This document shows positions 1 through 64,000 of a stretch of DNA of 64,000 bases, piece after piece (within the stretch, counting starts at the first letter, position 1; the number at the start of each line of letters is the position of its first letter). Source of the stretch: Candidatus Nanoarchaeia archaeon (lineage in GTDB: Archaea; Nanobdellota; Nanobdellia; SCGC-AAA011-G17; JAFCDX01); the NCBI GenBank assembly GCA_041651575.1, contig JBAZJB010000001.1, positions 266,609-330,608 on the forward strand. The letters are read 5' to 3'. A program made the translations under genes and the position numbers. The notes under the pieces were generated by a model. That model made no database searches. It was not told the origin of the DNA and was given only the letters and a program-made list of their open reading frames with translations.

Positions 1-1
1 A

Positions 2-262
2 GTTAATATAAAACATTTAGAACAAAAAATGAACAAAAAACTAAAAATTGTTGAATATAATGAAGATGTTACAAAATTTGTTGGAAATTTAATAGCCCCA
101 ATAACTGCTAAAACCATTACAAATGAAGATAATACTATTACAATAAGCTTGCCTAGTACTAGAGAAAAAGGTCAAATAATAGGTAGAGATTCAAAAAACC
201 TTATAGAAATTAAAAAGATAGTTTCTATGTACTTTGATATTGTGGATATAAAAGTATCGTAG
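2..262 (+). CDS. nusA: NusA-like KH-domain protein, C-terminal part. Frame stays open to the window start, so the Met at 29 is probably internal.
   Basis: KH-like motif GQIIGRDSKNLIEI; no in-frame stop between position 2 and 29; lies directly upstream of rps12 as in the archaeal NusA-S12-S7 cluster. Confidence 0.45.
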   Translation, partial: VNIKHLEQKMNKKLKIVEYNEDVTKFVGNLIAPITAKTITNEDNTITISLPSTREKGQIIGRDSKNLIEIKKIVSMYFDIVDIKVS

Positions 263-267
263 TAAGC

Positions 268-275
268 TTTATAAA
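268..275 (+). promoter_or_regulatory. TATA box (tttataaa) about 27 bp upstream of the rps12 ATG; suggests leaderless or short-leader transcript
   Basis: Same tttataaa(t) box recurs upstream of many genes here (also at 17785, 38498). Confidence 0.4.
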
Positions 276-302
276 TCTATAATTTAAGATTTTAAATAGA
301 AA

Positions 303-740
303 ATGGCACATAAAACCAATGGATTAAACGCTGGAAAAAAGCTAAAAAATAAAAGAAGAAAATTCAGATGGTACTATCCTTGGTATAAAAGAAGAGTTTT
401 AAGATTAAAAGAAAAATCAGATCCATTAAGAGGTTCTCATCAAGCTAAAGCTATTGTATTAGAAAAAGGAGAAGTAGAAGCTAAACAACCAAACTCAGCT
501 AAGAGAAAAATAGCTAAAGTACAATTAATTAAAAATGGTAAAAAAATATCAGCATTCTTACCTGGAGATAATGCTTCCAAATTTATTGCAGAACACGATG
601 AAGTTATTATAGAATGTATGGGTGGAAAAAAAGGAAGAGCAAAAGGAGATATTCCTGGAATTAGATGGCAAGTTATAAAAGTTAATGATCAGAGTTTAGA
701 TGCTTTATTACACAAAAAGATAGAGAAGGGTAGAAGATAA
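303..740 (+). CDS. rps12: 30S ribosomal protein S12 (uS12), archaeal long form
   Basis: 145 aa; KQPNSAKRK and GDIPGIRW motifs typical of archaeal/eukaryotic uS12. Confidence 0.92.
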
Positions 741-741
741 A

Positions 742-1335
742 ATGTTAAAATTATTTGATAGATGGGATACAAGTGCAATTGCTGTAAAAGATATTGGCTT
801 GCAAAAATATGTTAATTTAAGAGAAACATTGGTTCCTAGAACTTGTGGTAGAAATACTAGAAGATTCCACAAATCAACTTATATGAATATTATTGAAAGA
901 TTAATTAATAAATTAATGGTTCCAGGACACAAAGGTAAAAAACACAAATTAACTTCTGGGCAATGTTCTGGTAAATGGCAATTTGCATACAGAACAGTAA
1001 TAAAAACATTTGAAATCGTAGAAAATCAAACCAAACAAAATCCTGTTGAAGTTTTTATAAGAGCTTTAGAAAATGCAGCTCCTAGAGAAGAAGTTACAAG
1101 TATAGAATATGGTGGAGCTAAATATCCTCAAGCAGTAGAAGTTGCTCCTCAAAGAAGAATTGATATGGTTTTAAGATTAATTACCCAAGGTGCTTATGCA
1201 AAATCTTGGAATAGTAAAAAAACAATAGAATCTTGCTTAGCTGATGAAATTCTAAAAGCATATAATATGGATCAAACAAGTGCTGCTCTTTCAAAGAAAT
1301 TAGAAATGGAAAGACAAGCTTCAAGTGCGAGATAA
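742..1335 (+). CDS. rps7: 30S ribosomal protein S7 (uS7)
   Basis: 197 aa, archaeal S7-like; start is 2 nt after the rps12 stop (operon). Confidence 0.9.
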   Translation: MLKLFDRWDTSAIAVKDIGLQKYVNLRETLVPRTCGRNTRRFHKSTYMNIIERLINKLMVPGHKGKKHKLTSGQCSGKWQFAYRTVIKTFEIVENQTKQNPVEVFIRALENAAPREEVTSIEYGGAKYPQAVEVAPQRRIDMVLRLITQGAYAKSWNSKKTIESCLADEILKAYNMDQTSAALSKKLEMERQASSAR

Positions 1336-1376
1336 TTCTATTTTTGTATAATACTTTCTTTTATTTAAAATAAAAA

Positions 1377-1631
1377 TTAAATTAAAAAAACAAGGTCGTT
1401 GGCTCTTACTTTGTCAGAGACTTTTATTCCAATTGCTTGTCCTTTTTTTGCTTCTTCTACTGGTTTTCTGTCAATCTGTATAGAATCTACTTCTTGGGTA
1501 ATATTTGTAGTTGCTCCTTCAATAGAAATTTTATCTCCTACTTTTAAAGTTCCTTTTAACTGTATTACTGCTACGCCTATGTTACTAAAATAATGTTCTA
1601 TAACACCAATTTCTTTCTTTTTTGCAGGCAT
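1377..1631 (-). CDS. small beta-barrel protein resembling EF-Tu domain 2
   Basis: 84 aa; pattern GVIEHYFSNIGVAVIQL...VGDKISI resembles standalone EF-Tu-D2-like barrels; family weakly recognised. Confidence 0.35.
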   Translation of the reverse strand: MPAKKKEIGVIEHYFSNIGVAVIQLKGTLKVGDKISIEGATTNITQEVDSIQIDRKPVEEAKKGQAIGIKVSDKVRANDLVFLI

Positions 1632-1720
1632 AAAACACCCCCTTGTAATTATATTACTTTAGAATTTAAAAAGTTTATGAAAATACAAAGATTTATAAAG
1701 CATATTCTAGAATATATAGT

Positions 1721-2530
1721 ATGGAAACTATAAATGATATTACTTTAAGATTAGATAAAGAAATTGAACCTTATCTAGGTGAATTGAATTATGGTAATTT
1801 AAGAAAATCAAAATCTTGGCCAGGAATACATGAAAATGAAGCTATTTTTATGATAGCTTATGAAAGCCAATTATTATCTACAAATTGTTCAGGTTTATAT
1901 ATTACTAGAGATGAATCTGGAGAAATTAAAGCCGAAATGGATTCTGAAAAAAATCTTCCTTTAGAAAAAGCAGTTGATTTATTCGTTTCAAAAATTAAAA
2001 AGATTCCAAACGAAAGAATTGAAAAGACAATAGAATACTTTAAAACTAAAAGATTATTTGAAAAAAATTTAGCTGAACTCTGTAAAAATAGAGAAGAAAT
2101 AGAAATTTACACCGAACAAGAATTAAAAACTTTAAGAGAACATTATTCTAAATTTAAAAGAATAGCTGTTGCAGAAGATAATAAAAATATATTGGTAGCT
2201 TATGAGCATATATTTGGTATGATAAGTAAAGAGTTAGGTTTAAAATTAACTACAGATTATGCTGAAAATGGAAAAGGTTTGGTGATCTTACTTAAAAAGT
2301 ATAAAAATTGTTATGATTTAATAATCACAGATCATAATATGCCAGAATTAACAGGTTTAGAAGCAATTAAACAAATAAGAGGATTAGATAAAGAAATACC
2401 AATCTGCATTTTAAGTGGAGATAAATTAAAAGATGAAGCTTTAGAAGCAGGTGCTAATGAATTTCTTGAAAAACCTCCAACAATAAAAGATTTTGAAGAT
2501 TTATTCAAAAAATACTTTATTTTTCAATAA
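1721..2530 (+). CDS. response-regulator receiver (CheY-like REC) protein with unknown N-terminal domain
   Basis: C-terminal LIITDHNMPELTGLEAIKQIR...ICILSGD...GANEFLEKP is a REC domain; N-terminal ~150 aa uncharacterised. Confidence 0.6.
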   Translation: METINDITLRLDKEIEPYLGELNYGNLRKSKSWPGIHENEAIFMIAYESQLLSTNCSGLYITRDESGEIKAEMDSEKNLPLEKAVDLFVSKIKKIPNERIEKTIEYFKTKRLFEKNLAELCKNREEIEIYTEQELKTLREHYSKFKRIAVAEDNKNILVAYEHIFGMISKELGLKLTTDYAENGKGLVILLKKYKNCYDLIITDHNMPELTGLEAIKQIRGLDKEIPICILSGDKLKDEALEAGANEFLEKPPTIKDFEDLFKKYFIFQ

Positions 2531-2576
2531 ATTTTTATATAAGTTTATATAGTTATTTTCCTTCTATTATACAAAA

Positions 2577-5156
2577 ATGATAACTTTTAAGGAAAAACCA
2601 GATAAAGAAGAGGAGCTTTTTGATAGTTTACACCCCATTGTTAAAAAATGGTTTGAATCTAAATTCAAGAATTTTGCTTTATCTCAGTTGTATTCTATAA
2701 AAGAAATTAATGCTCAAAAAAACATACTAGTTTCTGCTCCTACAGGTTCTGGTAAGACTTTAACAGCTTTTTTATCAATTTTAAATGAATTAATCATACT
2801 ATCCGAAAATAATTTACTTGAAAATAAAGTATATGCGGTTTATATTTCTCCATTAAAAGCACTAAATTCTGATGTACAAATAAATTTAATAGAACCATTA
2901 AAAGAAATGGAAAAAATTGCAGGAAAAGAATTTGGAATTAAGGTTTTAGTAAGAACAGGAGATACAACTGCTTCAGAGAAAGCTAAAATGTTAAAAAAAT
3001 CTCCACATATATTAATAACTACACCAGAAACATTATCCATAGTAATATCTACAATAAAATTCAAAGAAAACCTAAAAAATGTAAGATATTTGGTTATAGA
3101 TGAATTACATTCCATTGCAGAGTCTAAAAGAGGAACAAACTTATCAATAAGTATAGAAAGATTACAACATTATTGTGAAAATGAAATTACAAGAATTGGA
3201 TTAAGTGCTACTTGTGAACCAATAGAAGAAATTGCTAAGTTTTTAGTGGGTTCCTCAAGAGATTGTATAATTTCTAGAATAGATCTTTCTAAAAAAATGG
3301 ATATTAAAGTTTTATCTCCTGTACCTGACTTAATTAATATAACTTATGAGAAAAAACATGATGAATTATATAATTTGCTAGATAAATTAATCCAAGAACA
3401 TAAAACAACTTTGATCTTTACTAATACAAGAAGTGCAACTGAAAAAGTAGTACATCATTTAAAAGAAAGATTTCCAAAAAATTACACTGAAAATATTGGA
3501 GCACATCATGGTTCTCTATCAAAAGAACACAGACAAAATATAGAACAACAATTAAGAGAAGGAAAATTAAAATGTATTGTTTGCTCTACTTCTTTAGAAT
3601 TAGGTATAGATATTGGTTATATTGATTTAGTTATTTTATTGGGAAGTCCTAAGTCAATTGCAAGAGCAATACAAAGAATTGGAAGAAGCGGACACTCATT
3701 ACATGAAACTATCAAAGGAAGATTTGTTGTAATGGATAGAGATGATTTAGTTGAATGTTCTGTAATGTTAAAGAATGTTATTGAAAGAAAAGTTGATAAA
3801 ATACATATTCCCAAAGATTGTTTAGATGTTTTAGCACAGCAAATTTATGGTATTGCTATAACAGAAATGATTCATATTGATTCTTTATTTAAAATGATTA
3901 AAAAAGCATATCCTTATTCTGATTTAGAAAGAAAAGATTTTCAAGAAGTCATTGATTATCTAGCTGGAAAGTATTCTAGTTTAGAAGATAGACATATTTA
4001 TGCAAAAATTTGGTATGATGAAGAATCAAAAATGATTGGTAAAAGAGGAAAATTAGCAAGGGTTATTTATATGTCAAATATTGGAACTATACCAGAACAA
4101 TCTTTTATAACAATTAAAATAGGAGAACAAGCTATTGGTCATGTAGATGAAGGTTTTCTTGAAAAATTAAAAAGGAATGATATCTTTTTATTAGGAGGAA
4201 ACACTTACAAATTTTTATTCGCTAGAGGAATGGTAGCACAAGTATTAGCTTCTGAAAGAAAACAACCAACAGTTCCTTCTTGGTTTTCAGAAATGTTACC
4301 TATGAATTTTGATTTAGCACTAGAAATAAATAGATTTAGAGGTTTAATGAAAGAAAAATTTGATTCTAAAAAATCTGAAGAAGATATTTTAAAATTCATT
4401 AATGAATATTTATATGTAGATTCTAACGCAGGAAAAGCAATTTATGAATATTTCAAAGAACAATATTATTATACTAATAAAAATATTCCAAATCCAAAAG
4501 AATTAATCATAGAATTTTTAAAAGAAGACGAAAAAAATTATGTTATTTTCCATTCTTTATATGGAAGAAGAGTAAATGATGTTTTATCAAGAGCAATTGC
4601 TTTTGCAATATCAAGAATACAACATAAAGATGTAGAAATAGGTATAAGTGATAATGGTTTCTATATTGCTTCTCCTGAAGATAGAAAAATTCAAGTTCTT
4701 AGAGCATTTAAATATATAAAATCAAGTGAATTAAGAAAAGTTCTTGAATTAGCCATAGAAAACTCTGAAGTTCTTAAAAGAAGGTTCAGACATTGTGCAG
4801 CAAGATCATTAATGATATTAAGAAATTATAAGGGTAGAGAAAAAAGAGTTGGAAGGCAACAAGTAAGTTCTATGATATTAATGAATGCAGTTAAAATGGT
4901 TTCTAAAGATTTTTGTATTTTAAGAGAAGCTAAAAGAGAAGTACTTGAAGATTTAATGGATATTGACAATGCAACTAAAATATTAAAAGACATTGAAGAT
5001 GGGAAGATAAAAATTAAAGAAATTTCAACTAGTATTCCTAGTCCTTTTGCTTTTAATTTGGTTCTAGCAGGGCATTTAGATTTCTTAAAATTAGAAGAAA
5101 AAGCAGAATTCATAAAAAGAATGCATTCTTATATATTAGCTAAGATAAATAAATAA
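2577..5156 (+). CDS. lhr: Lhr-family large ATP-dependent helicase (DEAD/DEAH box)
   Basis: 859 aa; Walker A SAPTGSGKT, DExH (VIDELH), helicase C motifs; C-terminal DEAD/H-associated-like region. Confidence 0.75.
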   Translation: MITFKEKPDKEEELFDSLHPIVKKWFESKFKNFALSQLYSIKEINAQKNILVSAPTGSGKTLTAFLSILNELIILSENNLLENKVYAVYISPLKALNSDVQINLIEPLKEMEKIAGKEFGIKVLVRTGDTTASEKAKMLKKSPHILITTPETLSIVISTIKFKENLKNVRYLVIDELHSIAESKRGTNLSISIERLQHYCENEITRIGLSATCEPIEEIAKFLVGSSRDCIISRIDLSKKMDIKVLSPVPDLINITYEKKHDELYNLLDKLIQEHKTTLIFTNTRSATEKVVHHLKERFPKNYTENIGAHHGSLSKEHRQNIEQQLREGKLKCIVCSTSLELGIDIGYIDLVILLGSPKSIARAIQRIGRSGHSLHETIKGRFVVMDRDDLVECSVMLKNVIERKVDKIHIPKDCLDVLAQQIYGIAITEMIHIDSLFKMIKKAYPYSDLERKDFQEVIDYLAGKYSSLEDRHIYAKIWYDEESKMIGKRGKLARVIYMSNIGTIPEQSFITIKIGEQAIGHVDEGFLEKLKRNDIFLLGGNTYKFLFARGMVAQVLASERKQPTVPSWFSEMLPMNFDLALEINRFRGLMKEKFDSKKSEEDILKFINEYLYVDSNAGKAIYEYFKEQYYYTNKNIPNPKELIIEFLKEDEKNYVIFHSLYGRRVNDVLSRAIAFAISRIQHKDVEIGISDNGFYIASPEDRKIQVLRAFKYIKSSELRKVLELAIENSEVLKRRFRHCAARSLMILRNYKGREKRVGRQQVSSMILMNAVKMVSKDFCILREAKREVLEDLMDIDNATKILKDIEDGKIKIKEISTSIPSPFAFNLVLAGHLDFLKLEEKAEFIKRMHSYILAKINK

Positions 5157-5209
5157 TTATACCTTGCCCCCATGTTAGAGTGGTTACAAATAGAAAGATT
5201 TATAAGTAG

Positions 5210-5620
5210 TTGGTAAATATTAATAATATGAATATTTTATATTTAACACGAAATCTTGAAGTAATGAAAGAACTACAGAAAGAAATGGATAGATTTCTAG
5301 ATGTTTATGATATTTCTGGAAAAGGAGATATTTTAGTATGTAAAGTAAAATTAGGAGAAATTAATACAAAATATAAACACATTATAGGTAATATTACCAC
5401 AAGTATAAATATTGATCCTTATAACTATCCCGCTTCGTATATTGATGAAATATTAGTAAAAAGTGGAGATGATTCAGATGCTCAGTTTATAAAAGTTGAC
5501 CCCCTAGGAATTGTATTAAAATTAGATAACCTCCTTTATGGAATTAAAATAAATAAAATGCCAAAAGAAGATGCAACCATTGGAAATGAAAATTTTCCTC
5601 CAGGTCCAATACTTGAATAG
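5210..5620 (+). CDS. hypothetical protein
   Basis: 136 aa ORF, no recognisable motif. Confidence 0.3.
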   Translation: MVNINNMNILYLTRNLEVMKELQKEMDRFLDVYDISGKGDILVCKVKLGEINTKYKHIIGNITTSINIDPYNYPASYIDEILVKSGDDSDAQFIKVDPLGIVLKLDNLLYGIKINKMPKEDATIGNENFPPGPILE

Positions 5621-5788
5621 ATATTTTACTAATCTTTTTCTCGTGGGTGTGAATATCTTCGAATTTCTAAAAAAATTTAAAAATAACTATTCTATTTTTA
5701 CTTTAATCACTTTTCTAAAGAAGTTATGGGCACAATAAAAAGAAATAATTACTTAATATTTGCATATATGTTGCCTAGGAAGCAAAAA

Positions 5789-6316
5789 TTATATTTTTAT
5801 TATTTTTTCTTCTATTGCTTCTTCTAAAGATATTCTTGCTAAATAAGGTAAAAATTCTGGACCGTATTTATCATAAATCTTTTCACGTTCTCCATCAGAA
5901 TACTTTTTATCTTCATCTGTTCTTAGATTTAAAATAAAATTTCCATATTCTGCAACTAATTCTGTTAGTTTATCATATCCTTCTGGTAATTTACCTGTTT
6001 TTAAATAAATATTAACTCCCTCAATCATACCAGGATTTACAAAATTATGTATAAAATGTCCAGATTCATGATATATCACCGCTTTAGAAAAAACACCCTT
6101 AATAAATTTTGGTTCCTTTAATGGAAAATAAATAAAATTATCTATCGAACTATAAGCAGGTACGTTTCTACTATGATCAGGATATTCGTCTGGTTTTAAA
6201 AAACGCCTAATAGTTGGTTTTCTGAATCTTTTTAATTCATCGCAACTAACTTTAAAATAAGGCATAAGATTATTTATTGCTTTTTCTATTTCCGCTTTTA
6301 ATAATTTTAGCTTCAT
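5789..6316 (-). CDS. putative HExxH zinc-metallopeptidase-like protein
   Basis: 175 aa; HESGH motif; shares one base with the upstream L,D-transpeptidase gene (translational coupling). Confidence 0.35.
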   Translation of the reverse strand: MKLKLLKAEIEKAINNLMPYFKVSCDELKRFRKPTIRRFLKPDEYPDHSRNVPAYSSIDNFIYFPLKEPKFIKGVFSKAVIYHESGHFIHNFVNPGMIEGVNIYLKTGKLPEGYDKLTELVAEYGNFILNLRTDEDKKYSDGEREKIYDKYGPEFLPYLARISLEEAIEEKIIKI

Positions 6317-7203
6317 TATCCTATTTTAACTTCAATTACTTTTTCTAAAGGATAAATTGTTCCTCTACTAGTAGTTTTTGGTTCTTTATGTAAAATATAA
6401 TGTAAAAATGCAGGATATAATTCTTCAATAACGTCTGGAATTCCTCTTACACAACCATGAGAAGGTCCAAGAGGTTTATTTGTAGAATGTAATCTTATTC
6501 CATCATCTCCAGCTAATCTAAATTCATAACCTATTAAATTAGGATTTGAATATAATTCTGCCATCCAAATTCCAAAAGGATTATTTTTTCCTGGTCCTAT
6601 AGGTCCTTTAGCACTTGCCCATTCTGGAGGATACCACCAAGGATTTTTTACTAATCTTTTAATATAAAATATTCCTGAAGGAGTACTAAAATCTCTTTCT
6701 TTAGTTTTTCCCATTCCTAAACCAACAGGTTTTTCAAGTAATAATATATTTTTAGAATTAAAACGTTGATAAACTTTTAATAAGGATTTCTTTTTATCTA
6801 TTTCTATAGAAAGGCCCATTTCGTCTACTAAAAAATTATTAGGTATTACCAAGGAATAATTTAAATTCCAACTCTGAAGGGGTTCATAACAACTAGATTT
6901 AATCTGAGAATATAATCCATTAAAATGAATTTTGAACTCAGAAACAATGTCATCCATATACTTTCCAAACAAATAAGAATTATTATTTTCTGTTATTTTT
7001 TCTCTTAAAAAATCTCTTAAATTAATATCTTTAATAATATGTTTATCTTTGTTATTAAATTCTCTGTTATAATCCTTTTTTATTAGTTCTTCTAATTCTA
7101 ATGCAGAAAAAGATATATCAGCTATACCTTCTTCTTTTTGGAATAAACAAATAGGTAAAGCTAAACTACAACTTTTGATGAAATCTCTTCTGTCAATCTT
7201 CAT
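6316..7203 (-). CDS. L,D-transpeptidase (YkuD-domain) with twin-arginine signal peptide
   Basis: 295 aa; N-terminal DRRDFIK Tat motif followed by a hydrophobic stretch; C-terminal TPSGIFYI...NPWWYPPEW...HST...SHGCVRG matches the YkuD catalytic region. Confidence 0.65.
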   Translation of the reverse strand: MKIDRRDFIKSCSLALPICLFQKEEGIADISFSALELEELIKKDYNREFNNKDKHIIKDINLRDFLREKITENNNSYLFGKYMDDIVSEFKIHFNGLYSQIKSSCYEPLQSWNLNYSLVIPNNFLVDEMGLSIEIDKKKSLLKVYQRFNSKNILLLEKPVGLGMGKTKERDFSTPSGIFYIKRLVKNPWWYPPEWASAKGPIGPGKNNPFGIWMAELYSNPNLIGYEFRLAGDDGIRLHSTNKPLGPSHGCVRGIPDVIEELYPAFLHYILHKEPKTTSRGTIYPLEKVIEVKIG

Positions 7204-7296
7204 AACTTGGTTTTTTGTAGTTTATTTATAAAGCTTTCTTTTATAGAGTGTTATCTCCTTAGTAAGTGAAAAATTTACAAAATATTTATATAGGGT

Positions 7297-8595
7297 ATGC
7301 TAAACTTTTTTATTATGTATGTCCACCAAAAAGAAAAATTAGATATTGCTCTTGCTGAAAAATTTAGAGATGTAAATAAAGTTAGGGCCATTATAGAATC
7401 ATATAATGAAAATTTTAATATAAGAAAAACTGCTGATAAAGTAGGGGTATCTACTGATAATGTTTGTTATTATTTAAGAAGATGTGGAATAACAAAACAT
7501 ACAAAAAGGGTGAAGCTTATAACGCCCCCTTTATCTGATAATAACTCTTCAAATTCTAGATTATTGAGAGAAAAAGAACATCTAACCCAATTAAGTCAAA
7601 ACAGTGTAAAAGAATTATACTCTAATGAAAAAATAACTTCAGAATTTAAAGAATATGATTTATTATATTCAAATTTATATAACAAATTAAAAGAAACTAT
7701 CCCTCTGGCTAAACTAGAAGAAATAGCTAAAGATTTAGACATCTCTAAAGAGGTTATATCTAAAAAAGATAGAATAGAAAGTATAGTAATTTATTTATTA
7801 AACAATGGAAATTTAGAAAATAAAAAAGAGATTAAAAAAGAATTTGAAAAATGTACTGAACAAAGAAATAAGATTTCTTTTAGGCATATGGGTTTATTAA
7901 AAAAGTATGCAGGATATTTTGCTAGATGTAATCCAGATGAAACCTTTGAAAATTTATATATGGAAGGCTACTTAGGATTATTAAAAGCAATTAATGGTTT
8001 TGATATTAAAAAAGGGTTTAGATTTTCTACATATAGTACTTGGTGGATTAAAGAAACTATTTTAAGACATTTACAAAATTCTGGAAAGATTAGAGTCCCA
8101 GTATATATTCAAGAAAGTGTTAATCTATTAAATAAAGTTCAAGAAAAATTCTTTGAAAAGCATGGAAGAGCTCCAACCTATCAAGAAATATCATCTATTA
8201 CTAGATGGAATTTAGATAAAATAAAAAAAATATGTGAAATAATAAAACCAAAGGTTGTTTCTTTAGATGAAGAACTAAATGATGAATATACAAAAAATTT
8301 AATGGAAATTGTAACAGATAATGAACAAAAAGGTCCTGATGAAATTATAGAAAAAGAAAGTATAAAAGAAACTATTGAAAAAGCATTATTAAATCTAACC
8401 CCAAAAGAAGAAAATATACTAAGAGCGAGACATGGAATTACGCATGATACAGAAAATAAACATTATAATAATAAAAGGGCACTTGAAGAAGTAGGAGAAG
8501 ATTATGGCCTGTCAAGACAAAGAATTGAACAAATAGAAAAAATAGCACTAAACAAATTAAAACATGATCCTGAGATATTAAAATTACGCTCTTAA
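7297..8595 (+). CDS. bacterial-type sigma-70 family RNA polymerase sigma factor (regions 2, 3, 4 plus N-terminal HTH extension)
   Basis: 432 aa; region 2 YMEGYLGLLKAINGFDIKKGFRFSTYSTWWIKETILRHL; region 2.4/3 IRVPVYIQESVNLLNK; region 4 LTPKEENILRARHGI...LEEVGEDYGLSRQRIEQIEKIALNKLKH; near-collinear with RpoD. Confidence 0.75.
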   Translation: MLNFFIMYVHQKEKLDIALAEKFRDVNKVRAIIESYNENFNIRKTADKVGVSTDNVCYYLRRCGITKHTKRVKLITPPLSDNNSSNSRLLREKEHLTQLSQNSVKELYSNEKITSEFKEYDLLYSNLYNKLKETIPLAKLEEIAKDLDISKEVISKKDRIESIVIYLLNNGNLENKKEIKKEFEKCTEQRNKISFRHMGLLKKYAGYFARCNPDETFENLYMEGYLGLLKAINGFDIKKGFRFSTYSTWWIKETILRHLQNSGKIRVPVYIQESVNLLNKVQEKFFEKHGRAPTYQEISSITRWNLDKIKKICEIIKPKVVSLDEELNDEYTKNLMEIVTDNEQKGPDEIIEKESIKETIEKALLNLTPKEENILRARHGITHDTENKHYNNKRALEEVGEDYGLSRQRIEQIEKIALNKLKHDPEILKLRS

Positions 8596-8636
8596 ATATT
8601 AAAAAATCAACCATAGTAAAATTTATAAACGAATAT

Positions 8637-8657
8637 TTTCGCGAAAGCTATAAATAT
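8637..8657 (+). promoter_or_regulatory. BRE/TATA promoter (cgaaag + ctataaat) for the archaemetzincin gene
   Basis: Same cgaaag-TATA architecture recurs at 38973 (rRNA operon), 53497 and 44770. Confidence 0.4.
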
Positions 8658-8678
8658 CTTTCGTTTTATTCTATTTAT

Positions 8679-9332
8679 ATGAATAATATTAAACCATTAT
8701 ATCTAATGAATGAAAAAGGATTGTCTGATTTAGAACTAAAAGCTGTTCAAGATGGAATTATTGAATTAATGGATTGTGCTAATATAAAATTAGATATAAA
8801 AAATTTTGGAGTTTGGAGAGCTAATATTTCAAAACCTTGGTGGAGCATTGATTGGTATCTAGAACAAGGTAAAAGGACTAGCACACAAAATAATCAAATT
8901 AATGCAGGTTATATGCTTGATTTAATTATACAAGAACCTTGGAGAAAAAATGAAGATCATTACGATGTTATGGTATTACATTCAGATATATATTCTAGAG
9001 ATACGAGATTTGTTATAGGATTGGCTAGCGAAGGTATAGGTACAATAATCTCTGTTAAAAGATTCAAACACTCCGAACTAGGCAATGAGATGAAATATGA
9101 GTGTATAAAAACAGAAACTATGCATGAACTTGGACATGTATTTGGTTTAGTACCTAATAAAAGAAAAATTAATGTTGAAGAAAGTCTAGGTAAACATTGT
9201 ACAAATAGATGTGTAATGAGACAAGGATTAACAGTTCCACGAGATTGGATTAATATAACTAAAGACAGATTAAAGTATAAACCTTTATGTGAAATTTGTG
9301 AAACTGATTTAAAGGCTTATTTTAGAAAATAA
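8679..9332 (+). CDS. amzA: archaemetzincin (zinc metalloprotease)
   Basis: 217 aa; HELGHVFGL followed by CTNRC...CEIC, the HExxHxxGx3Cx4C...CxxC archaemetzincin signature. Confidence 0.7.
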   Translation: MNNIKPLYLMNEKGLSDLELKAVQDGIIELMDCANIKLDIKNFGVWRANISKPWWSIDWYLEQGKRTSTQNNQINAGYMLDLIIQEPWRKNEDHYDVMVLHSDIYSRDTRFVIGLASEGIGTIISVKRFKHSELGNEMKYECIKTETMHELGHVFGLVPNKRKINVEESLGKHCTNRCVMRQGLTVPRDWINITKDRLKYKPLCEICETDLKAYFRK

Positions 9333-9366
9333 TAAAATTTATAAATAAACCTTTTATCTTAATAAT

Positions 9367-9525
9367 ATGGGAAAATACAGATGCAAGAGATGTTCTTACA
9401 GTTTTGCTCCAAAAGGTACAATAACACCAAAAGTATGCCCTGCATGTGGTGCACCTGCTTCTAATTTATACAAAGATTATGATGCAGCAAGCCTTTTAGA
9501 AGACTGCGACAAAGACGGCTTTTAA
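9367..9525 (+). CDS. small zinc-ribbon protein (two CxxC pairs), unannotated short ORF
   Basis: 52 aa read codon by codon: MGKYRCKRCSYSF...CPACGAP...; CxxC x17 CxxC. Confidence 0.35.
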   Translation: MGKYRCKRCSYSFAPKGTITPKVCPACGAPASNLYKDYDAASLLEDCDKDGF

Positions 9526-9531
9526 GAAAAT

Positions 9532-10242
9532 ATGTATTTATACAAAAATAAAGAAAGAGTTCTAGCAAAAGATTTATTTTTATATTTAGAAAAGGAAAAA
9601 ATACTAATTTTATCCGATTTACATATTGGTTTGGAAGAGGCAATGAACAAACAAGGAATATTATTGCCTAGATTTCAATTTCAAGAACTAGTTAAAAGGA
9701 TAGAAAAAGTGTTTAAAGATTTAGAAATTAAAAAAATCATTGTAAATGGAGATTTGAAACATGAATTTGGAACTATTTCTAACCAAGAATGGAGTCAGAC
9801 ATTAAAAATAATTAACATTCTAAGCACTAAAGCAGAGCTTATACTAGTAAAAGGTAATCATGATACTATCTTAGGACCTATTGCAGAAAAAAAGGATATA
9901 AAGGTCTTAGAATACTATAAGGTAAATGATATTTATATTTGTCATGGACATAAAATACCAGAAAATAAAGACTTTAAAAATTCTAAATTAGTTATAATAG
10001 GACATGAACATCCTGCAATTAGTTTTAAAGAGAGACCCACTGAGAAATTTAAATGTTTTTTAGTAGGAAAATACAAAAATAAAACCTTAATTGTACAACC
10101 TTCACTAAATTTAGTTTCTGAAGGCACAAACGTAACTAAAGAAAAATTATTAAGCCCTTTTTTAAAAGATTTAAAAGACTTTGAAGTTTTTGTAGTAGAA
10201 GACAAAATTTATAAATTTGGTAAATTAAAGAATATTAACTAA
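9532..10242 (+). CDS. calcineurin-like metallophosphoesterase
   Basis: 236 aa; LILSDLHIG, VNGDL, GNHD, GHEH motifs in canonical order. Confidence 0.7.
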   Translation: MYLYKNKERVLAKDLFLYLEKEKILILSDLHIGLEEAMNKQGILLPRFQFQELVKRIEKVFKDLEIKKIIVNGDLKHEFGTISNQEWSQTLKIINILSTKAELILVKGNHDTILGPIAEKKDIKVLEYYKVNDIYICHGHKIPENKDFKNSKLVIIGHEHPAISFKERPTEKFKCFLVGKYKNKTLIVQPSLNLVSEGTNVTKEKLLSPFLKDLKDFEVFVVEDKIYKFGKLKNIN

Positions 10243-10503
10243 AGAAATAATTACTTTTCCTTCTAATCCATTTATTTTTGATTCAGTAATTTTATTCATA
10301 GACTCTAATCTTCCCAAAACAACATTCCAATTAGCATCACCATTACAACTTAATCCAGACGATTCTAATTGTTTAATAACATAATCTACTGGGGCAAAAG
10401 GCAGAAGAGCTTTTATTTTATTCTCTTTTAAATAATTCTTACAAGCTATTTGTATTGCTTTATAGGCATCTTCATAAGGTCCAAAATCTTGAGATGTTGA
10501 CAT
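10225..10503 (-). CDS. hypothetical protein
   Basis: 92 aa ORF. Confidence 0.3.
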   Translation of the reverse strand: MSTSQDFGPYEDAYKAIQIACKNYLKENKIKALLPFAPVDYVIKQLESSGLSCNGDANWNVVLGRLESMNKITESKINGLEGKVIISLVNIL

Positions 10504-10557
10504 AACAAATCTAAGAACCTTCTTAATATAAACATTTATTCAATTCAATATATATTT

Positions 10558-11046
10558 TTATAAGGTATGTAATTCATGAACTGTTTTATAAGAATGTAAT
10601 TCATCTTTAGTAAACCATAAATCTATTTCTTTTTTAGCATCATCTTTGTTAGCAGAAGCATGTACTAAGTTTCTTGTAGCATCATTCTTTTTATCTGCTT
10701 GGGCATAAGAAACATGAGCATAATCTCCTCTTATTGTTCCTGGAGCAGAAGCTCTTGGTTCTGTACTACCAATCATTTTTCTAACAATTTCAATAGCACT
10801 AACGCCTTCAAGGCATGCTGCTATTATTGGTCCTTCTGATAAATATTTTACACTATTATCAAATATTTTTTTACCATTTCTTTTTTCTACATCGAAATAA
10901 TGTTTTCCTGCAAATTCTTTAGTAGCATAAACCATCTTCATTCCAACTATTTTTAAACCAACTTTTTCAAATCTAGTAATTATCTCTCCAATAAATCCTC
11001 TTTGTACACAGTCTGGTTTTAATAATATCAATGTTCTTTCTATCAT
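10558..11046 (-). CDS. ndk: nucleoside diphosphate kinase
   Basis: 162 aa; ERTLILLKPDCVQRGFIGEIITRFE... and NLVHASAN active-site His region. Confidence 0.85.
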   Translation of the reverse strand: MIERTLILLKPDCVQRGFIGEIITRFEKVGLKIVGMKMVYATKEFAGKHYFDVEKRNGKKIFDNSVKYLSEGPIIAACLEGVSAIEIVRKMIGSTEPRASAPGTIRGDYAHVSYAQADKKNDATRNLVHASANKDDAKKEIDLWFTKDELHSYKTVHELHTL

Positions 11047-11363
11047 TTTCTTGTACTTCCTAAAAGAGTTTTTAAATGAAATTCTCTTCTACTTTTTATA
11101 AAAGCAACTCTATTGCTACCTTCAATCAAAACAAAAACGTCTCCTTTTTTATTATAATCTTGTTTTGCCAATTTATCTGCTTGTTCCCAAGCTTTATAAT
11201 AAAATTGTGGAGTAACATGTTTTATAACCATGAGATCAAGATGTTTAAATTTTCTTTCTTTTGTAAATTCTCTATTAAAAGTCAGATTATCTTCAATTGC
11301 TTCTCTTTTTGCTATTTCTTCAGCAACTCTTTCTGCTGTTGATTGTTCATTCACACTAGACAT
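11043..11363 (-). CDS. hypothetical protein in operon with ndk (sits where L24e is found in the archaeal L7Ae-S28e-L24e-ndk cluster, but has no Zn finger)
   Basis: 106 aa; stop overlaps the ndk start. Confidence 0.3.
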   Translation of the reverse strand: MSSVNEQSTAERVAEEIAKREAIEDNLTFNREFTKERKFKHLDLMVIKHVTPQFYYKAWEQADKLAKQDYNKKGDVFVLIEGSNRVAFIKSRREFHLKTLLGSTRK

Positions 11364-11476
11364 ATTAAATTTAGAAAATTAAAAGTATTTAAATCTTACC
11401 TGTCATATCTTATCCTACCTTTTATAAAATAGATTGTACAGAATAATAATATTTATTAATAAAATATAAATATAGT

Positions 11477-12490
11477 ATGAGTATGGATAGAGGTAAAATA
11501 ACAATTCTAGCATGTGATTCTGGAAAACCTTTTGCAGAAAAAATAATACGCCATCTAAATAAATTAGAAAATAATAATTTACAATCAATTAATGTTACAG
11601 AAAAACATTTTTCAAATTCAGAAATTAAAACAGAAATTAGCGAAAGTGTAAGAGGTACAGATGTATATATTATACAAGGATTTGAAAATTCAGTTACAAA
11701 TCGTTCTGTAGATGAAGATTTAAGAGCATTAAAAGCGACAATAGACGCAGCATATAGAGCAGATGCAAGCTATGTTACTGCAGTTGTTCCTGTTTTTCCA
11801 TATGCTAGACAAGAAAAATCTCTAAGCAGAGAAGGTATAACTGCTGCAATGGTAGCAAGAGAAATAGAAGATTGTGGAGCATACAGAGTAATTACTTTAG
11901 ATATACATGCTGAAGCAAATGCAGGATTTTTTAGAAAAGCTAGATTTGAAAATCTTAAAGCTTCAAATATGATTATACCTTATATCAAAGAAAATATTGG
12001 ATTAGATAATCTGGTTATTTCATCAGCAGATACAGGTGGAGCATCTAGAGCAAACTATTATGCAAACAATTTAGGAGTAAATAGAAATATTGTATTTAAA
12101 GTTAAAGATTATAAAAAAGCAGCAGGAGAACAAGTAGAAAAAGTAGAATTACTTGGAGAGGTTAATAATAAAAAAGTTTTTGTTATAGATGATATGATAG
12201 ATACAGGTTCAACTGCAAGACCCGTTATAGAATTATTAAGAAATAGAGGAGCAACAGAAGTTTATTTTGGATGTAGTTTGCCTTTATTTAATGGTCCTGC
12301 AAAAGAAAGATTATCTCAATTATATAAAGAAGGATTATTAACTAAAGTTATTGGAACTGATGCAGTATATCATGGAGGAGAAAAATTCCTTCAAGAAAAT
12401 CCTTGGTATAATGAAGTAAGTGTAGCTGGCCATTTTGCTCAAGTTATTCATAATATTAATAAAAAAGAATCTATAACTAAATTATTATAA
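11477..12490 (+). CDS. prs: ribose-phosphate pyrophosphokinase (PRPP synthetase)
   Basis: 337 aa; PRPP-binding loop VFVIDDMIDTGSTA; N-terminal ITILACDSG. Confidence 0.8.
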   Translation: MSMDRGKITILACDSGKPFAEKIIRHLNKLENNNLQSINVTEKHFSNSEIKTEISESVRGTDVYIIQGFENSVTNRSVDEDLRALKATIDAAYRADASYVTAVVPVFPYARQEKSLSREGITAAMVAREIEDCGAYRVITLDIHAEANAGFFRKARFENLKASNMIIPYIKENIGLDNLVISSADTGGASRANYYANNLGVNRNIVFKVKDYKKAAGEQVEKVELLGEVNNKKVFVIDDMIDTGSTARPVIELLRNRGATEVYFGCSLPLFNGPAKERLSQLYKEGLLTKVIGTDAVYHGGEKFLQENPWYNEVSVAGHFAQVIHNINKKESITKLL

Positions 12491-12825
12491 TGATAACTTG
12501 TGAAAATTGTGGAGAAGAAGCACATTACAACTTATTATTTTTTGGCGGAAGATGGGAAATAGATAGTTATGATGGAATTGAAAAACCAATTCAAAGAGGG
12601 TATGATTCTTGTTGCAATCCAATTTGTTTAATTGAAACTGTAAAAACACCTAAAACAAAAAATATAGGTGACCTTATGGAAATTTTTGATTTTGATGGAG
12701 AAGAAAAACCACGATTAGTAGAATTAATTAAAAAAGCTTTAAGAGATGAATTAGAAATTGATACAATAAAAAATTTAGCTTGGATAGCAGATCCACCAAA
12801 AAAACAATTAAAATTTCCTTTTTAA
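12490..12825 (+). CDS. hypothetical small Cys-containing protein
   Basis: 111 aa; CENCGEE ... CCNPIC. Confidence 0.3.
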   Translation: MITCENCGEEAHYNLLFFGGRWEIDSYDGIEKPIQRGYDSCCNPICLIETVKTPKTKNIGDLMEIFDFDGEEKPRLVELIKKALRDELEIDTIKNLAWIADPPKKQLKFPF

Positions 12826-12828
12826 AAT

Positions 12829-13383
12829 TTATTCTTGAACTATTCCAGCCAAGTATCCTTCTGTAGATATAGGATAAGTAGTATATGGAGTTAAAACATT
12901 TCCTCTCATTCTTGATTTTTCATAAACTTTAGCTTCTAAAAGTATTGGAGTATCTACAAAATCACCCATATCTGGGCAAGATACTACAATTATTTTTTCT
13001 TGATTGAAATCAATTCCATCTTCTACTAAACCATTTGTAACTTGTTTACAACCATTATCTCCTACATTAGGCAATTCTATTTTTGTTATAGAAGCAATTC
13101 CAGATCTATCGTGTCTTATTTTTAATTCAATTGCATTACTTGTTATTTTTTTACCTAAGCAAGTAAATTCTCTATCAAATTTACAATCTTCTGCTCCTGT
13201 AAAAGATCTTACTTCTGCTGTATCTTTATCACATATTTTATCTTGATTTTTATCTAAACAACAATCTCCACCCATATAAGTATAAGGAGCATTACAACTA
13301 TCCATAACAACATTACCAGTAATACAACCCGATATAAAAAATACAGTTAATAGAATTAATATGATTGAAAGCCCTTTTTTCAT
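12829..13383 (-). CDS. secreted lipoprotein (lipobox-like ISGC), paralog of element gene 35517..36260
   Basis: Signal peptide plus SGC; shares CN.PY....G.(D/E)CCLD.N....CDKD with ORF 35517. Confidence 0.45.
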   Translation of the reverse strand: MKKGLSIILILLTVFFISGCITGNVVMDSCNAPYTYMGGDCCLDKNQDKICDKDTAEVRSFTGAEDCKFDREFTCLGKKITSNAIELKIRHDRSGIASITKIELPNVGDNGCKQVTNGLVEDGIDFNQEKIIVVSCPDMGDFVDTPILLEAKVYEKSRMRGNVLTPYTTYPISTEGYLAGIVQE

Positions 13384-13463
13384 ACGCGGTATCTGCTAGA
13401 TGTAGTTTATATACATTTATGTATAGAAAATATATGTTTGTTATTAATATATTGTAGAATATA

Positions 13464-14183
13464 CTATTTTTTCTTTCTTTTTGATCTAAAATAAAAGAAT
13501 GCCATTCCAACCAATACAAAAACGACTCCTAGTAAAAATACAGGCCAATTATAATTTTGAGGAACATAATTATTTACAATTTGCATAAATTGTTCGTTAT
13601 TTGTTAATGTAAAAAAGTCCTTTGCATATCCACTAAAAATTATTTTTCCATAATCATATAACCAAGTATATAATACAAGAACAACTCCTATAATCATTAA
13701 ACTCCATTCTTTAACATTTATTTTTACTTTTATCCCTTTATCTTCAAAATTTAGTATAATAAAAGTCATAGCTATAAAAAGCACACAACATATTAGTGGG
13801 GCTAAAACTGGTCCAACCCAAACCCAAGGAATAAGGAAAAGCATATCCCAAGTCAATAAAGAAGAGGGCCAATCTAAAACTAATTTAAGGAAAACATAAT
13901 AAAATACATCCCAAATAGCAAAAGCATATAGAAAATAAGCAAACCTTTCATATAATTTTTTTGCTGCAAGCATAGAAATAGTTACTAACATAACAATTGT
14001 TGCAAATTCTCTTATCCATTCAACACTTAATATAGAAGGATCTAAAAAACCTTTTAAAGGAAAATCAAAACCATTTGGATAAAGTAATTTTCTTAAATAT
14101 ATTACAACAGCTGCTTCAAGAAAACCCATAGCTATTGCAAAAATTGTAATAATTAAAAGTTTATTTCTACTCTCTTTTTTCAT
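13464..14183 (-). CDS. multi-pass membrane protein, hypothetical
   Basis: 239 aa, multiple hydrophobic helices. Confidence 0.4.
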   Translation of the reverse strand: MKKESRNKLLIITIFAIAMGFLEAAVVIYLRKLLYPNGFDFPLKGFLDPSILSVEWIREFATIVMLVTISMLAAKKLYERFAYFLYAFAIWDVFYYVFLKLVLDWPSSLLTWDMLFLIPWVWVGPVLAPLICCVLFIAMTFIILNFEDKGIKVKINVKEWSLMIIGVVLVLYTWLYDYGKIIFSGYAKDFFTLTNNEQFMQIVNNYVPQNYNWPVFLLGVVFVLVGMAFFYFRSKRKKK

Positions 14184-14239
14184 AATTAATTAAATAAATT
14201 ATTCTTTTTAAATCTTTCTTATACCAAAAATTAAAAAAA

Positions 14240-14581
14240 TTAAAGTTTAAGGCGCTTAGCCTCTTTCTGTAGAAGTTTAAAATCTCTTTTAGTATCAAGA
14301 TACCATTGTTTTTCGCTTCTATCACTAAAAGCTTTGTTTCCTTTTTTTGAAACTTCTTTATTCCACTTCTTTACCGTTTTACTAAAAAAGTTCAAGGATT
14401 TTAAAACTCTGTCTTTGTAGATTGCTGATTTCTTAAATTTTTCAAGGAGATTAGATTTCTGTTTAAGCTCTTTTTCAAGAGATAATAGAGAGGAAATTGC
14501 ATAAACATCTCTACCTCCCTTTTTTTTAGCATTTCTAATCTCTTTCTGTATTTCTTCAAGTAGATTATAAGTCATTTTCAT
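14240..14581 (-). CDS. Lys-rich hypothetical protein
   Basis: 113 aa. Confidence 0.3.
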   Translation of the reverse strand: MKMTYNLLEEIQKEIRNAKKKGGRDVYAISSLLSLEKELKQKSNLLEKFKKSAIYKDRVLKSLNFFSKTVKKWNKEVSKKGNKAFSDRSEKQWYLDTKRDFKLLQKEAKRLKL

Positions 14582-14583
14582 AT

Positions 14584-15183
14584 TTATCTAATTCTTTTCC
14601 AATTTCCTCTGCTTACTTCTTTGTTAACATCAGATCTACTCTTAGGGAAGCAAGTAATAATATCTTTCCCATTTTTATCTCCAATAGTCAACATTCTTGT
14701 TGAAGGATTGTAAGCTACACTTCTTCCATCCCTAACTTGAATATATCTTTCAACAGACTTGCTATTCATATTTTTTTTACATTCATTTTTAAATTGTGTC
14801 TTTGTTGGAGGACTCGAACTCCAAATATTTGGAAAGTCATTAATGTGTTTATACTCAATTAAATTAGAATAAGAATAAGCTTGATAATAAATCCAAGTAC
14901 TATACCCTATTCTATATACAACATAACCACCTACAATTACTGCAGCAGCAACTGCTATGGCTGTAACAAAAGGCGAAATAATAGCAACTATTACTGCGGA
15001 TAAACCTGGAAATAGGTTTACAAAGGAATTCGCTTGTCGTTGAGGACTTGCACTCTTAGCGGAGTTACTATCTTTTAATATAACTCCATCTGTAGTCTTA
15101 ATTTCTTCTGCTAAACAAATTGGCAACATAATAATTAATGCTGCAAGAAAAAAACTTATTGATACTAGTTTGTAATTTTTCAT
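14584..15183 (-). CDS. membrane-anchored hypothetical protein
   Basis: 199 aa; N-terminal TM plus internal hydrophobic helix. Confidence 0.35.
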   Translation of the reverse strand: MKNYKLVSISFFLAALIIMLPICLAEEIKTTDGVILKDSNSAKSASPQRQANSFVNLFPGLSAVIVAIISPFVTAIAVAAAVIVGGYVVYRIGYSTWIYYQAYSYSNLIEYKHINDFPNIWSSSPPTKTQFKNECKKNMNSKSVERYIQVRDGRSVAYNPSTRMLTIGDKNGKDIITCFPKSRSDVNKEVSRGNWKRIR

Positions 15184-15304
15184 AATATACCCCCTAAATA
15201 TCTTATATTTAGATATATAAACTTCTATATATAGTTTTCGTAAAATTATCTTTACTAATCAGTTACCAAAAACATTAAAAGCAAATACAATTCTCTAATT
15301 TGTA

Positions 15305-15658
15305 ATGGTACAATATATAGAAGCACCAGAATTAAAAGAAAGAGCGATTGAAATAGCTAAAAGATTTAATTTAAATTATATAGATTTTGAAAGAGTTCAC
15401 TTTTACAGATATTCTTGTGATACAAGAACTTGTGCAAAAATTACTGGTTTCTTTAGAACTTTACAATTGATTTATCCGCATATAAAACCTTTTTATGTTA
15501 TAACTTTTAATAATCATAATTTTGAAAGAGTTTCTAAAAGAGATCAAGATGTTACCATATTGCATGAATTATTACATATTCCTAAAAACTTTTCAGGAGA
15601 ATTTGGAAAAATAGCACATTCAGAAATAAGACGTTTGTCTAAAGATTGGATTAACTAG
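15305..15658 (+). CDS. putative metal-dependent hydrolase (DUF45/YgjP/SprT-like HExxH)
   Basis: 117 aa; C-terminal ILHELLHIPKNFSGEF resembles the DUF45 HELxHL..NHS motif. Confidence 0.4.
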   Translation: MVQYIEAPELKERAIEIAKRFNLNYIDFERVHFYRYSCDTRTCAKITGFFRTLQLIYPHIKPFYVITFNNHNFERVSKRDQDVTILHELLHIPKNFSGEFGKIAHSEIRRLSKDWIN

Positions 15659-16797
15659 AATTTTCTATGATCATAACAAACTCTCTTTATGATTTTAGCA
15701 ATTTCTTTGTAACTCCCACCATAAGTATTAAGCAATTCTATCCCACTCTCTACTGTATGTGGAGCTCTTGAGTCAGGATAACCCTCCAACATAAAATGAG
15801 AAGGTAACATCCAAGCAGCAACTATAGACCCTGCTTCTATTAGATTTGCACGTTTATCTTCTGATAATTGATCATCATTCGGATTATCATTAATATAAGG
15901 AAGCAATTTATTTAAATCTTCTAAAAAAGGAGTATATCTTTTATCCAATTCTATTCTACTATCCTTTCCAGATTTAGATCCCCATGGAGCAGCGTAATAA
16001 ACAACTTCTTGTTTATCATTATTTTTTACTGAACTTCTTAAAAAATGAACAGGAATTATTACTTTATCATTGATGTCTTTAATTCCTTGGAAAAATAATT
16101 TATGTAATTTCCCGAATATTTTTAGATTACTTTGTTCTTTTTCAAGATGAGGGAAATATAATTGTCCTTCTTTTGTTTTTATTCTCTTAGGTAATAAAGA
16201 ATATCTTGCTGCAAATGCGTGTGATAATGCTTTTCCTTCTCCAAGACCGCTTGCAAGAGCGACTAAATAATTTAATGAAGCTTGATATTTTGTTAGAGCT
16301 TGATCTTGTCCTGATCTATTATAATACATATCTACTGAAGGAAGTTCAAATGTATTTGCTAAATGTTCTAATTTATTAAATAATTCTTCTTCTCCTAATA
16401 CTCCGCCTTTTTTATCTTTTAAAAGACCTGCTTTAAAATCTGCAAAAATAGTATTTGGTCTATATCCTATTCCAGGGACATCTTCATCTTCTATTTCTTT
16501 ATCTTTTTCAGAATCTAATTTTCCAGGCGAAGTAAGCATTTCTTCTCCAGGTAATTTTCCTGTCCCATCTCCAAGTTCAACATAATGCCCAGGAGTTTCT
16601 ACTTCTTCTAGTTCTTGTTCTAATTCTATTTCTTCAATAGGAGTAATTACTTCTTCTATTTTTAATAAATCTTCTAGATCTCCTTGTTCACCAAAATGTT
16701 TTGCAAACATAGGTAATTGTTCTTTAGATAAAGGAATATATATTACAAGTTGTGATTCATTTCCATCTTTTTCTAGACTATATTTATTAATTTTCAT
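15655..16797 (-). CDS. hypothetical acidic protein
   Basis: 380 aa; overlaps the next gene by 4 nt. Confidence 0.35.
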   Translation of the reverse strand: MKINKYSLEKDGNESQLVIYIPLSKEQLPMFAKHFGEQGDLEDLLKIEEVITPIEEIELEQELEEVETPGHYVELGDGTGKLPGEEMLTSPGKLDSEKDKEIEDEDVPGIGYRPNTIFADFKAGLLKDKKGGVLGEEELFNKLEHLANTFELPSVDMYYNRSGQDQALTKYQASLNYLVALASGLGEGKALSHAFAARYSLLPKRIKTKEGQLYFPHLEKEQSNLKIFGKLHKLFFQGIKDINDKVIIPVHFLRSSVKNNDKQEVVYYAAPWGSKSGKDSRIELDKRYTPFLEDLNKLLPYINDNPNDDQLSEDKRANLIEAGSIVAAWMLPSHFMLEGYPDSRAPHTVESGIELLNTYGGSYKEIAKIIKRVCYDHRKF

Positions 16798-17663
16798 TTT
16801 TGAACTCCATTACCCATTTTTTTAAAATAATAATTTCTATAAGATTGAAGTATCATTTCTATAAGAGCAGGTATTGTTGCACCAGTATGTAGCATAGCAT
16901 CGGCATTCCAATCTTGAGGTTTATCCTTTTTATCAGCATATATAACTATCTTAGGTAAATTATATCCTAAAAGTTTTAAATTTTTAAATGTTTGTTTAAT
17001 CTTTTCTTGATGTTCTTTTGGTAAAGTTCTTGGAGCAGCAACTATCATATTTAATCTACCCTGCGAATTTTGATCTTGTGGATTCCATATTCCTTTATTT
17101 AAATCTTTTAATGATAATGTTGCAGTATGTATACCTGCTTTTTGTAATGAAGTAGTATAATAATCTATAGCTTCTTGTGTACCTTGCATTATTAACATTA
17201 CTTTTTTGTCTTGATTATAAGGCCTTACTAAATCAAATACTTTGTCTAAATTCTTTGGTGTTGCTAATCCCTCTAAATCTAATTTAACTTCATTTATTTT
17301 AAACTCTTCTGGTTCTAATCTCATATTATCTTCGTAAGATTTACGTAAATCTTCTGCTACTCTTTCAAAGGTATAAGGTTTTAATGCTAGATAATGTTTA
17401 AATAAAAGCAAAGTTTCATCAGACCAATGAGTTAAATCTTTTAACTCTTCTGGAGAAGCTTTAGAGATTACATTTTCTAATCTTATAATTCTTGAATCAT
17501 CCATTCCTTTAAAAGATAAATAAGGTTTTATATTTTGAAATTCAGAAGGGGTTATTTCAGAATAGAATTCTCTAGCTTCATCCTCTTTACGAGCAGTACA
17601 AAGTAATTTTACTCCAGCTGCTTCCACAGCCAAGTCATATAGATATTGTTCCATTTTATTCAC
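16794..17663 (-). CDS. hypothetical protein
   Basis: 289 aa. Confidence 0.35.
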   Translation of the reverse strand: MNKMEQYLYDLAVEAAGVKLLCTARKEDEAREFYSEITPSEFQNIKPYLSFKGMDDSRIIRLENVISKASPEELKDLTHWSDETLLLFKHYLALKPYTFERVAEDLRKSYEDNMRLEPEEFKINEVKLDLEGLATPKNLDKVFDLVRPYNQDKKVMLIMQGTQEAIDYYTTSLQKAGIHTATLSLKDLNKGIWNPQDQNSQGRLNMIVAAPRTLPKEHQEKIKQTFKNLKLLGYNLPKIVIYADKKDKPQDWNADAMLHTGATIPALIEMILQSYRNYYFKKMGNGVQK

Positions 17664-17824
17664 CTATTAGTAGTTACTATATAGTAACAACCTTATTTAT
17701 AAATCTTTCTATAATCTATTTTAGCTTATACTCTCTATTTTTAAACCTTCTTTTATGGGTTTATAGGCTTTAAAACAAACAAAAAAGCAAAACTTTTATA
17801 AATAAAATACGTACCCAAAATGTT

Positions 17825-20008
17825 ATGGCATCAGTAGCATCAGATAAACTTGTAGAACAAGTTATAGGTTTAATGAAAAAACCTGAACATATTAGAAATA
17901 TTTGTACTTGTGCTCATATTGATCATGGTAAAACTACATTCTCAGATAATTTATTACTTGGAGCTGGAATGATTTCAGAAGAATTAGCTGGAAAACAATT
18001 ATCTTTAGATTTTCACGAAGATGAACAACAAAGAGGAATTACTATTGATGCAGCTAACGTTTCTATGGTTCACCATTATAATAATGATCCTTATTTAATT
18101 AATTTAATTGATACTCCAGGACATGTAGATTTTGGTGGAGATGTAACAAGAGCAATGAGAGCTATCGACGGCGCTATTGTATTAGTATGTGCTGTTGAAG
18201 GAATCATGCCACAAACTGAAACTGTTTTAAGACAAGCTTTAAGAGAAAGAGTAAAGCCAGTATTATTCATTAACAAAGTTGATAGATTAATAAGAGAAGT
18301 TAAATTAACACCTGAAAAAATGCAGGAAAAATTCGTAAAAATTATTTCTGAAGTTAATAAAATTATATCTGGAATAGCACCAGAAGAATACAAAAAAGAA
18401 TGGCAAGTTTCTGTTGAAGAAGGTTCTGTTGCATTTGGTTCTGCTTTCCATAACTGGGCTTTATCTTTACCATATATGAAAACAACTAAATTAAGTTTCA
18501 AAGATGTTATTGATGCTTATGAAAAAGGAGAAGAAGCTTACAAAGAACTAGCAAAAAAAGCTCCATTACATGCAGTAGTATTAGATATGTCAATAAGACA
18601 TCATCCAAATCCAAAACAAGCTCAAGTTTATAGAATTCCAAAAATATGGAGAGGAGATTTAGATTCAGAAACAGGAAAATCCTTAATGAATTGTGATCCA
18701 AATGGTCCTGTTGCTTTTGTTTGTACAAAAATTGTTGTTGAAAAATTCGTAGGAGAAGTTGCAGCAGGAAGATTATTTTCAGGTACAGTTAGACAAGGAC
18801 AAGATGTTTGGTTAAATCTAGCTAAAAAACCAATTAGACTTCAACAAGTTTCAATTTACAAAGGATCTCAAAGATTACAAGTTGATGAAGCTGTTGCAGG
18901 AAATATTGTTGGATTAGTTGGATTAAAAGATACTTTTGCAGGAGAAACTGTTTCATCCATACCAATACAACCTTTCGAAGAAATAAAACATATTTTTGAT
19001 CCTGTAATTACTAAAAGTATTGAAGCTACAAAATCTGCTGACTTACCAAAATTAATTGAAGTATTAAGACAAGTTGGAAAAGAAGATCCTTCTATTGTTA
19101 TTCAAATCAATGAAGAGACAGGAGAAAATTTAATGTCGGGTATGGGAGAATTACATTTAGAAATCATAGAAAATAGAATTAAAACAGAAAAAGGACTTGC
19201 TGTAAAAACAAGTAATCCAATTGTATCTTACAGAGAAGCAATTACAAAAGAATCTCAAGAAGTCGAAGGAAAATCTCCAAATAAACACAATAAATTTTAT
19301 ATTAAAGTTAGTCCTTTAGATCCAAAAATTTATGATGCTATTAAAGCAGGAGAAATTCCAGAAGGAGAAGTTAAGAAAAAAGACGAAGGTACAATTAAAA
19401 AATTATTAGAATTAGGATTAGAAAATAAAGAAGCAAGATCTGTTGTTGATTTTTTCAAAGGAAATATGTTAGTTGATTCTACAAAAGGTATTGTTCACAT
19501 TGGAGAAGTTATTGAATTAGTAAAAGAATCATTCCATCAAGTTGTTACTGGAGGACCTTTAGCAAGAGAAACGGCAGTAAAAATGAGAGTTGATTTGATG
19601 GATTGTAAATTACACGAAGATACTATTCATAGAGGACCAGCACAAGTATTACCTGCAGTAAGAGATGCTATAAAAGATGCTATGAGAAATGCAGGAGCAG
19701 TTTTATTCGAACCATTACAAATATTACAAATGGAAGCTCCAATGCAATTCATGGGAGAAATAACAAAATTAATCCAAAATAAAAGAGGACAATTATTAGA
19801 AATGAGTCAAGAAGGAGAACATATTACTGTTAAAGCAAAATTACCTATTGCAGAATCATTTGGATTAGCTTCAGATTTAAGAAGTTGTACTGAAGGAAGA
19901 GGAGTTTTCTATTTAATAAACCAAGTATATGAAAAATTACCTGGCGATTTACAATTAAAAGTTATTAAACAAATCAGAGAAAGAAAAGGTCTTAGTGAAA
20001 ATCAGTAA
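17825..20008 (+). CDS. fusA: translation elongation factor 2 (aEF-2)
   Basis: 727 aa; NICTCAHIDHGKTTFSDNLL G1 motif, archaeal EF-2 architecture. Confidence 0.95.
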   Translation: MASVASDKLVEQVIGLMKKPEHIRNICTCAHIDHGKTTFSDNLLLGAGMISEELAGKQLSLDFHEDEQQRGITIDAANVSMVHHYNNDPYLINLIDTPGHVDFGGDVTRAMRAIDGAIVLVCAVEGIMPQTETVLRQALRERVKPVLFINKVDRLIREVKLTPEKMQEKFVKIISEVNKIISGIAPEEYKKEWQVSVEEGSVAFGSAFHNWALSLPYMKTTKLSFKDVIDAYEKGEEAYKELAKKAPLHAVVLDMSIRHHPNPKQAQVYRIPKIWRGDLDSETGKSLMNCDPNGPVAFVCTKIVVEKFVGEVAAGRLFSGTVRQGQDVWLNLAKKPIRLQQVSIYKGSQRLQVDEAVAGNIVGLVGLKDTFAGETVSSIPIQPFEEIKHIFDPVITKSIEATKSADLPKLIEVLRQVGKEDPSIVIQINEETGENLMSGMGELHLEIIENRIKTEKGLAVKTSNPIVSYREAITKESQEVEGKSPNKHNKFYIKVSPLDPKIYDAIKAGEIPEGEVKKKDEGTIKKLLELGLENKEARSVVDFFKGNMLVDSTKGIVHIGEVIELVKESFHQVVTGGPLARETAVKMRVDLMDCKLHEDTIHRGPAQVLPAVRDAIKDAMRNAGAVLFEPLQILQMEAPMQFMGEITKLIQNKRGQLLEMSQEGEHITVKAKLPIAESFGLASDLRSCTEGRGVFYLINQVYEKLPGDLQLKVIKQIRERKGLSENQ

Positions 20009-20038
20009 ATTTAAATAAGATTATTATATTAATAAGAT

Positions 20039-20455
20039 ATGGGGATTAAAGATTTTTTTAAACCAACAAAAACGAGGATTATTTATTCTACTATCTTTCT
20101 TATTATGATTTATTATATCTTATTTATCCTTAATGATTTTACACAACACTGTGAAATGATTGGAGATGTGGGATTTTGTCATTTTAGTCTACTTTTTACT
20201 TTAATATCCATTATAATTCCTGCACTATTAACCTATTTAATTATTGCCTTAATGATAAATAATAATTCTAAATTAAAAATAATTCGTTGGTTATTTAAAA
20301 TAACAATTCTTTTTTTTGGTTTATTCTCACTACATTCTGAAATAGTAAGATTTACAAGAGTGAATAAGATATATTATTTTAGTATTATTATAGGTATTTT
20401 TTGCGTAATCATTTCAACTCTATTAATTTACTTAGAATACAAAAAGAAAGATTAA
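20039..20455 (+). CDS. small membrane protein inserted between fusA and tuf
   Basis: 138 aa, four predicted TM helices. Confidence 0.35.
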   Translation: MGIKDFFKPTKTRIIYSTIFLIMIYYILFILNDFTQHCEMIGDVGFCHFSLLFTLISIIIPALLTYLIIALMINNNSKLKIIRWLFKITILFFGLFSLHSEIVRFTRVNKIYYFSIIIGIFCVIISTLLIYLEYKKKD

Positions 20456-20514
20456 TTGCATAATTACCCACCAAAACCTTTATAAATAAGTTTTAAATCA
20501 ATATTTTATTCAAA

Positions 20515-21795
20515 ATGGCAAGAACAAAACCACATATGAACATTGTATTTGTAGGTCATGTAGACCATGGTAAATCAACTACAGTTGGTAGACTATTATA
20601 TGATGCAGGTGGTATACCAGAAACAGAAATGAAAAAGCTTAAAGAAAAAGCTCAAGAATTAGGAAAAGCTGGTTTTGAATTCGCATTCGTTATGGATAAC
20701 TTAAAAGAAGAACAAGAAAGAGGAGTTACCATAGATTTATCACATAAAAAATTTATAACAAACAAATATGAATATACAATTATAGATGCTCCTGGTCACA
20801 GAGATTTCATTAAAAATATGATTACTGGAGCAAGCCAAGCAGATGTTGGTGTTGTTGTAGTAGCAGCTTCCGATGGAATTATGGAACAAACTAAAGAACA
20901 TATTTTCTTATGTAAAACTCTTGGTGTAAATCAATTAGCAATCTTAGTTAATAAAATGGATGTTGTTAATTTTGATGAAACTAAATTCAATGCAGTTAAA
21001 ACCAATGTTACAACTTTATTAAAATCAGTAGGATATAAAACAGAAGAAATTAATTTCATACCAGCAAGTTCATATTTAGGAGAAAATATTGTTAATAGAT
21101 CAACAAAAACTCCTTGGTATAAAGGACCAACATTAAGAGAACAATTAGATTTATTCAAAGAACCAGAAAAACCAACAAACTTACCATTAAGATTACCAAT
21201 TCAAGATGTATATAGTATTCAAGGTATTGGAGTAGTTCCAGTTGGAAGAGTTGAAACAGGAATTATGAAAATAGGAGATAAAGTTACTGTATGCCCAGGA
21301 AGAGAAGGTAAAGGTGTAAATGGAGAAGTAAAATCTATTGAAATGCATCATGAACAAATGACTGAAGCATTACCTGGAGATAATGTAGGATTTAACGTTA
21401 GAGGTATTGAAAAGAAAGATATAGCAAGAGGAGATGTTTTAGGACCTACAAGTAATCCTCCAAGTGTTGTTACAGAATTTACTGCTCAAGTTGTAATATT
21501 AAATCATCCAACAGTATTAACGGTAGGATACACACCAGTATTCCACATTCACACTTCACAAACAGCATGTAAATTTATAGAATTAGTTAAACAAATTAAT
21601 CCTGCAACAGGTGAAACAATAAAAGAACATCCTGATATGTTAAAAAATGGAGACGTAGCAATTGTTAAAATACAACCTACAAAACCTTTGGTAATTGAAA
21701 GACAAAAAGAAATACCACATATGGCAAGATTTGCAATCAGAGATGCAGGTACAACTGTAGCAGCAGGTATGTGCATTGATTTAGTGAAAAAGTGA
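20515..21795 (+). CDS. tuf: translation elongation factor 1-alpha (aEF-1A)
   Basis: 426 aa; [26 protein letters not shown] motifs. Confidence 0.95.
21761..21791 (+). repeat. attL-like direct repeat: last 31 nt of tuf (cagcaggtatgtgcattgatttagtgaaaaa)
   Basis: Identical apart from one transition to 37448..37478. Confidence 0.7.
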
Positions 21796-22069
21796 AATCA
21801 TGGCTTATAAGCCTTAATTCTTTATTATTTTTACATTTTATGTTTTGAAAACTAATGTATCTTGACTGCATGAATGCACTTTTTGAGTTGCTAACATACA
21901 CTTTTATGTTTCTATCAAATTGATTGTTATTGATGTCTATAAGTCTTTTATTGATAAATCTTAATTTTTTCTTTGGAATTAAGAGCATTTCTGCATCTTC
22001 ATATGTTTTGTTTACCTTTCTACACAAAGGTACATTCATTTGGTTAAAATTCATATATTTCATTTTGGA

Positions 22070-22798
22070 TTAAGGCAACGTAAAACTTACGTTTAATTTT
22101 AATTTATTATATATTTCATTTGCTAATTCTAATTTAACCTTTTCAGGATTATGATAATAATCAAATAAAAATGCTATTATAAAATCCATAAAAAATATTC
22201 TTTTAGTATATTCATCAGATTCTTGTTCTATAACTACTTTATTATCTGATAAAATTTTAATTAAAATTTTAAATGAGGAGGGGAATTGAGTTATTTTAAA
22301 AAGTAAATCATAATCTTTTTTTTCAAGTTTAAGAGTAGAATTTAAATTTTTGAATTTAAATTGATTATCTTTAATTTCAATTTTAATATCCCCGACAGAA
22401 TCAGAAATTGCTGAAAGTATTTCTTTATTATTAAAACAATCTTTAAAATAAACGCTATTAACAAAAATTAGAATGTCATCATTTTCTTTAAATTTTTCTG
22501 CTATCTTTATAAAAGGTTCTTTCCCTTCCATAATTATATATTTCCTTGATTTTCCCCTGCCATATTTATCTTCTTTAACTATTCCTATTTTAATAAAGTT
22601 TCTTAAATGATTTTCAATAGGAGTCCTTGATTTATAACTAAAGTTATATTTTTCCGTAAAATATTCTAAAATACCTCCTATTGTAGAAGATTTTTTATTT
22701 ATCAAATGTTCAAGAATAATAAGATTAGATTTTTTCGGAGGTTTTCCTTTTTGTATACTACCATCCCAGTTACAATTTTTTTTATTATTTAATCCCAT
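22070..22798 (-). CDS. hypothetical protein in the element (possible wHTH regulator)
   Basis: 242 aa. Confidence 0.35.
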   Translation of the reverse strand: MGLNNKKNCNWDGSIQKGKPPKKSNLIILEHLINKKSSTIGGILEYFTEKYNFSYKSRTPIENHLRNFIKIGIVKEDKYGRGKSRKYIIMEGKEPFIKIAEKFKENDDILIFVNSVYFKDCFNNKEILSAISDSVGDIKIEIKDNQFKFKNLNSTLKLEKKDYDLLFKITQFPSSFKILIKILSDNKVVIEQESDEYTKRIFFMDFIIAFLFDYYHNPEKVKLELANEIYNKLKLNVSFTLP

Positions 22799-22970
22799 AC
22801 ATATAATCTAACATTAACTAGTATATAAAGTTTACCTTTAATAGGTTACCTATCAAGAGTAATAAATATGATATTTTTTATAAAAAAATGAAGTAACCTT
22901 TTTTATTATAATAAAGATTACTTTTAATAAAAAAATAATTTTATTATATGTGAAATTATAATTTAAACTT

Positions 22971-23147
22971 ATGACCTATATAAAATTAGGAACGCGGAAG
23001 ATTGTGGGAATTAAGAATTCCAGACTAATCACTTTGCCTCAAATTTGGATTCTTGCAAAAGATGTAAAGAAAGGCGATTCTCTTAATATTGAAATGGAAG
23101 AAGGCACCGATAAATTAATTCTGAGCAAAATAAAGGTGATTTCTTAA
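22971..23147 (+). CDS. AbrB/SpoVT/MazE-type swapped-hairpin DNA-binding protein, unannotated short ORF
   Basis: 58 aa read codon by codon: MTYIKLGTRKIVGIKNSRLITLPQIWILAKDVKKGDSLNIEMEEGTDKLILSKIKVIS; typical AbrB pattern. Confidence 0.5.
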   Translation: MTYIKLGTRKIVGIKNSRLITLPQIWILAKDVKKGDSLNIEMEEGTDKLILSKIKVIS

Positions 23148-23151
23148 TAAA

Positions 23152-23418
23152 ATGAATAATATTACCTCAGAAGAACAAACTAATCAATATCTAGTAAAGA
23201 AAGGTATAATATTAGATTCTGGTAAACGGCTTTTGGTACTTTTACAAAGAAAAAATTTAAAACAGTCAGACCTTAGTGCAAAAATTGGTTATTCAAGGCA
23301 ATATATTAATGGGATTATACATAATAGAATAATTCCTTCTACTATTATTAAGAAAAAAATAGTTACTATACTTGAATGTGATACAATTGATATATGGGGT
23401 AATAAAAATGAAGAGTAA
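23152..23418 (+). CDS. XRE-family helix-turn-helix regulator (repressor-like)
   Basis: 88 aa; LKQSDLSAKIGYSRQYINGIIHNR HTH. Confidence 0.6.
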   Translation: MNNITSEEQTNQYLVKKGIILDSGKRLLVLLQRKNLKQSDLSAKIGYSRQYINGIIHNRIIPSTIIKKKIVTILECDTIDIWGNKNEE

Positions 23419-23435
23419 AATAAAACTCTTATTTA

Positions 23436-23487
23436 TTTATATCTATTTATTGATATTTAAATATTTATATCTATTTATTGATATTTA
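23436..23487 (+). repeat. two 24-nt direct repeats (tttatatctatttattgatattta) with 28-nt period, within an AT-rich repeat tract at 23430..23600
   Basis: Read directly; followed by aaataaata x2 and cat/att repeats; candidate operator, iteron or origin of the element. Confidence 0.5.
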
Positions 23488-23603
23488 TTATTCTAATATA
23501 TGTATATTATTTTCTTATTTAAATAAATATTTAAATAAATACCTCTTTAACTTCCTTTTTTTTATTTTATTTATTCATATTCATATTTTGGAATAAATCA
23601 AAA

Positions 23604-23945
23604 ATGGTAAAAAATTCAAGCAAGATTACGAGAACATTTAGTTTAAGTATCGAAGTAGTTAATTTATTAGAAGAAAGTGTAAATGCTGGTTACATTAAAA
23701 ATATGTCTAAATTTATTGAAGATTTAATATTTTCTAATTTGGGGAGCAGAGATTTTATCAAAAGAAAATTAGTTCAAGAAGCAGAATCAATTCGGGAACG
23801 TTTTGAGAGTATTAATTATGAATTCGAATTTAATTTTAATTTAAAAGAAAAAGAACCTAAAACCCTATACGCTCAAAGTTCTAATGTCGAGGACTTAAAA
23901 GAAGAAGTAAAAATTGTGGAGGTAGAAGAAAATGAAAGAAAATGA
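23604..23945 (+). CDS. putative ribbon-helix-helix (CopG/Arc-like) DNA-binding protein
   Basis: 113 aa; N-terminal KITRTFSLSIEVVNLLEE fits a beta-strand-helix RHH fold. Confidence 0.35.
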   Translation: MVKNSSKITRTFSLSIEVVNLLEESVNAGYIKNMSKFIEDLIFSNLGSRDFIKRKLVQEAESIRERFESINYEFEFNFNLKEKEPKTLYAQSSNVEDLKEEVKIVEVEENERK

Positions 23946-24315
23946 AAAAGAAGCACAAAAATTGCTTAATTATTTTATTAACCAATTAAAATTAAACAGT
24001 TGGAATGTGGAATTAAAATTAAAAAAATTAGAAAAAAGTACAACGGGGGAGATTAAATATGATGTAGAAACAAAAGAAGCAACAATAAATATAGATTTTA
24101 CAAATATGAATGAAAAATATAATTTAAGATATACAATTATTCATGAATTATTACATTTAGTTATTAGTGAAGAAATGTTTTCTGCTTCAACAATATTCCA
24201 AGAAGATTTTAAAAGAATGCATAGTAATTTAAGAAATTTTTTAGGTGATAGAACTGAGCAATTGACTCATCGATTTACAAAATTATTATATTCAAAAGAT
24301 AAAGGAGGTGAATAA
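23932..24315 (+). CDS. HExxH metallopeptidase-like protein (ImmA/IrrE-like or SprT-like)
   Basis: 127 aa; IIHELLHLVISEE; partnered with the XRE HTH gene upstream as in ImmR/ImmA modules. Confidence 0.4.
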   Translation: MKENEKEAQKLLNYFINQLKLNSWNVELKLKKLEKSTTGEIKYDVETKEATINIDFTNMNEKYNLRYTIIHELLHLVISEEMFSASTIFQEDFKRMHSNLRNFLGDRTEQLTHRFTKLLYSKDKGGE

Positions 24316-24317
24316 AA

Positions 24318-24488
24318 ATGCAAAAAGAAGAAGCTAAAGCACCAGATTTTGTTGGAAAGGTTCCTATTGCAATATGGAAAAATAAAGACAAAAATGGAAA
24401 AGATTATGTTACACTTAAATTGTTTGGTACAACTTTTAATCTTTGGAAGAATGAACCAAAAATAACAGAAGAAAAAATAGAGGGTTAA
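24318..24488 (+). CDS. small hypothetical protein, unannotated short ORF
   Basis: 56 aa read codon by codon; aggaggtg 8 nt upstream; followed by a gagggtt...aaccctc hairpin. Confidence 0.25.
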   Translation: MQKEEAKAPDFVGKVPIAIWKNKDKNGKDYVTLKLFGTTFNLWKNEPKITEEKIEG

Positions 24489-24549
24489 TAACTAAAAACC
24501 CTCTAAAATATATAAAAATGTAAATGCCACTATATAGTGCCATATTAAA

Positions 24550-24807
24550 ATGGGGAAAAAACATATATACAAAAAATTGATTCAAGAGATATATCTCTTA
24601 TTTAGGGGAGGAGAATTTAGATATTCGGGATTATTGCATTCTTTACCTAGAAGAGGGGTAAATTGGGAGAAAGGTAATGTTCATACTATATTAAACAGAC
24701 TTGTAGATTATGGTATTGTTAAAAAGGTAAAACGTGGAGTATACAAATTAAAAGAAAATAAAATAAGATGGATTATGAATGGATTAAAAAAAGAGGGAAA
24801 ATTATGA
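24550..24807 (+). CDS. small winged-helix-like hypothetical protein
   Basis: 85 aa. Confidence 0.3.
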   Translation: MGKKHIYKKLIQEIYLLFRGGEFRYSGLLHSLPRRGVNWEKGNVHTILNRLVDYGIVKKVKRGVYKLKENKIRWIMNGLKKEGKL

Positions 24808-25502
24808 GATATTATAATATCTATTGGTCTGAGATTTATACAAAGGCGCCAATTGATTTATATAATGTTTGTAGTATTGCAAGGAAAGTAGAAAGAAAAA
24901 TAAAATTTAAAATAAGCAAAGAAGATTTTAAACTTAATCAAAGTTTAGAGTGGGAAATAATAGGGATAGGAGCAGACATCGATATTCTTTTAGGAATAAT
25001 TATTAGCCTCATTCCAGAATTAATAGAAATTCAAAAAGATAATGAAACTAAAGATGAACTTGAAACAAAAAGAGTTATAGAAAAAACAATTGAATTTTAT
25101 ATAGGGCTGATTAAAAGAAGGGTAAATGAGCTTAATGAAGTTAATTCAAAACAAATGGGAGGACTTGCATCTATGTACCATTTAAGGACTTATTTAAACG
25201 AAATGAGTAATATACTTTACAACTTAATTTATTATCCTTTATGTAATGCATCTAAAAAATGTAATATGGATAAGAAAAAATTCTTATATTATTTTTGGAG
25301 TGAGTTGAAAATAAAATTACTTGCATTTGGTTCACCCTATAGTTTTGTATCTAAAAAAGATTCTTTAAAAATATTTGATGATATTTCTTTTGATAATCTT
25401 TATGAACCAAAACTTCAGAAAACAATTTCTGAAAATTCTTCATTAATAAAAAAAGACTTAGATGAATTAAATTCTATGGATATAAAGGATTTATTTAAAT
25501 AA
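24768..25502 (+). CDS. hypothetical protein
   Basis: 244 aa. Confidence 0.35.
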   Translation: MDYEWIKKRGKIMRYYNIYWSEIYTKAPIDLYNVCSIARKVERKIKFKISKEDFKLNQSLEWEIIGIGADIDILLGIIISLIPELIEIQKDNETKDELETKRVIEKTIEFYIGLIKRRVNELNEVNSKQMGGLASMYHLRTYLNEMSNILYNLIYYPLCNASKKCNMDKKKFLYYFWSELKIKLLAFGSPYSFVSKKDSLKIFDDISFDNLYEPKLQKTISENSSLIKKDLDELNSMDIKDLFK

Positions 25503-25547
25503 AATGATTTTAGAAACAATTATAAATAAGAAATTATTTAATAGAAT

Positions 25548-25832
25548 ATGAATAAAACCATAAAATATGCTATTTTTATATCTATGGGAATATTAGTTCT
25601 TTTAGGAGTATTCTTTTTATTCTTTTCAGGTAGAATGTCAAGAGTGTCTTGTAATATTTATGATTATGGTTCCGATAGTAGCTATACTAAAAATATTGTA
25701 TATGAAGATTTAGAAAATATGGATTGTGCTAATTGTAAAGTTTATTGTGAAAACAGATATACTATCTATGGATATCAACAAATTGGTGCAGAAATAGAAA
25801 ATAATAAATGTATATGTTATGTTAAGTATTAA
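25548..25832 (+). CDS. small secreted/membrane Cys-rich protein
   Basis: 94 aa; N-terminal TM; CANCKVYC...CICY. Confidence 0.3.
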   Translation: MNKTIKYAIFISMGILVLLGVFFLFFSGRMSRVSCNIYDYGSDSSYTKNIVYEDLENMDCANCKVYCENRYTIYGYQQIGAEIENNKCICYVKY

Positions 25833-25835
25833 AAA

Positions 25836-26033
25836 ATGAAAAGAAGTACATGTAAATTATTAATAGGTATAGGCATTATTCTTCCAATAATATCGTTGCC
25901 TTTATTTGTAATATCCTTATTTCTTTTTGTGATTGCTATAGCAAAATGGAACTCAGAAACAGAATTTAAGAGTTTAAAACAAAGAGCTAAAGTTCATATT
26001 CATACAAAAGCAAAATATAAAGATTTAGAATGA
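25836..26033 (+). CDS. small membrane protein
   Basis: 65 aa; hydrophobic core. Confidence 0.3.
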   Translation: MKRSTCKLLIGIGIILPIISLPLFVISLFLFVIAIAKWNSETEFKSLKQRAKVHIHTKAKYKDLE

Positions 26034-26305
26034 AAAAAATTAAAGTTGTTAATTTTAGTTTAGGTAAGAATAAAGTTTCTATAGAAAGATTAACAAAATT
26101 ATTTAGTGAAAATTTAGTAATAAAAGTAAATAATAAACAAATTATAAAAGAACCTACACATCGAACAGGAACAAAAAAATTTAATTTTGAAGCAGGTGAA
26201 GATAAAGTTATGATAGATATTGTATTACCTTATTTTCCTGCTAAAAATCAATATGAATGTAAAGTTTGGGTTAATGGAAAAATAAAAGATATTTATTATT
26301 TATAA
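26030..26305 (+). CDS. hypothetical protein
   Basis: 91 aa; start overlaps the previous stop. Confidence 0.3.
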   Translation: MKKIKVVNFSLGKNKVSIERLTKLFSENLVIKVNNKQIIKEPTHRTGTKKFNFEAGEDKVMIDIVLPYFPAKNQYECKVWVNGKIKDIYYL

Positions 26306-26306
26306 A

Positions 26307-26648
26307 ATGGTTTCAAGAGATATTACAATATTAAATCAAAAGATATTAATAATTTCTATAGTAGTATCTGTTTTATTATCTCAATTCGCAAATTTATTAG
26401 CTTCGCAGATGTTTTTAGATTTTTATACTAAAACTACCTTCGCTAAATTGTTTTTAATTCTTATTTATATTTTAAGTATGTTATTTCTTTGTGTTTTTTT
26501 TATAGCCGGTTTATTTTGGATATTTAATATTAAATTTAAATATATGGAATTTAAAAGATTAAAAAAAGGTTTATTTTATTGTGGTTTAATCCTATTGATA
26601 TTAATTATGGTTGGTATAATTAAATGGATATTTCTTTTAACTCATTAA
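26307..26648 (+). CDS. small multi-pass membrane protein
   Basis: 113 aa. Confidence 0.3.
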   Translation: MVSRDITILNQKILIISIVVSVLLSQFANLLASQMFLDFYTKTTFAKLFLILIYILSMLFLCVFFIAGLFWIFNIKFKYMEFKRLKKGLFYCGLILLILIMVGIIKWIFLLTH

Positions 26649-26686
26649 CTCTTCTTATTATAGTAACGGAAGAAGTATTAAATTCC

Positions 26687-27040
26687 TTAGTTTAAATATT
26701 CTTTCTTTATAAATTTCATTAAATCCGGTCTAATTCTAACAATTAGCACCTTTTCTTTGATAAGATTATAAGCTTCATCAAAATTCATTCCATTTTTAAT
26801 TAAATAAACTAATGCAACAGCATTACTTCTGCTCATCCCCCCAATGCAAATAATAACAGCTTTCTTCTTTTTCTTGATTATATTTTCAACATGCCTAACT
26901 TTAGATTGGAATTGCCCTTTATTAATTTGTTTTCCATCTATCAAATCTCTAACTATCTCAATCTCTACATTCTTCAATTTCTTTATTTTCTCAAATTCCC
27001 TTAATGGAGCTGTTCCTAGATTTTTTGTTATCCAATACAT
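26687..27040 (-). CDS. dual-specificity / protein-tyrosine phosphatase (CX5R)
   Basis: 117 aa; VIICIGGMSRSNAVALVYL is the HCxxGxxRS P-loop. Confidence 0.6.
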   Translation of the reverse strand: MYWITKNLGTAPLREFEKIKKLKNVEIEIVRDLIDGKQINKGQFQSKVRHVENIIKKKKKAVIICIGGMSRSNAVALVYLIKNGMNFDEAYNLIKEKVLIVRIRPDLMKFIKKEYLN

Positions 27041-27399
27041 TTTAGCCTACCTCGCTGTTTAACTATATTTAAATGTTTTTAATATTAAATTTTAGTATAT
27101 GAATCTTTATATAGCTTAAAAATACAATTTATAAGTGATTTAAGATGAAAGATATTAAAAATTATGAAAATATGAGCAAGTTTAAGAAAGACCTTACAGA
27201 ATTGATACTTAGAGCAGATAAAGAAAACCTTGAAAAATTAAGAGAAGCATATCCTGAACTTGTAAAAGAATTGAGAAATTAAATTATAAGTAATATTTAA
27301 TTAAAGCAACAATAGAACATAAAATTAGGAAAATTGAACCTACTATAACAAACCATCTATCTGTAAACCTTTCTGGAATTGAATATCCTTTAAAGAATT

Positions 27400-27633
27400 T
27401 CATTTTTTATCTTCTATTTTTAATTTTATATAAAAGGCAAGTAATAAAATGATTATGACTATAAGGGCATCTTCTAGTAAACTTTTTATAAATGGACTTA
27501 TTATTTTTAGAAACATAGCATTTTCTCCATTCATCCAAAAATCTATTTTAGAAATAATTAAGATTACCCCCAAGATTATTATAAAATCTATTAAATGTTC
27601 CTTAAACCAATTCCAATCTACTTCTAATTCCAT
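27400..27633 (-). CDS. small membrane protein
   Basis: 77 aa; two hydrophobic helices. Confidence 0.25.
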   Translation of the reverse strand: MELEVDWNWFKEHLIDFIIILGVILIISKIDFWMNGENAMFLKIISPFIKSLLEDALIVIIILLLAFYIKLKIEDKK

Positions 27634-27638
27634 TTTAT

Positions 27639-28493
27639 TTAAATATTAAAAATAACATCTTTAAATGTTTTTGCCTTATCTTCTTTTTGTTCTTGACAAA
27701 AAAATATATTAAATGGTTTATTTCTACTCTCATTTTTAGATTCTCTAAAATTGCTTATGAATATATTCATTAAATCCATTAAGTCTAAACATAAATTATA
27801 AAGTTCATTAAAATTATAATCTGAAAAATTTTCATAAACTATAAGACTCATGATATGGGGGTCTTTTTTTAATGATTTTGAATTATAATAAAATAGAATT
27901 TTAGAATTTTTATATACTTTATTTCCTACCTCAAAGTCTCCAGCATCTTCAAATCTTATTCTAAATCCATGTTTATAGGAATTATAAGCTTCCCTATGTT
28001 TTGTATATTCTTCTTTAATTCTTTCTAAACTTTCTTTTAAATTCATATAAGATAATTCTAATACTCCTTTAGCTTTATCGCATTGTTTATTATGGGCTGG
28101 GTAACATAAAAGTTTATTTAAACTATTATCATCTAAAGATAAGGTATCATAAAAAGATAAAACATCGTCTACTTTAAATGTATTATAATTTTGTGCAAAT
28201 TTAAACATATCATCATCTTTACTTGATACAAGTCCACCAAAATCTTCGGCTAATTTACAAAATTTTATTAGTATCTCTATAAATAATTGTCTTTTAATTA
28301 TTGACGGGTCATCATTTGGAAATATATCTTTTGTATTATCAAAACTTTTTTTTATTACCATTAAAGGAATTATAAGTTTACATGGATTTTGATGGTCCCA
28401 GAATACCTCAGAAAATACTTTGTTTAATTCACTTTCTTTTAAATTAAGTTTATCAAGTAATTCTTTTTTATATTTTGTAAGTTCTTTGCTCAT
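27639..28493 (-). CDS. hypothetical protein
   Basis: 284 aa. Confidence 0.35.
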   Translation of the reverse strand: MSKELTKYKKELLDKLNLKESELNKVFSEVFWDHQNPCKLIIPLMVIKKSFDNTKDIFPNDDPSIIKRQLFIEILIKFCKLAEDFGGLVSSKDDDMFKFAQNYNTFKVDDVLSFYDTLSLDDNSLNKLLCYPAHNKQCDKAKGVLELSYMNLKESLERIKEEYTKHREAYNSYKHGFRIRFEDAGDFEVGNKVYKNSKILFYYNSKSLKKDPHIMSLIVYENFSDYNFNELYNLCLDLMDLMNIFISNFRESKNESRNKPFNIFFCQEQKEDKAKTFKDVIFNI

Positions 28494-28682
28494 TTCTTTT
28501 TAACCAGTTTTTCCTTTTAAAGAATTTCTAATATAAAAAGGTTCGTTTTTAGTCTATTAAAAAATAGGTCTTTTCTTTATAAATAAGTAAGATACTCCTT
28601 TTTAACAAACTAAATAAATAGGAAGATTTATAAAAAGGTAAATATATACCCCAATATATAGGTTGATGGGGTTAGTTAATTA

Positions 28683-29282
28683 ATGAATAAAAACTTAATA
28701 ATTTTGGTAGGGATATTTTTAATTCTCCCAATATTTGTATCTGCTGGAATACCTCATTCAGTTTATGGATTTTTACCTAGTTCTGATGGAACAACAATAA
28801 CAGCTTATGTAGAAAGTAGACCATCGGAGATTCTTACAGATAATATTGGTATAGGTGGAAATTCGAAAGTTAATGAAGGATGGTTAATTGATATAGGAAA
28901 TTTTAATACCCCCTGGAAAATTGGTGATATTTTAATTATAGAATTTCCTAATAAAAATATAAATTTAATTTTAAATGACGCTGGAGCTCAAGAAGTAAAA
29001 TATACAAGTTCAACAAAAGCTTCTATCACTACCATAACTAATGATTCGGATAAAGAAAGTATAAGTAACATAAATCCTATTGTAGGAAATAAAACTATAA
29101 CCGAACCAAAGAAAACATTACAACAAAAAACCATAAATTCTTCAAATAAAACAGAACTTAATAGTACTTTATCTGAGAATGAAAATAACAATAAAACAAA
29201 AAACTTTATAAAGTGGGGAATCTTTTTATTTCTAATAATTATAGTAGTGGGGGTTATATTTATAAGAAAGTTTAGAAAATGA
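28683..29282 (+). CDS. secreted surface protein with shared N-domain and C-terminal TM anchor
   Basis: 199 aa; signal peptide; AGIPHSVYGF...AYVESRPSEILTD domain shared with ORFs 31483 and 32142; C-terminal hydrophobic anchor plus KFRK. Confidence 0.45.
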   Translation: MNKNLIILVGIFLILPIFVSAGIPHSVYGFLPSSDGTTITAYVESRPSEILTDNIGIGGNSKVNEGWLIDIGNFNTPWKIGDILIIEFPNKNINLILNDAGAQEVKYTSSTKASITTITNDSDKESISNINPIVGNKTITEPKKTLQQKTINSSNKTELNSTLSENENNNKTKNFIKWGIFLFLIIIVVGVIFIRKFRK

Positions 29283-31498
29283 AATTATATAATTATTTAA
29301 TATTAATATTTTTATCTTTATTTATAATATCTACTTTTGTATATGCCTTATCTGAATCTTTTTTAATAGAACAAAGCGGGGATAAATTTAATTTAGGTCA
29401 AACTATTTATGGTTTAACGGGTGGAATTAGTGATACTTACCTTCCAATTTTACTTGCAAATCAAGTTTGGGTAGATAGTCAAGGAATAAATACTGGAACT
29501 TATAATTATCAACAATTTTTAGATTTCTATGCGGTAACTAATGTTAGTACAGGAAAAGGTACTGCTGGTTATGTATATCAACAAGACTCAAATAGAGATA
29601 ATAAACCTGTAGATGATTACCTATTTTTTGATAACATCGATACTTATCAAAAATGGGTGTCCTATTGGAATGGGACTGCTGTGGTATCTGGTTATATAAA
29701 TTATACTTCTTACGCATTTGCATGGAATTATACCTTAGATATACTTGGTTCTGAAGTAAAGGTAAAAGATGCATCCGATATTGAAGGTACGGTTTTAACT
29801 ATTTTAGGAACAAATTATACCATTGCAGATGCTACTGTCAGTAATACATCATATGGTATGCTTGATAAGTTAATTTTACTTGGAGGAAATGAAATCATCA
29901 TCTTTGAGGGAGAAACTAAAAATGGAGTTACTGTTACAGGCGTTGATGTTGCTGAAACAAAATGTATAATTCAATATGATAGTACACCTTATATTATAAA
30001 TTTAGGGGAAATTCAAACAATGCCAGACGGTTTAATGATTGGGGTTTTAGACGTGACGTATATGGGAGCAGGTTTAGATATTTGTGAATTAGCTCTCGGA
30101 GCAAAGAAAATTATATTAGAACAAAATAAAGAAGTAGAAGTTAATGGAATTAGAATAGTTAATACTACTGTTAGTTTGAATGATGGAACAACAGGATTTA
30201 ATCAATTATCTATAGTTTATATTCCTACTAACAAAACATATTTGAAAGCAGGAGAATCTTTGAAAGACCCAGTTTTTAATGCATTTGCAATAACTTTAGA
30301 TAAAATTGTTGAATCCACAGAAGAAATTAAAATAGACCCACAAGGAGATAAAGTAAAATTAACTGTTAAAAATAAATTGGGAAATCCACTTAATAATTTT
30401 ACCATATGTCATTTAAATGGAACAAAAGTTTCAGGTGCAAGAAGTTTTGTATGGGGGGATGTTAATAATCCGTTTATTGCTTGGGAAGGTGCCGGGGTAA
30501 ATATTACTAATAATACTATGAATGTAGCAAGATTAGACCAAATGACGGGAATTAGATTCTTAGCAGAAGGGAATAAAGAATCACATATTTATGAAATTAT
30601 AAACATAGATACTTCCGCAAACGAAACAGATATTAAAGAACTTGATACAGGATACATTTATTATAATCTTCCTTATTATGAAGGGCGAGTTACAACTTTT
30701 AGTGATATAAACTATAATATACAATTAGCTTTTGACCAAGATACAAGTACCAAAATGCAATGGATTAATTTTACACATCTTTCAGATGCATATGGTATGA
30801 ACTATTGGACAAAGAATGGTGGAAATATTACTTTTGGTAATACTTCTTCTATGTTAAATCAAAATGCAAATGCTGTTGATAATTGTTCAATTAAATTTGG
30901 TGAAGTTGATGTATCCAAAGAATCAGGAATTCATTTAAAACTTTTGAACTTTACTTTCTTATGGGATTCAACAGACGATGAAATTGAATTTGCAAAATAT
31001 TCTGTTGATGGTTCAGCACAAAGTAAAATTGGCTCAGGTTATTTTGTTCAAAAATATAATAATGATAGTTACACAAAAACCACAAGAACCGAATATGGTA
31101 CTAAAGTTGATATAAATCTAAAGAACGATGGTGAAGCAATAATCTACTATCCAGATGAAGCTACATATGCAGAAGTTAAAATATATGCTTTAGAAAATCC
31201 TCTAACTCCAATTGGCGGTAGCGGGGGGGGCGGTGGTGGTTCGGGTGTAGTTGAATTAATAAAATCTACAAATAAAACTGGAGTTAATGCAATTTCTCTT
31301 CCTCCAAATACAGGATTAGTAAATGCTGAAGATATTTGTGATAGTATAACTTATTCAGATGCTGTAACAAAATGGGACCCTTATACTCAAATGTATAGTG
31401 GACATCCTTGTGGAACACCTGTTAATAATTTTAATTTAGAATATGCTGTTGGGTATTTTGTAAGTATTACTCAAAATTCAACATGGAGTTTACAATGA
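29279..31498 (+). CDS. large secreted surface (glyco)protein with poly-Gly linker and shared C-terminal domain
   Basis: 739 aa; signal peptide; many N-x-S/T sequons; GGSGGGGGGSG linker; C-terminal domain shared with ORF 31483. Confidence 0.5.
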   Translation: MKLYNYLILIFLSLFIISTFVYALSESFLIEQSGDKFNLGQTIYGLTGGISDTYLPILLANQVWVDSQGINTGTYNYQQFLDFYAVTNVSTGKGTAGYVYQQDSNRDNKPVDDYLFFDNIDTYQKWVSYWNGTAVVSGYINYTSYAFAWNYTLDILGSEVKVKDASDIEGTVLTILGTNYTIADATVSNTSYGMLDKLILLGGNEIIIFEGETKNGVTVTGVDVAETKCIIQYDSTPYIINLGEIQTMPDGLMIGVLDVTYMGAGLDICELALGAKKIILEQNKEVEVNGIRIVNTTVSLNDGTTGFNQLSIVYIPTNKTYLKAGESLKDPVFNAFAITLDKIVESTEEIKIDPQGDKVKLTVKNKLGNPLNNFTICHLNGTKVSGARSFVWGDVNNPFIAWEGAGVNITNNTMNVARLDQMTGIRFLAEGNKESHIYEIINIDTSANETDIKELDTGYIYYNLPYYEGRVTTFSDINYNIQLAFDQDTSTKMQWINFTHLSDAYGMNYWTKNGGNITFGNTSSMLNQNANAVDNCSIKFGEVDVSKESGIHLKLLNFTFLWDSTDDEIEFAKYSVDGSAQSKIGSGYFVQKYNNDSYTKTTRTEYGTKVDINLKNDGEAIIYYPDEATYAEVKIYALENPLTPIGGSGGGGGGSGVVELIKSTNKTGVNAISLPPNTGLVNAEDICDSITYSDAVTKWDPYTQMYSGHPCGTPVNNFNLEYAVGYFVSITQNSTWSLQ
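31223..31230 (+). repeat. G8 homopolymer within the Gly-linker coding region of ORF 29279..31498
   Basis: gcggggggggcgg read directly; genome is about 30% GC, so this run is conspicuous. Confidence 0.8.
31364..31435 (+). repeat. 72-bp perfect direct repeat (copy A) shared by surface-protein genes 29279 and 31483
   Basis: Identical to 31987..32058 (gtaacaaaatgggaccc...aataattttaat). Confidence 0.85.
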
Positions 31499-32121
31499 AA
31501 AATAAAATAAAAATCATTCAAATTTTTTGTTTGTTAATGTTATTAAGTTTACCTCTTATATCAGCAGGTACGCCTCACATTAATTGGGGTTATGTAAATG
31601 ATGCTGTAGATGGAACATTAGCAAATGGGGCTAATGTTACGGCTTATATAGAAACAAGACCTACAGAAATATTAACAGATATTGTAGGAGTTACTGGTAA
31701 TTCTGGAATATCAAATGCTTGGTTAATTGATACTGGTAATTTTCCAACTGCTTGGTCAGCAGGGAATAACTTAATAATACAAATTGATAAAAATGGTTAC
31801 AAATCAAACACAAATATAATATTAGATAACTCTGGCTCTCAACAAAGTGTTAATATGACTCTTTCAAAAATTTTAATATTAGTTAAACCTATCAATAAAA
31901 CTGGAGTTAATGCTATATCTTTATTATGGAATAGCCAATTAATTACTGCCCAGGATATTTGTAATGATGTTCAATATTCAGATGCAGTAACAAAATGGGA
32001 CCCTTATACTCAAATGTATAGTGGACATCCTTGTGGAACACCTGTTAATAATTTTAATATAGAAAAGGGAGTAGCTTATTTTGTAAGTGTTACTCAAAAT
32101 TCAACTTGGGTGATGAAATAA
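31483..32121 (+). CDS. secreted protein made of the shared N-domain plus the shared C-domain (minimal family member)
   Basis: 212 aa; N-domain AGTPHINWGY...AYIETRPTEILTD...NFPTAWSAGNNLII; C-domain NKTGVNAISL...TKWDPYTQMYSGHPCGTPVNNFN. Confidence 0.5.
   Translation: MEFTMKNKIKIIQIFCLLMLLSLPLISAGTPHINWGYVNDAVDGTLANGANVTAYIETRPTEILTDIVGVTGNSGISNAWLIDTGNFPTAWSAGNNLIIQIDKNGYKSNTNIILDNSGSQQSVNMTLSKILILVKPINKTGVNAISLLWNSQLITAQDICNDVQYSDAVTKWDPYTQMYSGHPCGTPVNNFNIEKGVAYFVSVTQNSTWVMK
31987..32058 (+). repeat. 72-bp perfect direct repeat (copy B)
   Basis: See copy A. Confidence 0.85.
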
Positions 32122-32141
32122 AAAGAGTTATATATTATTAA

Positions 32142-34832
32142 ATGGACAATATAAAAATGAAAAATAAATTTAAAATAGGATTTTTATCAATTCTCTTAGT
32201 TTTATCTTTAATCTCGGTTAGTAATTTGGTTTCAGCAGGAACACCACATACAGTGTATGGATATGTATTTGATGCTACTGACGGAACATTAGCAAATGGA
32301 GCTACTATTACAGCGTATATTGAATCAAGACCTTCTGAGACATTAACTGGTACAGTGGATGCAACAAATTGGTGGGATATTGATGTAGGTAATTTTCCAA
32401 CTGCTTGGTCAGCAGGAAATAATTTAATAATTAAAGTTGATAAAAGTGGGCATAAAGATACTACAAATATAATTCTTGATACAAGCGGTGCACAACAAGC
32501 TTATGATATGACTTTACTTCCACAATACGATTTAGATTTATCACCAACTACTCAAACGATTAATACGGTTCCAGGAGTAAATTATTATGAATATTATATT
32601 AATATAACTAATATGGGATATGCAAATGATACTTTTCTTGTATATTTGAATGGAGAATATCAGTATACAACTGATGTACTTCCTTCTTATTGGTATACAG
32701 AAGATATGTGGTATTCTAATACTACAGACACTTTAGCAGGTACATATATAGATAATATAACGGTAGTATCTCAACATGATTCAACTAAAAGAAAAACTTT
32801 TTTACTTACAATAATTGTTAATCCAATATATGGCATAGATTTATCTCCAAAAACACAAAGTATTAGTGTATATCAAGGAACAGATTTTGAAGTTAGTTAT
32901 AATGTTACTAATATTGGGAATATAAATGATACTTATTTAGTTTACTTAAATGGAAAATATAATTATAGTATTGATGAACTTCCTTCTTATTGGTCTTCAG
33001 AAGAGTTTTGGGATTATACTGCAGATGAACCTATAGGAACAGTATATACAGACCTATTTTTTGTAATATCAGAACATAATCCAAATGTAAATGATACTTT
33101 TGCATTAACTGTAACAGTTATTGCTCCTCCCTGTGTTCCTAATTGGATTTTAAATTCTACTTGGACAACCTGTAATCTACTTGATTCACAATCTAAAAAT
33201 TATTATGATTCAAATAGTTGTGGAAATGAAACAGGAAAGCCTACAGATATAACACAATCATGTGATTTTTGTACTCCTAATATAATTGCTATAGCACCCG
33301 GAAGCTGTTCAATAAATGATACAGCTACCACAATTTTTGATGACTCAAATAATTGTTATGCTCAAACTGGATTGGAAAGCGACCAAGTTCCAAATCCAAT
33401 TGTAAATTCTTGTGACTATTGTACTCCTTCCATAAGTTCAAGTAATTCAACTTGTGGAACAAATGATTTATTCACAGAAACATTTACAGATTCAAATGGT
33501 TGTTATGCTCAAACAGGACTTATTTTAGATAATGTTCCTTTATCACTACAATATACTTGTGATTATTGTACTCCAAATATCCAAACCACAACAGAAAACT
33601 GTACTACAAGTGATACTTACACTACCACATTCACAGATTTAAATGGTTGTTTTGGTGTAACTGGATTAGTTTTAGACGCTGTTTCTGTACCAACAATAAA
33701 TTCATGTGATTATTGTACTCCATTAATAACCTCCACTAATTCAACATGTCAACCAAATAATACTTCAACAGAAACATTTACAGATTCAAATGGTTGTTAT
33801 GGTTTAACAAATTTAAACGCGGATAAAATTCCAAATCCAATAATATATGGTTGTGTTTATGTAGCCCCTTCTTGTTCTCCCGATAATTGGACATTAAATA
33901 CCACTTGGTCAAGTTGTAATGCAAATGATTTACAATACCAAGTTTATTATGACCCAGATAATTGTAATAATAACACAGGAAAACCTACCGATGTAAGTCA
34001 AGCTTGTGATTTTTGTACTCCAAGTATATTTGATACAAATTCTACTTGTCAATTAAATGATTTATTTACACAATCATTCTCCGATAATAATAATTGTTTT
34101 GCTCAAACAAGTCTTGTAGCAGACAAAGTTCCAAATAGTAATAGTTATTCTTGTGATTATTGTACTCCTTTAGTTGTATTAACAAATTCAAGTTGTAGTA
34201 TTAATGATACCTTTACAGAAAGTTTTACAGATTCAAATGGTTGTTATGCTCAAACAAATTTGGCTTCAGATATAGTAATACCTGCTCCAACATTATATGC
34301 TTGTGATTTCTGTAATCCCTCATTAACATCCACTAATTCAACATGTCAACCAACCAATACTTTAACAGAAATCTTTGCAGATTCAAATGGGTGTTTTGCA
34401 TTAACTAATTTAGTTTCTGATGATATCTTTATTCCTAATCAAATAGTATATAATTGTACTTATGTTGCTCCAGTAACTTCTTCTGGTGGCGGAGGAGGCG
34501 GTGGTGGAGGCGGAGGTTCAGGTAAACCAACCTGTGTTGAAAAAGATTATAATTTCACAGATTGGTCAGAATGTTTAGTAGATGGAAAATCAACAAGAAC
34601 TTATATTTTGAATAATAAAAAATGTATTAAAAATACAAAAACATATGATGTAACTTTATACTTAGAAAAAGATTGTTATTATAAGGAAGAAAAACCAGTA
34701 CAAGAATCAATAGAAGAAGATAGTGGTATGACTGGAATTACTGGTGGGGCAGTTGTAGATGGAAATGGTTTATTTAGTTCAATAGGAGATTTCTTCTCAG
34801 GTATTTGGAATTGGTTTAAAAATTTATTTTAA
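32142..34832 (+). CDS. giant secreted surface protein: shared N-domain, duplicated ~100-aa domain, about 12 tandem Cys-rich ~45-aa repeats (CDYCTP...), poly-Gly linker
   Basis: 896 aa; repeat units SCDYCTP(S/N)I...NSTC...FTDSNGCYAQT(G/N)L; linker SSGGGGGGGGGGGSG. Confidence 0.5.
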   Translation: MDNIKMKNKFKIGFLSILLVLSLISVSNLVSAGTPHTVYGYVFDATDGTLANGATITAYIESRPSETLTGTVDATNWWDIDVGNFPTAWSAGNNLIIKVDKSGHKDTTNIILDTSGAQQAYDMTLLPQYDLDLSPTTQTINTVPGVNYYEYYINITNMGYANDTFLVYLNGEYQYTTDVLPSYWYTEDMWYSNTTDTLAGTYIDNITVVSQHDSTKRKTFLLTIIVNPIYGIDLSPKTQSISVYQGTDFEVSYNVTNIGNINDTYLVYLNGKYNYSIDELPSYWSSEEFWDYTADEPIGTVYTDLFFVISEHNPNVNDTFALTVTVIAPPCVPNWILNSTWTTCNLLDSQSKNYYDSNSCGNETGKPTDITQSCDFCTPNIIAIAPGSCSINDTATTIFDDSNNCYAQTGLESDQVPNPIVNSCDYCTPSISSSNSTCGTNDLFTETFTDSNGCYAQTGLILDNVPLSLQYTCDYCTPNIQTTTENCTTSDTYTTTFTDLNGCFGVTGLVLDAVSVPTINSCDYCTPLITSTNSTCQPNNTSTETFTDSNGCYGLTNLNADKIPNPIIYGCVYVAPSCSPDNWTLNTTWSSCNANDLQYQVYYDPDNCNNNTGKPTDVSQACDFCTPSIFDTNSTCQLNDLFTQSFSDNNNCFAQTSLVADKVPNSNSYSCDYCTPLVVLTNSSCSINDTFTESFTDSNGCYAQTNLASDIVIPAPTLYACDFCNPSLTSTNSTCQPTNTLTEIFADSNGCFALTNLVSDDIFIPNQIVYNCTYVAPVTSSGGGGGGGGGGGSGKPTCVEKDYNFTDWSECLVDGKSTRTYILNNKKCIKNTKTYDVTLYLEKDCYYKEEKPVQESIEEDSGMTGITGGAVVDGNGLFSSIGDFFSGIWNWFKNLF

Positions 34833-35157
34833 AAATACTAATTAAATTATTTGTAATTTCTTTAATAAGTTTATTTAATTGTATTCATTCTTCATATCTT
34901 TATTATAATAGGATTCAGAAAAAACAATAAAATAACCTATTTATTTTCTCTATCAATCTTTTCTCTTATAGCTCCTAAAACAAATTCTGCTCTTGACCTA
35001 TATCCTTTCTTACTCTTTTTCCAGGTTTTATCAATTTCATTGATTAACTCTGAAGGAACACTAACATTTACATAATTTTTTCTCATACTGTATATGTACC
35101 AAAACATTTATATAGCCCTTTTTGTTACCCATACCGTATAGAAAAAGAGGTTAGAAA

Positions 35158-35520
35158 ATGAAAATTAAATTAATAATCGGATTACTTATAATTTCTATAT
35201 TTTTAATAAGTGGATGTAATCAAGAAAATATTAATCCTGCTCCCTTGAATTGGCAAGAATTATTAGATAATTGTCAAAAAAATTTAGATGAATGTAAAAT
35301 GCTTGGAATTCCAAAAATAACAGAATTTACTATTAATACTGAAGATTTAATAGGAAAAAAAATTGACTTTGATATATGTAAAATAGAATGGGTGAAACAA
35401 AACCCAGATTTACCTTTACCTAGTCAATGTTCTATTCAAGTTTGGGGGAACCAATTTCAAAAAAATCCAGATAAATTAATAAATTTAAAAGTTTTTTGTG
35501 ATTGTTGGTATAAAGAATGA
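35158..35520 (+). CDS. small lipoprotein (LISGC lipobox-like)
   Basis: 120 aa. Confidence 0.4.
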   Translation: MKIKLIIGLLIISIFLISGCNQENINPAPLNWQELLDNCQKNLDECKMLGIPKITEFTINTEDLIGKKIDFDICKIEWVKQNPDLPLPSQCSIQVWGNQFQKNPDKLINLKVFCDCWYKE

Positions 35521-36260
35521 AAATGAAAATAATATTGGGGACATTAGTACTTTGTTTATTTCTTATAAGTGGATGTAATAATGGAATAATTTGTAACAAA
35601 CCTTATATTCAAGTAGGAACTGAGTGTTGTTTAGACCAAAATAGTAATTCTATTTGTGATAAAGATGAACCAGAAAAAAATGAAGAAAAGAATTATTCTA
35701 CAATAAATTCTGGTATAATATTACCAGAAGGAAAATGTATTATTAAAGGTTCAGTTGCTCCTACTGTTATAGATGTAACCTGCACCCAAAATAGTGATTG
35801 TTACGAATCTGCTCGAGGTATAGGCACTACTGATATGAGTTTAGTTTATTGTTCTGGAGCCACACAATCAGAAGGAATACAAACTTTTAAAGAATGTAAA
35901 GAGTATGATAAAGAAAAAGGTTTATGGACAGGAACAGTGTTATGTAAAGATAAACAAGATTGTTATGATTTCTATCAAAAAGTGAACCAATATTATAGTG
36001 ATGTTCCAATTCCAGAAACAATGGATTGTAAAGAGACATCATTTAAAAAACTTCCTGATACAAACAATAATTTTATAAGTTGTAATACTAACATAGATTG
36101 TATTGAAAAAATTATGCCTGGAATTAATTCACCAGAAATACCCTCAGAATTACGTTCTTTATATTTAGAATATTATGGTATAAGATGTAATAATAATTTT
36201 TGTGAAGTAAATGAAGGACTCTTTACTCAGTGGGGAAGTAGTTTTGTTAGTAAAATATAA
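35517..36260 (+). CDS. Cys-rich lipoprotein, paralog of chromosomal 12829..13383
   Basis: 247 aa; LISGCNNGIICNKPYIQVGTECCLDQNSNSICDKD. Confidence 0.45.
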   Translation: MKMKIILGTLVLCLFLISGCNNGIICNKPYIQVGTECCLDQNSNSICDKDEPEKNEEKNYSTINSGIILPEGKCIIKGSVAPTVIDVTCTQNSDCYESARGIGTTDMSLVYCSGATQSEGIQTFKECKEYDKEKGLWTGTVLCKDKQDCYDFYQKVNQYYSDVPIPETMDCKETSFKKLPDTNNNFISCNTNIDCIEKIMPGINSPEIPSELRSLYLEYYGIRCNNNFCEVNEGLFTQWGSSFVSKI

Positions 36261-36285
36261 TCTTTCCATTTTTATAATTTAAAGA

Positions 36286-36936
36286 TTAAATAAAAATTTT
36301 ATCTAACTCCACTTTTTCTTTTTCTATACCAATATGCGTATAAATTTGTGTAGCCCTGTTATCTGTATGCCCAAGCATTTTTCCAATAGCCAATAAGTCC
36401 ATACCTTTATTATAAAGATATGTTGCATACGTATGTCTTAATGTATGGAACCTATAATTGAATACTTTTCTGCCCTTACTATCAAATCCGATTGAGGTTC
36501 TTATACCTGCCTTTTCTAAATGACTATTAAATTTTTTTCTCATCACAGAAATGTTATATTGTTTATCTAATCTCAAACGCATAGGGAATAGATATTTACT
36601 ACCTCCTATATACTGCAACCATTTATCCAAAAGTGGAATTAATGGTTTTGGTATTGCTACATTTCTATCTTTACCATATCCTTGAACAGACCTATTTGGA
36701 TTTTTAGAATCTTTTATAGATAAAACTCGATTATATATATCGATGTCTTCTACTTTTAATTTACATAATTCTCCAATTCTTAATCCACAAAAAAACCCTA
36801 ATAAATAAGCCATCATATAAAGAGGTTCATTTACCACCCCAAATAATCTTTTTAATTCTCTTATTTCAAATACTTTTGGTAGTTTATATGGTGATTTCGC
36901 TTTGTCTCCTCTAAACATTTTCGTCAAGCCTCCCAA
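36286..36936 (-). CDS. int: tyrosine recombinase/integrase, catalytic domain
   Basis: 216 aa; GLRIGEL (Arg), HTLRHTYAT (HxxR), TQIYTH (Tyr nucleophile). Confidence 0.7.
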   Translation of the reverse strand: MGGLTKMFRGDKAKSPYKLPKVFEIRELKRLFGVVNEPLYMMAYLLGFFCGLRIGELCKLKVEDIDIYNRVLSIKDSKNPNRSVQGYGKDRNVAIPKPLIPLLDKWLQYIGGSKYLFPMRLRLDKQYNISVMRKKFNSHLEKAGIRTSIGFDSKGRKVFNYRFHTLRHTYATYLYNKGMDLLAIGKMLGHTDNRATQIYTHIGIEKEKVELDKIFI

Positions 36937-37327
36937 TTAATTTTCTTCCCATTTCAAGAATTTCTAAACCCAAACAAGCTTTTTCTCTTTTGAGAACATT
37001 AGCATTTAACATTTTAGCCCGTTTTGGACTTAGCATTTTGTTCTTTATTTTTTCTTTATAATGCTCTGGAATTAATGTAGTATCCAAATAGTTGAATGCT
37101 GTTATTGGACTTATTCCAAATTTTTCCATACCTTCTTTGATTTTCTTCTCTATTTCTGCTAGTTCATATTTGTAATATTTCTGGTTCCTTATCCTCGATA
37201 AATGATACATTATGGTCTTAGTAGATAGCTCTAATTGCGTTATTGTCCTAACCACCAACCTAACGTATTCCGCCTTGAAAAAGACGTCTGTATTCTTCTC
37301 TAATGCCATTTTTCCTATTATATCCAT
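36911..37327 (-). CDS. int: integrase N-terminal (SAM-like/core-binding) domain in a different frame from the catalytic part (frameshifted or split integrase)
   Basis: 138 aa; 26-nt overlap with the catalytic ORF; one indel would fuse them into a ~345-aa integrase. Confidence 0.4.
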   Translation of the reverse strand: MDIIGKMALEKNTDVFFKAEYVRLVVRTITQLELSTKTIMYHLSRIRNQKYYKYELAEIEKKIKEGMEKFGISPITAFNYLDTTLIPEHYKEKIKNKMLSPKRAKMLNANVLKREKACLGLEILEMGRKLIGRLDENV

Positions 37328-37447
37328 CTTAAGTACCTCCTATATTTTAATTTAGATGTCAGAAAAAGGGTTACCCCAAAACTGAAAAAAATAGGTAAAA
37401 AGTACCCAAATAATATAAATTTGGATTTAAATTTTGGTAGTGAGCTC

Positions 37448-37478
37448 AGCAGGTATGTGCATTGATCTAGTGAAAAAA
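37448..37478 (+). repeat. attR-like direct repeat: duplicated tuf 3' end, still encoding ...[11 protein letters not shown]-stop
   Basis: 30/31 identity to 21761..21791; reading frame conserved with synonymous substitutions (tta->cta, aag->aaa) and its own stop. Confidence 0.7.
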
Positions 37479-37504
37479 TAAATTCTTAAAAAATTTGGTG
37501 ATTA

Positions 37505-37906
37505 GTGTACAAAATGAAGTATTATACAGAAAAAGCATTAGGACAACTAATTTGTGAAGAATGTGAAATTGAAGAAGATGCAACTTTTGGTATACAAAAT
37601 GAAACAAGTGCATTAGTTGAAGTTAATATACCAAATCCATTCAAACGTGAAAAAGGTATATTTAAAGATGTCACTCAAAATAATGGTATAAGTGTTATTC
37701 AAGCCATAAGAAAATTTTATCTTGGAAATCAGTTTGAGTTAATAGGAAATGAGCTACAAACAAAAGATTGTGCTGAAAAGGAAATAATTTTTTATACTGC
37801 AGAAGCAAGAAGAAATAAAATAATTCATAAAATTGAAGTATCCATAAGAGATTTAGAATATTTAGATACTTTTTTAATTTATATTCAAGGAAATAGACCA
37901 TTATAA
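37505..37906 (+). CDS. hypothetical protein
   Basis: 133 aa. Confidence 0.3.
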   Translation: MYKMKYYTEKALGQLICEECEIEEDATFGIQNETSALVEVNIPNPFKREKGIFKDVTQNNGISVIQAIRKFYLGNQFELIGNELQTKDCAEKEIIFYTAEARRNKIIHKIEVSIRDLEYLDTFLIYIQGNRPL

Positions 37907-37948
37907 AAAAACTTAAAGGTCTAATTTCCATAAAACAAAATTCTTTTT

Positions 37949-38443
37949 TTAAAATATTTTAGAAAATAATTTACTTAGTGATTCATCGTCGGCAATTTGC
38001 ACAAATTCTTTTGGAGGCACAGCAAAAAAATCCATTTGTGATTTACTAGAAATATGTTTTTCTACTCCAGATTCTAAAACCTTTGAAACAGGAATCCATA
38101 ACCAAGTTTTAAAGTCAGAACTTTCATTAGATAATACATACCAGATATGTAAATTAAATTTTCTTTGTAAAGAAGAATAAATTTTTGTTTCTTGACTATC
38201 TAAAGGATAAGTTTTGTATTCTGGATGAATATTTTTGTATTTAACATCAATAAATATAAAACCAAAATTTGGAATAAGTATCATAAAATCTGGTCTTTTG
38301 CCTTGAACATTCTTAAATACATTAGAAAAAGTTTCTTGATCTTGCTTAATATAAAAATATGGAATATTATGTTTATCTAACCAAAATTTAAATCTCCTCT
38401 CAGTTTCCTCTCCTTTTTCTCTACTTTCATTATCATAATTCAT
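37949..38443 (-). CDS. NERD-like / PD-(D/E)xK nuclease-fold protein
   Basis: 164 aa; N-terminal GEETERRF..., RPDFMILIPNFGFIFIDVKY (D...D/E-x-K). Confidence 0.35.
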   Translation of the reverse strand: MNYDNESREKGEETERRFKFWLDKHNIPYFYIKQDQETFSNVFKNVQGKRPDFMILIPNFGFIFIDVKYKNIHPEYKTYPLDSQETKIYSSLQRKFNLHIWYVLSNESSDFKTWLWIPVSKVLESGVEKHISSKSQMDFFAVPPKEFVQIADDESLSKLFSKIF

Positions 38444-38530
38444 AATATGTGAGGATTATAATTATATTTAACTTTTTTGGAAAACAAAAATCTTTATAAA
38501 TCCCTTATTTTATTAAATCTTAAAGAAAAA

Positions 38531-38839
38531 ATGGAAAAAGCGAGAATAAACATATCAAGTTCAGATATCAACAAAATAAATGAATTATGTAATTCTATTA
38601 AAGATATTGCTGAAAAAACTGGAACAAAAATCAGAGGACCTATACCTTTACCAATGAAAAAATTAAAAATGACTACAAGAAAAAGTCCTTGTGGAAATGG
38701 AAAAGCTTCCTTTGATAACTTTGAAATGAGAATTCATAAAAGATTAATTGATCTTGGCGTAGATGAAAGAGCACTAAGATTAATTATGAGAGTAAAAATA
38801 CCAGAAGATGTTCAAATTGCAATTGAGATGTTAGAATGA
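38531..38839 (+). CDS. rps10: 30S ribosomal protein S10 (uS10). Start placed at the internal Met downstream of the TATA box; the ORF-track start 38477 is probably too far upstream.
   Basis: KIRGPIPLPMKKLKMTTRKSPCGNGKASFDNFEMRIHKRLIDL matches the uS10 core; TATA tctttataaat about 25 bp upstream of 38531. Confidence 0.75.
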   Translation: MEKARINISSSDINKINELCNSIKDIAEKTGTKIRGPIPLPMKKLKMTTRKSPCGNGKASFDNFEMRIHKRLIDLGVDERALRLIMRVKIPEDVQIAIEMLE

Positions 38840-38940
38840 AAAGAAGTTCAAGACGTTGGAAAAAAAAAGGGCAAATGCGTTGGAAGTGGCAACGTAAAAA
38901 AATAAAGAGAAAAAAGAGAAGATTAAGAGCACTTAAATAA
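38836..38940 (+). CDS. 34-aa ultra-basic micropeptide, eL41-like ribosomal protein candidate, translationally coupled to rps10 (ATGA overlap)
   Basis: MKRSSRRWKKKGQMRWKWQRKKIKRKKRRLRALK read codon by codon; resembles eL41 (KWRKKRMRRLKRKRRK). Confidence 0.35.
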   Translation: MKRSSRRWKKKGQMRWKWQRKKIKRKKRRLRALK

Positions 38941-38972
38941 ATAATTTCTCGAATATATTTTTTAAAATTTAA

Positions 38973-38990
38973 CGAAAGGTTTATATATAT
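38973..38990 (+). promoter_or_regulatory. rRNA operon promoter: BRE cgaaagg plus TATA tttatatat
   Basis: About 170 nt upstream of the 16S 5' end, before the processing-stem strand at 39091..39117. Confidence 0.5.
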
Positions 38991-39160
38991 CTTTTTAAAT
39001 TAAAATTCTCTATTAATGAAGAAAATATTACATTTTCTGAGATTTTAGTTCCGTTTAAGGAACATCATGAGTACTTAAATGAACATTTGAGTATGAGGCA
39101 GCAAAATTTAGTGAGACTCTAAATTTATTTAAGTTACAATCTTGTAGCCTTGCATTTTTG

Positions 39161-40628
39161 ATTCCTGTTGATCCTGCAGGAGAATGCTGCTATTGGGATT
39201 CGATTAAGCCATGCAAGTCAGGGGTAGCAATACACCGGCATAAGGCTCAGTAACACGTCGATAATCTAACCTTAAGTCTAGGATAACCTTGGGAAACTGA
39301 GACTAAAACTGGATAAAAGAAAGATACTGGAATGTTTTTTCTTTGAAAGGTAACGCTTAAGGATGAGTTGGCGGCTGATTAGGCTGTTGGTGAAGTAAAG
39401 GCTCACCAAACCAAAGATCAGTAGGGGCCCTGAGAGGGGTAGCCCCGAGAAGGGTACTGAGATACTGACCCTAGCCCTAAGGGGTGCAGCAGGCGCGAAA
39501 ACTTTACAATGCGCGAAAGCGTGATAAGGGAATCCCAAGTGCTTATCCATTGGATAGGCTTTTGCCAAGTGTAAAAAGCTTGGAGAATAAGTGGTGGGCA
39601 AGACTGGTGCCAGCCGCCGCGGTAACACCAGCGTCCACGAGTGGCATTCACTATTATTGGGTCTAAAGCATTCGTAGTTGGTTTGTCAAGTCTTTTGTGA
39701 AATTGTTGGACTTAATTCAACAGCGTGCAAGAGATACTAACAAGCTCGAGACCGGGAGGGGACAAGAGTATTTCAGGGGGAGCGGTAAAATGTTATAATC
39801 CTTGAAAGACTTCCAGTGGCGAAGGCGCTTGTCCAGAACGGTTCTGACAATGAGGAATGAAAGCTAGGGGCGCAAAGCGGATTAGATACCCGCGTAGTCC
39901 TAGCCGTAAACGCTGCGAGCTATGTGTTGCATATTCCTAGAGAATGTGCAGTGCCTAAGTGAAGACGTTAAGCTCGCTACCTGGGAATTACGGTCGCAAG
40001 GCTGAAACTTAAAGGAATAGGCGGGGGCTCACACAAGGAGTGGAGTGTGCGGTTCAATTGGATTCCACCCCGGAAATCTTACCAAGATCGACGGCAGAAT
40101 GAAGGTCAGATTAAAGGTTTTACCTAACAAGCCGAGAGGTATTGCATGGCCGTCGTCAGCTCGTGCCGTAAGGTGTCCAGTTAAGTCTGGCAACGAGCAA
40201 GACCCACATGTATATTTGCTAACATTTCAGTAATGAAGAATGAGCACAATATATGGACTGCCTGTGAAAACAGGAGGAAGGCGTGGGCAACGATAGGTCC
40301 GTATGATCTGAATATCTTGGGCTACACGCGCGCAACAATGGTAGGGACAATGGGTCACAACTCCGAGAGGAGAAGTTAATCCTCAAAACCCTATCTTAGT
40401 CTAGATCGAGCATTGAAACTCATGCTCGTGACAACGGAATTCCTAGTAATCGTTCATCACTATTGAACGGTGAATATGTCCCTGAGCCTTGCACTCACCG
40501 CCCGTCAAACCATTCGAGTAGGGTTCAAATGAGGTCTGTTTTTTAGAATAGAACAAATTTGGATTCAATAAGAAGGGTTAAGTCGTCACAAGGTATCTGT
40601 AGGGGAACCTGCAGATGGATCACCTCCT
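39161..40628 (+). rRNA. rrs: 16S rRNA (archaeal)
   Basis: 5' attcctgttgatcctgcagg; internal gtgccagccgccgcggtaa; 3' ggatcacctcct; flanked by a complementary processing stem (39091..39117 with 40665..40688). Confidence 0.9.
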
Positions 40629-40688
40629 ATATTTTTTTAAAATATAATATAATAAATAATAGAACTCACTAAATGCTTTTGCTCATAC

Positions 40689-40824
40689 TTGATTAACTGG
40701 GCCTGTAGTTCAGCGGTAGAATACCTCCCTTGCACATAAATTTTTGATAAAATTTTATCGAAGAAAGGAGGGGGTCTCGGGTTCGAAATAGTTTTTTCAG
40801 AAATTGAATAACTTTGAAAATCCC
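40689..40824 (+). tRNA. tRNA-Ala(TGC) with two introns: canonical anticodon-loop intron (40725..40755) and a 33-nt T-loop intron (40778..40810, between positions 59 and 60)
   Basis: Exons fold into acceptor GGGCCTG/CGGGTCC, D arm GTTC/GAAT, anticodon arm CCTCC-CTTGCA-GGAGG, T arm TCGGG-TTCGAAT-CCCGA, discriminator A. Confidence 0.65.
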
Positions 40825-40920
40825 GACGGGTCCACATTTAAGTATTTATTTATGAGGATCCATAACATAATTGTTTGGGTTTGATAGTTAATATATCATA
40901 TTAACTGTGCATAGGATTTG

Positions 40921-43806
40921 GAATACACTATTAGGTGGAAGACTAGGTTCAAAGTTCGAAGAAGGACGTGGCAAGCTACGATATGCTCTAGGGAGACGCA
41001 TGCAGTCTTAGAACTAGAGATTTCCTAATTAGATTCTATCTCTTCGGAGAAATCAGAAATGATAGGTTACGCGGAGAATTGAAGCGTCTTAGTATCCGCA
41101 GGAAAAGAAATCAATTCGAGATGCTGTTAGTATCAGCGAGAGAAAACAGCAGAGAGCAAACTGAATCCTACTGGAAACAGCAAGGAAATGTGGTGTTGAA
41201 GACTCATTTTTAGTCTTAACTGAGAATACAAAGTTTTCTGGAAAGAAACACTGTAAAGGGTGATAGTCCCGTAGTATTTAATCAGAAGATGTATGAGTAT
41301 CTTGAGTAAGGTCTATCGGAATTTAGGCCTGAATTTGGGAGACATTTACTTCCAACTCTAAATATTGCTTTGAAACCGATAGCGAATAGTACCGTGAGGG
41401 AACGTTGAAAAGAACTCGTAATAGAGAGTGAAAAGAATCTGAAACCTAATAGTTATAGCATGATGCTGCTCTTAGGAGTTGCATCGTACGTTTCGAATAA
41501 CGGGCCAGGGAGTTTACTTAAGTAGCAAGGTTAATTTGAAAAAAGAAACCGAAGCGAAAGCGAGATCCCGCAGTTCACGAGGGGAAAAGTATGAAAATGC
41601 TTTAAGTTACTTAGGTATGACCCGAAACCGATCGATCTAATCCAGGGCAAGGCGAAGTTTCTGTAAAAGGAAATGGAGGCCTGAAGAGGTTCTGTGAGAA
41701 AGCGTTCTTCTGACTCTGGATTAGGAGTGAAATGCCAATCGAGACCGGTAATAGCTGGTTCCTGTCGAATTTGATCTGAGTCAAGTCTCAACAGAGGAAG
41801 CTTAAATGGTAAAGATCCTGATTTGAGGTTTTGGCTAGGAAACTAGTCGGCCTCTTGTCAAACTAAGAACGTTTAAGTTCTGTAGAAGTTGGGAAACGGG
41901 GTTGTGGGGTAAGCTCGCAATCCAACAGGGGAACAACCCAAGCCAACAGTTAAGGTCCCAAAATATCAATTAAGTGTTAACGGGTGAAAGGTGTATACTA
42001 TCTCAGACAGAAGGGAGGTAGGCTTAGAAGCAGCCATCCTTTAAAGAAAGCGTAATAGCTCACCTTTCAAGATAGTGTGCCCTGAAAATGGACGGGGCTA
42101 AATTGATTACCGATACTGTTGAAATCTGAAAAGATATTGGTAGACAGGCGTTTTTCTTGGATAGAAGTATTTTCGTAAGAAGATATGGACCAAGTAAAAT
42201 TGCGAATCCTGGCGGTAGTACGGAGCAACACAATGTTAGAATCATTGGTATCGTAAGGGTAAGGGTTTCTCAGCAATGCAGTTCAGCTGAGAGTTAGTTG
42301 ATCCTAATCACTACATAATTTGAAGAGTGAAAAAGGGAAAAAGGTTAAAATTCCTTTACTATCTAAGTACATTCGGCAACGAAATTTTAATTTTTGACAC
42401 TTTGGGATAGACCAACATTTTTAATCTGAAATGTCAATCAAAATAAATTGCAGGAGTATCGTAATGATGAGAATGCAATTAAATTTGAGATGAGTGGACA
42501 TTTGTTCATTTGGTTAATTTCTAGAGTCCATGAAAAGGAAATTAAAAGGATCTTAGATAATCATACCCAGAACCAGCACAGGTACCCTAGGTGAGAAACC
42601 TAAGATATGAGGGAAGAATCGAGTTAAGGGAACTCGGCAAATTAGTCCCATGCCTTCGGTATAAGGGATTCCTGCGATTGTATTTGTACGAATGCAATTA
42701 CAGGATGCAATAACAAGGGCGGTCCGACTGTTTAACAAAAACATAGCTTTCCGCTACTCTGTAAAGATTAGTATGGAAGGTGAAGTCTGCCCAGTGCGAG
42801 TATCCGAACATTCCTTCCAAGGAAACTAAGGACTCGTAAACGGCGGGAATAACTATAATTCTCTTAAGGTAGCGTAATACCTTGTCGTTTCAATGACGAC
42901 TTGCATGAATGGCGTAACGAGATTGTCACTGTCCCTAACTCGAATCCCCCGAACACTATATTCAGGTGCAAAGTCCTGAGACCTCCAGTGGGAAGCAAAG
43001 ACCCCGTGAAGCTTCACTATAGTCTGTTATTGTAGTGTGAAATTTTATGTGCAGTGTAGGTGGTAGCTGCTAAGACTCAGACGCTAGTTTGAGTATAGGC
43101 GAAATATGAGACACCACTCTTAAAATTTTATATTGCTAACTTCTGAAAGGAAGGACAGTAGCTGATGGATAGTTTGGCTGGGGCGGCATGCTCTTGAAAC
43201 GGTATCAAGAGCACCCAAAGGTCAGCTCATTTGGTTTAGAAATCCAAAGTAGAGTGTAAATGCAAAAGCTGGCTTAACTGTACTCTGAACAATAAAGGGT
43301 GCAGGAAGGAAACTTTGGTTTAGTGAACCCCTATGCTTCGTTTATGGGAGCTAGGGCTAATAGAAAAGCTACTCCGGGGATAACTGAGTTGTCGCGCCTG
43401 AGAGCTCATATCGACGGCGCGGTTTGCTACGACGATGTCGGCTCGCCTTATCCTGGCTGTGCAGAAGCAGCCAAGGGTGGGGGTGTTCACCCATTAAAAA
43501 GGCTCGTGAGCTGGGTTCAATACGTTGCGAAACAGTATGTTCGATATCTAGTGGAGGTGTTCGTGTCTGAGTGGAAAGATCATTTAGTACGAGAGGAACG
43601 GTGGTCTGGGGCCTCTGGTGTATCTGTTATCTGATAAGGTAGGCAGAGCAGCTACGCCCCTTGGGATAAGAACTGAAAGCATCTAAGTTCGAAGCCCTCC
43701 GCGAAAAGAGACACACATAAAATGCTCATAGAAGATGAGCTTGATAGGATCGAGGTGTAAGCATCAAGGTAACGAGATGTTCAGCCTGCGGTTACTAACA
43801 TTTTTT
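40921..43806 (+). rRNA. rrl: 23S rRNA (ends approximate)
   Basis: gaagaaggacgtggcaagctacgata near the 5' end; conserved 23S blocks throughout (e.g. gacccgaaacc-like, GTPase-centre and sarcin-ricin regions); flanking processing stem 40906..40919 with 43812..43825. Confidence 0.85.
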
Positions 43807-43916
43807 TCCAAAAATCCTATGCACATTTATTTTTTATTTCTATAAATTTTTCCAAATCCTAAATTTTAATTTCTTAAAACATTAAATTTATATATAGCTA
43901 TTGCAGTATACATTAT

Positions 43917-44247
43917 GTAGGTAAGATAGCTAACTATCGCTTGCAAAAGTGAGGAAAGTCCGTCCACTAAACTTTTGATAAAAATCAAAAGATAATATCG
44001 GTTGCTTGTCTTGACACAAGTTCCAGAAATGGAAGGCAACTGCTCAGAAACGGAATGTCCTTTAGCTGTTATAAAAATGTGGCTGTGAAATTTCTCGTGA
44101 GAGAGATGAGTTAACCAGCTGAATAGGTTAAAGGGAACATTGAAACGACAGACCCTATCAGTGCAAGTCTGTAAAGACGCTTAGTAGAATGTTAGCACAA
44201 TCTTTCCAAATGGAGATTGACAAAAGACGGCTTATTTCTTACCTACA
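43917..44247 (+). ncRNA. rnpB: RNase P RNA (archaeal type A-like)
   Basis: P1 stem gtaggtaaga/tcttacctac; CR-I gaggaaagtccg; CR-V acaaaagacggcttat; about 331 nt. Confidence 0.7.
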
Positions 44248-44265
44248 TTTTATTTTTAAAAAAAA

Positions 44266-44643
44266 TTAGGAATCAAAATAAATTGAATAATTTGTTTTTC
44301 CTATTTTTAAATAAATAATTTTCTTTTCAGAAGAAATCTCTCTCTCAAGTCCTATATAATTTGCATTTGGTTCTTTTCCTTCTCTTAGACACATGTCTTC
44401 TAATTTAGAGTTCTTAGCACTATAAAATTTATCTGATCTTATAGCAATATGTAAATCAGATCCGGGTGGGTGAATTTTAATATTTCCAGCAACCCCTGCA
44501 ATAGCATTTCCACTTCCCTTTAGTTCATAATTTTCTAAAAGGGCGTGCACTCCATCTATAAGTTTACTAAACTTTCCAGGGCAGTTATCTCTTGCGATAT
44601 ACATAACTTCTACTTCATCTTTCTTTTCTTGGTTTTCTTCCAT
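44266..44643 (-). CDS. hypothetical protein
   Basis: 125 aa. Confidence 0.3.
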   Translation of the reverse strand: MEENQEKKDEVEVMYIARDNCPGKFSKLIDGVHALLENYELKGSGNAIAGVAGNIKIHPPGSDLHIAIRSDKFYSAKNSKLEDMCLREGKEPNANYIGLEREISSEKKIIYLKIGKTNYSIYFDS

Positions 44644-44796
44644 TTTTTATCTCCTCTCTTTTTTATTTAAGGACAGTAGAGAAACTGTCTCATTTATTTT
44701 GTTATTATTTTATAGTAGTATTATATATATTAAAGTTCTTATTAGATTTTGACCGAAAAACGTTAAATTTAAATAGAATAAACAATTAAAGGTTAT

Positions 44797-45771
44797 ATGG
44801 AAACTACAAAGCTAGATTTAATAGATAAAAAGATTTTAACAGAATTAGATAAAAATTGCAGAATTCCTAACTCAATATTAGCTAAAAAAGTAGGAAGATC
44901 AAGAGAAGCAGTAAAATATAGAATAGAACAATTAGTAGAGAAAGGGATAATTACTAATTTCATTACTTCAATAAACCCTAATAAAATGGGTTATTATATG
45001 TTTAAAGTTTATTTACAATTAGAAAACATTCCTGAAGAAAGAGAAAAATTCTATGAATACCTTAAAACTCAAAAAAGTGTTTATTGGATGGGAATTTCTG
45101 ATGGAGCATTTGATTGTGTTTTCGCTATTCTAGCAAAAGATATTGTAGAATATTATAAACTGATAAATAAAATTTTACATCAATTTAAGGAATTAATTGT
45201 TAGAAAAGTTCTAGGAACTATGGTTGATACTCATCAATATAATAAAAAGTTCTTTATTAACGATAAAAACGGAAATTATGTTATATTTGGTGGAGAAAAA
45301 GTAGATAATAAATTAGACAGCGTAGATAAAAAATTATTAGATATATTGGCTAATGATGCAAGAATACCTATAACAGAATTAGCAAAAAAAGCAGAATCTA
45401 CTGTTGAAATTATAAGAAGAAAAATAAAAAATCTTGAAGAAAAAGGGATAATCTTGGGGTATAGAATATCTATAGATTTAAATAAATTAGGTTATGAATT
45501 TTTTAAAGCAATTATTTACTTCAAATCATTATCTTCCGAAAACGAAAAAGCACTTTTTGAATGGATGAGAACAAATCCCAGCTCTGTTTATTATATTAGA
45601 AGTTTAACTAGTTGGGAAGCAGAATTTGAATTTGTCGTAGAAAATTATCTGCAATTTAATAGCATAATAAATAATCTTAGAAAAACTTTTCCAACAGTAA
45701 TAAGCCATTGTGAACATTTAATAATGATATATGAAGTATGGATGCCTGCATACAAAGAACTATTCAAATAG
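44797..45771 (+). CDS. tandem-duplicated Lrp/AsnC-family transcriptional regulator (two HTH+RAM units)
   Basis: 324 aa; unit 1 LIDKKILTELDKNCRIPNSILAKKVGRSREAVKYRIEQLVEKGIIT; unit 2 VDKKLLDILANDARIPITELAKKAES...LEEKGII. Confidence 0.55.
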   Translation: METTKLDLIDKKILTELDKNCRIPNSILAKKVGRSREAVKYRIEQLVEKGIITNFITSINPNKMGYYMFKVYLQLENIPEEREKFYEYLKTQKSVYWMGISDGAFDCVFAILAKDIVEYYKLINKILHQFKELIVRKVLGTMVDTHQYNKKFFINDKNGNYVIFGGEKVDNKLDSVDKKLLDILANDARIPITELAKKAESTVEIIRRKIKNLEEKGIILGYRISIDLNKLGYEFFKAIIYFKSLSSENEKALFEWMRTNPSSVYYIRSLTSWEAEFEFVVENYLQFNSIINNLRKTFPTVISHCEHLIMIYEVWMPAYKELFK

Positions 45772-45812
45772 TTAACCAAAACCTTTTTATATACTTTAAT
45801 TTTAAGAAATTC

Positions 45813-45977
45813 ATGGCAGATGATAAAATACAACTACCAAGTTCTGGTGGAGGATTAGTAAGATATTTTGATGAATATAAAAGTAGATTATCTATCCCCC
45901 CTGTATATATAATTGCCTTTATAATATTAATAATAATTCTTGAAATTTGGTTACATAAAAGTAAGGTGTTTGGATAA
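45813..45977 (+). CDS. secG: preprotein translocase Sec61beta subunit (start at internal Met of ORF 45738)
   Basis: MADDKIQLPSSGGGLVRYFDE... plus C-terminal TM; archaeal Sec61beta signature SSG(A/G)GL(I/V)RYFDE. Confidence 0.6.
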   Translation: MADDKIQLPSSGGGLVRYFDEYKSRLSIPPVYIIAFIILIIILEIWLHKSKVFG

Positions 45978-45979
45978 AA

Positions 45980-46303
45980 ATGTTTGACGCAATGGATCCA
46001 AGATTAGTAAAAGCTGCAATGAAAAAGTTAGGTATTAAACAAGAAGAAGTTGCTGCAAACAAAGTTATAATAGAAAAACAGGATAATTCTAAAATAATAA
46101 TAAATAATCCTCAAGTTACAAAAGTAGATATGCAAGGAAATGTTTCTTTTCAAATTTCTGGAAATATTTCTGAAGAAGAATTCGATGAAAGTGATTTAGA
46201 TATGATAATTGAGCAAACAAAAGTCTCTAAATCTAAAGCTCTTGAAACGCTAAAAAAGAATAATGGGGACATAGCAAAAACGATCCTAGATCTAAAGAAA
46301 TAA
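45980..46303 (+). CDS. nac: nascent polypeptide-associated complex alpha subunit
   Basis: 107 aa; NAC domain (IINNPQVTKVDMQGNVSFQISG) plus C-terminal UBA-like SKSKALETLKKNNGDIAKTILDL. Confidence 0.75.
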   Translation: MFDAMDPRLVKAAMKKLGIKQEEVAANKVIIEKQDNSKIIINNPQVTKVDMQGNVSFQISGNISEEEFDESDLDMIIEQTKVSKSKALETLKKNNGDIAKTILDLKK

Positions 46304-46331
46304 GCCTTTATAACCCAAAACCTATATAAAT

Positions 46332-46847
46332 TTGTTCTACCTTCTAAATAGTATGGAAGATTACTATAAACACTTGGCTCTGGCAAAACAAACCTTAATG
46401 AGGGCAGACCACATGACTTATATGACATATCCTCTAGTTAAAGATCTAAAAATGTTTACTTATATTTTAGAAAATATTTACTCTTCAATTTTAAATACAA
46501 TGGAAGCAGTTTTACAATATGATAGATTATACAAAAGAATTTCTCCTTTACCAGAAAATTTTGATTCAAGATTTCAAATATTTAAAAGTAAATCATCTAA
46601 ATTTCATAATTTATCTATAGAGCATATGGAATTCATTCAAGAATTAAAAATGATGGTAGAATCTCATAAACAAAGTAATATGGAATTCATAAGACAAGAT
46701 AAATTAATAATTTGTTCACCTACTTTTAAAACAAAAACTTTAAATGTAGATGTGATTAAAAGTTATTTAGTTAAAACAAGAAAATTTTTAATAGAAGTCG
46801 AGTCTATGCTAAAAAAAGAGGAGTATCTTGTAAAAAGAGAAGATTAA
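46332..46847 (+). CDS. hypothetical protein, paralog of the next ORF
   Basis: 171 aa; shares L..AK..L.RADH..Y.T with ORF 46855. Confidence 0.3.
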   Translation: MFYLLNSMEDYYKHLALAKQTLMRADHMTYMTYPLVKDLKMFTYILENIYSSILNTMEAVLQYDRLYKRISPLPENFDSRFQIFKSKSSKFHNLSIEHMEFIQELKMMVESHKQSNMEFIRQDKLIICSPTFKTKTLNVDVIKSYLVKTRKFLIEVESMLKKEEYLVKRED

Positions 46848-46854
46848 TTCTAAA

Positions 46855-47295
46855 ATGAAAAATACTTTAGAAGAAGCAAAGGAAGAATTGAAACGAGCAG
46901 ATCACTCTATTTATATTACTTTAAAATATGTGAGAACTTGTGATATTATTCTTAATACTATTAAAAGATTGATAAATGCTTTTGATTTGGGTATATTAGC
47001 TTTATTAAAAAAACTACATGAAAATAAAAAAATAAAACAAATACCAATTTCTGTTGTAGAAAGGTCGGACCTAATAGAAAAAATGTTGCCAAAAACAAAA
47101 CCTTTTTTAAAATATTATAAAACTTTTAAAAAATTAACAAAATGTGAATATTCCACCAAAGAAGAATTTAGAAAGCATATTACGCTGATTAGCAAAGATA
47201 AAAAACCAATAGAAGTAAACGTAGATACTCTAATTGAATATTTTGAAAAAACCATAGAATTTATAAGGTTCGTAGAACAAAAAATTAATGAGTAA
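46855..47295 (+). CDS. hypothetical protein, paralog of the previous ORF; overlaps the minD-like start
   Basis: 146 aa. Confidence 0.3.
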   Translation: MKNTLEEAKEELKRADHSIYITLKYVRTCDIILNTIKRLINAFDLGILALLKKLHENKKIKQIPISVVERSDLIEKMLPKTKPFLKYYKTFKKLTKCEYSTKEEFRKHITLISKDKKPIEVNVDTLIEYFEKTIEFIRFVEQKINE

Positions 47296-48076
47296 AATGA
47301 CACACCATATAGCAATTTGCTCAGGCAAAGGAGGAACAGGAAAAACAAGCACTGCTATTAATTTAGCTGCTGCATTTAAACATTTTGATAAAGATACTAC
47401 AATTATTGATGCTTCTTTAACAACTCCCAATTTAGGTGTTTACATGGGATTTCCTAAAACTTCTATAAGTATACATGATGTATTGAAAGGAAAAAACCAT
47501 GCAACAGAAGCAGTATATGTTCATCCTTCTGGATTAAAATTATTATTAGGGAGTATTAATGTAAAAGAATTAGTTAATTTATATCCTGAACATTTAAAAC
47601 AAGCTATTAAAGATTTGAAAGGTACTTCTGAATTAATTATTATAGATAATGCAGCAGGAATTGGTCGTGAAGTAATTGCTGGAATGAAAAATTCTGATGA
47701 AATATTAATTGTTACAAATCCAGATTTAGTTTCTGTTACAGATGCTTTGAGAACAATAAAAATTGCTGAAAGTCTTGGAAAACCAATAAGAGGAATTGTT
47801 GTTACAAAAGTAAAAAATACCAGTCATGAATTAAGTATTAAAAATATAGAAGAACTTCTTGAAAAAGATGTTATTTCAATTGTACCTTATGATGATTTAA
47901 TTAAAAGTTCTATAACTCATAAAGATGCTCTTGTTAATTTACATCCAAATTCTAAAGCGTCTTTAGCTTACAAGGAATTAGCTGCTAAAATTCTAGGAAT
48001 GCCTTACAAAGAAGAAAAACTTGTAAAAGAACATAAATTATCAAGAATGTTTAGGTTCTTTGGCATTAGAAAGTAG
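47288..48076 (+). CDS. minD: MinD/ParA-family P-loop ATPase
   Basis: 262 aa; deviant Walker A ICSGKGGTGKTSTAINLA; Walker B IIIDNAAG. Confidence 0.7.
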   Translation: MSKMTHHIAICSGKGGTGKTSTAINLAAAFKHFDKDTTIIDASLTTPNLGVYMGFPKTSISIHDVLKGKNHATEAVYVHPSGLKLLLGSINVKELVNLYPEHLKQAIKDLKGTSELIIIDNAAGIGREVIAGMKNSDEILIVTNPDLVSVTDALRTIKIAESLGKPIRGIVVTKVKNTSHELSIKNIEELLEKDVISIVPYDDLIKSSITHKDALVNLHPNSKASLAYKELAAKILGMPYKEEKLVKEHKLSRMFRFFGIRK

Positions 48077-48195
48077 AAATATTTATATACTAGAGTATAT
48101 ACTTCTTTATTATCGAGCCATGAAAAGTGATTTGATTCATCCAGGTTGTTGAAAGAGAAGATTTATTTAGTTCTTATTATATTGAAATTTTAGAT

Positions 48196-48268
48196 GACCG
48201 ATGTAGTATAACGGTTATTATATGCGGCTGTGGCCCGCATGAAGAGGGTTCAACTCCCTCCTTCGGTC
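48196..48268 (+). tRNA. tRNA-His(GTG) with encoded G-1, directly upstream of hisS
   Basis: Anticodon arm TGCGG-CTGTGGC-CCGCA; T arm GAGGG-TTCAACT-CCCTC; G-1/C73 pair; one acceptor mismatch and a weak D stem. Confidence 0.55.
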
Positions 48269-48290
48269 CTTTTACCTCAGAGGTGAAAAA

Positions 48291-49436
48291 ATGGAAACTA
48301 TAAAAGGGTTTAGAGATATTATTGGAATTGATGCAATTAAAAGAGAAAGAATTAAAGAGATTCTTATAAAAAACTTTAAACTTTATGGTTTTGAACCTGC
48401 AGAAACACCTATAATTGAAGCAGAAGAGTTTGTTAAAGCAGATAATACAAGTGAAGTTATCTCTGATATTTATAGATTACAAGATAAAGGACAAAGAAAA
48501 TTAGCTTTGAGATATGAATTTACTTTTCAATTAAAAAGACTTGCTCAAAACAAAAAATTACCTTTTAAAAGATATCAACTTGGAGAAGTTTTTAGAGATG
48601 AACCTGTAAGTTCTAATAGATTCAGGCAATTTACTCAATGTGATGTTGATATTGTTGGTTCTAGTATAAAAGATGAAGCAGAAATATTATCTCTGACTAA
48701 AAAAATCTTTGAAGATTTAAAAATTGATTGTGTAATTTATATGAATAATAGAAAATTACTAAATGAAATACTTGATAAAAATAATATTTTTAATAAAATA
48801 GAAGTTATAAAAGAAATTGATAAATTGGATAAATTAGATGAGAAAGAGATAAAAGAAAACTTAAAAAAGTATAAAGCAGAAAAAATACTTGATATATTTA
48901 AAAAACCAGAATCTTATTTTAAAACCTTTGATTCTTATAAAGAAATTGAAGAACTTAAAAAATATTGTGAATATTATAATGTTGAAATTAAGTTTTTACC
49001 TTCTTTAGCTAGAGGTTTAAGTTATTATAACGGAACTATTTTTGAAATAAAAACAAAAGAGATGAAAGAAACTATTTGTGCAGGAGGAAGTTATTTAATT
49101 AATAATATTCAATCTAGTGGAATTTCTTTTGGATTGGATAGAATTGGTTCTATTGCTCAAGTTGATGTTGATGAAAAAAAGGTTTTGATAATTTCTCTAG
49201 AACAAGATAAAAATTCAATAGAACTAGTTAAAAAATTAAGAAAAAACTTTGTTTCTGTAGATATAATGTTCGGAAAAGTTTCTAAAGCTTTGGAATTTGC
49301 AAATTCTTATAATATTCCTTATGTTGTGTTCATTGGAGCTGAAGAAATTAAAAAGAAAAAATATAAATTAAGAGACATGAAAACAGGCAAAGAAACTTAT
49401 TTATCTGAAAAAGATTTAATTAAGAAGTTACTATAA
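48291..49436 (+). CDS. hisS: histidyl-tRNA synthetase (short form)
   Basis: 381 aa; class II motifs KRYQLGEVFRDE, RFRQFTQCDVDIVG; N-terminal GFRD. Confidence 0.7.
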   Translation: METIKGFRDIIGIDAIKRERIKEILIKNFKLYGFEPAETPIIEAEEFVKADNTSEVISDIYRLQDKGQRKLALRYEFTFQLKRLAQNKKLPFKRYQLGEVFRDEPVSSNRFRQFTQCDVDIVGSSIKDEAEILSLTKKIFEDLKIDCVIYMNNRKLLNEILDKNNIFNKIEVIKEIDKLDKLDEKEIKENLKKYKAEKILDIFKKPESYFKTFDSYKEIEELKKYCEYYNVEIKFLPSLARGLSYYNGTIFEIKTKEMKETICAGGSYLINNIQSSGISFGLDRIGSIAQVDVDEKKVLIISLEQDKNSIELVKKLRKNFVSVDIMFGKVSKALEFANSYNIPYVVFIGAEEIKKKKYKLRDMKTGKETYLSEKDLIKKLL

Positions 49437-49446
49437 AATTATTGTT

Positions 49447-49974
49447 TTAAAAATTTCTTTTTTTCTTATAAGCTAAAAGACCATACAAATCCTGCAAAGC
49501 TGAAAAACCAGCCAAGATACCAAGCCCCATACTCCCCAAAAACCCTAAAACCATATAGTCTTTAATCTTTTCATTTCTTTTAAAATTTGGAATAGATTGT
49601 TCTATTGCTAATTTTTCTTTATTTGCAATCTCTAATTTATTAGTTATATCAGAAGAATCTTTTTGAAGTTGTTCAGTATTCAAATAAGGAGTTAAAAATT
49701 TGTAATCTAATCCTTTTTTAACTTCAGAAATTTTCCAAGATTTATATTGTAAATCATCAATTGTATTGACTAAAACTCCATATTGTTGTTTAGTTTGATT
49801 ATCCATTCCATTTAGATGATTATATCTATCAAACATTTTTTTTGAAATATAACTTGAAGATGTTGAAAGAGAAAGTATAGCTAAACTAATTAATAAAGAT
49901 TTTTTAGTCCTTTTTCTAATTAATTCAAGTGTCTGAGATTGTATATCGACTTGGTTTTGTGATTTTTGTACCAT
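49447..49974 (-). CDS. hypothetical protein with C-terminal TM anchor
   Basis: 175 aa. Confidence 0.3.
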   Translation of the reverse strand: MVQKSQNQVDIQSQTLELIRKRTKKSLLISLAILSLSTSSSYISKKMFDRYNHLNGMDNQTKQQYGVLVNTIDDLQYKSWKISEVKKGLDYKFLTPYLNTEQLQKDSSDITNKLEIANKEKLAIEQSIPNFKRNEKIKDYMVLGFLGSMGLGILAGFSALQDLYGLLAYKKKRNF

Positions 49975-49996
49975 ACTTTTTTAGTATAATTTAACA

Positions 49997-50073
49997 TTTA
50001 TAAATCTTTCTATATGTAACTACTTTAGAGTAATATTATAACCTTTAAAACTAACCTTTTTAAACTAATAATT
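49997..50073. repeat. ~77-bp intergenic repeat copy 1 (divergent promoter region)
   Basis: About 93% identical to 51047..51122: tttataaatctttctat(a/t)tgtaactactttagagtaatattataacc...tttttaaactaataat. Confidence 0.7.
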
Positions 50074-50085
50074 CTTTAGAAATAT

Positions 50086-50739
50086 ATGGTTTGGGATTTA
50101 AAAAGAGAGCTTGGAAGAAAAGCAATTCACTTACTATCTTTATCTTTCTTAATAATTTATATTTTAGTTTCTTCCACATTTAATCATAAAATCGCTTTAT
50201 TGATTCTTTCATTTATATTAATTATTTTAATAGAATTAGAATATCTTAGAATTGAAATAGGAGCAAAAATACCTATTCTTCATGAATTATGGCAAAAATT
50301 TCGTAGAAAAAAAGAAAAACATTCTTTAGGTGGAGAAGTATTTTTCTTGATAGGTTCTATAATCTGTCTAGCTGTATTTGATTTAAGAATTGCAGCTGCT
50401 GCTATTTTAATGACTACTTTTGGAGATATGGCTGCTGCTTTAATAGGAAAAAGATTTGGAAGAACCTGGATAACAAAGAAACTTGCTCTTGAAGGAATAT
50501 TAGCTGAATTAATTGTTGATTTAATAATTGGTTTTTTAATTGTAAGAACTTCATTATGGTTGTTAGATGGCTCTCCTTTAGGAACTCCAATATGGCCAAT
50601 AATAATTGGTATGGCAATAACTGCTACTTTAGTTGAAAGTCTTGTAAGTAAATTAGATGATAATTTGTTAATACCTTTATTTTCTGGTTTTGCTGGACAG
50701 ATTATTTTAATGGTAATAACTTTTTTAGGATGGATTTAA
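50086..50739 (+). CDS. integral membrane protein, CTP-transferase/polyprenol kinase superfamily-like (CarS/dolichol kinase-like)
   Basis: 217 aa; 6+ TM helices; family assignment tentative. Confidence 0.3.
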   Translation: MVWDLKRELGRKAIHLLSLSFLIIYILVSSTFNHKIALLILSFILIILIELEYLRIEIGAKIPILHELWQKFRRKKEKHSLGGEVFFLIGSIICLAVFDLRIAAAAILMTTFGDMAAALIGKRFGRTWITKKLALEGILAELIVDLIIGFLIVRTSLWLLDGSPLGTPIWPIIIGMAITATLVESLVSKLDDNLLIPLFSGFAGQIILMVITFLGWI

Positions 50740-50775
50740 AAAGGAAAAGATTTAATTAAGAAGTTACTATGATTT

Positions 50776-51015
50776 TTATTCTTTTTTTACTTTTACAATA
50801 TTTTCTAATTTTTTAAAGTCAAATAATCTTTTTGCTTGTTCTACTGGTAAAATTAACATATCTGAAGGTAATTTTGGAAGATCTTCTTTATGCCTTGTTG
50901 TATAAATCCCCCAAACGTAAGGTGGTTGTGCTTCTGTTTGTATTGCAACAAATTTCACGCCCAGACTATTTGGGTCTAAAGCATCATACATAACTGGCGT
51001 TTTTGAATAATCCAT
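50776..51015 (-). CDS. hypothetical protein
   Basis: 79 aa. Confidence 0.25.
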   Translation of the reverse strand: MDYSKTPVMYDALDPNSLGVKFVAIQTEAQPPYVWGIYTTRHKEDLPKLPSDMLILPVEQAKRLFDFKKLENIVKVKKE

Positions 51016-51046
51016 TTTAATCTCCTTACAAACGAAAATTATCTAA

Positions 51047-51122
51047 TTTATAAATCTTTCTATTTGTAACTACTTTAGAGTAATATTATAACCCTTAAAA
51101 TAAGCTTTTTAAACTAATAATC
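51047..51122. repeat. ~77-bp intergenic repeat copy 2
   Basis: See copy 1. Confidence 0.7.
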
Positions 51123-51134
51123 CCCTATAAACAA

Positions 51135-52052
51135 ATGAAAAAACTAGTTATAATTTTAATATTAGCAATCTTTCTAATGAGTAGTTGTTCAAAAGAAAAC
51201 ATTGAAGTTTCTAGATATTCAAAAATACCAACAACGTCAGTTAAAATAACTACAGATACAGATGCTTCTCCTGTAAAATCACTTTCAGAAGATTATCAAG
51301 ATTCTATACCTCTTCCTGGAAAAGTAAATAGTGCAGGAGCAGAAGATTCTGCATTTATTATGCCAGATGGAAATACTTTATATTTCTTTTTTACTCCAGA
51401 TGTTAAAGTTCCTATAGAAAAACAAATCTTAGATGGAGTTACTGGAATTTGGGTTTCTAAAAAAATAAATAATGAATTTCAAGAACCAACAAGAGTATTT
51501 TTACAAGATTCAGGAAAAGTTGCTGGAGATGGTTGTGAATTTGTCCAAGATAATACAATGTTATTTTGTTCTGTAAGAGAAGGTTATACAGGAATAAATT
51601 GGTTTAGTGCAGAATTTAAAGATGGGATCTGGAAGAACTGGAAACTTGTTGATTTTGATTCTAATTATAAAGTTGGAGAATTACATATAATAAAAGACGA
51701 ATTATATTTTCATTCAGACAGGTCTAGTGGAAAAGGGGGTTTAGATATTTGGATGTCTAAAAAAGCAAATGATAAATGGACTGAACCTGTAAATGTTGAA
51801 GAAGTAAATACTGCAGGAGATGAAGGATGGCCTTTTATTAACCAAGATGAAACTGAATTATGGATTACCAAAGATTATGGATTGTGGAGATCAAAAAAAG
51901 TAGGTGAAAAATGGACAAAACCAGAATTAATGTTTTCTCCATTAGCAGGAGAAGCTTCTTTAGATAATAATGGAAATGTTTATTTCACACATCATTTTTT
52001 AAATGGAGATAAAATAATAGAAGCAGATATTTATGTTGCTTATAAAAAATAA
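51135..52052 (+). CDS. TolB-like beta-propeller (PD40-repeat) lipoprotein
   Basis: 305 aa; lipobox-like LMSSCS; repeated ...SDRSSGKGGLDIWMS.../...GDEGWPFI... PD40-like units. Confidence 0.45.
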   Translation: MKKLVIILILAIFLMSSCSKENIEVSRYSKIPTTSVKITTDTDASPVKSLSEDYQDSIPLPGKVNSAGAEDSAFIMPDGNTLYFFFTPDVKVPIEKQILDGVTGIWVSKKINNEFQEPTRVFLQDSGKVAGDGCEFVQDNTMLFCSVREGYTGINWFSAEFKDGIWKNWKLVDFDSNYKVGELHIIKDELYFHSDRSSGKGGLDIWMSKKANDKWTEPVNVEEVNTAGDEGWPFINQDETELWITKDYGLWRSKKVGEKWTKPELMFSPLAGEASLDNNGNVYFTHHFLNGDKIIEADIYVAYKK

Positions 52053-52066
52053 TTAATTAAGAAATT

Positions 52067-52618
52067 TTATTCTTTTTTTGCAGATTCAATAAATTCTTTA
52101 ATTTCTTTTCTCTTTTTAGCAGTAAAATTTCTTAAATCAGGTCTAGGTTTAATATTTTTTATTTTCTTCAAGGATCCATCCTCTTTATAAAAGATATCTG
52201 CTTCAATCCATGCGCCGTCTGTATATTGTGAAAGTTCTTTTTTATGTACTTCTGGAATTGAAAATATTAAGCCTGTAATTCCTTTTAAGTAAGGTTTTCC
52301 ATTTTTAGTTCTTTTTTGGAATGGTAATGAATGAGGAGTATTTTCGTTTTCTCTTCTACAAATTGCATTATAATCTACATATTCTACAATTGTCATCCAT
52401 AATTTCATGGCAGTATCATCTAAAGTTCCACGAGCTGCCTTACTACGAAAATCGTTATATTGGGATATAAGCTCTGTTTTTATTTGTTTAATAGAATATT
52501 CTTTAGGAAAAGTTGCATCAAATACAGGAACATAATAATTATCTGTATTTTTTATTGCAGTTATTGGTTTCTTTTGAAGTAAAAAATCTTTTTCATCTAA
52601 AGATATTGTCTCTTTCAT
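52067..52618 (-). CDS. hypothetical protein
   Basis: 183 aa. Confidence 0.3.
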   Translation of the reverse strand: MKETISLDEKDFLLQKKPITAIKNTDNYYVPVFDATFPKEYSIKQIKTELISQYNDFRSKAARGTLDDTAMKLWMTIVEYVDYNAICRRENENTPHSLPFQKRTKNGKPYLKGITGLIFSIPEVHKKELSQYTDGAWIEADIFYKEDGSLKKIKNIKPRPDLRNFTAKKRKEIKEFIESAKKE

Positions 52619-52673
52619 GTAGTTGTTAATTTATTATTATTTATAAACTTTTCTATTTGTAACCACTTAAAAG

Positions 52674-53390
52674 TTATAATCTAATAATTTCTATCTCACC
52701 AAAATGCTCTTTTTGATCTATGTCTATTTTTTTACTATTAACTAAATGCAATAAAGGTAAAAATGTCATAATTTTATCCTCTTTTTTATCGCTTGGAATT
52801 AATTCATTAAAAGTTAGTTTTTCTTTTTCTTTGAAAAAACCAGTAATTTTATCATAAAGATTTTTTATTAATATACTAATATCGACTTTTTTCTCAGGCA
52901 GTTTAACTTGTTTTAAATATCCTTCTTCTCTTACTCTTTTCATTGTTCTTCTTTGGTCTACTTCAAGAGCTTTTTGCAGTGCTCCCATTAAATCATTTAA
53001 ATTAACTTTTTTCTTTCTTGCCAAAGGGGTTTTTATTGTTAATTGTGGATTTCCTGCTAATAATCTTACATTTTCAGGCATTTCTCCAAATTCTTCCATA
53101 TTTTCAATTTCACCTTGAGAAAATAACTGCTGGTCAAATGCTGCAAGCTTTTCAGTTAGTAATCTTTCTGATTTTATTTTTAGTAATATTGCTGCAGCTA
53201 AAACAACTTTTCCTGATATGAAAAAATTAGCTTCTTGCAATGTTCTAATTGCATCTAAATATCTCTGAGCTAAAATAGAAATATCAATATTCCAAGGATC
53301 TAGCTTTCCTGTTCTTATCAATTCATGTAAAAGGCTCTGCCAGGTAATCTCATCCTTTTGCATAAGCATAGAATATAACTGGTCTTGCAT
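52674..53390 (-). CDS. scpA: segregation and condensation protein A (kleisin)
   Basis: 238 aa; LDPWNIDISILAQRYLDAI...KVVLAAAILLKIKSERLL typical ScpA N-terminus. Confidence 0.6.
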   Translation of the reverse strand: MQDQLYSMLMQKDEITWQSLLHELIRTGKLDPWNIDISILAQRYLDAIRTLQEANFFISGKVVLAAAILLKIKSERLLTEKLAAFDQQLFSQGEIENMEEFGEMPENVRLLAGNPQLTIKTPLARKKKVNLNDLMGALQKALEVDQRRTMKRVREEGYLKQVKLPEKKVDISILIKNLYDKITGFFKEKEKLTFNELIPSDKKEDKIMTFLPLLHLVNSKKIDIDQKEHFGEIEIIRL

Positions 53391-53578
53391 GAATTAACTA
53401 ATTAGAACTTTTTTATAAACCTATTGTTAAGGCTTTAAACACCAGAATATGACTAGCAGTATATGTACCTTTTTAGTAACCACTGTAGAATGAACACATA
53501 CCGAAAGATTTATAAATTAGTTAATATCATTAAATCTAATCACCTCTTTTTCCCGAGCAAGTCTCTTCGGAGGTTTGC

Positions 53579-53893
53579 TTGGGTTTATATTCAAAAAAAA
53601 TGGTACAACCAATAAACTTCAACAAAGATGATTTTGAAAAGAGAATAGCTAGTTATCTTACATTTGGTTCTGAACTTAAATTTATTAGTAAAATAGATGG
53701 AAAAGAGATAGAAGATCTAGGATTTCTTATAAGTGCTAGTGAAAATTATGTTTTAATTGCACAATCAAAAATAGGAGAAAATGAATTCTCAGCAATTACT
53801 TCAATTTATTTAAAAAATGTAACACAATATTATATTTATAATATTCCTGAAAAAAGACAAGATAAAGATCATAATTTATTTATGGATGTTTAA
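53579..53893 (+). CDS. hypothetical protein (real start probably ATG at 53600)
   Basis: 104 aa. Confidence 0.3.
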   Translation: MGLYSKKMVQPINFNKDDFEKRIASYLTFGSELKFISKIDGKEIEDLGFLISASENYVLIAQSKIGENEFSAITSIYLKNVTQYYIYNIPEKRQDKDHNLFMDV

Positions 53894-54073
53894 TTATTTC
53901 TTAATTATTTCAACATAACCACAAGAACCACAGTGTAATCTATCTTTATGAGTTCCTAAGAATGAATTGCATTTAGGACAAGTTTTACCACGAGAAACTA
54001 TTTTATTGTTTTCAATTTTATACTTTTTCCATTTCTGACTTGGTTTTTTATTTTTTACTTTTTTCTTTGCCAT
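53894..54073 (-). CDS. rps27ae: 30S ribosomal protein S27ae (eS31), unannotated short ORF
   Basis: 59 aa from reverse-complement reading: MAKKKVKNKK...GKTCPKCNSFLGTHKDRLHCGSCGYVEIIKK; C4 zinc ribbon; follows S24e as in archaea. Confidence 0.7.
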   Translation of the reverse strand: MAKKKVKNKKPSQKWKKYKIENNKIVSRGKTCPKCNSFLGTHKDRLHCGSCGYVEIIKK

Positions 54074-54079
54074 TTTTAT

Positions 54080-54361
54080 TTATGCAGCAGGAGCTCCTTC
54101 AACTTTTTTCTCTTTTTTCTTTTCAAATAAATCATAAGTTTTTTGATCTTTGTAAATAAAAGCAACTATTCTTGATTTTGCTAATCCATAATTTGTATAA
54201 ATATGTTTAACAGAAACTAATTCTGCAGGTGCTTTTTCTAATTCAGATATTTTATTAATTAATTCTTGATTCGAAGGAGTTTTAGCATTAATATGTTCTA
54301 TCTCAAATTCAAATTTTGTTCTTTTTAATAAAGGCATTTCTTCCTTGTATATAGCTTTCAT
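54080..54361 (-). CDS. rps24e: 30S ribosomal protein S24e
   Basis: 93 aa; KTPSNQELINKISEL...IYTNYGLAKSRIVAFIY pattern. Confidence 0.75.
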   Translation of the reverse strand: MKAIYKEEMPLLKRTKFEFEIEHINAKTPSNQELINKISELEKAPAELVSVKHIYTNYGLAKSRIVAFIYKDQKTYDLFEKKKEKKVEGAPAA

Positions 54362-54362
54362 T

Positions 54363-54545
54363 TTAAGAAGTTTTTATTGCATATTCTCCTTTAACTTTTA
54401 TCCCTACTTTTTGAGCTATTTCAGATTTTTCTACGTTGTGAATATAAATTCTTCCTTTCCATGAAGTTGTAAAACTAGTTCCTTTGCAAATAGGACATTC
54501 ATTTCCTTTTACTAAAATTTTACATTTCTTACATGCCTTTTTCAT
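54363..54545 (-). CDS. spt4: transcription elongation factor Spt4 / RNAP subunit E''
   Basis: 60 aa; CKKC...CPIC zinc ribbon followed by SWKG.IYI..VEKSEIAQK. Confidence 0.7.
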   Translation of the reverse strand: MKKACKKCKILVKGNECPICKGTSFTTSWKGRIYIHNVEKSEIAQKVGIKVKGEYAIKTS

Positions 54546-55120
54546 TTTTCTTTCTTAGCTTTTTCTGGTTTTTCTTTTGCTACTTTTTTTAAATCTTCTT
54601 CAATCCAAGCAATTGATCCTAAGTTTGGCTGTCTCATTGTCAATCCAATTTTTGGACTTGTTAAATCTTTATATGATACTGCAATTATTCTTGCTCTGCA
54701 TTTATCACCTGTTTTTAACATGTGTTTTGATTCTTTACCTTGTAATTCTCCTTGTTTTGTAAATGAAACATAATCGTCCATTGTTTGTGAAATATGAATC
54801 ATACCATCAATTGGACCGATGTTCATGAATGCACCAAAACCTGCAATTTCTGAAATCTTACCAATAACAATTTCTTGCATTTCTGGTTTTAATACTATGA
54901 TTTTAAATCTTGTTTCGTAATAAGCTGCACCATCTCCAGGTATAATAACTCCTTCTCCAACATCTAAAACTTCTGAAACATCAACTACAATACCTAAATC
55001 TTGTGAAATAAATTGCTCAAAAGTGCTTTTTAAATTCTTTAAAATAGATTCTTTAATATTTTCCTCTAATTCTCTTGGAGGTATTCTGATATGACTTTTA
55101 ACTTCTATTTCGTAAAACAT
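54542..55120 (-). CDS. rpoE: DNA-directed RNA polymerase subunit E' (Rpb7-like, S1 domain)
   Basis: 192 aa; MFYEIEVKSHIRIPPRELEE N-terminus plus S1 fold; operon with spt4-S24e-S27ae. Confidence 0.8.
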   Translation of the reverse strand: MFYEIEVKSHIRIPPRELEENIKESILKNLKSTFEQFISQDLGIVVDVSEVLDVGEGVIIPGDGAAYYETRFKIIVLKPEMQEIVIGKISEIAGFGAFMNIGPIDGMIHISQTMDDYVSFTKQGELQGKESKHMLKTGDKCRARIIAVSYKDLTSPKIGLTMRQPNLGSIAWIEEDLKKVAKEKPEKAKKEK

Positions 55121-55168
55121 CTTAATTTCTAAGTATAAAAAGGGTTTTTAAATCTTTTTGTTTATTGA

Positions 55169-55519
55169 TTATACCAGAATTAAGAAATGTTTTTGTCTTA
55201 TTGTAATAGTTTGAATATTTTTTTCTTTTAATCTTCTTTTTAATGCTTGATCTTCTGTAGCAACAACATAATTTTCATCAACTGTATCTAAAATTAAATT
55301 ATCAACGATATTATCTTTTTTTGTTTTTATTATTTCAAATTTCTCGACGAGCTTTAGTGCTAATTTAGAATTTTTCTTGTCTTTTAATTCATCCAGAGTT
55401 TGATCTATTACAGCTAGTTTATAATTAAAATTACAAATTCTTTCAAATTCTGAAATAAAATCTATCTTGAATTTAATGCAGTCAAGCAAAAAACTTGTGT
55501 CTAATATTATGGTTTTCAT
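55169..55519 (-). CDS. PIN-domain protein
   Basis: 116 aa; N-terminal ILDTSFLL...D acidic residues; conserved position upstream of rpoE in archaea. Confidence 0.5.
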   Translation of the reverse strand: MKTIILDTSFLLDCIKFKIDFISEFERICNFNYKLAVIDQTLDELKDKKNSKLALKLVEKFEIIKTKKDNIVDNLILDTVDENYVVATEDQALKRRLKEKNIQTITIRQKHFLILV

Positions 55520-55621
55520 GTAAAATGTCTTTTTTTGTAATATATAAAATTTGTTAAAAAAATTATGAAAAGGAGACTAATTTGAACTCCTTTTAGTGAA
55601 ATGAGGCAATAATCTTTATAA

Positions 55622-57586
<1,965 letters not shown>

Positions 57587-57587
57587 A

Positions 57588-58052
57588 ATGAAACTGATAA
57601 TTAAAAAATCAAAAATAGAAGGAAAAGGAATTTTTGCTCATAAATCTATAAAAAAATATGAAAAAGTATTCAAATTTGCTGATAGGGTAATAAAAATAAA
57701 TCATAAACATGGATGCCATTGTAAAATATGTAAAAGATGTATACAAATTGATAAATTTAATTGGTTGTATCCAAATCAAGAATCTTATGGATGGTATCTA
57801 AATCATAATTGCAATCCCTCTTGTGGAATAAAAGGAAAATATATAGTTGCTTTAAAAAATATAAGACCTAAAGAAGAAATTAGTATAGATTATTCTACAA
57901 CAAATAATGACGAAGTATGGGAAATGAAATGTTATTGCAATAACAGTAAATGTAGAAATAAAATAAAAAGTATTCAATTTTTACCAAAAAATTTATACAA
58001 AAAGTATAAAGGATTTATTCCAAAATATGTAGAAAAAAGTTATAAGATATAA
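57588..58052 (+). CDS. SET-domain protein (putative lysine methyltransferase) inserted between gyrB and gyrA
   Basis: 154 aa; [15 protein letters not shown] (NHSCxPN), EISIDY, post-[11 protein letters not shown]. Confidence 0.65.
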
Positions 58053-58053
58053 A

Positions 58054-60480
58054 ATGACAGAAGAAATTAAAAATAGATTAATTGAAACAGAAATGAAGGA
58101 AGCTTATCTAGATTATTCTATGTCGGTTATTGTTTCAAGAGCTCTGCCAGATATAAGAGATGGATTAAAACCAGTTCACAGAAGAATTTTATATTCAATG
58201 CATGATATGGGATTAGCTTTTAGCAAGCCTTTTGTAAAATCTGCAAGAGTAGTTGGTGAATGTTTCAAATATCATCCACATGGAGACGCTGCTATTTATG
58301 ATTCTTTAGTTAGAATGGCTCAAACTTTTTCATTAAGATATCCTTTAGTATTTGGACATGGAAATTTTGGTTCTATAGATTATCCTGATGCAGCTCAAAT
58401 GAGGTATACCGAATGTAAATTAAATAAAATTTCAGAAGAATTACTTGAAGATTTAGATAAAAACACAGTTGATTTCATAGATAATTTTGATGGATCATTA
58501 AAAGAACCTTTAGTTTTACCTGCTAAATTACCAAATTTATTAATTAATGGTTCATCTGGAATTGCAGTTGGTATGGCAACAAATATTCCTCCGCATAATT
58601 TAAAAGAAGTTTGTGAAGCAACAATTGCTTTAATTGATAAACCAGAATTAGAAATTTCAGAATTAAATAATTACATTAAAGGTCCTGATTTTCCAACAAA
58701 AGGTTTGATTTATGGAGCAAATGGAATAAAAGAAGCTTACAAAACAGGACGTGGAAAATTAGTTATTAGGGCAAGAACAGATATTGAAGGTAAAAAAATA
58801 ATTATTTCTGAAATACCTTATCAAGTTAACAAAGCAACATTGTTAGAAGACATTGCAAACTTAGTAAATGAAAAAAAGGTTCTTGGTATTACTGAAATAA
58901 GAGATGAATCTGATAAAGAAGGAATAAGAATTGTTATTGAAACCAGTTCAAGTTCAAATCCAGAATTTATTTTGAATCAATTATACAAACATACTTCCTT
59001 ACAATCAAGTTTTGGTATAATTTTACTAGCTTTAGTTAATAATGAACCTAAAATATTAAATTTAAAACAAATAATTGAAGAATATATTAAACATAGAAAG
59101 AATGTAGTAACAAGAAGAACACAATTTGAGTTAGATAAAGCAGAAAAACGGGCACATATATTACAAGGGCTGCAAATTGCTATTGAAAACATAGATAATG
59201 TTATTCCTATAATTAAAAAATCAAAATCGGTAGAAGAGGCAAAACAAAATTTAATTGTAACTTATACTTTAAGCTCTGAACAAGCAATTGCTATTTTAGA
59301 TATGAAATTACAAAGGTTAACTTCTTTAGAAAAAGAAAAAATCATTGAAGAATTTAATTATTTGGTAAAGTTAATAGTAGAATTAAAAGAAATCTTAGCT
59401 TCTGAAATTAGAATTTTAAAAATAATAAAAGATGAATTAATTTCTATTAAAGATAAATACGGCGATGAAAGAAAAACAATCATATTAACAGATACAAAAG
59501 AAATTGAAACAGAAGATTTAATCAAAGAACAAGATTTAGTTATTACAATGACAAATTCTGGATATATTAAATCAACTACTTTAGATTTATACAAACAACA
59601 AAGACGTGGAGGTAAAGGAATTATTGCTTCTACTACAAAAGAAGAAGACTTTGTTACAGAATTAGTAATTGCAAACTCTCATGATAATTTATTATTATTT
59701 ACAAATACAGGAAAAATACACTGGTTAAAAGCTTACCAAGTTCCAGAATCAGGAAGATATGCAAAAGGATCTGCTATAATTAATTTATTAAGCTTAGATA
59801 AAGATGAAAGAATTACTTCTTTAGTTTCTGTAGAGAAATTTGAAGAAAATAAATATTTATTTATGGCAACTAAACAAGGAACTGTTAAAAAAACTTCTTT
59901 AGCAGAATATTCTAATCCTAGAAAAGGAGGAATAATTGCAATTAATATAAAAGAAAACGATGAATTAGTCTCTGTAAAAATAACAGATGGAACTAAAAAA
60001 TTAATTTTAGAATCTGATCAAGGAAAAACAGTTAAATTTGATGAAACCGATGTAAATCCAATGGGTAGAAATGCTCAAGGTGTTAGAGGTATTTCATTAA
60101 GAGGTGCTAGCTTAATGGATATGGAAATTTGTGATGGAAATTATTTATTAACAATAACTGAAAATGGTTATGGTAAGAGAACTTCTATAGAAGATTATAG
60201 ATTAGTTTCTAGAGGTGCTTCTGGAGTTTTAGACATAAAAGTAAATGATAGAAATGGTAAAGTTGTTGGTGCTAAAGTTGTAAATGAAAACGATGAAATT
60301 ATGGTTATAACTAAAAATGGTTCTTTAATTAGAATGAATGTCTCTGATATTTCTGAAATTGGTAGAAATACTCAAGGAGTAAGAATAATGAAATTGGATG
60401 AAGGAGATAAGGTAATTAATATTGCTAAAATTATTAAAGAAGAAGAGATTAAAAAAGATTTTACTCTTGGTGGATTTTAG
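58054..60480 (+). CDS. gyrA: DNA gyrase subunit A
   Basis: 808 aa; [13 protein letters not shown], catalytic-Tyr region, C-terminal beta-pinwheel repeats. Confidence 0.9.
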
Positions 60481-63101
60481 TAAAAATATTTTTTCTTTTT
60501 AAAAAAGAAAATAATTCCTATTAAAAATAATACGAAACATATTACACCTATTATTATATATTTATAAGGTATTAAACGAAGATTAACTTCTTTTAAAACA
60601 ATTTCTTCAGGAGTAATTTCTGCAACAGCTTCTTTAGAATTTATGGTAAGAGTAATTGGCATTCTGTAGCCATAATTAAGTCCATTAATTATTATTATTC
60701 CTTTTACTTCTCCTGTTTTTTCTGTAGGCAATATTGTAAAGGATATTTTTTTTGTTTCTCCAGGTTTTAAAATAATTGTTGAAGCTTCTAATTTAATTAT
60801 GCCTTTTAATGAATCTGATAATTCTATTCTTATAATATCTGATTCTTTTTGTGAATTTGTTAAAGTAAAACTTGATACTTTTTCTTCTGATTGTGTTAAA
60901 TCAAAACTTAATTCGTTTTCTGAAGTTGCAAAACTTGCTGATGATTCTTCTAAAGATCTTGTATTTTCCTGTGAAACTATTGATCCTCCACTTCCACCAG
61001 AACTTCCACTAGAAGGTTGTTGTAGTTCTCCTATCTGGATGGATATATTTCTATGAGTGGCATTATAATTTGTATCAAAAGGAATTATATTTATTATATA
61101 ATTTCCTGTAGCAGGAGGACTCCAAGTGTAAGATGTAGAAGCTGTTGTTGTTAATCTTGTTCTTACATTGTTTAAGATATATTCTACAATGTAATTTATA
61201 GTTTGATATGAAGTTTGTGTTGTCCATTGAATTGTTTTAACTCCAATTTCCCCGGCAGATGCAGGAGGACTTGTAATATTTACTAATCCACATTCTCCAG
61301 AAGCTATAGCAGAAGAAGGTATTTTATAATCATAGAAATTACCTATATTATTGTAACATCCTATTCCTTTTGCTACTCCGCCACCATAAAAATTATTATA
61401 CCATATATTACTGCTAGAAGAATTTATAGCATAACCTTCATTACTTATATTATAAAAAATATTTCCAGTTATATTATTATTTAATCCTGTTCCAAGTATA
61501 GTAAAAGTAGTTTGATAAAATGCAGAATTATTTACATAATAACTGGTATTTACATAATTTAATGTTAGAGAAGAATACCCAGAAATTAATGTTGCTCCTT
61601 CTAAAGAAATGTTTGTATAATTAATACCGTAACTTAATCCATCTCCTTCTGCTAAAAATAACCAAGAAGAGTTATAATCGCAAGTTATAGCTGGAACTGC
61701 TACATGTAAAGCATCACAAGTTAAAGGATAATCATTTGCTGTATAAGCGGTTACTTTTGCTCCAGCACCACAACCGACAGCATTTCCCCCATCTGTTAAT
61801 AACCATAAAGCATAATTAACTGTTCCATCTGTATCTGTCATAGGCATATTATCATGAGTTATATGTTCATGATCTCCCGCACCATTTGCTAATATAACAC
61901 AACTATTATAATTAGTTCCTCCATATTTGAAAGAAGAATTAGAAGCATACCAAGATTGATTTAAAGTCCAAGCTTCATTTATGGTGTATAGTGTTTGTCC
62001 AGCACCATTAAAAGTATTATTAATTATATTATTATTATTTCCAATTAAAGTTATTGCAAGAGTATTATTATCAGTTATATTAACATAATTATTCATAAAT
62101 AAATTATTATCAGTTAGAGAAAATAAAGTAGAAGTTGTAAGATTACATATAAATATACTATTAGTTACATTATTATTATTCACACCAGCCCCACCAATAC
62201 AAACATTTAATCCATTAACAGCTGAGACATTATTAATATTACAACTTTCTCCAAAACTTAATTTTTTTGTTGATGAATTTATAATATTACATATATTAGA
62301 TACCCAAATACTTTCATTAGTTGTAGCATTATAAATAAAATTATTTTCTCCACCAAAACCAATATAAGTTCCATTAAAATTAGCAAGATAAGTTTGTCCC
62401 ATATATTGTGCATCTTCAAAGTGTATGGATCCTGAAGAATTAATACTTGTAAAATTAATCATACAAGCACCTATCCCAGTTTCTTTGGATAATGCCCCAG
62501 AAAAATTTATTGTTTTTAAATTATTTCCAGAATAAAAATAGGCATCTGCCTTTATATTTTCCAAAGTAACATTATGACAACCCCATTCTGTAGCATCATT
62601 TCCTCCCCCACCACAAGCATGTACAGAAACAATATTACCACTCATAAATCCATAACCTATGTTTGCAGTAAGATTAAAAGCAGTTAAATCTACATTTTTA
62701 ACTGTAAGATTAAAAGCATTATTTTTCTTATTACAATATATAGCATTATCTATGTTCCATTGTGTAGGTGTTTGATTTGCAGGAACTATTATTGTTCCAT
62801 TGAAATCAATAGTTACATTAGAAGTTTCTATACTTATTATTCCATATGTTGCTGCTCCTTCTGCAACTCCTTTTAGAATTCCAGAAATATTATACCAAGA
62901 TTTATTTATTGTATAAATACCCTGTTCCATAATGCTACATGTATCCCCTATACTATTATTTATATGAACTAAACAAGATTCTAAATCTGTATAATCTCCT
63001 CCTCCAGAAAGTTGAACACTATGATCTGCTGCATAAATAAAAGGCAAACATAATAGCATAAAAACTAATACAAATATCCTCTCTTTTTTAATAAAATACA
63101 T
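60477..63101 (-). CDS. giant secreted surface protein (right-handed beta-helix-like, Asn/Gly/Thr-rich) with Ser/Gly linker and C-terminal TM anchor
   Basis: 874 aa; signal peptide; repetitive N..N.T strands; [11 protein letters not shown] linker; C-terminal hydrophobic helix plus KKKK. Confidence 0.5.
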
Positions 63102-63126
63102 CGATAATACTAAAATTTATTGATTT

Positions 63127-64000
63127 TTAAAGTTTATGTTTTAATTTTTTAAGAGTATAATAACTAATTCCAAAAAAAATGAATATTAGCCCCACCCATA
63201 ACCAAAGCAAATATACTTTTTTTACTTGTGTTTTCTCTTCTAATTCAGAAGAAGTTGTAACAGAAACCAATCTTTCTAAAGTTAATTGAATATTGTTTAA
63301 TAAAATTTTATTTAACTTAACCTTAATATCTTTTTTTCCATCTCCATCAATATCTATCTCTTTTGAAATTCCTGATTCTATTGTAGAACTAATTTTATTA
63401 TCTAATGTAAATGATATCGTTCCTTTTTCTAGATTAATATTATCTATAATTAAAGTGTGAGTTAGCATATTATCATATTTAAAATTTCTAATTTCTTTTA
63501 TTGAAAGATCTACTATTTTTGGTTCTTGAGAAATATCTAAAGCTTCTTGTATATTCCCAAAGTTTTCTTTTATTTCTTTTTCTGTTATCTCCATTGAACT
63601 ACTTCCAGAAATTCCTGATGAACTTGTACTTGAAGAAGATCTTACAAAAATAGTGGTAGCTTGTGAAAATAATCCTCCAGCAGTATTTCTTACATAACAA
63701 ATAAGAGATAAATCCCCCAATTCATTTAATTTATAATCTACCGAACAAGAAGTTATTCCAGAACATATTGTAGTTCCTCCAAAAATTAATTCTAGGGAAC
63801 TTACATTTATTTCGTCTCCAGCAGAACAAGAAAGGGTCATAGTATCAAATAATTTTTGATTAACTTCTGTAGCAGGGTTTAAAGATATAGAAGAACCTTG
63901 AGTATTAAATGTAAATAAACTTGTTTCTTTTCCAGTATTATTAGTTATATAATTGGCCGCCACTAATTTTAATTTATATGTTGCTAAATTTGCAAGTCCA
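63127..64000 (-). CDS. secreted/anchored surface protein, N-terminus beyond window (GTG at 63963 is not a real start)
   Basis: No in-frame stop between 63963 and the window end; SSSTSSSGISGSS linker; C-terminal TM plus KKLKHKL. Confidence 0.4.
   Translation of the reverse strand, partial: GLANLATYKLKLVAANYITNNTGKETSLFTFNTQGSSISLNPATEVNQKLFDTMTLSCSAGDEINVSSLELIFGGTTICSGITSCSVDYKLNELGDLSLICYVRNTAGGLFSQATTIFVRSSSSTSSSGISGSSSMEITEKEIKENFGNIQEALDISQEPKIVDLSIKEIRNFKYDNMLTHTLIIDNINLEKGTISFTLDNKISSTIESGISKEIDIDGDGKKDIKVKLNKILLNNIQLTLERLVSVTTSSELEEKTQVKKVYLLWLWVGLIFIFFGISYYTLKKLKHKL

Follow-up and report, generated by a model that had tools for sequence, protein, structure and literature searches.

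A putatively exported YkuD-family protein of a Candidatus Nanoarchaeia archaeon and its mainly DPANN clade

Enzymes of the YkuD (L,D-transpeptidase) family act on the tetrapeptide stems of peptidoglycan by an established thioester chemistry, and, to our knowledge, every characterised member uses an L,D bond ending in D-Ala. The YkuD fold also has precedents outside ordinary wall building. On the one hand, Bd1075 from Bdellovibrio, Pgp2 from Campylobacter, and Csd6 from Helicobacter are L,D-carboxypeptidases that act on the wall of their own producer, which for Bdellovibrio is the wall of the predator cell itself. On the other hand, Tlde1a (PDB 7uma) is a toxic effector of Salmonella with L,D-carboxypeptidase and exchange activity (PMC9638812).

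Among DPANN archaea, Pacearchaeota and Woesearchaeota encode GH23 murein transglycosylases, which are large proteins, as well as a muramoyltetrapeptide carboxypeptidase, and bacterial hosts have been inferred for them (PMC8204110, PMC9723730, PMC11537232). No mention of L,D-transpeptidases in DPANN was found in the literature searched. The hosts of Pacearchaeota, Woesearchaeota, and Nanoarchaeia may be bacteria rather than archaea, and we know of no member of these groups that has been cultivated with a bacterial host.

Here, we analysed a 64-kb stretch of DNA (64,000 nucleotides; hereafter, the window) that carries a gene of the YkuD family. The preliminary description of this DNA had suggested a DPANN-like archaeal source. 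This was borne out by the SSU rRNA, LSU rRNA, and RNase P RNA in the same window, which are all of archaeal type, and by the NCBI record that matches the YkuD protein at 100%, 'MAG: L,D-transpeptidase [Candidatus Nanoarchaeia archaeon]', and is placed on a contig of 766 kb. The protein already carries this L,D-transpeptidase label at NCBI by automatic annotation. The window also contains EF-2, EF-1alpha, the Lhr helicase, and further housekeeping genes, and the composition scan showed a GC content of about 26-28% throughout, the rRNA operon excepted.

The YkuD gene, its domains and its export-type N-terminus

The gene encodes a putatively exported 295-aa protein of the YkuD family (L,D-transpeptidase fold) and is located at 6316..7203 on the minus strand, including the stop codon (6316-6318). 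The preliminary description had read this ORF as a protein with a DRRDFIK motif and a C-terminal YkuD region, and both features were confirmed. The protein begins with MKIDRRDFIKSCSLALPICLF and consists of three parts, all encoded on the minus strand. Residues 1-25 (7129..7203) represent a signal peptide region with DRRDFIK at residues 4-10, a short h-region (SCSLALPICLF), and Cys19. Residues 26-125 (6829..7128) form a mainly helical, family-specific N-terminal domain, in which the motifs LR..I...YLFG..LD and P.NFLV..MD are conserved and of which no relatives were recognised in our searches. Residues 126-295 (6319..6828) comprise the YkuD catalytic domain with HST...SHGCVR and a family-specific C-terminal extension; the catalytic His239 (6487-6489) and Cys251 (6451-6453) lie within this domain. 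Upstream, a divergent intergenic region of 93 bp (7204..7296) separates the gene from a sigma-70-like gene. In this region, TTTATAAATA is located 22-31 nt upstream of the YkuD ATG and is a possible archaeal TATA box, in a 26% GC genome where AT-rich strings are common.

The Pfam search proposed in the preliminary description was positive. Residues 133-264 matched PF03734 (YkuD) over profile positions 4-136 of 146 with 65.1 bits against a cut-off of 23.4 (E=1.4e-17), which is far beyond chance, and the strings TPSGIFYI, HST, and SHGCVRG are all found in the protein. The catalytic motif, HSTNKPLGPSHGCVR, has the H-x(n)-[ST]-x-G-C-[IV]-[RN] form and aligns with IHGTN...SKGCIRM of B. subtilis YkuD. 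The catalytic Cys and His, on whose conservation the preliminary description had made its assignment depend, are intact: H239, G250, and C251 do not vary among the 33 aligned members, the conservation of H249 and R253 is 90% or higher, and the His...x-G-C pair is kept in all 35 family members checked. Compared with the family alignment, the loop between His and Cys is four residues shorter in the window protein, and past the catalytic Cys the family has a conserved extra segment, Y.PH.E.K.N.RGTIYPL. Pfam revealed no LysM, PG_binding_1, SPOR, or other peptidoglycan-binding accessory domain in the 295-aa protein.

The AF2 model of the protein, based on the 33-sequence alignment, showed a pLDDT of 88.3 and a pTM of 0.84. 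Foldseek found 30 matches in the PDB at E<=1e-3, 29 of which were deposited as L,D-transpeptidase-fold proteins, with Bd1075, B. subtilis YkuD, Pgp2, LdtA, and YcbB leading. The values given in the structure table were 15.4 for LdtA/YcbB, 10-14 for classical L,D-transpeptidases, 13.0 for Csd6, 11.7 for Pgp2, 10.4 for DpaA, 9.2 for Bd1075, and 8.4 for Tlde1a. The 295-aa protein is predicted to have the YkuD beta-sandwich fold, and its profile match, motif, and predicted fold together assign it to the YkuD family.

In terms of export, DRRDFIK fits the twin-arginine consensus of the S/T-R-R-x-F-L-K type, as the preliminary description had noticed, and no other ORF in the window has an RR-type N-terminus. 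The pattern RR-x-F/M-hydrophobic recurs on distant branches of the family, in 7 of 35 members, with P0002, P0006, P0031, P0034, P0039, and L006 as examples, and 31 of the 35 have a hydrophobic N-terminus. The h-region of the window protein is short and includes a Lys. A motif scan of the 64-kb window showed no credible candidate for a TatA-like ORF. A Cys follows the h-region in 13 of 35 members, three of which have a strict lipobox ([LVI][ASTVI][GAS]C). The window protein has LPIC at Cys19, and the Ile at position -1 means that this is not a strict lipobox; canonical lipoboxes (ISGC, SSC) are carried by other ORFs of the window. Lipoproteins are prevalent across DPANN (PMC12462473). Based on these N-terminal features, export of the 295-aa protein is well supported, the Tat system is a plausible route, and the exported enzyme may be tethered to the membrane.

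Genomic neighbourhood and the YkuD clade

Downstream of the YkuD gene, a 175-aa HExxH protein of an orphan family, apparently cytoplasmic, is encoded at 5789..6316 on the minus strand, with HESGH (residues 83-87) at 6056-6070. This ORF was present as the preliminary description had indicated, and the HExxH motif is kept in both of its homologues, P0004 (53% identity) and P0005 (46%). H83, E84, H87, and E119 are invariant in the three sequences, which points to a real conserved gene. No family match was found in Pfam, NCBIfam, PHROG, or PDB sequences or profiles, tblastn against phages gave nothing informative, and the protein shows no N-terminal hydrophobic segment or signal peptide. Structure prediction, which had been suggested for the N-terminal half of the YkuD protein and for the HExxH protein, was confident for the YkuD protein; for the HExxH protein the model from three sequences had a pLDDT of only 52, and Foldseek showed no fold match.

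The preliminary description had further proposed that the two genes are translationally coupled and lie, beside the sigma-70 gene, in a bacterial-interaction island. The YkuD stop TAA (6318-6316) and the HExxH ATG (6316-6314) do overlap by one base, in the sequence ggaTAATGaag. Because of this overlap, the HExxH gene is probably co-transcribed with YkuD in this genome. An enzyme with a metalloprotease partner or regulator in such an island would agree with the overlap of two same-strand genes that no terminator separates, with the conservation of the HExxH gene, with the variation of the Lhr-Metallophos interval between close relatives, and with an archaemetzincin-like gene that lies close to YkuD both in the window and at L011, in a distant genome. 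However, when all ORFs of 10 related loci were compared by BLAST with the window ORFs, YkuD alone recurred. No HExxH homologue was present in flanks of 6-8 kb around YkuD at any of the nine other loci (L001, L005-L007, and L008-L012), and YkuD is missing from L002, the only HExxH locus that was informative. In the closest relative, a DNA methyltransferase and an HNH gene occupy the place of the HExxH gene. The pair is unique to the window among the loci compared, and a conserved YkuD-HExxH operon was rejected; the overlap stands, the conserved module does not. Also, an HExxH protein with no signal peptide would not share a compartment with an enzyme that is exported. We consider the HExxH gene to be a lineage-specific neighbour rather than a conserved partner.

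The sigma-70-like ORF (7297..8595, divergent from YkuD) matches Pfam sigma-70 regions 2, 3, and 4. At the syntenic locus, the closest relative keeps YkuD but has no sigma-70 gene, and the GC scan showed uniform composition with no island around YkuD. Moreover, sigma-70 genes have already been described in DPANN, especially in Woesearchaeota (PMC8204110). The island did not survive these observations, and a two-gene module within it is very unlikely. The Lhr-Metallophos interval is a variable spot, of which YkuD is the shared element. A phage or mobile-element origin of the YkuD gene was also rejected, with no phage match and no compositional anomaly.

The closest relative of the YkuD protein (P0002, GCA_028716945.1) is 67% identical, and its gene is located at the same site, between the Lhr helicase and the Metallophos gene (L001). 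Between the window and this relative, YkuD showed a dS of 0.53 and a dN/dS of 0.34; the corresponding values were 0.46 and 0.10 for Lhr, 0.33 and 0.09 for Metallophos, and 0.48 and 0.18 for NDK. The dS of YkuD is similar to that of its neighbours, and the comparison identifies it as an orthologue that was inherited along with its surroundings. Its dN/dS shows that it is under purifying selection, with non-synonymous evolution about three times faster than in the flanking housekeeping genes (0.34 versus 0.09-0.18). Faster non-synonymous change is frequent in surface proteins.

These results also bear on whether a bacterial gene reached an archaeal MAG through faulty assembly or binning, or was acquired horizontally and is decaying with no function. 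In favour of such an artefact, YkuD occurs overwhelmingly in bacteria, a Thermodesulfobacteriota label is attached to one family member, and bacterial members exist. However, the gene shares its 64-kb stretch with the archaeal rRNA operon, EF-2, and EF-1alpha, within the 766-kb contig, its GC content of 26% is like that of its surroundings, its catalytic residues are intact, and the syntenic orthologue with neighbour-like dS comes from an independent MAG. Because of the synteny and the purifying selection, we exclude mis-binning and decay and give this explanation hardly any credence.

On a wider scale, when 1.84 billion cluster representatives were searched exhaustively with HMMER, 132 proteins matched at E<1e-3 and about 30 at E<1e-30. 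The latter matches span query residues ~60-294, so the region upstream of the Pfam domain is included, and the clade comprises about 35 clusters at 50% identity among these representatives. With the family profile, members scored at least 278 bits and the best generic bacterial L,D-transpeptidase (ErfK-type) scored 84 bits, in a search set of mostly generic bacterial ErfK candidates with just three family members. Strict patterns and a 10-sequence alignment located four loci among 185,579 GTDB species representatives, which is a lower bound; because the clade is rare by this measure, it is not a general DPANN trait. All members named by taxon are Nanoarchaeia, Pacearchaeota, Woesearchaeota, Nanoarchaeota, or 'archaeon', with the one exception of the Thermodesulfobacteriota label. 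In sequence comparison, these proteins form a distinct, mainly DPANN YkuD clade, sharply separated and with its own N-terminal domain.

The genomic contexts of the clade are of two kinds. Archaeal neighbour genes are present at L006, L007, L009, L010, and L011, including a proteasome subunit and tRNA synthetases at L009 and Cbf5 and NreA at L011. The contig of L008 has a GC content of 52% and carries bacterial 23S and 5S rRNA, ketoacyl synthases, and a chemoreceptor, and its YkuD protein (P0019/P0160) is a longer form of 427 aa with an additional N-terminal extension. Based on the bacterial rRNA at L008, the clade includes genuine bacterial members, and these tie it to murein-containing organisms. 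A rough NJ tree nested the bacterial members within the archaeal diversity with weak bootstrap support. We read the clade as a record that Thermodesulfobacteriota-like bacteria and DPANN archaea have exchanged a cell-wall enzyme.

Possible substrate and reaction outcome

Considering that the enzyme appears to be exported, that no murein-synthesis gene was found among the window ORFs scanned, that the archaeon is not expected to make murein, and that the DPANN studies consulted mention only murein degradation, the likeliest substrate would be bacterial peptidoglycan. By analogy with characterised enzymes, we favour with moderate confidence a surface-exposed cysteine L,D-transpeptidase or carboxypeptidase that acts on the stem peptides of bacterial peptidoglycan. 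The enzyme would be exported to the exterior of the archaeal cell, probably by its signal of the twin-arginine type, and may be tethered to the membrane there. His239 would activate Cys251 for an attack on a tetrapeptide stem, at the L,D bond that joins position 3 to the terminal D-Ala, so that D-Ala would be released and a thioester formed on Cys251. When the thioester is resolved by water, the outcome would be that of an L,D-carboxypeptidase; when it is resolved by an amine, a cross-link or an exchange would result. The substrate would be the wall, or wall fragments, of the bacteria on or beside which the archaeon lives, as hosts, prey, or necromass. In this case, host or prey peptidoglycan could be remodelled or trimmed, or its peptides scavenged, and the enzyme may work together with the murein enzymes known from Pacearchaeota and Woesearchaeota, which are lytic transglycosylases and L,D-carboxypeptidases.

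The presence of the enzyme could also mean that the archaeon builds a murein-like wall of its own, which YkuD cross-links, and this presence is the sole point in favour of such a wall. No Mur, MraY, MurG, or PBP-type genes were found when the window ORFs (most of those of at least 150 aa) were searched against Pfam, no murein-directed gene besides YkuD was found in the 64-kb window, and the DPANN reviews and surveys consulted mention murein solely as a target of degradation. We consider such a wall extremely unlikely.

The main alternative to bacterial peptidoglycan is the archaeon's own envelope, where the enzyme could use thioester chemistry to cross-link surface proteins or to anchor them, or could do so with some other polymer that contains amides, and would have no bacterial target. 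The private N-terminal domain in place of a murein-binding domain is consistent with such a role, as is the lipoprotein-like, membrane-anchored appearance of many members in a group of archaea where lipoproteins are common (PMC12462473). Some loci also lie among housekeeping genes, such as those of the two Pacearchaeota with the order rpS2-YkuD-enolase (L006 and L007), and the T2SSE-type ATPase of about 760 aa that adjoins YkuD at L009 and L010 suggests a surface-structure context. However, the requirement of characterised YkuD enzymes for an L,D bond ending in D-Ala speaks against such a role, and we know of no archaeal envelope polymer that contains D-amino acids. Pseudomurein consists of L-amino acids only, and a search for transpeptidase orthologues in its producers found none (PMC10117817). 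The true bacterial members of the clade likewise argue against a role confined to archaeal envelopes, which we regard as possible and, on balance, doubtful.

A pseudomurein gene set was rejected on the same grounds, that is, the reported lack of transpeptidase orthologues in pseudomurein producers (PMC10117817). The preliminary description had expected an unusual substrate; a target outside the archaeon's own wall remains the most sensible part of that expectation, and a pseudomurein-like target was dropped. On the whole, its observation held and its interpretation held in part: an exported, intact YkuD enzyme with an outside target was retained, and the pairing and the island were not.

A more specific version of action on bacterial stems can be considered. 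A tethered enzyme could join bacterial tetrapeptide stems, as acyl donors, to an amine on an archaeal surface protein and so weld the DPANN cell covalently to the host sacculus; the N-terminal domain would then select the archaeal acceptor. This would be an inter-domain version of the anchoring of Braun lipoprotein and outer-membrane proteins by ErfK-type enzymes, and we consider it very unlikely.

Carbapenems acylate L,D-transpeptidases, and these enzymes also incorporate D-amino-acid probes. Both properties could serve to assay the window enzyme on the sacculi of candidate hosts or to image its activity where cells are in contact.

Comparison with known systems

The bacterial YkuD/ErfK enzymes, such as B. 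subtilis YkuD, E. coli YcbB and V. cholerae LdtA, and M. tuberculosis LdtMt2, resemble the window enzyme in the Pfam match, the H...SHGC[IV]R motif, and export. They differ in that the window enzyme is archaeal, belongs to a separate clade, and has an extra segment past the Cys and a shorter His-Cys loop. While modular bacterial L,D-transpeptidases carry a LysM, PG_binding_1, or Ig-like domain, the window protein has its private helical N-terminal domain instead. Bd1075, Pgp2, and Csd6 have a C-terminal NTF2-like domain, which is absent in the window protein.

Tlde1a is delivered by a T6SS and has an immunity protein, Tldi1, whereas the window enzyme has an N-terminal signal peptide, and neither an immunity gene nor a T6SS was seen; the sequence kinship between the two is at the superfamily level only. 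Identity as a T6SS Tlde1-type effector was rejected, since neither T6SS-associated delivery nor an adjacent Tldi immunity gene was found.

The murein enzymes known from Pacearchaeota and Woesearchaeota are the closest in biological terms. They share with the window enzyme the organisms, the inferred target, which is the bacterial wall, and the ecological setting of hosts, prey, or necromass. They differ in class and in the bond attacked, being enzymes of glycosidic cleavage or a cytoplasmic S66 peptidase. Compared with these systems, a distinct YkuD clade that occurs mainly in DPANN and has a private N-terminal domain, conserved and putatively exported in organisms that are expected to lack the canonical substrate, appears to be new and is not described in the literature searched. 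A second, mechanistically different class of murein-directed enzyme would strengthen the bacterial-host hypothesis. In summary, we consider that the YkuD clade extends the known murein-targeting toolkit of DPANN archaea and provides modest but useful evidence for their association with bacteria.

Variable surroundings of the YkuD gene

The interval between the Lhr and Metallophos genes is a variable hotspot. In the locus of the closest relative (L001), genes for an N6/N4 DNA methyltransferase and an HNH endonuclease (L001 7153-8560) stand where the window has the HExxH gene together with an ORF of 136 aa. This syntenic locus also has no sigma-70-like gene. In the window, such a gene (7297-8595, + strand) lies in divergent orientation to the YkuD gene and encodes a 432-aa protein that has a long N-terminal extension in addition to regions 2, 3 and 4. 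Sigma-70 genes of DPANN are known already (PMC8204110).

The window encodes an archaemetzincin-like Zn protease (8679-9332, + strand) with the motif HELGH...C..C.M...C..C, which scored 59 bits, below the cut-off, against the NCBIfam archmetzin model. In L011, a distant member of the YkuD family (33% identity) has a homologue of this protease with 50% identity (7690-8379, + strand) two genes downstream. This proximity was observed in two of the ten loci (the window and L011), and we consider that it represents either a weak linkage or a coincidence. In the Pacearchaeota locus L005, a secreted, matrixin/astacin-like HExxH protease that contains a CARDB domain (3923-4825, - strand) is encoded approximately 1 kb upstream of YkuD; it showed no sequence relationship with the HExxH protein of the window.

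Bacterial members of the YkuD clade

One contig of 52% GC (L008, positions 225-3420 and 8001-9284) carries bacterial 23S and 5S rRNA together with a 427-aa YkuD family member having an extra N-terminal extension. Hence, the otherwise DPANN clade has true bacterial members, which are evidence for inter-domain transfer in one direction or the other.

Bacterial-type gyrase and the rRNA operon

This DPANN genome encodes bacterial-type DNA gyrase B and A (window 55685-60480, + strand). In the rRNA operon region (39161-44243, + strand), only about 100 nt separate the 23S rRNA from the gene for archaeal RNase P RNA downstream of it, and no 5S rRNA was detected within the window. A phage-integrase-family gene (36286-36936, - strand) lies approximately 2 kb upstream of the operon.

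A possible link with a surface apparatus, and exported proteins

A gene for a T2SSE-type (type IV pilus/secretion) ATPase of approximately 760 aa adjoins the YkuD gene in two of the archaeal loci (L009 4998-7292 and L010 9018-11303, both - strand), a hint of some connection to a surface apparatus. In the window, four consecutive genes (28683-34832, + strand) encode secreted proteins of 199, 739, 212 and 896 aa. Their signal peptides resemble one another and precede an AG(I/T)PH motif (SAGTPH, for example), and none of the four has a Pfam domain; this run may represent a cluster of surface proteins or adhesins. An unannotated 874-aa ORF (60477-63101, - strand) is also secreted. Four further ORFs (12829-13383, - strand; 35158-35520, 35517-36260 and 51135-52052, + strand) start with a classical lipoprotein signal peptide that has an ISGC or SSC lipobox at its end, and two of them have Cys-rich CCLDxNxxxICDKD motifs in common. 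These four ORFs are in line with published work that describes lipoproteins as prevalent in DPANN (PMC12462473).

Follow-up and report, generated by a model that had tools for sequence, protein, structure and literature searches.

An intact, strongly diverged RpoD/RpoS-like sigma-70-family gene in a variable island of a DPANN (Nanoarchaeia) genome

A DPANN (Nanoarchaeia) genome carries an intact, strongly diverged RpoD/RpoS-like (group 1/2-type) gene of the sigma-70 family, which thereby joins the known, functionally unexplained set of DPANN sigma-70 genes. It was analysed within a stretch of 64,000 nucleotides, here called the window (Table 1). An earlier note on this DNA had treated a sigma-70 protein in an archaeon as unheard-of; this does not hold, as Castelle et al. 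2021 (PMC8204110) reported sigma-70 genes from DPANN genomes, Woesearchaeota especially, after excluding mis-binning, and left open how they act.

Table 1 Features of the window, with positions counted from its first nucleotide
Feature	Positions	Strand	Details
Lhr-type helicase, conserved left flank	2577-5156	+	Pfam, NCBIfam; 92% aa identity to L087
Variable island, 4.17 kb, five genes	5162-9328	.	hyp136, HExxH175, YkuD, sigma, AMZ217
Hypothetical protein, 130 aa (hyp136)	5228-5620	+	exact AAAGATTTATAA promoter at 5194-5205
HExxH175, 175 aa, HESGH motif	5789-6316	-	in one operon with YkuD, whose stop it overlaps; no family match
YkuD L,D-transpeptidase, twin-arginine N-terminus	6316-7203	-	Pfam YkuD 65 bits
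BRE/TATA (AAAGCTTTATAA) of divergent YkuD operon	7226-7237	-	TTTATA at -29 of YkuD ATG (7203)
Putative archaeal TATA box (TTTATATA) of sigma gene	7285-7292	+	30 nt before ATG 7315
N-terminal extension of sigma protein, ~160-190 aa	7297-7866	+	lacks region 1.1; region 1.2 not significant
Sigma-70-family gene	7315-8595	+	from ATG 7315, 426 aa; ORF list, Pfam r2/r3/r4 above GA
Sigma region 2	7882-8079	+	Sigma70_r2 PF04542, residues 196-261, 45.1 bits vs GA 24
Sigma region 3	8113-8343	+	Sigma70_r3 PF04539, residues 273-349, 40.4 bits vs GA 25.3
Sigma region 4	8383-8565	+	Sigma70_r4 PF04545, residues 363-423, 53.6 bits vs GA 24.1
AMZ217, 217-aa archaemetzincin-like Zn-metalloprotease	8679-9332	+	HELGHVFG and Cys motifs; directly downstream of sigma
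Conserved right flank	9367-10242	+	52-aa Zn-ribbon ORF 9367-9525; SbcD-related phosphoesterase 9532-10242
Archaeal SSU rRNA	39161-40628		same window
Archaeal LSU rRNA	40912-43817		same window
Archaeal RNase P RNA	43920-44243		same window

The longest open reading frame of the gene runs uninterrupted over 7297-8595 of the + strand (432 aa), and an identical protein of 426 aa is deposited at NCBI as MFA5175904.1 under the title 'sigma-70 family RNA polymerase sigma factor [Candidatus Nanoarchaeia archaeon]'. Sigma-70 regions 2, 3 and 4 had previously been read from the sequence; the Pfam search proposed at that time places all three above GA, and the sequence motifs then quoted are present in the protein. 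The superfamily model TIGR02937 is passed as well (96.6 against a cut-off of 42.9), and RpoD/SigA chains in the PDB match with E values of about 1e-39, collinear over residues 185-431 (phmmer). Modelled by AF2 from an alignment, the protein has the sigma2/sigma3/sigma4 fold at pLDDT 80-92, and Foldseek on this model ranks SigA/RpoD chains top with probability 1.0; the AF2 prediction from the single sequence, with a pLDDT of 44, was set aside. Among the NCBIfam sigma models, those for RpoD, RpoS and SigA score far above the group 3/4 models. Only the superfamily model reaches its cut-off, however, the RpoD/RpoS equivalog scores lying well below theirs (170.8 against 354 for RpoD_Cterm and 160 against 555 for PRK05658), and Pfam gives no match to regions 1.1 and 1.2 (PF03979 and PF00140).

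For the N-terminal extension, Pfam matches at E values up to 10 are at noise level only. Used as a separate query, the N-terminal 196 aa returned no homologue, a weak test given that the query did not recover its own protein. The pLDDT is 55-73 at aa 1-60 and below 50 at 60-180. An extra N-terminal helix-turn-helix had been claimed here; a helix pair is indeed predicted at about aa 42-62, but with moderate confidence (pLDDT 66-73) and within an extension that has no detectable homologue, which leaves the motif putative. The segment 'IYLLNNG' (aa 165-171), aligned by MAFFT to the region 1.2 motif 'MYLKEIG', may be a vestige of region 1.2. A degenerate sigma3-sigma4 produced by internal duplication was considered as the source of the N-terminus and rejected (1.7 bits, BLASTP E > 1).

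The surroundings of the gene are those of an archaeal genome, as the earlier note had maintained: the rRNA and RNase P RNA genes share the window with S12, S7 and aEF-2, all of which pass archaeal equivalog cut-offs, and archaeal Rpo1 A'/A'', an L7Ae-family protein (Pfam Ribosomal_L7Ae) and NusA are encoded immediately upstream on the source contig. This archaeal RNA polymerase operon is about 7 kb from the sigma gene, and in the window plus 10 kb upstream of it (of the 766-kb genome) all RNA polymerase genes are archaeal. AMZ217, the archaemetzincin that had been counted as an archaeal flank, provides no evidence of archaeal context, since it scores below threshold (NCBIfam archmetzin 59.3 bits against a cut-off of 145; Pfam Peptidase_M54 weak) and lies inside the inserted island. 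No second sigma gene was found within the 64-kb window, and of the roughly 30 ORFs scanned with Pfam (out of 62 of at least 110 aa) none was recognised as an anti-sigma factor; for DPANN, no such factor has been reported (PMC8204110). The host-like AT content and codon usage noted before were confirmed (GC 0.254 versus 0.26 in neighbours, GC3 0.12, RSCU correlation with host genes 0.96). Composition, codon usage, the host-like leaderless archaeal promoter and the match of both flanks to a sister genome all argue that the contig is not a chimera.

ATG 7315 is more likely to be the true start than 7297, because TTTATA then falls at -30, as in many host genes. The spacing of -29/-30 is common to EF-2, YkuD, hyp136, Zn52 and other genes, and the consensus AAAGATTTATAA is enriched (18 versus 8.2 +/- 2.9). 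The position of the putative TATA box implies a leaderless mRNA. Archaeal promoter boxes had been noted on both sides of the gene, and BRE/TATA elements are found at -29/-30 of the YkuD and sigma ATGs. Given this host-type BRE/TATA at leaderless spacing, the archaeal RNA polymerase should transcribe the sigma gene. For bacterial -35/-10 promoters, for which a search had been suggested, the promoter scan found no excess of canonical sigma70-type promoters in the first 20 kb.

Residues were compared column by column with the 272 nearest bacterial sigmas, in E. coli sigma70 numbering. The protein keeps 54 of 81 near-invariant columns, with changes clustering in regions 2.2, 2.4 and 4.2 and the aromatic core of 2.3 kept. 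The melting core of region 2 is retained (F427, S428, T429, Y430, W433, W434 and R441). The core-binding helix 2.2, on the other hand, is altered (L402E, D403N, I405Y, Q406M, N409Y) and lacks the conserved motif D-L-I/V-Q-E-G-N, with ENLYMEGY in place of LDLIQEGN. Among the bacterial sequences D403 is conserved in 272/272, Q406 in 270/272 and N409 in 266/272; D403 is also present in all seven diverse bacterial sigmas compared, group-3 types included, whereas Q406 is variable in group 3. We take L402, D403, Q406 and N409 to be contacts to the beta' clamp helices in E. coli sigma70. Region 2.4 is changed by Q437E and T440L, region 3 keeps R451, P453 and E458 but shows H455Y, and the region 3.2 finger carries G512N, D516T, S517K and F522I. 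In region 4, R584, R586 and Q589 are kept while E585Q, R588E, K593I and R596N are found, position 588 being R in 276 of the 277 compared sequences; HMMER alignments also place a 7-residue insert between 4.1 and 4.2. Positions 437/440 and 584-588 are presumably the -10 and -35 promoter-reading positions of E. coli sigma70. Thus the canonical residues that read the -10, extended -10 and -35 elements are not found at 437, 440, 455, 585 and 588.

We tentatively propose, as the likeliest reading though with somewhat less than an even chance, that the protein would be a core-independent, sequence-specific DNA-binding regulator and no longer an RNA polymerase subunit, because only an archaeal polymerase is seen in the window and 10 kb upstream, region 1.1 is missing, the DNA-contacting core is kept, and the docking and specificity residues are replaced. 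In this hypothetical mechanism, (i) docking on a bacterial beta' clamp would have been lost when near-invariant residues in helix 2.2 were replaced; (ii) DNA contact would be retained through region 2.3, with its melting core, and through R584/R586/Q589, which scaffold the helix-turn-helix of 4.2; (iii) replacement of the -10/-35 specificity residues would create a new DNA specificity; (iv) DNA would be bound through sigma4, sigma2 and the novel N-terminal extension; and (v) TBP/TFB-dependent promoters would be modulated, most plausibly those of the gene's own island, with the divergent YkuD-HExxH operon, 93 bp from the sigma gene, as the first candidate target. AMZ217, the metalloprotease next to the sigma gene, could be a partner in processing or control. 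The missing region 1.1 reportedly masks DNA binding in sigma70, a finding attributed to Dombroski and colleagues (1992-93). Against the proposal, free sigma factors are usually poor DNA binders, and alternative sigmas too vary at some of the changed positions, such as Q406 in group 3.

The island that contains the gene interrupts a conserved Lhr / Zn-ribbon / phosphoesterase cluster. DNA homology to the sister genome L087 ends at 5161 and restarts at 9329; the flanks are 90-97% identical to this sister MAG, and the gene content between them differs. L087 encodes at this site a DNA methylase of N4/N6 type, an HNH nuclease and a YkuD but no sigma, and only YkuD is common to both within the island (6316-7135, 79.6% nt), the sister copy being 67% identical to ours. 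In L007 and L076, Lhr is followed directly by the Zn-ribbon ORF and phosphoesterase, the site being empty, and no sigma gene was found near any of 80 related loci. The Lhr-phosphoesterase site in Nanoarchaeia is a variable hot spot at which cell-wall-type, restriction-modification-type and regulatory genes are swapped. The neighbouring Tat-type L,D-transpeptidase of the earlier note was found again, with its twin-arginine motif RRDFIK recognised by eye; beyond Nanoarchaeia its closest homologues, 41-50% identical, belong to Minisyncoccales (CPR). A test for paralogy between HExxH175 and AMZ217 was negative. The idea of an acquired bacterial island survives in part: the 4.17-kb island is lineage-specific, but a recent 'bacterial' one is at odds with its full amelioration and archaeal leaderless promoters.

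The sigma protein itself is an orphan, with a best identity of at most 42% among about 15 billion proteins. An exhaustive phmmer search of 1.84 billion cluster representatives gave no relative above 166 bits, and several of its top matches (P0137-P0140, P0144) contain duplicated segments and are artefacts of assembly. A scan of GTDB representative contigs, which do not include the source genome, gave only five bacterial loci. No archaeal sigma is among the best 120 or the best 150 matches. A best identity of 42% or less points to no particular donor lineage. P0003 belongs to a dnaG-rpoD locus of ordinary bacterial type, P0004 is on an uninformative 3.7-kb contig, and the most similar divergent sigma, P0141, is on a virus-like contig with S-AdoMet lyase and MazG.

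The variability of the site gives a small but real chance that the sigma protein regulates a selfish or defensive cassette in a mobile or defence hot spot rather than host physiology, either as a sigma-metalloprotease pair analogous to ImmR/ImmA or as a sigma-containing anti-virus module. The methylase and nuclease of the sister genome, the empty site in more distant relatives, the varying content between near-identical flanks and the virus-like contig of P0141 would all fit such a cassette, as would the matches to MzaA (156 bits in NCBIfam, 94 bits in PADLOC) and to the phage sigma PHROG 351, generic as they are. Yet neither mobility genes (integrase, recombinase or others) nor viral hallmark genes are present in the island, its genes other than sigma have no PHROG or PADLOC match, and scans of viral contigs turned up nothing related to sigma, AMZ217 or HExxH175. 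The MzaA score (155.8) is far below the cut-off of 800, MzaB-E are absent and the neighbours have no PADLOC match, while tblastn against phage genomes reached at most 38.5% identity; an MZA defence system or a phage origin was rejected as generic sigma similarity. At the island edges, a 43-nt direct repeat (5188-5230 and 9327-9369) matches at 31/43, above 500 shuffles, which makes it marginal as an att-like repeat. As a target-site duplication it was rejected, since other promoters reach 30/43, and it most likely reflects shared promoter architecture.

It is less probable again that a transferred sigma gene has lost its function and survives as a decaying or neutral relic. Its lack of close relatives, its absence from the nearest relative, the change of one third of the near-invariant positions, central ones included, and a host without a known cognate core polymerase could all be read in this way. 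However, the 426 codons are intact in a stop-rich genome of 26% GC, where random ORFs are short, which points to selection on the gene. The host-type promoter at canonical distance also speaks against decay, and the fully ameliorated codon usage suggests long, undisrupted residence. The changes, moreover, are non-random: fold-defining residues and the 2.3/4.2 scaffold are kept, and the domains are modelled confidently.

The earlier suggestion that the protein still serves a bacterial RNA polymerase, being passed to a bacterial partner (e.g. CPR) or acting on one and redirecting its transcription as phage sigmas do, is improbable. A complete sigma2-3-4 architecture with kept melting residues would suit it, as would the neighbouring YkuD, a bacterial cell-wall-type enzyme with outside homologues in Minisyncoccales. 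But the suggestion loses ground with a protein that has no signal peptide, no secretion system nearby and changes in the core-binding residues of the 2.2 helix, the 3.2 finger and the -10/-35 reading residues; the gene also varies between strains. In addition, the hosts so far recorded for DPANN are archaea, which the abstract of PMC8204110 puts as 'known episymbionts of other archaea'.

Highly improbable, in our view, is a sigma re-tooled for the archaeal RNA polymerase, with sigma2 on the Rpo1 clamp coiled-coil (the TFE/Spt5 site) as a promoter-specific initiation factor, modulator or competitor, although it would give an archaeon a sigma-type initiation factor on an archaeal/eukaryotic-type polymerase. 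The changes do cluster precisely in helix 2.2, which docks on the polymerase; the clamp coiled-coil of archaea and the beta' clamp helices of bacteria are homologous; and, as a weak point, the RNA polymerase operon is close by. Such docking has neither precedent nor support from co-variation, however, and the gene is absent from a sister with a near-identical transcription apparatus. An assembly or binning artefact, in which a bacterial fragment was joined into an archaeal contig, is scarcely credible. The DNA does come from a metagenome, and mis-joins classically occur at island junctions. However, three contigs (20-50 kb, 315 kb and 766 kb), which may derive from the same reads, have the same gene order; the sister MAG shares both flanks and the YkuD inside the island; GC, GC3, codon usage and promoter architecture match those of the host; and the contig also encodes archaeal rRNA and the archaeal RNA polymerase operon.

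In summary, the core-independent regulator that we propose bears on the role of sigma-70 proteins in TBP/TFB cells, a question raised by Castelle et al. 2021. The gene is a compact test case, being intact, having a host-type archaeal promoter, and occurring in one genome but not in its near-identical sister; its kept residues (melting, helix-turn-helix scaffold) and changed ones (docking, promoter reading) predict core-independent DNA binding. Like the DPANN family fam00359 (Castelle et al. 2021, PMC8204110), it encodes a sigma-70 protein of bacterial affinity beside archaeal DPANN markers, with an unexplained role alongside TBP/TFB/TFE. From that family, compared by description only, it may be set apart by its lack of any relative above 42% identity among all proteins searched, a unique N-terminal extension, its island location and its altered residues.

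With RpoD/SigA and RpoS the protein shares collinear regions 2.1-4.2 at 30-42% identity, the three-domain fold and the 2.3 aromatic core. It differs from them in the changes at D403, Q406, N409, Q437, T440, H455, E585 and R588, in the absence of region 1.1 and of a significant region 1.2, and in having a host with an archaeal transcription apparatus. With phage and defence sigmas (PHROG 351; MzaA) it has in common that it is carried as accessory or mobile cargo, that its N-terminal region is non-canonical and that its HMM scores there are near the RpoD scores, but unlike phage and MZA sigmas it has no viral or MZA partner genes adjoining it. The archaeal HTH_10, LuxR-type and Tfx regulators possess only a sigma region-4-like helix-turn-helix (PMC5413776). 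Like these, the Nanoarchaeia sigma would be a bacterial-type DNA-binding domain modulating TBP/TFB-dependent promoters; in contrast to them, it keeps the whole sigma2-sigma3-sigma4 body.

The Pfam domains Sigma70_r2 (residues 196-261, E 8.8e-12, 45.1 bits, gathering threshold 24), Sigma70_r3 (residues 273-349, E 3.3e-10, 40.4 bits, threshold 25.3) and Sigma70_r4 (residues 363-423, E 1.5e-14, 53.6 bits, threshold 24.1) are all present in the 432-aa product of the sigma ORF, which bears out the sigma-70 identity (regions 2, 3 and 4) first read from the sequence. Residues 185-431 are collinear with RpoD/SigA chains (phmmer against the PDB, E ~1e-39). An AlphaFold2 prediction, made from an alignment with 59 homologues, models sigma2, sigma3 and sigma4 at pLDDT 80-92, and its Foldseek matches are SigA/RpoD chains from holoenzyme structures (probability 1.0). 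NCBIfam models for RpoD, cyanobacterial SigA, RpoS and SigB score 137-171 bits, those for SigF/FliA/sigma-32 well below (77-93 bits); the sole cut-off passed is that of the superfamily model TIGR02937, with RpoD_Cterm reaching 170.8 against a cut-off of 354. Judged by these family scores, the protein is a group 1/2-like sigma without the status of an RpoD orthologue. It matches exactly NCBI MFA5175904.1, 'sigma-70 family RNA polymerase sigma factor [Candidatus Nanoarchaeia archaeon]', encoded on a 766,449-bp contig.

After itself, the nearest match among 5.8 billion 90%-identity clusters shares 36% identity, and the matches listed there are all bacterial RpoD-like. When 1.84 billion representatives were searched exhaustively with HMMER, no relative exceeded 166 bits and 42% identity; phage genomes gave at most 38.5% identity, and no relatives were found in the viral-contig scans. 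The N-terminal 160-190 residues are without detectable homologue or Pfam family. A helix pair modelled at residues ~42-62 (pLDDT 66-73) renders the extra N-terminal HTH claimed in the earlier note plausible but unproven. The segment 'IYLLNNG', aligned by MAFFT onto the region 1.2 motif 'MYLKEIG', may be a vestige of that region.

The protein was compared with its 272 nearest bacterial relatives, with residue numbers taken from HMMER alignments to E. coli sigma70. Eighty-one columns are conserved at 90% or more, and it retains 54 of them, including E407, G408, G411, L412, A415, F419, G424, F427, S428, T429, Y430, W433, W434, R441, R451, P453, E458, R562, G564, L573-G577, R584, R586 and Q589. 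Changes affect region 2.2 (L402E, D403N, I405Y, Q406M, N409Y), region 2.4 (Q437E, T440L), region 3.0 (H455Y), the region 3.2 finger (G512N, D516T, S517K, F522I) and region 4.2 (E585Q, R588E, K593I, R596N). Position 403 is D in 272/272 relatives and in 7/7 diverse bacterial sigmas, including SigF/G-, SigE/K- and FliA-like proteins, and position 588 is R in 276 of 277 sequences; the window protein has N and E, respectively. We take residues 402-409 to be the main beta' clamp helix contact, 437 and 440 to be readers of position -12, 455 and 458 of the extended -10 element, and 584-589 of the -35 element. Region 1.1, which masks DNA binding when sigma is free, is absent. Set against these roles, the kept and changed residues argue that the fold and DNA-melting surface were retained, while polymerase docking and promoter specificity appear rewritten. 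The database sigma departing most from the bacterial consensus after the window protein (27 of the 81 conserved columns changed) is P0141 (25 changed), encoded at 2180-3253 of a 12-kb contig (L088) that is probably viral given its small ORFs, S-AdoMet lyase, and MazG-like and HD proteins.

In many window genes, TTTATA stands exactly 29-30 nt upstream of the ATG, typically within AAAGATTTATAA; among them are EF-2, the response regulator and the genes that end at 49974, 52618, 53390 and 55519. This 12-mer is over-represented, with 18 sites where 8.2 +/- 2.9 are expected. The spacing fits a BRE/TATA promoter and would imply mostly leaderless mRNAs. The box lies at -29 in the island gene hyp136, YkuD and the 52-aa Zn-ribbon ORF, and at -30 in the sigma gene only if ATG 7315 is the start, which makes the 426-aa protein annotated by NCBI the probable product; promoter spacing can thus help to correct start codons (to 7315 for sigma and 5228 for hyp136). 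The archaeal promoter boxes described previously are therefore present, and the sigma gene looks wired for archaeal transcription. As to the bacterial -35/-10 promoters raised in the earlier note, sigma70-type promoter-like sites show no excess in 1-20 kb (116 against 120.6 +/- 13 in shuffles). A promoter-bearing element of ~60 nt, TAGAGTAATATTATAACCYTTAAAA..., is repeated in near-identical form ahead of two genes that are unrelated (chance expectation 0).

Positions of features in the window
Feature	Position	Strand	Remark
AAAGATTTATAA consensus, intergenic examples	1687-1698, 5194-5205, 17697-17708, 49998-50009, 53504-53515		
Interval splitting S12-S7 ... EF-2	1336-17824		16.5 kb
Response regulator	1721-2530	+	269 aa; C-terminal receiver domain (148-257), N-terminal 147 aa without assigned domain
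Lhr	2577-5156		
Variable island	5162-9328		
YkuD	6316-7203	-	6316-7135 common to sister, 79.6% nucleotide identity
Sigma ORF	7297-8595	+	432 aa as listed
Zn52 (Zn-ribbon ORF)	9367-9525	+	52 aa, CxxC...CxxC
SbcD-related phosphoesterase	9532-10242		
PRPP synthetase and 111-aa ORF	11374-12808		without counterpart at sister locus
Five hypothetical genes	12829-17663		without family match
PhageMetallopep protein	15305-15658	+	117 aa
rRNA operon	39161-44243	+	16S, 283-nt spacer, 23S
Archaeal RNase P RNA	43920-44243		~100 nt after 23S
tRNA-His	48197-48269		
TAGAGTAATATTATAACCYTTAAAA... elements	50026-50085, 51076-51134	+	
Genes after these elements	50086-50739, 51135-52052		
GyrB and GyrA	55685-60480	+	tandem

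A metagenome search with the Lhr helicase returned 80 related loci (Lhr identity 60-75%), none with a sigma gene within 10 kb of Lhr; the phosphoesterase accompanies Lhr in 41 of these 80 DPANN loci. With YkuD as query, another MAG of the Nanoarchaeia, GCA_028716945.1, proved to hold a copy at 67% identity; its protein identities to the window mark this MAG as a close sister (S12 100%, S7 98.5%, Zn52 98%, phosphoesterase 94%, Lhr 92%). DNA homology between the two genomes ends at 5161, 5 bases past the Lhr stop, and restarts at 9329; within this gap only part of YkuD is common. YkuD is joined in the window island by hyp136, an HExxH protein, the sigma gene and an archaemetzincin-like protease, and in that of the sister (L087) by a 115-aa ORF, an HNH nuclease and an N4/N6 DNA methylase. 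Because the sigma gene is absent from the sister site and the 80 Lhr loci, and the island contents differ, it is accessory cargo of a hot spot, either gained in the window lineage or lost in the sister. From its full amelioration and archaeal promoter, we infer that it probably came most recently from an archaeon or element of similar composition rather than from a bacterium; of the acquired bacterial island proposed earlier, the island thus stands and the bacterial source probably does not.

The hot spot is empty in the closest two loci (L007, L076), where the small Zn-ribbon ORF comes straight after Lhr and the phosphoesterase after that; it holds methylase, HNH nuclease and YkuD in L087 and five genes in the window. 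Zn52 is below the 60-aa limit of our ORF listing, but gene calls for it exist in L006 and L087, and L007 and L076 have it at the same position; these archaea seem to conserve it as a third component of the Lhr-phosphoesterase cluster. YkuD shows only 67% identity between the two genomes, against 92-100% for the proteins flanking it, and is by this measure fast-evolving; beyond Nanoarchaeia, its nearest relatives belong to Minisyncoccales (CPR bacteria; 41-50% identity; P0286, P0289 and P0290 noted with YkuD), which hints at CPR-DPANN exchange. The interval splitting the archaeal S12-S7 ... EF-2 cluster has several indels relative to L087, where alone a 263-aa ORF and a 2',5' RNA ligase occur, and is unusually fluid for a neighbour of core information-processing genes. 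It also contains, amid the hypothetical genes, the protein matching PhageMetallopep (PF18894; 99% identity in the sister). The response regulator adjoins Lhr in the sister too (77% identity), and no histidine kinase was seen nearby.

An intact sigma-family gene with an archaeal promoter lies in this variable island, and no anti-sigma or second sigma was recognised among the window genes scanned. Polymerase genes in the DNA examined are archaeal only; together with the remodelled docking helix, this leads us to favour, tentatively, as the most likely role that of a free DNA-binding regulator, which would act sequence-specifically on TBP/TFB-dependent promoters. Its first candidate target would be the YkuD-HExxH operon, which is divergent and 93 bp from it, and a possible control partner is the metalloprotease encoded downstream. 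The restriction-modification-like island of the sister lends some weight to a less probable role in regulating a mobile or defence cassette. That the gene, intact as it is, is a decaying relic seems unlikely. The suggestion that it encodes an effector redirecting the RNA polymerase of a bacterial host was not upheld and is improbable, the docking surface appearing rewritten; docking on the clamp of the archaeal polymerase is more doubtful still.

An assembly artefact is scarcely credible: this is a non-chimeric contig from an archaeal host. GC is ~26-28% throughout the window, rRNA operon excepted; archaeal 16S rRNA, 23S rRNA and RNase P RNA all lie within it, and S12, S7 and aEF-2 exceed archaeal equivalog cut-offs. 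The same sigma gene occurs on a 315-kb ENA contig with archaeal Rpo1 A'/A'' - L7Ae-family protein (Pfam Ribosomal_L7Ae) - NusA - S12 - S7 at most 10 kb upstream. Its GC (0.254), GC3 (0.12) and RSCU correlation with host genes (0.96) agree with the archaeal setting and host-like codon usage claimed before. In the rRNA operon, neither 5S rRNA nor a spacer tRNA was detected. Only one tRNA was found in the 64 kb by ARAGORN and Rfam, which may overlook the split tRNAs and those with introns that are typical of DPANN archaea. The tandem gyrase genes encode a bacterial-type DNA gyrase, a further bacterial-affinity system in this archaeal genome.

Sigma-70 genes (fam00359) have been reported in many DPANN genomes, Woesearchaeota especially, with mis-binning excluded, no anti-sigma factors found and the mechanism left open (Castelle et al. 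2021, PMC8204110); our literature search found no later functional work on them. An archaeal sigma is thus not without precedent, and the window locus, like the published ones a sigma-70-family gene in a DPANN genome with an unexplained role, belongs to a known but unexplained group. To that published account, this locus adds its island setting, a leaderless archaeal promoter and, provisionally, the specific loss of the docking motif.

Follow-up and report, generated by a model that had tools for sequence, protein, structure and literature searches.

A probable 15.7-kb integrative element at the 3′ end of the EF-1α gene (tuf) of a Woesearchaeota-like archaeon

Integration at gene ends

Integrating elements are known to insert without damage to their target gene. 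Of 68 integrated elements in Thaumarchaeota, 14 lie at the 3′ ends of protein-coding genes, with reconstitution of the ORF, and most elements at such sites are "cryptic integrated elements" without hallmark genes (PMC6563490), as is the element described here. The claim of a preliminary description that archaeal elements target only tRNA genes was thus overstated, since the protein-gene ends used in Thaumarchaeota include that of EF-2. NitEve-E2 (Krupovic et al. 2019, PMC6563490) resembles our element in being an archaeal tyrosine-recombinase element with an att that extends over the 3′ end of a protein gene, in rebuilding the ORF with an element-derived stop, and in having an empty site in a related genome. 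Our element differs in its DPANN host (Woesearchaeota/Nanoarchaeia), its target tuf (EF-1α), its longer att (31–39 bp against 13 bp in NitEve-E2, PMC6563490), and its integrase, which consists of the catalytic domain only and has a separate conserved partner gene. The family 1 casposons of Thaumarchaeota, which target the 3′ end of the EF-2 gene, likewise occupy an essential archaeal translational GTPase gene without inactivating it (PMC6563490). However, the Cas1 casposase, terminal inverted repeats, target-site duplication and PolB of casposons are all absent here, and our element instead has a recombinase of the tyrosine type and shows crossover polarity in its attL/attR pair.

Bacterial elements with an "attP fragment strategy" (PMC7192596) also use a conserved housekeeping gene as attB, and part of this gene is included in their attP, so that it is restored on integration. 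One bacterial island is named "Ere1.8.tuf" in the TIGER/Islander supplement (Mageeney et al. 2020, PMC7192596). The tuf of these bacterial hosts encodes EF-Tu, not archaeal EF-1α, and no sequence relationship with our element was found. SNJ2 (a pleolipovirus; for background see PMC13107129), SSV1 (a fusellovirus) and the tailed proviruses among the integrated elements reported in Woesearchaeales (PMC11705971) share with our element a tyrosine integrase and flanking direct repeats, and SNJ2 and SSV are of comparable size. In contrast to these, our element targets a protein gene rather than a tRNA gene and has no capsid, terminase, Rep-Arvir or other shared genes; unlike the SSV type, its int is not split by integration. 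For tuf as a target in archaea, no report was found in the literature.

Attachment sites and the empty site

The window, the whole stretch of 64,000 nt that was analysed, belongs to a tiny Woesearchaeota-like (DPANN) archaeon. The host genes for EF-2, EF-1α, S10, 16S, 23S and RNase P RNA were verified in it. The tuf gene (20515–21795, + strand) is intact and encodes an archaeal EF-1α of 426 aa (Pfam GTP_EFTU, D2, D3 and eEF1A_C, E 1e-57 to 1e-28). A 31-nt direct repeat with a single T/C mismatch (30/31 identical) links the end of tuf (21761–21791, CAGCAGGTATGTGCATTGATTTAGTGAAAAA) to positions 37447–37477. The preliminary description had recognised this repeat correctly but placed its right copy one base off, at 37448–37478. 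Its flanks lengthen the repeat to 39 nt, with 90% identity over this length (repeat family D14). The start-to-start spacing is 15,686 nt, 15,686 bp are enclosed, and the two-match repeat was reproduced in 0 of 100 dinucleotide-preserving shuffles. The first copy corresponds to the last 10 codons of the EF-1α ORF (GCA GGT ATG TGC ATT GAT TTA GTG AAA AAG TGA), and the second reads in the same frame TCA GCA GGT ATG TGC ATT GAT CTA GTG AAA AAA TAA. The three differences (TTA>CTA, AAG>AAA, TGA>TAA) are all synonymous, as had been claimed.

The suggested search of related genomes for an empty site was run, and the comparison rests on one close relative, L007, which has the site without the element. 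In L007, tuf is followed after 9 nt by ORF164, then by S10 and rRNA, and the 15.7 kb are absent. The L007 flanks are 94.5% and 98.75% identical to the window in nucleotides, and its EF-1α is 96% identical to that of the window, with the same length and C-terminus. The repeat coincides exactly with the empty-site boundary. ORF164 (−) and the ribosomal protein S10 gene (+) occupy 37949–38839 of the window, where the 98.75% identity begins at 37938 (S10 Pfam E 1e-27). The insertion had been thought to break the adjacency of EF-1α and S10; this adjacency was already interrupted in the lineage, since in L007 the two genes are separated by the 164-aa ORF, which runs on the opposite strand. Between attR and ORF164, an extra 449 bp with ORF133 (130 aa from its ATG; 37488–37936, +) lies outside the att pair and is also missing from L007. 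ORF133 had no family match in Pfam, PADLOC or NCBIfam, and its segment adjoining attR is unexplained by a single integration event.

The attL (21761–21799, +; core 21761–21791) carries the host-type T at 21781 and element-type AAG TGA AATC from 21792. The attR (37447–37487, +; core 37447–37477) carries the element-type C at 37467, followed by host-type AAA TAA ATTCTT. Position 21781 is T in both attL and L007 and C in attR, while the stop and flank are TAA ATTCTT in both attR and L007 and TGA AATCATGG in attL. The left side of attL is host-type and its right side element-type, and attR shows the opposite. Because a comparison of attL, attR and the empty site shows mismatches polarised as predicted, a reciprocal crossover probably took place within TAGTGAAAAA (21782–21791, +; 37468–37477 in attR).

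The attR thus joins a tuf-like arm of the element to the native tail, and the second copy is the displaced native gene end, as the preliminary description had proposed. The attL consists of native tuf up to the crossover, then AAG TGA from the element, a palindrome and a T-rich tract; the EF-1α protein sequence is therefore unchanged, with a new stop codon and 3′ flank. The proposal that the element supplies a replacement tuf end holds for AAG TGA AATCATGG, but an origin in the element is certain for no more than the third base of the final Lys codon, the stop and the sequence 3′ of it. By inspection, the palindrome GGCTTATAAGCC and the T-rich tract (21803–21836, +) are possibly a replacement terminator for tuf; a scan for bacterial-type terminators found none.

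The empty site, the mismatch polarity and a second element end in L097 (described below) together indicate site-specific integration at the tuf 3′ end, which agrees with the preliminary description. The attP would mimic, over 31–39 bp, the last ten EF-1α codons with their stop, and the attB would be the true 3′ end of the host tuf, with strand exchange inside TAGTGAAAAA. Distant Woesearchaeota tuf 3′ ends differ from the att sequences at only 2–5 nt in 30. The use of tuf probably reflects this 3′ stretch, almost invariant in DNA across Woesearchaeota; like a tRNA gene, such an end would be always present, slow-changing and restorable.

Integrase module and cargo genes

The tyrosine integrase gene reported next to attR was found at 36286–36918 (−). 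It is intact and encodes 210 aa with the catalytic domain only (PF00589, E 7e-27). The active-site stretches GLR, GKDR, HTLRH, GH and IYTH are present. The protein aligns to IntI4 and to residues 95–270 of the XerC-like chain 4a8e_A (292 residues), and the aligned stretches include GLR, GKDR, HTLRH and IYTH. NCBI lists exactly this protein, from a Candidatus Nanoarchaeia MAG, under the annotation tyrosine-type recombinase/integrase. The module begins 120 bp from attR with ORF138 (36911–37327, −), an all-helical, weakly ParB/KorB-HTH-like partner; its stop codon and the start codon of int overlap (ATGTTTAG). Homologues of ORF138 abut int homologues in L001, L004/L099, L098, L101 and L097, indicating a conserved two-gene module. 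This pairing also ruled out that the two ORFs are one frameshifted gene. L097, from another sequencing run and sample, is a second, diverged element end (ORF138 83% and Int 74% identical). It carries the tuf-like GCTCAGCTGGAATGTGTATTGACTTAGTGAAGA at the same position beside the same module, with six differences from the window core, all synonymous for AGMCIDLVK.

Taken together, the locus is very probably a 15.7-kb integrative mobile element (21792–37477), inserted site-specifically at the tuf 3′ end by its own tyrosine recombinase. It would have entered the chromosome through recombination by its 210-aa Int, and the co-transcribed 138-aa helical protein probably binds DNA and works with Int.

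ORF242 (22070–22798, −) adjoins attL, is divergent from the regulator operon, and had no match in Pfam, PHROGs, PADLOC or NCBIfam. The regulator block (22971–24315, +) encodes a weakly AbrB/MazE-like protein of 58 aa (E 2e-3, below cutoff), an XRE HTH protein of 88 aa (HTH_3 E 4e-7; PHROG transcriptional repressor E 4e-7), ORF113, and a putative HExxH metallopeptidase of 127 aa with weak matches to SprT-like (E 4e-4) and capP (E 4e-5) and a HELLH motif in its translation. The XRE repressor and the ImmA/CapP-like protease may form a maintenance or induction switch. As in the ImmR/ImmA and CapH/CapP switches, one operon-like block contains both a gene for an XRE HTH protein and one for a small HExxH peptidase, but the peptidase matches (E 4e-5 to 4e-4) are below curated thresholds and an extra ORF lies between the genes.

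The translations of 24318–26648 (+) gave ORF56, a winged-HTH-like ORF of 85 aa, ORF244 and four small ORFs, of which three are strongly hydrophobic. Among 1.84 billion representatives, ORF244 (232 aa if started at the second ATG) has only 8 homologues, all of them distant and without a Pfam domain. A dual-specificity phosphatase of 117 aa follows at 26687–27040 (−), with the CX5R motif CIGGMSR (Pfam DSPc E 3.9e-10; 40.1 bits, cutoff 33.5). The hydrophobic ORF77 and the helical-bundle ORF284 lie at 27400–28493 (−); relatives of ORF284 are located in defence-like neighbourhoods, and it may be defence-type cargo. Four secreted or surface proteins (199, 739, 212 and 896 aa; 28683–34832, +) have common N- and C-terminal modules and an internal paralogy of 40–70%. 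By inspection they have signal-peptide-like N-termini and a C-terminal anchor. The 896-aa protein contains about ten Cys-rich 49-aa repeats (147-nt repeats in the DNA), and no family or phage match was found for the four. The last group (34937–36260) comprises a putative RHH-like regulator of 56 aa (−), whose sole match is HicB-like (E 8e-3), and two lipoproteins of 120 and 247 aa (+; lipobox LISGC). The XRE-HTH and phosphatase assignments of the preliminary description were thus confirmed, the phosphatase above the Pfam cutoff, while its HExxH, AbrB and RHH proteins stand as candidates with weak matches (E 4e-5 to 8e-3).

HMM searches against Pfam, PHROGs, NCBIfam and PADLOC detected no capsid, terminase or replication family in the element, as first noted, and no packaging or conjugation function was recognised among its genes. 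The element is therefore called a cryptic integrative element, without a recognisable virus, plasmid or conjugation hallmark, and its autonomy is unproven.

Other readings of the inserted DNA

It is possible, though we lean against it, that the insert is a non-autonomous or decaying genomic island, integrated once via Int, now immobile or helper-dependent, and maintained as a vehicle for surface-protein and defence-like cargo. The undetected replication and transfer genes and the neighbourhoods of the ORF284 relatives agree with this. In another Woesearchaeote, L018, an unrelated 1.2-kb insert lies between copies of a 67-bp tuf-end repeat and persists without any integrase. The integrated state is the only one seen: no circular/attP form or excised attB allele of the same population was found, and an attP/attR-arm search of JGI metagenome contigs gave no match, even of the integrated form. 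However, int and its partner are intact and conserved relative to L097, the genes are densely packed and include no obvious pseudogenes, and the att copies differ only where attP/attB heterology predicts, so the insertion looks recent. The integrative element may be mobile at present.

A composite insertion of about 16.1 kb (21792–37936), with the ORF133 segment as part of the element or the remnant of an earlier occupant of this attB, used in tandem, is rather doubtful. This segment is likewise missing from L007 and is bracketed by the octamer AAATTCTT, the sequence 3′ of the native stop codon, and tandem att reuse is documented for archaeal elements (PMC6563490). But nothing recognisably similar to tuf precedes the second AAATTCTT (about 12/18 positions match, by eye), inverted repeats are absent, and the data are accounted for just as well if the L007 lineage lost the DNA between the two octamers by a simple deletion.

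That the insert is the provirus of an archaeal virus with a membrane and no tail, either spindle-shaped or pleomorphic, is unlikely. The small hydrophobic proteins would then belong to the capsid or membrane, and the large secreted proteins, rich in Cys and in sequons, would be spikes or adhesins. The 15.7-kb size, the integrase at one end, the XRE repressor module, several hydrophobic ORFs of 65–113 aa and the four clustered signal-peptide proteins, of which one has a C-terminal anchor, are consistent with such a virus. Spindle-shaped and pleomorphic archaeal viruses are known to be without sequence-detectable hallmarks, and their absence here fits. Yet no PHROG, Pfam or NCBIfam match to a virion, NTPase or Rep protein was obtained, DUF7845/Rep-Arvir included; Int, ORF138, ORF284 and the 739-aa protein have no relatives in IMG/VR or GenBank phages; and surface proteins and lipoproteins are just as typical of cellular cargo.

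That the repeat is a partial tuf duplication or an assembly artefact around ordinary variable host DNA is highly improbable: short repeats are abundant in AT-rich genomes and the G+C content of the region is not strongly distinct (21–31% against about 26–28%), but against this stand the shuffles, the identical junctions in three assembly pipelines (an NCBI 766-kb contig, an ENA 315-kb contig and Logan contigs, 100% identical and probably from the same reads), the exact empty-site boundary, the integrase module close to one copy, and the same tuf-like stretch in the diverged L097 element.

Attachment sites, empty site and crossover

An integrative element of the tyrosine-recombinase type, 15.7 kb long and with sharp boundaries, sits in the 3′-end of tuf, the EF-1alpha gene of a Woesearchaeota-like archaeon. 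The gene order in the window is EF-2 (17825-20008), a small ORF, EF-1alpha, the 15.7-kb stretch, ORF133, ORF164 on the minus strand, S10, 16S, 23S and RNase P RNA. The stretch is flanked by the 31-mer CAGCAGGTATGTGCATTGATTTAGTGAAAAA, found at 21761-21791 (attL, at the tuf end) and 37447-37477 (attR, the far copy), with 30 of 31 positions identical. In 100 shuffles of the window that preserved dinucleotides, this 31-mer never matched twice. The direct repeat of the preliminary description is real; its right-hand copy, placed there at 37448-37478, was off by one base. A repeat finder gave a longer repeat of 39 nt (90% identity), whose two copies start 15,686 nt apart. G+C content showed no sharp contrast between the element and its surroundings.

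The left copy forms the last 10 codons of tuf. The gene is intact after integration: its ORF (20515-21795) encodes 426 aa with all EF-1alpha domains, and its length and C-terminus are as in orthologues. The right copy is in frame and encodes the tuf C-terminal peptide and a stop, and the changes TTA>CTA, AAG>AAA and TGA>TAA are all synonymous, as previously claimed.

An empty site was searched for with the EF-1alpha protein in one genome per GTDB species, which gave 80 loci. The nearest tuf relatives were Woesearchaeota/Nanoarchaeia MAGs, and the best of the 80 loci was L007, from Nanoarchaeia STD1_207, whose EF-1alpha is 96% identical. The L007 DNA matched the window at 94.5% through tuf to 21798 and at 98.75% from 37938 onward, across both S10 and the rRNA operon. 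In L007, ORF164 (minus strand) begins 9 nt after the tuf stop and is followed by S10, and the 15.7 kb are absent. The boundaries coincide with the repeats: the left one lies at 21798, attR matches L007 7247-7287, and a further 449 bp to the right of attR are missing from L007. This empty site in a related genome, the comparison that the preliminary description called for, supports insertion. The element had been said to break the EF-1alpha-S10 adjacency; 15.7 kb were indeed inserted downstream of tuf, but ORF164 already separated tuf and S10 in this lineage.

The end of tuf reads GAT TTA GTA AAG AAA TAA ATTCTTTTTTT in L007 (attB-like), GAT TTA GTG AAA AAG TGA AATCATGG in attL, and GAT CTA GTG AAA AAA TAA ATTCTT followed by AAAAAA in attR. 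With L007 as the single outgroup, the position left of TAGTGAAAAA carries the host base T in attL and C in attR. To the right of the segment, the host stop codon and flank of L007 are in attR, and different ones are in attL. This mismatch polarity is what a reciprocal attP × attB exchange inside the 10-bp segment predicts; such a crossover within TAGTGAAAAA would yield attL and attR. By these boundaries, attP would join the sequence ending at 37477 to that starting at 21792, and attB the sequence ending at 21791 to that starting at 37478. The second repeat copy is thus probably the displaced native tuf end. The earlier proposal of a displaced native end with an element-supplied replacement agrees with the polarity against L007, but the part of tuf certainly derived from the element is small: the third position of the last Lys codon, the stop and the 3′ flank, and nothing more. 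This flank has a palindrome, GGCTTATAAGCC, as well as a T-rich stretch; together they may take the place of the oligo-T terminator native to tuf. A promoter and terminator scan of the window was uninformative, as its models are bacterial and the host is archaeal. A search of JGI metagenome contigs for the attP arm with the attR-arm pattern gave 0 matches. For a Woesearchaeota-like genome, the locus provides an att system that is clean and open to testing, with attB, attL and attR resolved to the base, the crossover placed within 10 bp and an empty-site relative at hand.

The 449 bp at 37488-37936, which contain ORF133, lie outside the att pair and before synteny resumes, and are also missing from L007. 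The segment is bracketed by the octamer AAATTCTT, the sequence found 3′ of the native tuf stop. ORF133 had no family match. No convincing inverted repeats were found around the segment, and a MITE was rejected. It may be left over from an earlier occupant, have been inserted separately as a small segment, or be DNA that L007 lost by deletion between the octamers.

An assembly artefact was also considered as the source of the repeat. The integrated arrangement was 100% identical in a 315-kb ENA MEGAHIT contig and in Logan contigs across attL (L088) and attR (L092), so both junctions agree with the NCBI assembly. The three assemblies probably derive from the same reads. Their agreement excludes an assembler-specific chimera and, given the probable common reads, provides no independent biological replication.

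Integrase and its small partner

The integrase Int (36286-36918, minus strand) has 210 aa from its ATG and matched PF00589 with an E value of 7e-27. As previously described, it is a tyrosine integrase near attR; the att site is 120 bp beyond ORF138. Int aligned to residues 95-270 of the XerC-like 4a8e_A and to IntI4, and the aligned stretches include GLR, GKDR, HTLRH, GH and IYTH, the Tyr of IYTH being the predicted nucleophile. It lacks the usual N-terminal domain and consists of the catalytic domain only. The same protein is present in NCBI on a 766-kb contig of a Candidatus Nanoarchaeia archaeon MAG.

ORF138, a gene of 138 codons beside attR, lies upstream of int, in a different frame, with a stop codon that overlaps the ATG of int (ATGTTTAG). 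Homologues of ORF138 were found directly 5′ of int homologues at L001, L004/L099, L098, L101 and L097, over the full length and at 22–29% identity (83% for L097). A frameshifted integrase pseudogene was rejected, since the ORFs next to int homologues elsewhere match ORF138 from end to end and since its stop and the int start overlap (ATGTTTAG). The AlphaFold model of ORF138 is confident (pLDDT 88) and all-helical. We infer that ORF138 is a putative DNA-binding accessory subunit or directionality factor. A truncated tyrosine recombinase with a small helical partner, conserved as a pair, poses a concrete biochemical question.

Pairs of an ORF138-like gene and a catalytic-domain-only recombinase occur on Woesearchaeota contigs at L001:9380-10750, L004:7185-8394, L098:10001-11222 and L101:969-1918. 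Such pairs are often at contig ends, beside HNH, NikA-like or TctA-like genes. Neither a tuf-like peptide nor a long direct repeat was found at these four distant loci, and these modules were not regarded as tuf-targeting. An ORF138 profile search of metagenome contigs gave 0 matches.

The tuf 3′-end as an integration target

A separate ORF138 profile search yielded P0130, an 83% identical protein on L097, a 1.1-kb Logan contig from another sequencing run (SRR33785072). L097 aligned to 36777-37477 of the window at approximately 83% nucleotide identity, and the Int fragment it encodes shares 74% identity with the window Int. At the position of attR it carries GCTCAGCTGGAATGTGTATTGACTTAGTGAAGA, where the contig ends. 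Compared with the core in the window, this sequence has six substitutions (GCA>GCT, GGT>GGA, TGC>TGT, GAT>GAC, CTA>TTA and AAA>AAG), and AGMCIDLVK is kept throughout. All six are synonymous, which fits an attP that tracks the tuf of its own host, since an att arm by itself needs no reading frame. The tuf ends of the Woesearchaeota loci L063 and L072 differ from the L097 sequence at 2 of 30 positions. Given the tuf-like att of L097, tuf targeting is a heritable trait of this element lineage and not a one-off event.

Occupancy of the site was surveyed in the 80 species loci with up to 6 kb of DNA downstream of tuf. In most of them S10 lies within approximately 200 bp of tuf, and no integrase-bearing insert was found downstream of tuf in any. 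At L012 and L014, S10 is not within 6 kb of tuf; the genes found there are of housekeeping type, with no integrase and no tuf-end repeat, and these loci were rejected as occupied sites. A second copy of the own tuf end of each locus was searched for in DNA (up to 7 mismatches in 33 nt) and at the peptide level, and one further case, L018, was found. In this Woesearchaeota MAG (CAYIFT010000041.1, L018:3986-5275), a perfect 67-bp tuf 3′-end repeat flanks 1,156 bp between tuf and S10. Genes for a GNAT acetyltransferase and a toxin-antitoxin pair (DUF5615/DUF433) lie on this insert, and no integrase gene. Its arms are unrelated to those of the window element, and kinship between the two was rejected. 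The tuf end has therefore been used at least two times by different DNA. Its occupancy is rare among the loci sampled.

Gene restoration by a fragment carried on attP is a standard strategy of integrative elements, including those at the 3′-ends of protein genes (PMC7192596). The earlier premise that archaeal elements target only tRNA genes is overstated: in Thaumarchaeota, 14 of 68 integrated elements use protein-gene 3′-ends, one of them documented with an element-derived stop codon, and EF-2 is the favourite casposon target (PMC6563490). The bacterial island Ere1.8.tuf appears as a label in the TIGER/Islander supplement (PMC7192596). In the literature searched, which covered part of the DPANN mobilome work, no attachment site in archaeal EF-1alpha was reported. 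The window locus shows that the extremely conserved EF-1alpha 3′-end can be an archaeal integration target, as tRNA genes and thaumarchaeal EF-2 are. Integration of this kind is textbook; what deserves attention is the tuf specificity at the level of a lineage and the catalytic-only Int together with the partner conserved beside it. Little is known of the mobile elements that DPANN archaea carry. Among the Woesearchaeales, tailed proviruses in integrated form have been detected via integrase and tRNA markers (PMC11705971), and such screens would miss this element.

The spacer between EF-2 and tuf (20009-20514) holds one 138-aa ORF in the window versus three unrelated ORFs (129, 315 and 232 aa) in L007 (L007:3783-5951), none with a Pfam match in either genome; this spacer is a second variable spot of the cluster. 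The alignment of L007 to the window is absent upstream of 17643. Seven ORFs lie 5′ of EF-2 at 12829-17663, and their sole Pfam match is PhageMetallopep (PF18894, 15305-15658, E value 2e-13). This region may be another variable or mobile island. ORF164 (37949-38443, minus strand) is host DNA, 98.8% identical in L007, and has a D...DxK pattern of nuclease type besides a weak HYExAFE-family match; in L030 the ORF164 homologue is found downstream of S10 instead. The rRNA operon (39161-44243) runs 16S-23S and then directly into RNase P RNA (43920-44243), and no 5S rRNA was detected within the 64-kb window.

Gene content and class of the element

The gene content listed in the preliminary description was largely recovered. 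Besides the integrase, the element encodes an XRE HTH protein (HTH_3, E value 4e-7), a dual-specificity phosphatase (E value 4e-10), a winged-HTH-like ORF, several small hydrophobic ORFs and surface proteins. The listed HExxH peptidase and AbrB regulator gave weak matches only: the 127-aa peptidase has an HELLH motif and matched SprT-like (E value 4e-4) and capP (E value 4e-5), and the other protein is AbrB/MazE-like. An ImmR/ImmA-like switch would pair an XRE repressor with an HExxH peptidase of the ImmA/IrrE family; the HTH_3 protein of the element and its peptidase, of weak SprT-like and capP similarity, may form such a switch.

Two cargo proteins were considered as replication initiators. 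Among 5.8 billion clusters, three homologues of ORF284 were found, beside Mrr-like, STAND-ATPase and DUF2254 genes. The predicted structure of ORF284 (pLDDT 70) forms a helical bundle, for which the structural neighbours were HEPN-like and weak. Assignment as a Rep (Rep-Arvir/DUF7845, from a YxxK-like motif) was rejected: it had no Pfam support, the helical bundle is generic, and the neighbours elsewhere are defence-like. ORF244 was likewise rejected, with only eight remote homologues, none having a domain.

The catalytic residues of Int, the att pair, the empty site in L007, the intact tuf and the mismatch polarity were all found, as in the class of tyrosine-recombinase elements with an attP-borne gene fragment. 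Searches of Pfam, PHROGs, NCBIfam and PADLOC found no capsid, portal, terminase, NTPase, Rep, primase, helicase or conjugation families, which bears out the earlier remark that capsid, terminase and replication genes are not recognisable. The most fitting label for the element is 'cryptic integrated element'.

It may instead be a non-tailed enveloped virus. No relatives were found in GenBank phages or IMG/VR; small hydrophobic capsid proteins can escape sequence methods. In IMG/VR, the core DNA, ORF284, ORF138, Int, the 739-aa protein and a degenerate GMCIDLVKK-stop pattern gave two chance matches in unrelated phage genes only. More speculatively, and we consider this rather unlikely, the window element and L097 could represent an unrecognised DPANN-specific temperate lineage, possibly of enveloped viruses. 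Such a lineage would home to the tuf 3′-end across Woesearchaeota, use a two-component recombinase in which a ParB-HTH-like DNA-binding subunit, encoded by its own gene, replaces the N-terminal domain of a catalytic-only Int, and move adhesin-like surface-protein cassettes. If true, these cassettes could change the attachment of these episymbiotic archaea to their hosts.

For an archaeal provirus (tailed, fusello-, pleolipo- or other), no recognisable capsid, portal, terminase, virion or viral Rep/NTPase genes were detected in Pfam, PHROGs or NCBIfam. For an integrative conjugative element or integrated plasmid, no VirB4/HerA/TraG-type ATPase, relaxase or replication initiator was detected in Pfam, NCBIfam or PADLOC. 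A host XerA/dif system does not fit, as Int scored 94 bits where the NCBIfam XerA model requires 220, covered only model positions 87-259, and is encoded in DNA absent from L007; host XerA is a full-length core gene product of approximately 260–290 aa with an N-terminal domain, in contrast to the 210 aa of Int. A casposon was dismissed, as Cas1 and PolB domains were not found and none of the top inverted pairs was a terminal inverted repeat, and SSV-type integration, which splits int, was dismissed because int is here one intact ORF with the att site outside it.

The cargo of this cryptic element also includes two lipoproteins and four secreted proteins, the latter sharing modules and bearing Cys-rich repeats of 49 aa. 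The surface proteins hint that such elements may shuttle attachment functions in tiny-genome symbionts. The 896-aa secreted protein contains approximately ten tandem 147-nt (49-aa) Cys-rich repeats (CDYCTP...TDSNGCYAQT) at 33140-34420. Both large secreted proteins have poly-Gly linkers, and the Logan assembly breaks in the repeat region.

Follow-up and report, generated by a model that had tools for sequence, protein, structure and literature searches.

Does a cluster of small genes in a nanoarchaeal genome, at positions 22,971 to 24,488 of the 64,000-nucleotide stretch that we analyzed (the window), encode a repressor/operator/anti-repressor switch for a mobile element? A sequence-only reading of this DNA had proposed such a switch, built from an AbrB-like protein, an XRE-family regulator, a pair of direct repeats, a ribbon-helix-helix (RHH)-like protein, and a metallopeptidase-like protein. 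To our knowledge, the mobile elements and the gene regulation of DPANN archaea are almost unexplored. Our verdict is that the cluster is an ordinary kind of regulatory or early region of a mobile genetic element, in an unusual host. By analogy to known systems, it is possible that this control region includes a protease-driven lysogeny switch.

That the genes lie in a mobile element was correct. The element is 15,686 bp long (about 21792-37477) and is site-specifically integrated, of the tyrosine recombinase type: it has an integrase and direct repeats at both ends, and a close relative has the site without the insert. It is inserted into EF-1alpha of this Candidatus Nanoarchaeia (DPANN) archaeon, at the gene's 3' end. 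In the close relative (L011), EF-1alpha leads directly to S10, the insert is absent, and the homology ends at position 21799 of our window. The left attachment site (attL, 21761..21791, plus strand) is a 31-nt core that forms the 3' end of EF-1alpha, and the right site (attR, 37447..37477, plus strand) repeats this core ahead of the original TAA stop context. The two cores are 15,686 bp apart and are identical at 30 of 31 positions; none of 100 shuffles yielded a match. At attL, the last base of the final EF-1alpha codon and a new TGA stop come from the element. The predicted attP junction is ...GGTAGTGAGCT-CAGCAGGTATGTGCATTGAT[C/T]TAGTGAAAAA-GTGAAATCATGGC... and the predicted attB junction is ...ACAACTGTAG-core-ATAAATTCTT... 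Archaeal mobile elements are known to integrate in the 3'-distal parts of protein-coding genes and to provide a new stop codon (PMC6563490). The insertion at the 3' end of a translation factor gene, with a replacement stop codon, also resembles what is seen for the integrated elements of Thaumarchaeota and for casposons that target EF-2, but here the target is EF-1alpha, the host belongs to the DPANN, and the enzyme is a tyrosine integrase and not a casposase.

The catalytic domain of the tyrosine recombinase (36286..36936, minus strand; PF00589, E = 7.3e-27) is encoded at the far end of the element from the regulators, and a 138-aa ORF (36911..37327) overlaps its start side in another frame. 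The GC content of the element is below that of its flanks. We did not recognize any capsid, Rep, or conjugation genes in the element, and about 7.5 kb of it codes for secreted proteins and proteins with a lipobox. Searches of IMG/VR and of metagenome contigs from JGI turned up no related elements. Scans of viral contigs with the metallopeptidase, the integrase, the XRE protein, and a natural RHH-metallopeptidase fusion (P0007, discussed below) as queries found nothing except one distant phage locus (L010), and scans of metagenomes for XRE relatives and with the att core (for attP or attB junctions) gave no match. We also considered whether EF-1alpha is a recurrent hot spot for integration. Three other loci (L030, L054, and L063) have homologs of the integrase downstream of EF-1alpha and S10, but these are generic Xer-like recombinases beside toxin-antitoxin pairs rather than related elements.

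How is the cluster likely to be transcribed? The five ORFs at 22971..23147, 23152..23418, 23604..23945, 23932..24315, and 24318..24488 are all present, and both the flagged ORFs and the HELLH motif lie where the sequence-only reading had put them. Shine-Dalgarno (SD) sequences are found on internal genes and on none of the first genes, and TATA-like boxes lie at -27 to -35, as they do for EF-1alpha and EF-2. From the positions of these signals, we infer four transcription units: a leftward gene for a 242-aa winged-helix protein; a rightward bicistron of the AbrB-like and XRE genes; a rightward operon of the RHH-like gene, the metallopeptidase gene, and a 56-aa ORF; and a unit with an 85-aa winged-helix protein and a 244-aa protein. 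A scan for sigma-70 promoters and terminators used bacterial models and was uninformative for an archaeal host.

The leftward gene (22070..22798, minus strand) encodes an orphan protein of 242 aa with a winged-helix-like N-terminal region, and it is divergent from the AbrB/XRE pair. Its matches to winged-helix families are weak only (DUF2551, E = 0.021; the winged helix of ORC1, E = 0.044), and we consider it a candidate for the main regulator of the region. The gene lacks an SD, and about 27 nt ahead of its ATG the minus strand carries a perfect TTTATATA box (22822-22829). The divergent promoter region between the two units (22799..22970; 14.5% GC) ranks second in the window for AT content and contains clustered kTwACCTwT motifs: 4 of the window's 22 matches to [GT]T[AT]ACCT[AT]T are located here, where about 0.06 would be expected. 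One of these copies may also serve as a BRE-like element beside the leftward TATA box.

The bicistron begins with an ORF of 58 aa (22971..23147, plus strand) that is absent from NCBI's annotation of this metagenome-assembled genome, as the sequence-only reading had noticed, yet it is called by JGI/Logan. It was read as a swapped-hairpin DNA-binding protein of the AbrB/SpoVT type, and three weak but concordant lines of evidence support this. It matches PF04014 with E = 1.8e-3, at 18.6 bits, which is below the gathering threshold (GA) of 24.7; it matches TIGR02609 with E = 2.2e-3; and over 43 aa it is 47% identical (pairwise E = 3e-9) to an AbrB-PhoU protein from a Woesearchaeal genome, within that protein's N-terminal SpoVT/AbrB domain, which scores 23.9 bits against PF04014. 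The ORF ends 4 nt before the ATG of the 88-aa gene, as claimed, and this second gene (23152..23418, plus strand) is coupled to it by an SD sequence, AGGTGAT, that is complementary to the 3' end of the 16S rRNA. The 88-aa protein is indeed an XRE-family helix-turn-helix regulator: it matches HTH_3 (PF01381) with E = 3.8e-7, at 30.5 bits and above the GA of 23. It also matches the transcriptional repressors of phrog_3 (E = 4.4e-7), and the nearest solved structure is that of CylR2 (E = 3.7e-6).

Beyond the XRE gene lies a spacer of 185 bp (23419-23603), so the AT-rich tract is present but is longer than the 170 bp that had been claimed. Its GC content is 10.8%, the lowest of any 185-bp stretch in the window. 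It contains a tandem direct repeat (23434..23487, plus strand) with two exact copies of 26 nt, a period of 28 nt, and a 14-nt sub-period that is repeated 4.3 times; the 24-nt copies that were originally reported (TTTATATCTATTTATTGATATTTA, at 23436-59 and 23464-87) are exact and are part of these units. The repeat is not mere low complexity, because none of 100 dinucleotide shuffles gave two matches to the 24-mer and because Tandem Repeats Finder ranks it as the top tandem repeat of the window (23434-23487, 100% match, score of 108). Each unit holds a perfect 18-bp palindrome, ATATC-N8-GATAT. The repeat lies 16-69 nt past the stop codon of the XRE gene and 117-170 nt ahead of the next ATG. It does not overlie the best TATA candidate for the downstream operon, which comes about 80-130 bp later. 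It is a candidate operator pair, and iterons are an alternative. The suggested look for further operator copies came up empty: neither the 24-mer, nor its 14-mer core, nor the palindrome occurs in the window or the element beyond the two copies in the repeat, and the intergenic regions share no more 13-mers with other parts of the element than chance would give. There was no Rfam match to an RNA element in the spacer, and the z-score of its fold is just -2.0.

The first gene of the downstream operon (23604..23945, plus strand) encodes an orphan protein of 113 aa with an acidic tail. It has a TATA-like TTTATTCATA about 30 nt upstream and no SD. The assignment to the RHH family was not borne out by searches: neither HMMs nor the PDB gave a match, and no RHH family matched with E ≤ 10, even to the isolated N-terminus. 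The N-terminal 45 or so residues have a beta-alpha-alpha pattern, and a poor single-sequence AF2 model (pLDDT of 44.5) has an extended segment around residue 10 and helices at 16-27 and 34-43, which is merely compatible with an RHH fold. So we call this protein RHH-like at the level of pattern only. Its gene overlaps the metallopeptidase gene by 14 nt.

The metallopeptidase (23932..24315, plus strand; SD GGAGGT) is a minimal zincin of 127 aa, with HELLH at residues 71-75 and a downstream glutamate, E109. It is a genuine small zincin, which agrees with the original call, and it is closer to SprT-like, minigluzincin, and phage metallopeptidases than to the M78 family (ImmA/IrrE). It resembles the minigluzincins (selecase MJ1213, proabylysin, and projannalysin) and the SprT-like, WLM, and Spartan proteins in its size class of about 110-130 aa and in its order of helix, beta-hairpin, and HELLHL helix. 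SprT-like is its best Pfam family (PF10263, E = 3.8e-4, at 20.7 bits and below the GA of 25.6). An exhaustive HMMER search identified 15 relatives, all of them distant at any identity; H71, E72, and H75 are invariant among them, and 8 of the 15 have weak SprT-like matches. Both the zincin and the profile of its family have their best sequence matches in the PDB to this group (selecase MJ1213, E = 2.7e-4, and proabylysin, E = 1.5e-3, for the profile, which also matches WLM and Spartan). On the other hand, all of the scores are below curated thresholds. Also, the third ligand in minigluzincins and SprT is His, whereas the conserved downstream position in this family is Glu in 12 of 14 relatives and His in just 2.

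The last gene of the operon (24318..24488, plus strand) is an orphan ORF of 56 aa with a strong SD (GGAGGTGA) and no family match; a suspected resemblance to DUF736 did not hold up in searches. The next unit opens with the 85-aa winged-helix protein (24550..24807, plus strand), which is AbiEi-like (PADLOC AbiEi, E = 9.1e-6; Pfam Penicillinase_R, E = 1.8e-3), and a 20-bp palindrome (24524-24543) lies between its TATA-like box and its ATG. This gene overlaps the orphan ORF of 244 aa (24768..25502). The element also encodes a second small RHH protein (34937..35107, minus strand), which has weak matches to RHH_1 and HicB_lk and is named a ribbon-helix-helix domain protein by NCBI. In a set of about 15 billion proteins, each protein of the cluster is a singleton at 90% identity.

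Could this be a switch of the ImmR/ImmA, IrrE/DdrO, or CapH/CapP type, in which a stress-activated zincin would cleave a repressor (XRE or RHH-like) that is bound at the repeat and so cause excision? This is the switch logic outlined for IrrE/DdrO (PMC6868357) and for ImmR/ImmA (PMC6540685). The resemblance to ImmR/ImmA of ICEBs1, IrrE/DdrO of Deinococcus, and CapH/CapP of CBASS is that a gene for a small DNA-binding regulator lies beside a gene for a metallopeptidase whose HExxH motif is followed by a conserved Glu, as it is in M78, within an integrase-bearing element. The zincin gene is translationally coupled to one for a putative DNA-binding protein. The zincin has a weak match to PADLOC's CapP (E = 3.9e-5), one of its 15 relatives weakly matches Peptidase_M78 (PF06114, E = 2.6e-3), and there is one natural RHH-zincin fusion (P0007, with RHH_10 at E = 2.6e-3), which is followed by another RHH-like ORF. 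But the known systems pair an XRE repressor with a COG2856/M78 protease. The zincin itself does not match PF06114 (DUF955) at E ≤ 1, the family profile does not match any IrrE, ImmA, or CapP chain in the PDB at E ≤ 10, and a protein of 127 aa has no sensor domain. The partner to which the zincin is coupled is RHH-like and not XRE, while the XRE gene is 185 bp upstream in a separate predicted unit, and the host is an archaeon. A general regulatory role for the zincin is also argued against, because its homologs are mostly stand-alone chromosomal genes or lie behind phage portal genes. We therefore think that a literal switch of this type is unlikely, and membership of the zincin in the ImmA/IrrE family was not supported; the sequence-only reading had noted a resemblance to ImmR/ImmA and IrrE/DdrO pairs.

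Those homologs also bear on a quite different account, in which the repeats are iterons or the DNA-unwinding region of a replication origin, or just a functionless duplication by slippage, and the zincin does a phage-type job such as morphogenesis, anti-defense, or the processing of DNA-protein crosslinks. In phage contigs, the homologs follow terminase and portal genes or lie beside ArdC. GenBank phages yielded no match to the zincin by tblastn. Replication origins classically combine tandem direct repeats with a low-GC segment, and the repeat lies in the lowest-GC segment of the window; perfectly identical copies are as expected after a recent duplication, and the repeat is absent from other promoters and lies outside the predicted core promoter. 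Among the zincin's relatives, SprT, Wss1, and Spartan act as proteases on DNA-protein crosslinks (PMC4559962). Nevertheless, there is no recognizable replication initiator beside the repeat, the 5-N8-5 palindromes would fit a helix-turn-helix dimer, and the repeat comes directly after the gene for such a protein. We consider this account to be rather unlikely. It seems quite improbable that the small gene pairs are instead toxin-antitoxin or addiction modules that stabilize the element (an AbrB/MazE-type antitoxin and its partner, an RHH antitoxin with a zincin toxin, or the AbiEi-like protein with its 244-aa partner). The best matches of the 58-aa protein are to MazE_antitoxin and doc_partner, the 85-aa protein matches AbiEi, the pairs are tightly coupled or overlapping, and in other Woesearchaeota, toxin-antitoxin pairs adjoin the integrases downstream of EF-1alpha/S10. 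However, Pfam, NCBIfam, and PADLOC do not place the 88-, 127-, or 244-aa proteins in any toxin family, the 244-aa protein does not match AbiEii or NTases, the 88-aa partner is a DNA-binding (XRE) protein in its own right, and the zincin family is mostly solitary.

We give about an even chance to the explanation that we prefer, which is that the flagged genes are the regulatory or early end of the element, with control by XRE at the palindromes and a zincin operon that work roughly as follows. The divergent winged-helix gene and AbrB/XRE pair would set the state of the element, maintenance or activation. A small CylR2-like dimer of the XRE protein, possibly along with the AbrB-like protein, would bind both palindromes and thereby control read-through or initiation into the downstream operon. 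The zincin, whose family is common in phages, may process a DNA-binding partner, and the translationally coupled RHH-like protein is the obvious candidate. The divergent small regulators beside an att site, and the two identical 18-bp palindromes 28 bp apart, are reminiscent of the CI/Cro switches of temperate phages and of CylR2-type repressors. Unlike in those switches, the palindromes follow the XRE gene instead of lying within the divergent promoter region, the promoters are of the archaeal BRE/TATA type, and an autocleaving (S24) domain is missing. Many small RHH, winged-helix, and AbrB-type regulators are typical of archaeal viruses and are also present in this element, and F55 of SSV1 is an RHH regulator of lysogeny that binds tandem repeats. 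As for the proposed repressor/operator/anti-repressor switch, the mobile element, the XRE protein, and the repeats were right. We view the switch as a reasonable analogy rather than demonstrated membership, because the zincin does not match M78, the RHH call lacks support, the XRE gene is in a separate unit from the protease, and there are no further operator copies. A bolder idea is a new class of repressor/anti-repressor pair, made up of the RHH-like protein and the minimal SprT/minigluzincin-type zincin and analogous in function to ImmR/ImmA but with other folds. Such a pair would control the first regulated integrative element to be described in Nanoarchaeia (DPANN), one that targets an essential gene, EF-1alpha, and encodes large proteins of the cell surface. 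We doubt this strongly.

What the locus offers is an integrative element with clean boundaries, whose empty site is seen in a sister genome and whose exact att core lies inside the essential EF-1alpha gene. The locus further supplies five or six small predicted DNA-binding proteins, which make a compact set, and one outstanding candidate cis-element, the tandem palindromes. Together these are a concrete parts list for studying how such an element stays silent or becomes active. Because the zincin family is large (over 970 matches) and unannotated, any function that is assigned to this zincin would extend to many phage and clostridial genes. Finally, the secreted and lipobox proteins of the element could alter how this episymbiont attaches to its host.

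The regulator cluster lies inside an integrated element, and the element is real: it spans 15,686 bp in the 3' end of the EF-1alpha gene (window 21761-37477 with both att copies). The 31 nt that end the EF-1alpha coding region (21761-21791) are found again 15,686 bp away, at 37447-37477, with 30 of 31 nt identical, and no shuffle reproduced this pair. By scanning genomes with EF-1alpha, we recovered a sister genome, L011 (isolate STD1_207), whose EF-1alpha is 96% identical and whose site is empty: there, a 164-aa gene comes immediately after EF-1alpha, and then ribosomal protein S10 and the rRNA operon. Aligned segments of the two genomes share 90-99% nucleotide identity, and this homology ends at 21799 and restarts at 37938. 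On the left side, the element completes the final Lys codon with a base of its own and brings a TGA stop in place of TAA; the right att copy retains the ancestral AAA-TAA context, as in L011. Archaeal iMGEs inserted in the 3'-distal portion of protein genes have been reported to show the same stop-codon pattern (PMC6563490). A tyrosine recombinase (integrase) is encoded 510 bp inside attR, the right-hand repeat (36286..36936, minus strand; PF00589, E=7.3e-27).

The window comes from a metagenome-assembled genome of Candidatus Nanoarchaeia (DPANN) with a GC content of ~26%. Contigs identical to the window's are found in ENA (ERZ27247363) and Logan (SRR8542065); the two independent assemblies give the same sequence. 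On the upstream side of the cluster are EF-2 (17825..20008) and EF-1alpha (20515..21795); on the downstream side are an rRNA operon, RNase P RNA, and a tRNA-His gene. Four other segments have no nucleotide match in L011 (13453-15264, 15657-17643, 20008-20468, and 44265-45774), and these are strain-variable islands that alternate with conserved genes. Just beyond attR, another ~458 bp (37480-37945), bracketed by AAATTCTT and containing a 133-aa orphan ORF (37505..37906), is also absent from L011; it may have been left behind by a previous insertion at this site.

Profile searches recognised no capsid, terminase, Rep, or conjugation genes in the element, and we found no related elements in IMG/VR or in JGI metagenome contigs. 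About half of the element (28683-36260) codes for proteins with signal peptides (199, 739, 212, and 896 aa), the largest of which has repeated CD[YF]CTP Cys motifs, along with two lipobox proteins. None of these matches a Pfam family above threshold; possibly, they serve an episymbiotic DPANN cell as surface or attachment cargo. The integrase's catalytic domain is 216 aa long with a TTG start, and a 138-aa ORF in another frame precedes and overlaps it (36286-37327, minus strand). A split or a frameshift may affect the N-terminal domain, and this, if true, would bear on the element's present mobility.

The cluster itself occupies the 1-3 kb of the element nearest to attL, the left-hand repeat. 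The sequence-only reading had proposed a switch built of a repressor, an operator, and an anti-repressor. Its ORFs of 58 aa (22971..23147), 88 aa (23152..23418), 113 aa (23604..23945), 127 aa (23932..24315), and 56 aa (24318..24488) are all present, with 4 nt between the first two. At 90% identity, none of the cluster proteins groups with any other of ~15 billion sequences. The 88-aa protein is indeed an XRE-type regulator: its HTH_3 score exceeds the Pfam threshold, it matches PHROG repressor families, and its nearest solved structure is CylR2, a dimeric repressor (E=3.7e-6). We also accept the 58-aa protein as probably AbrB-like, given its matches to MazE_antitoxin/SpoVT-AbrB and doc_partner, all sub-threshold, and a 43-residue match of 47% identity with the AbrB domain at the N-terminus of a Woesearchaeal AbrB-PhoU protein. 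The proposed ribbon-helix-helix (RHH) domain of the 113-aa protein found no HMM or PDB match, either at full length or with the N-terminus alone. A beta-alpha-alpha fold is compatible with its residue pattern and with the secondary structure that AF2 predicts at low confidence (a strand and helices at 16-27 and 34-43). A separate, convincing RHH protein is encoded elsewhere in the element (34937..35107, minus strand).

The 16S rRNA ends in GGATCACCTCC, and Shine-Dalgarno matches of 6-8 nt precede the XRE, zincin (127-aa), and 56-aa genes. No such match precedes the 242-aa wHTH gene (22070..22798, minus strand), the AbrB-like and RHH-like genes, or the 85-aa wHTH gene (24550..24807); these four, like EF-1alpha and EF-2, have TATA-like boxes ~27-35 nt upstream. 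This distribution suggests four transcription units, with the repeat between the second and the third. The divergent region (22799-22970, 172 bp) contains 4 of the window's 22 matches to kTwACCTwT, a motif that we chose post hoc. The copies read GTTTACCTTT, GGTTACCTAT, and AGTAACCTTT and are grouped at 22831-22901 in this divergent promoter region. A BRE-like element next to a perfect minus-strand TTTATATA box coincides with one of the copies, which is probably the BRE of the leftward promoter. As for the 85-aa wHTH protein, it is AbiEi-like (PADLOC, E=9e-6), and its gene overlaps a 244-aa orphan ORF (24768..25502). Downstream of the TATA-like box of this wHTH gene and ahead of its ATG is a 20-bp near-palindrome, ATGCCACTATATAGTGCCAT (24524-24543), at a place typical of an autoregulatory operator.

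The spacer between the XRE and RHH-like genes (23419-23603) is 185 bp at 10.8% GC, and is the most AT-rich stretch of that length in the 64-kb window; the divergent region (22775-22959) is second. The 24-nt direct repeats in the spacer are exact and were reproduced in 0 of 100 dinucleotide shuffles. TRF extends them to 23434-23487 (period 28, 100% identity, score 108, 14-nt sub-period), the top tandem repeat in the window. They are 16-69 nt beyond the stop codon of the XRE gene, and the RHH-like operon's best TATA candidate is ~80-130 nt downstream of them. Each unit contains one perfect 18-bp palindrome, ATATC-N8-GATAT, with only two exact copies in the window. Neither the 24-mer nor its core has a further copy in the element, so the expected additional operators were not found.

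The 127-aa protein (NCBI WC413_01535) carries the HELLH motif at residues 71-75, as claimed, and is a real minimal zincin; its family is associated with phages and has no Pfam annotation. A word-indexed search matched only the protein itself, and exhaustive HMMER found 15 distant relatives (roughly 90-200 aa), whose profile retrieves >970 proteins. Among the relatives, H71, E72, and H75 are invariant, Trp24 is nearly so, and at one position farther downstream 12 have Glu and 2 have His. Eight of the 15 family members have a weak SprT-like match and one has an M78 match. In the PDB, the family profile matches selecase MJ1213 (E=2.7e-4), proabylysin, a WLM protease, and Spartan; chains of IrrE, ImmA, or CapP are not among its matches. 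Wss1 and Spartan have been grouped with minigluzincins (PMC4559962). PADLOC gave the 127-aa protein a weak CapP match (E=3.9e-5). So the peptidase identity holds, but the protein is nearer to SprT-like proteins and minigluzincins than to ImmA/IrrE. Outside the element, a second small HExxH protein (15305-15658, plus strand; PF18894 PhageMetallopep, E=1.7e-13) is conserved in L011 (96.7% nucleotide identity), with L011-variable islands on both flanks; hhalign aligned it with the zincin family across the HELLH segment only (probability 66%).

Some zincin homologues are chromosomal genes that stand alone, in Clostridia and other bacteria. Others, in tailed-phage contigs, lie right behind the presumed portal gene, i.e., the gene after the large terminase (L010, 4971-5579; L092, 5001-5396), a position that hints at a function linked to morphogenesis for some members of the family. 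One homologue is in a phage early cluster adjoining an ArdC-like gene, and another is downstream of an HTH_3 gene and an exonuclease gene. In L096, a 1139-bp contig from JGI 3300037341, the zincin domain is joined to an RHH_10-like N-terminus in one 198-aa protein, and the next ORF is another RHH-looking one. This is the only such fusion among the ~150 family matches listed, so the zincin-RHH partnership looks like a single case and not a general one.

Our best reading is that the locus is the control region of an integrated mobile genetic element. The divergent wHTH gene and AbrB-XRE pair would be the decision module, and the twin palindromes would be a candidate operator at which a CylR2-like XRE dimer might gate the downstream RHH-like-zincin-56-aa operon. 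Conceivably, the zincin acts as an anti-repressor protease. The proposed switch is partly supported: the integrase-bearing mobile element, the XRE protein, and the AbrB-like protein speak for it, and the RHH call, the ImmA/IrrE kinship, and the further operator copies fell away. We doubt strongly that this is literally a switch of the ImmR/ImmA type. The main alternative is that the repeats mark an origin, as iterons, or arose recently by slippage duplication, and that the zincin does a phage-type, non-regulatory job; repeats that are identical, in tandem, and in the AT-richest segment favor this, and we consider it unlikely. That these genes form toxin-antitoxin modules seems very improbable, as none of them is a recognisable toxin.

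Elements with an integrase and a group of small regulators are a well-known kind of system. What makes this instance new is the DPANN host, EF-1alpha as the target gene, and the orphan status of the components.
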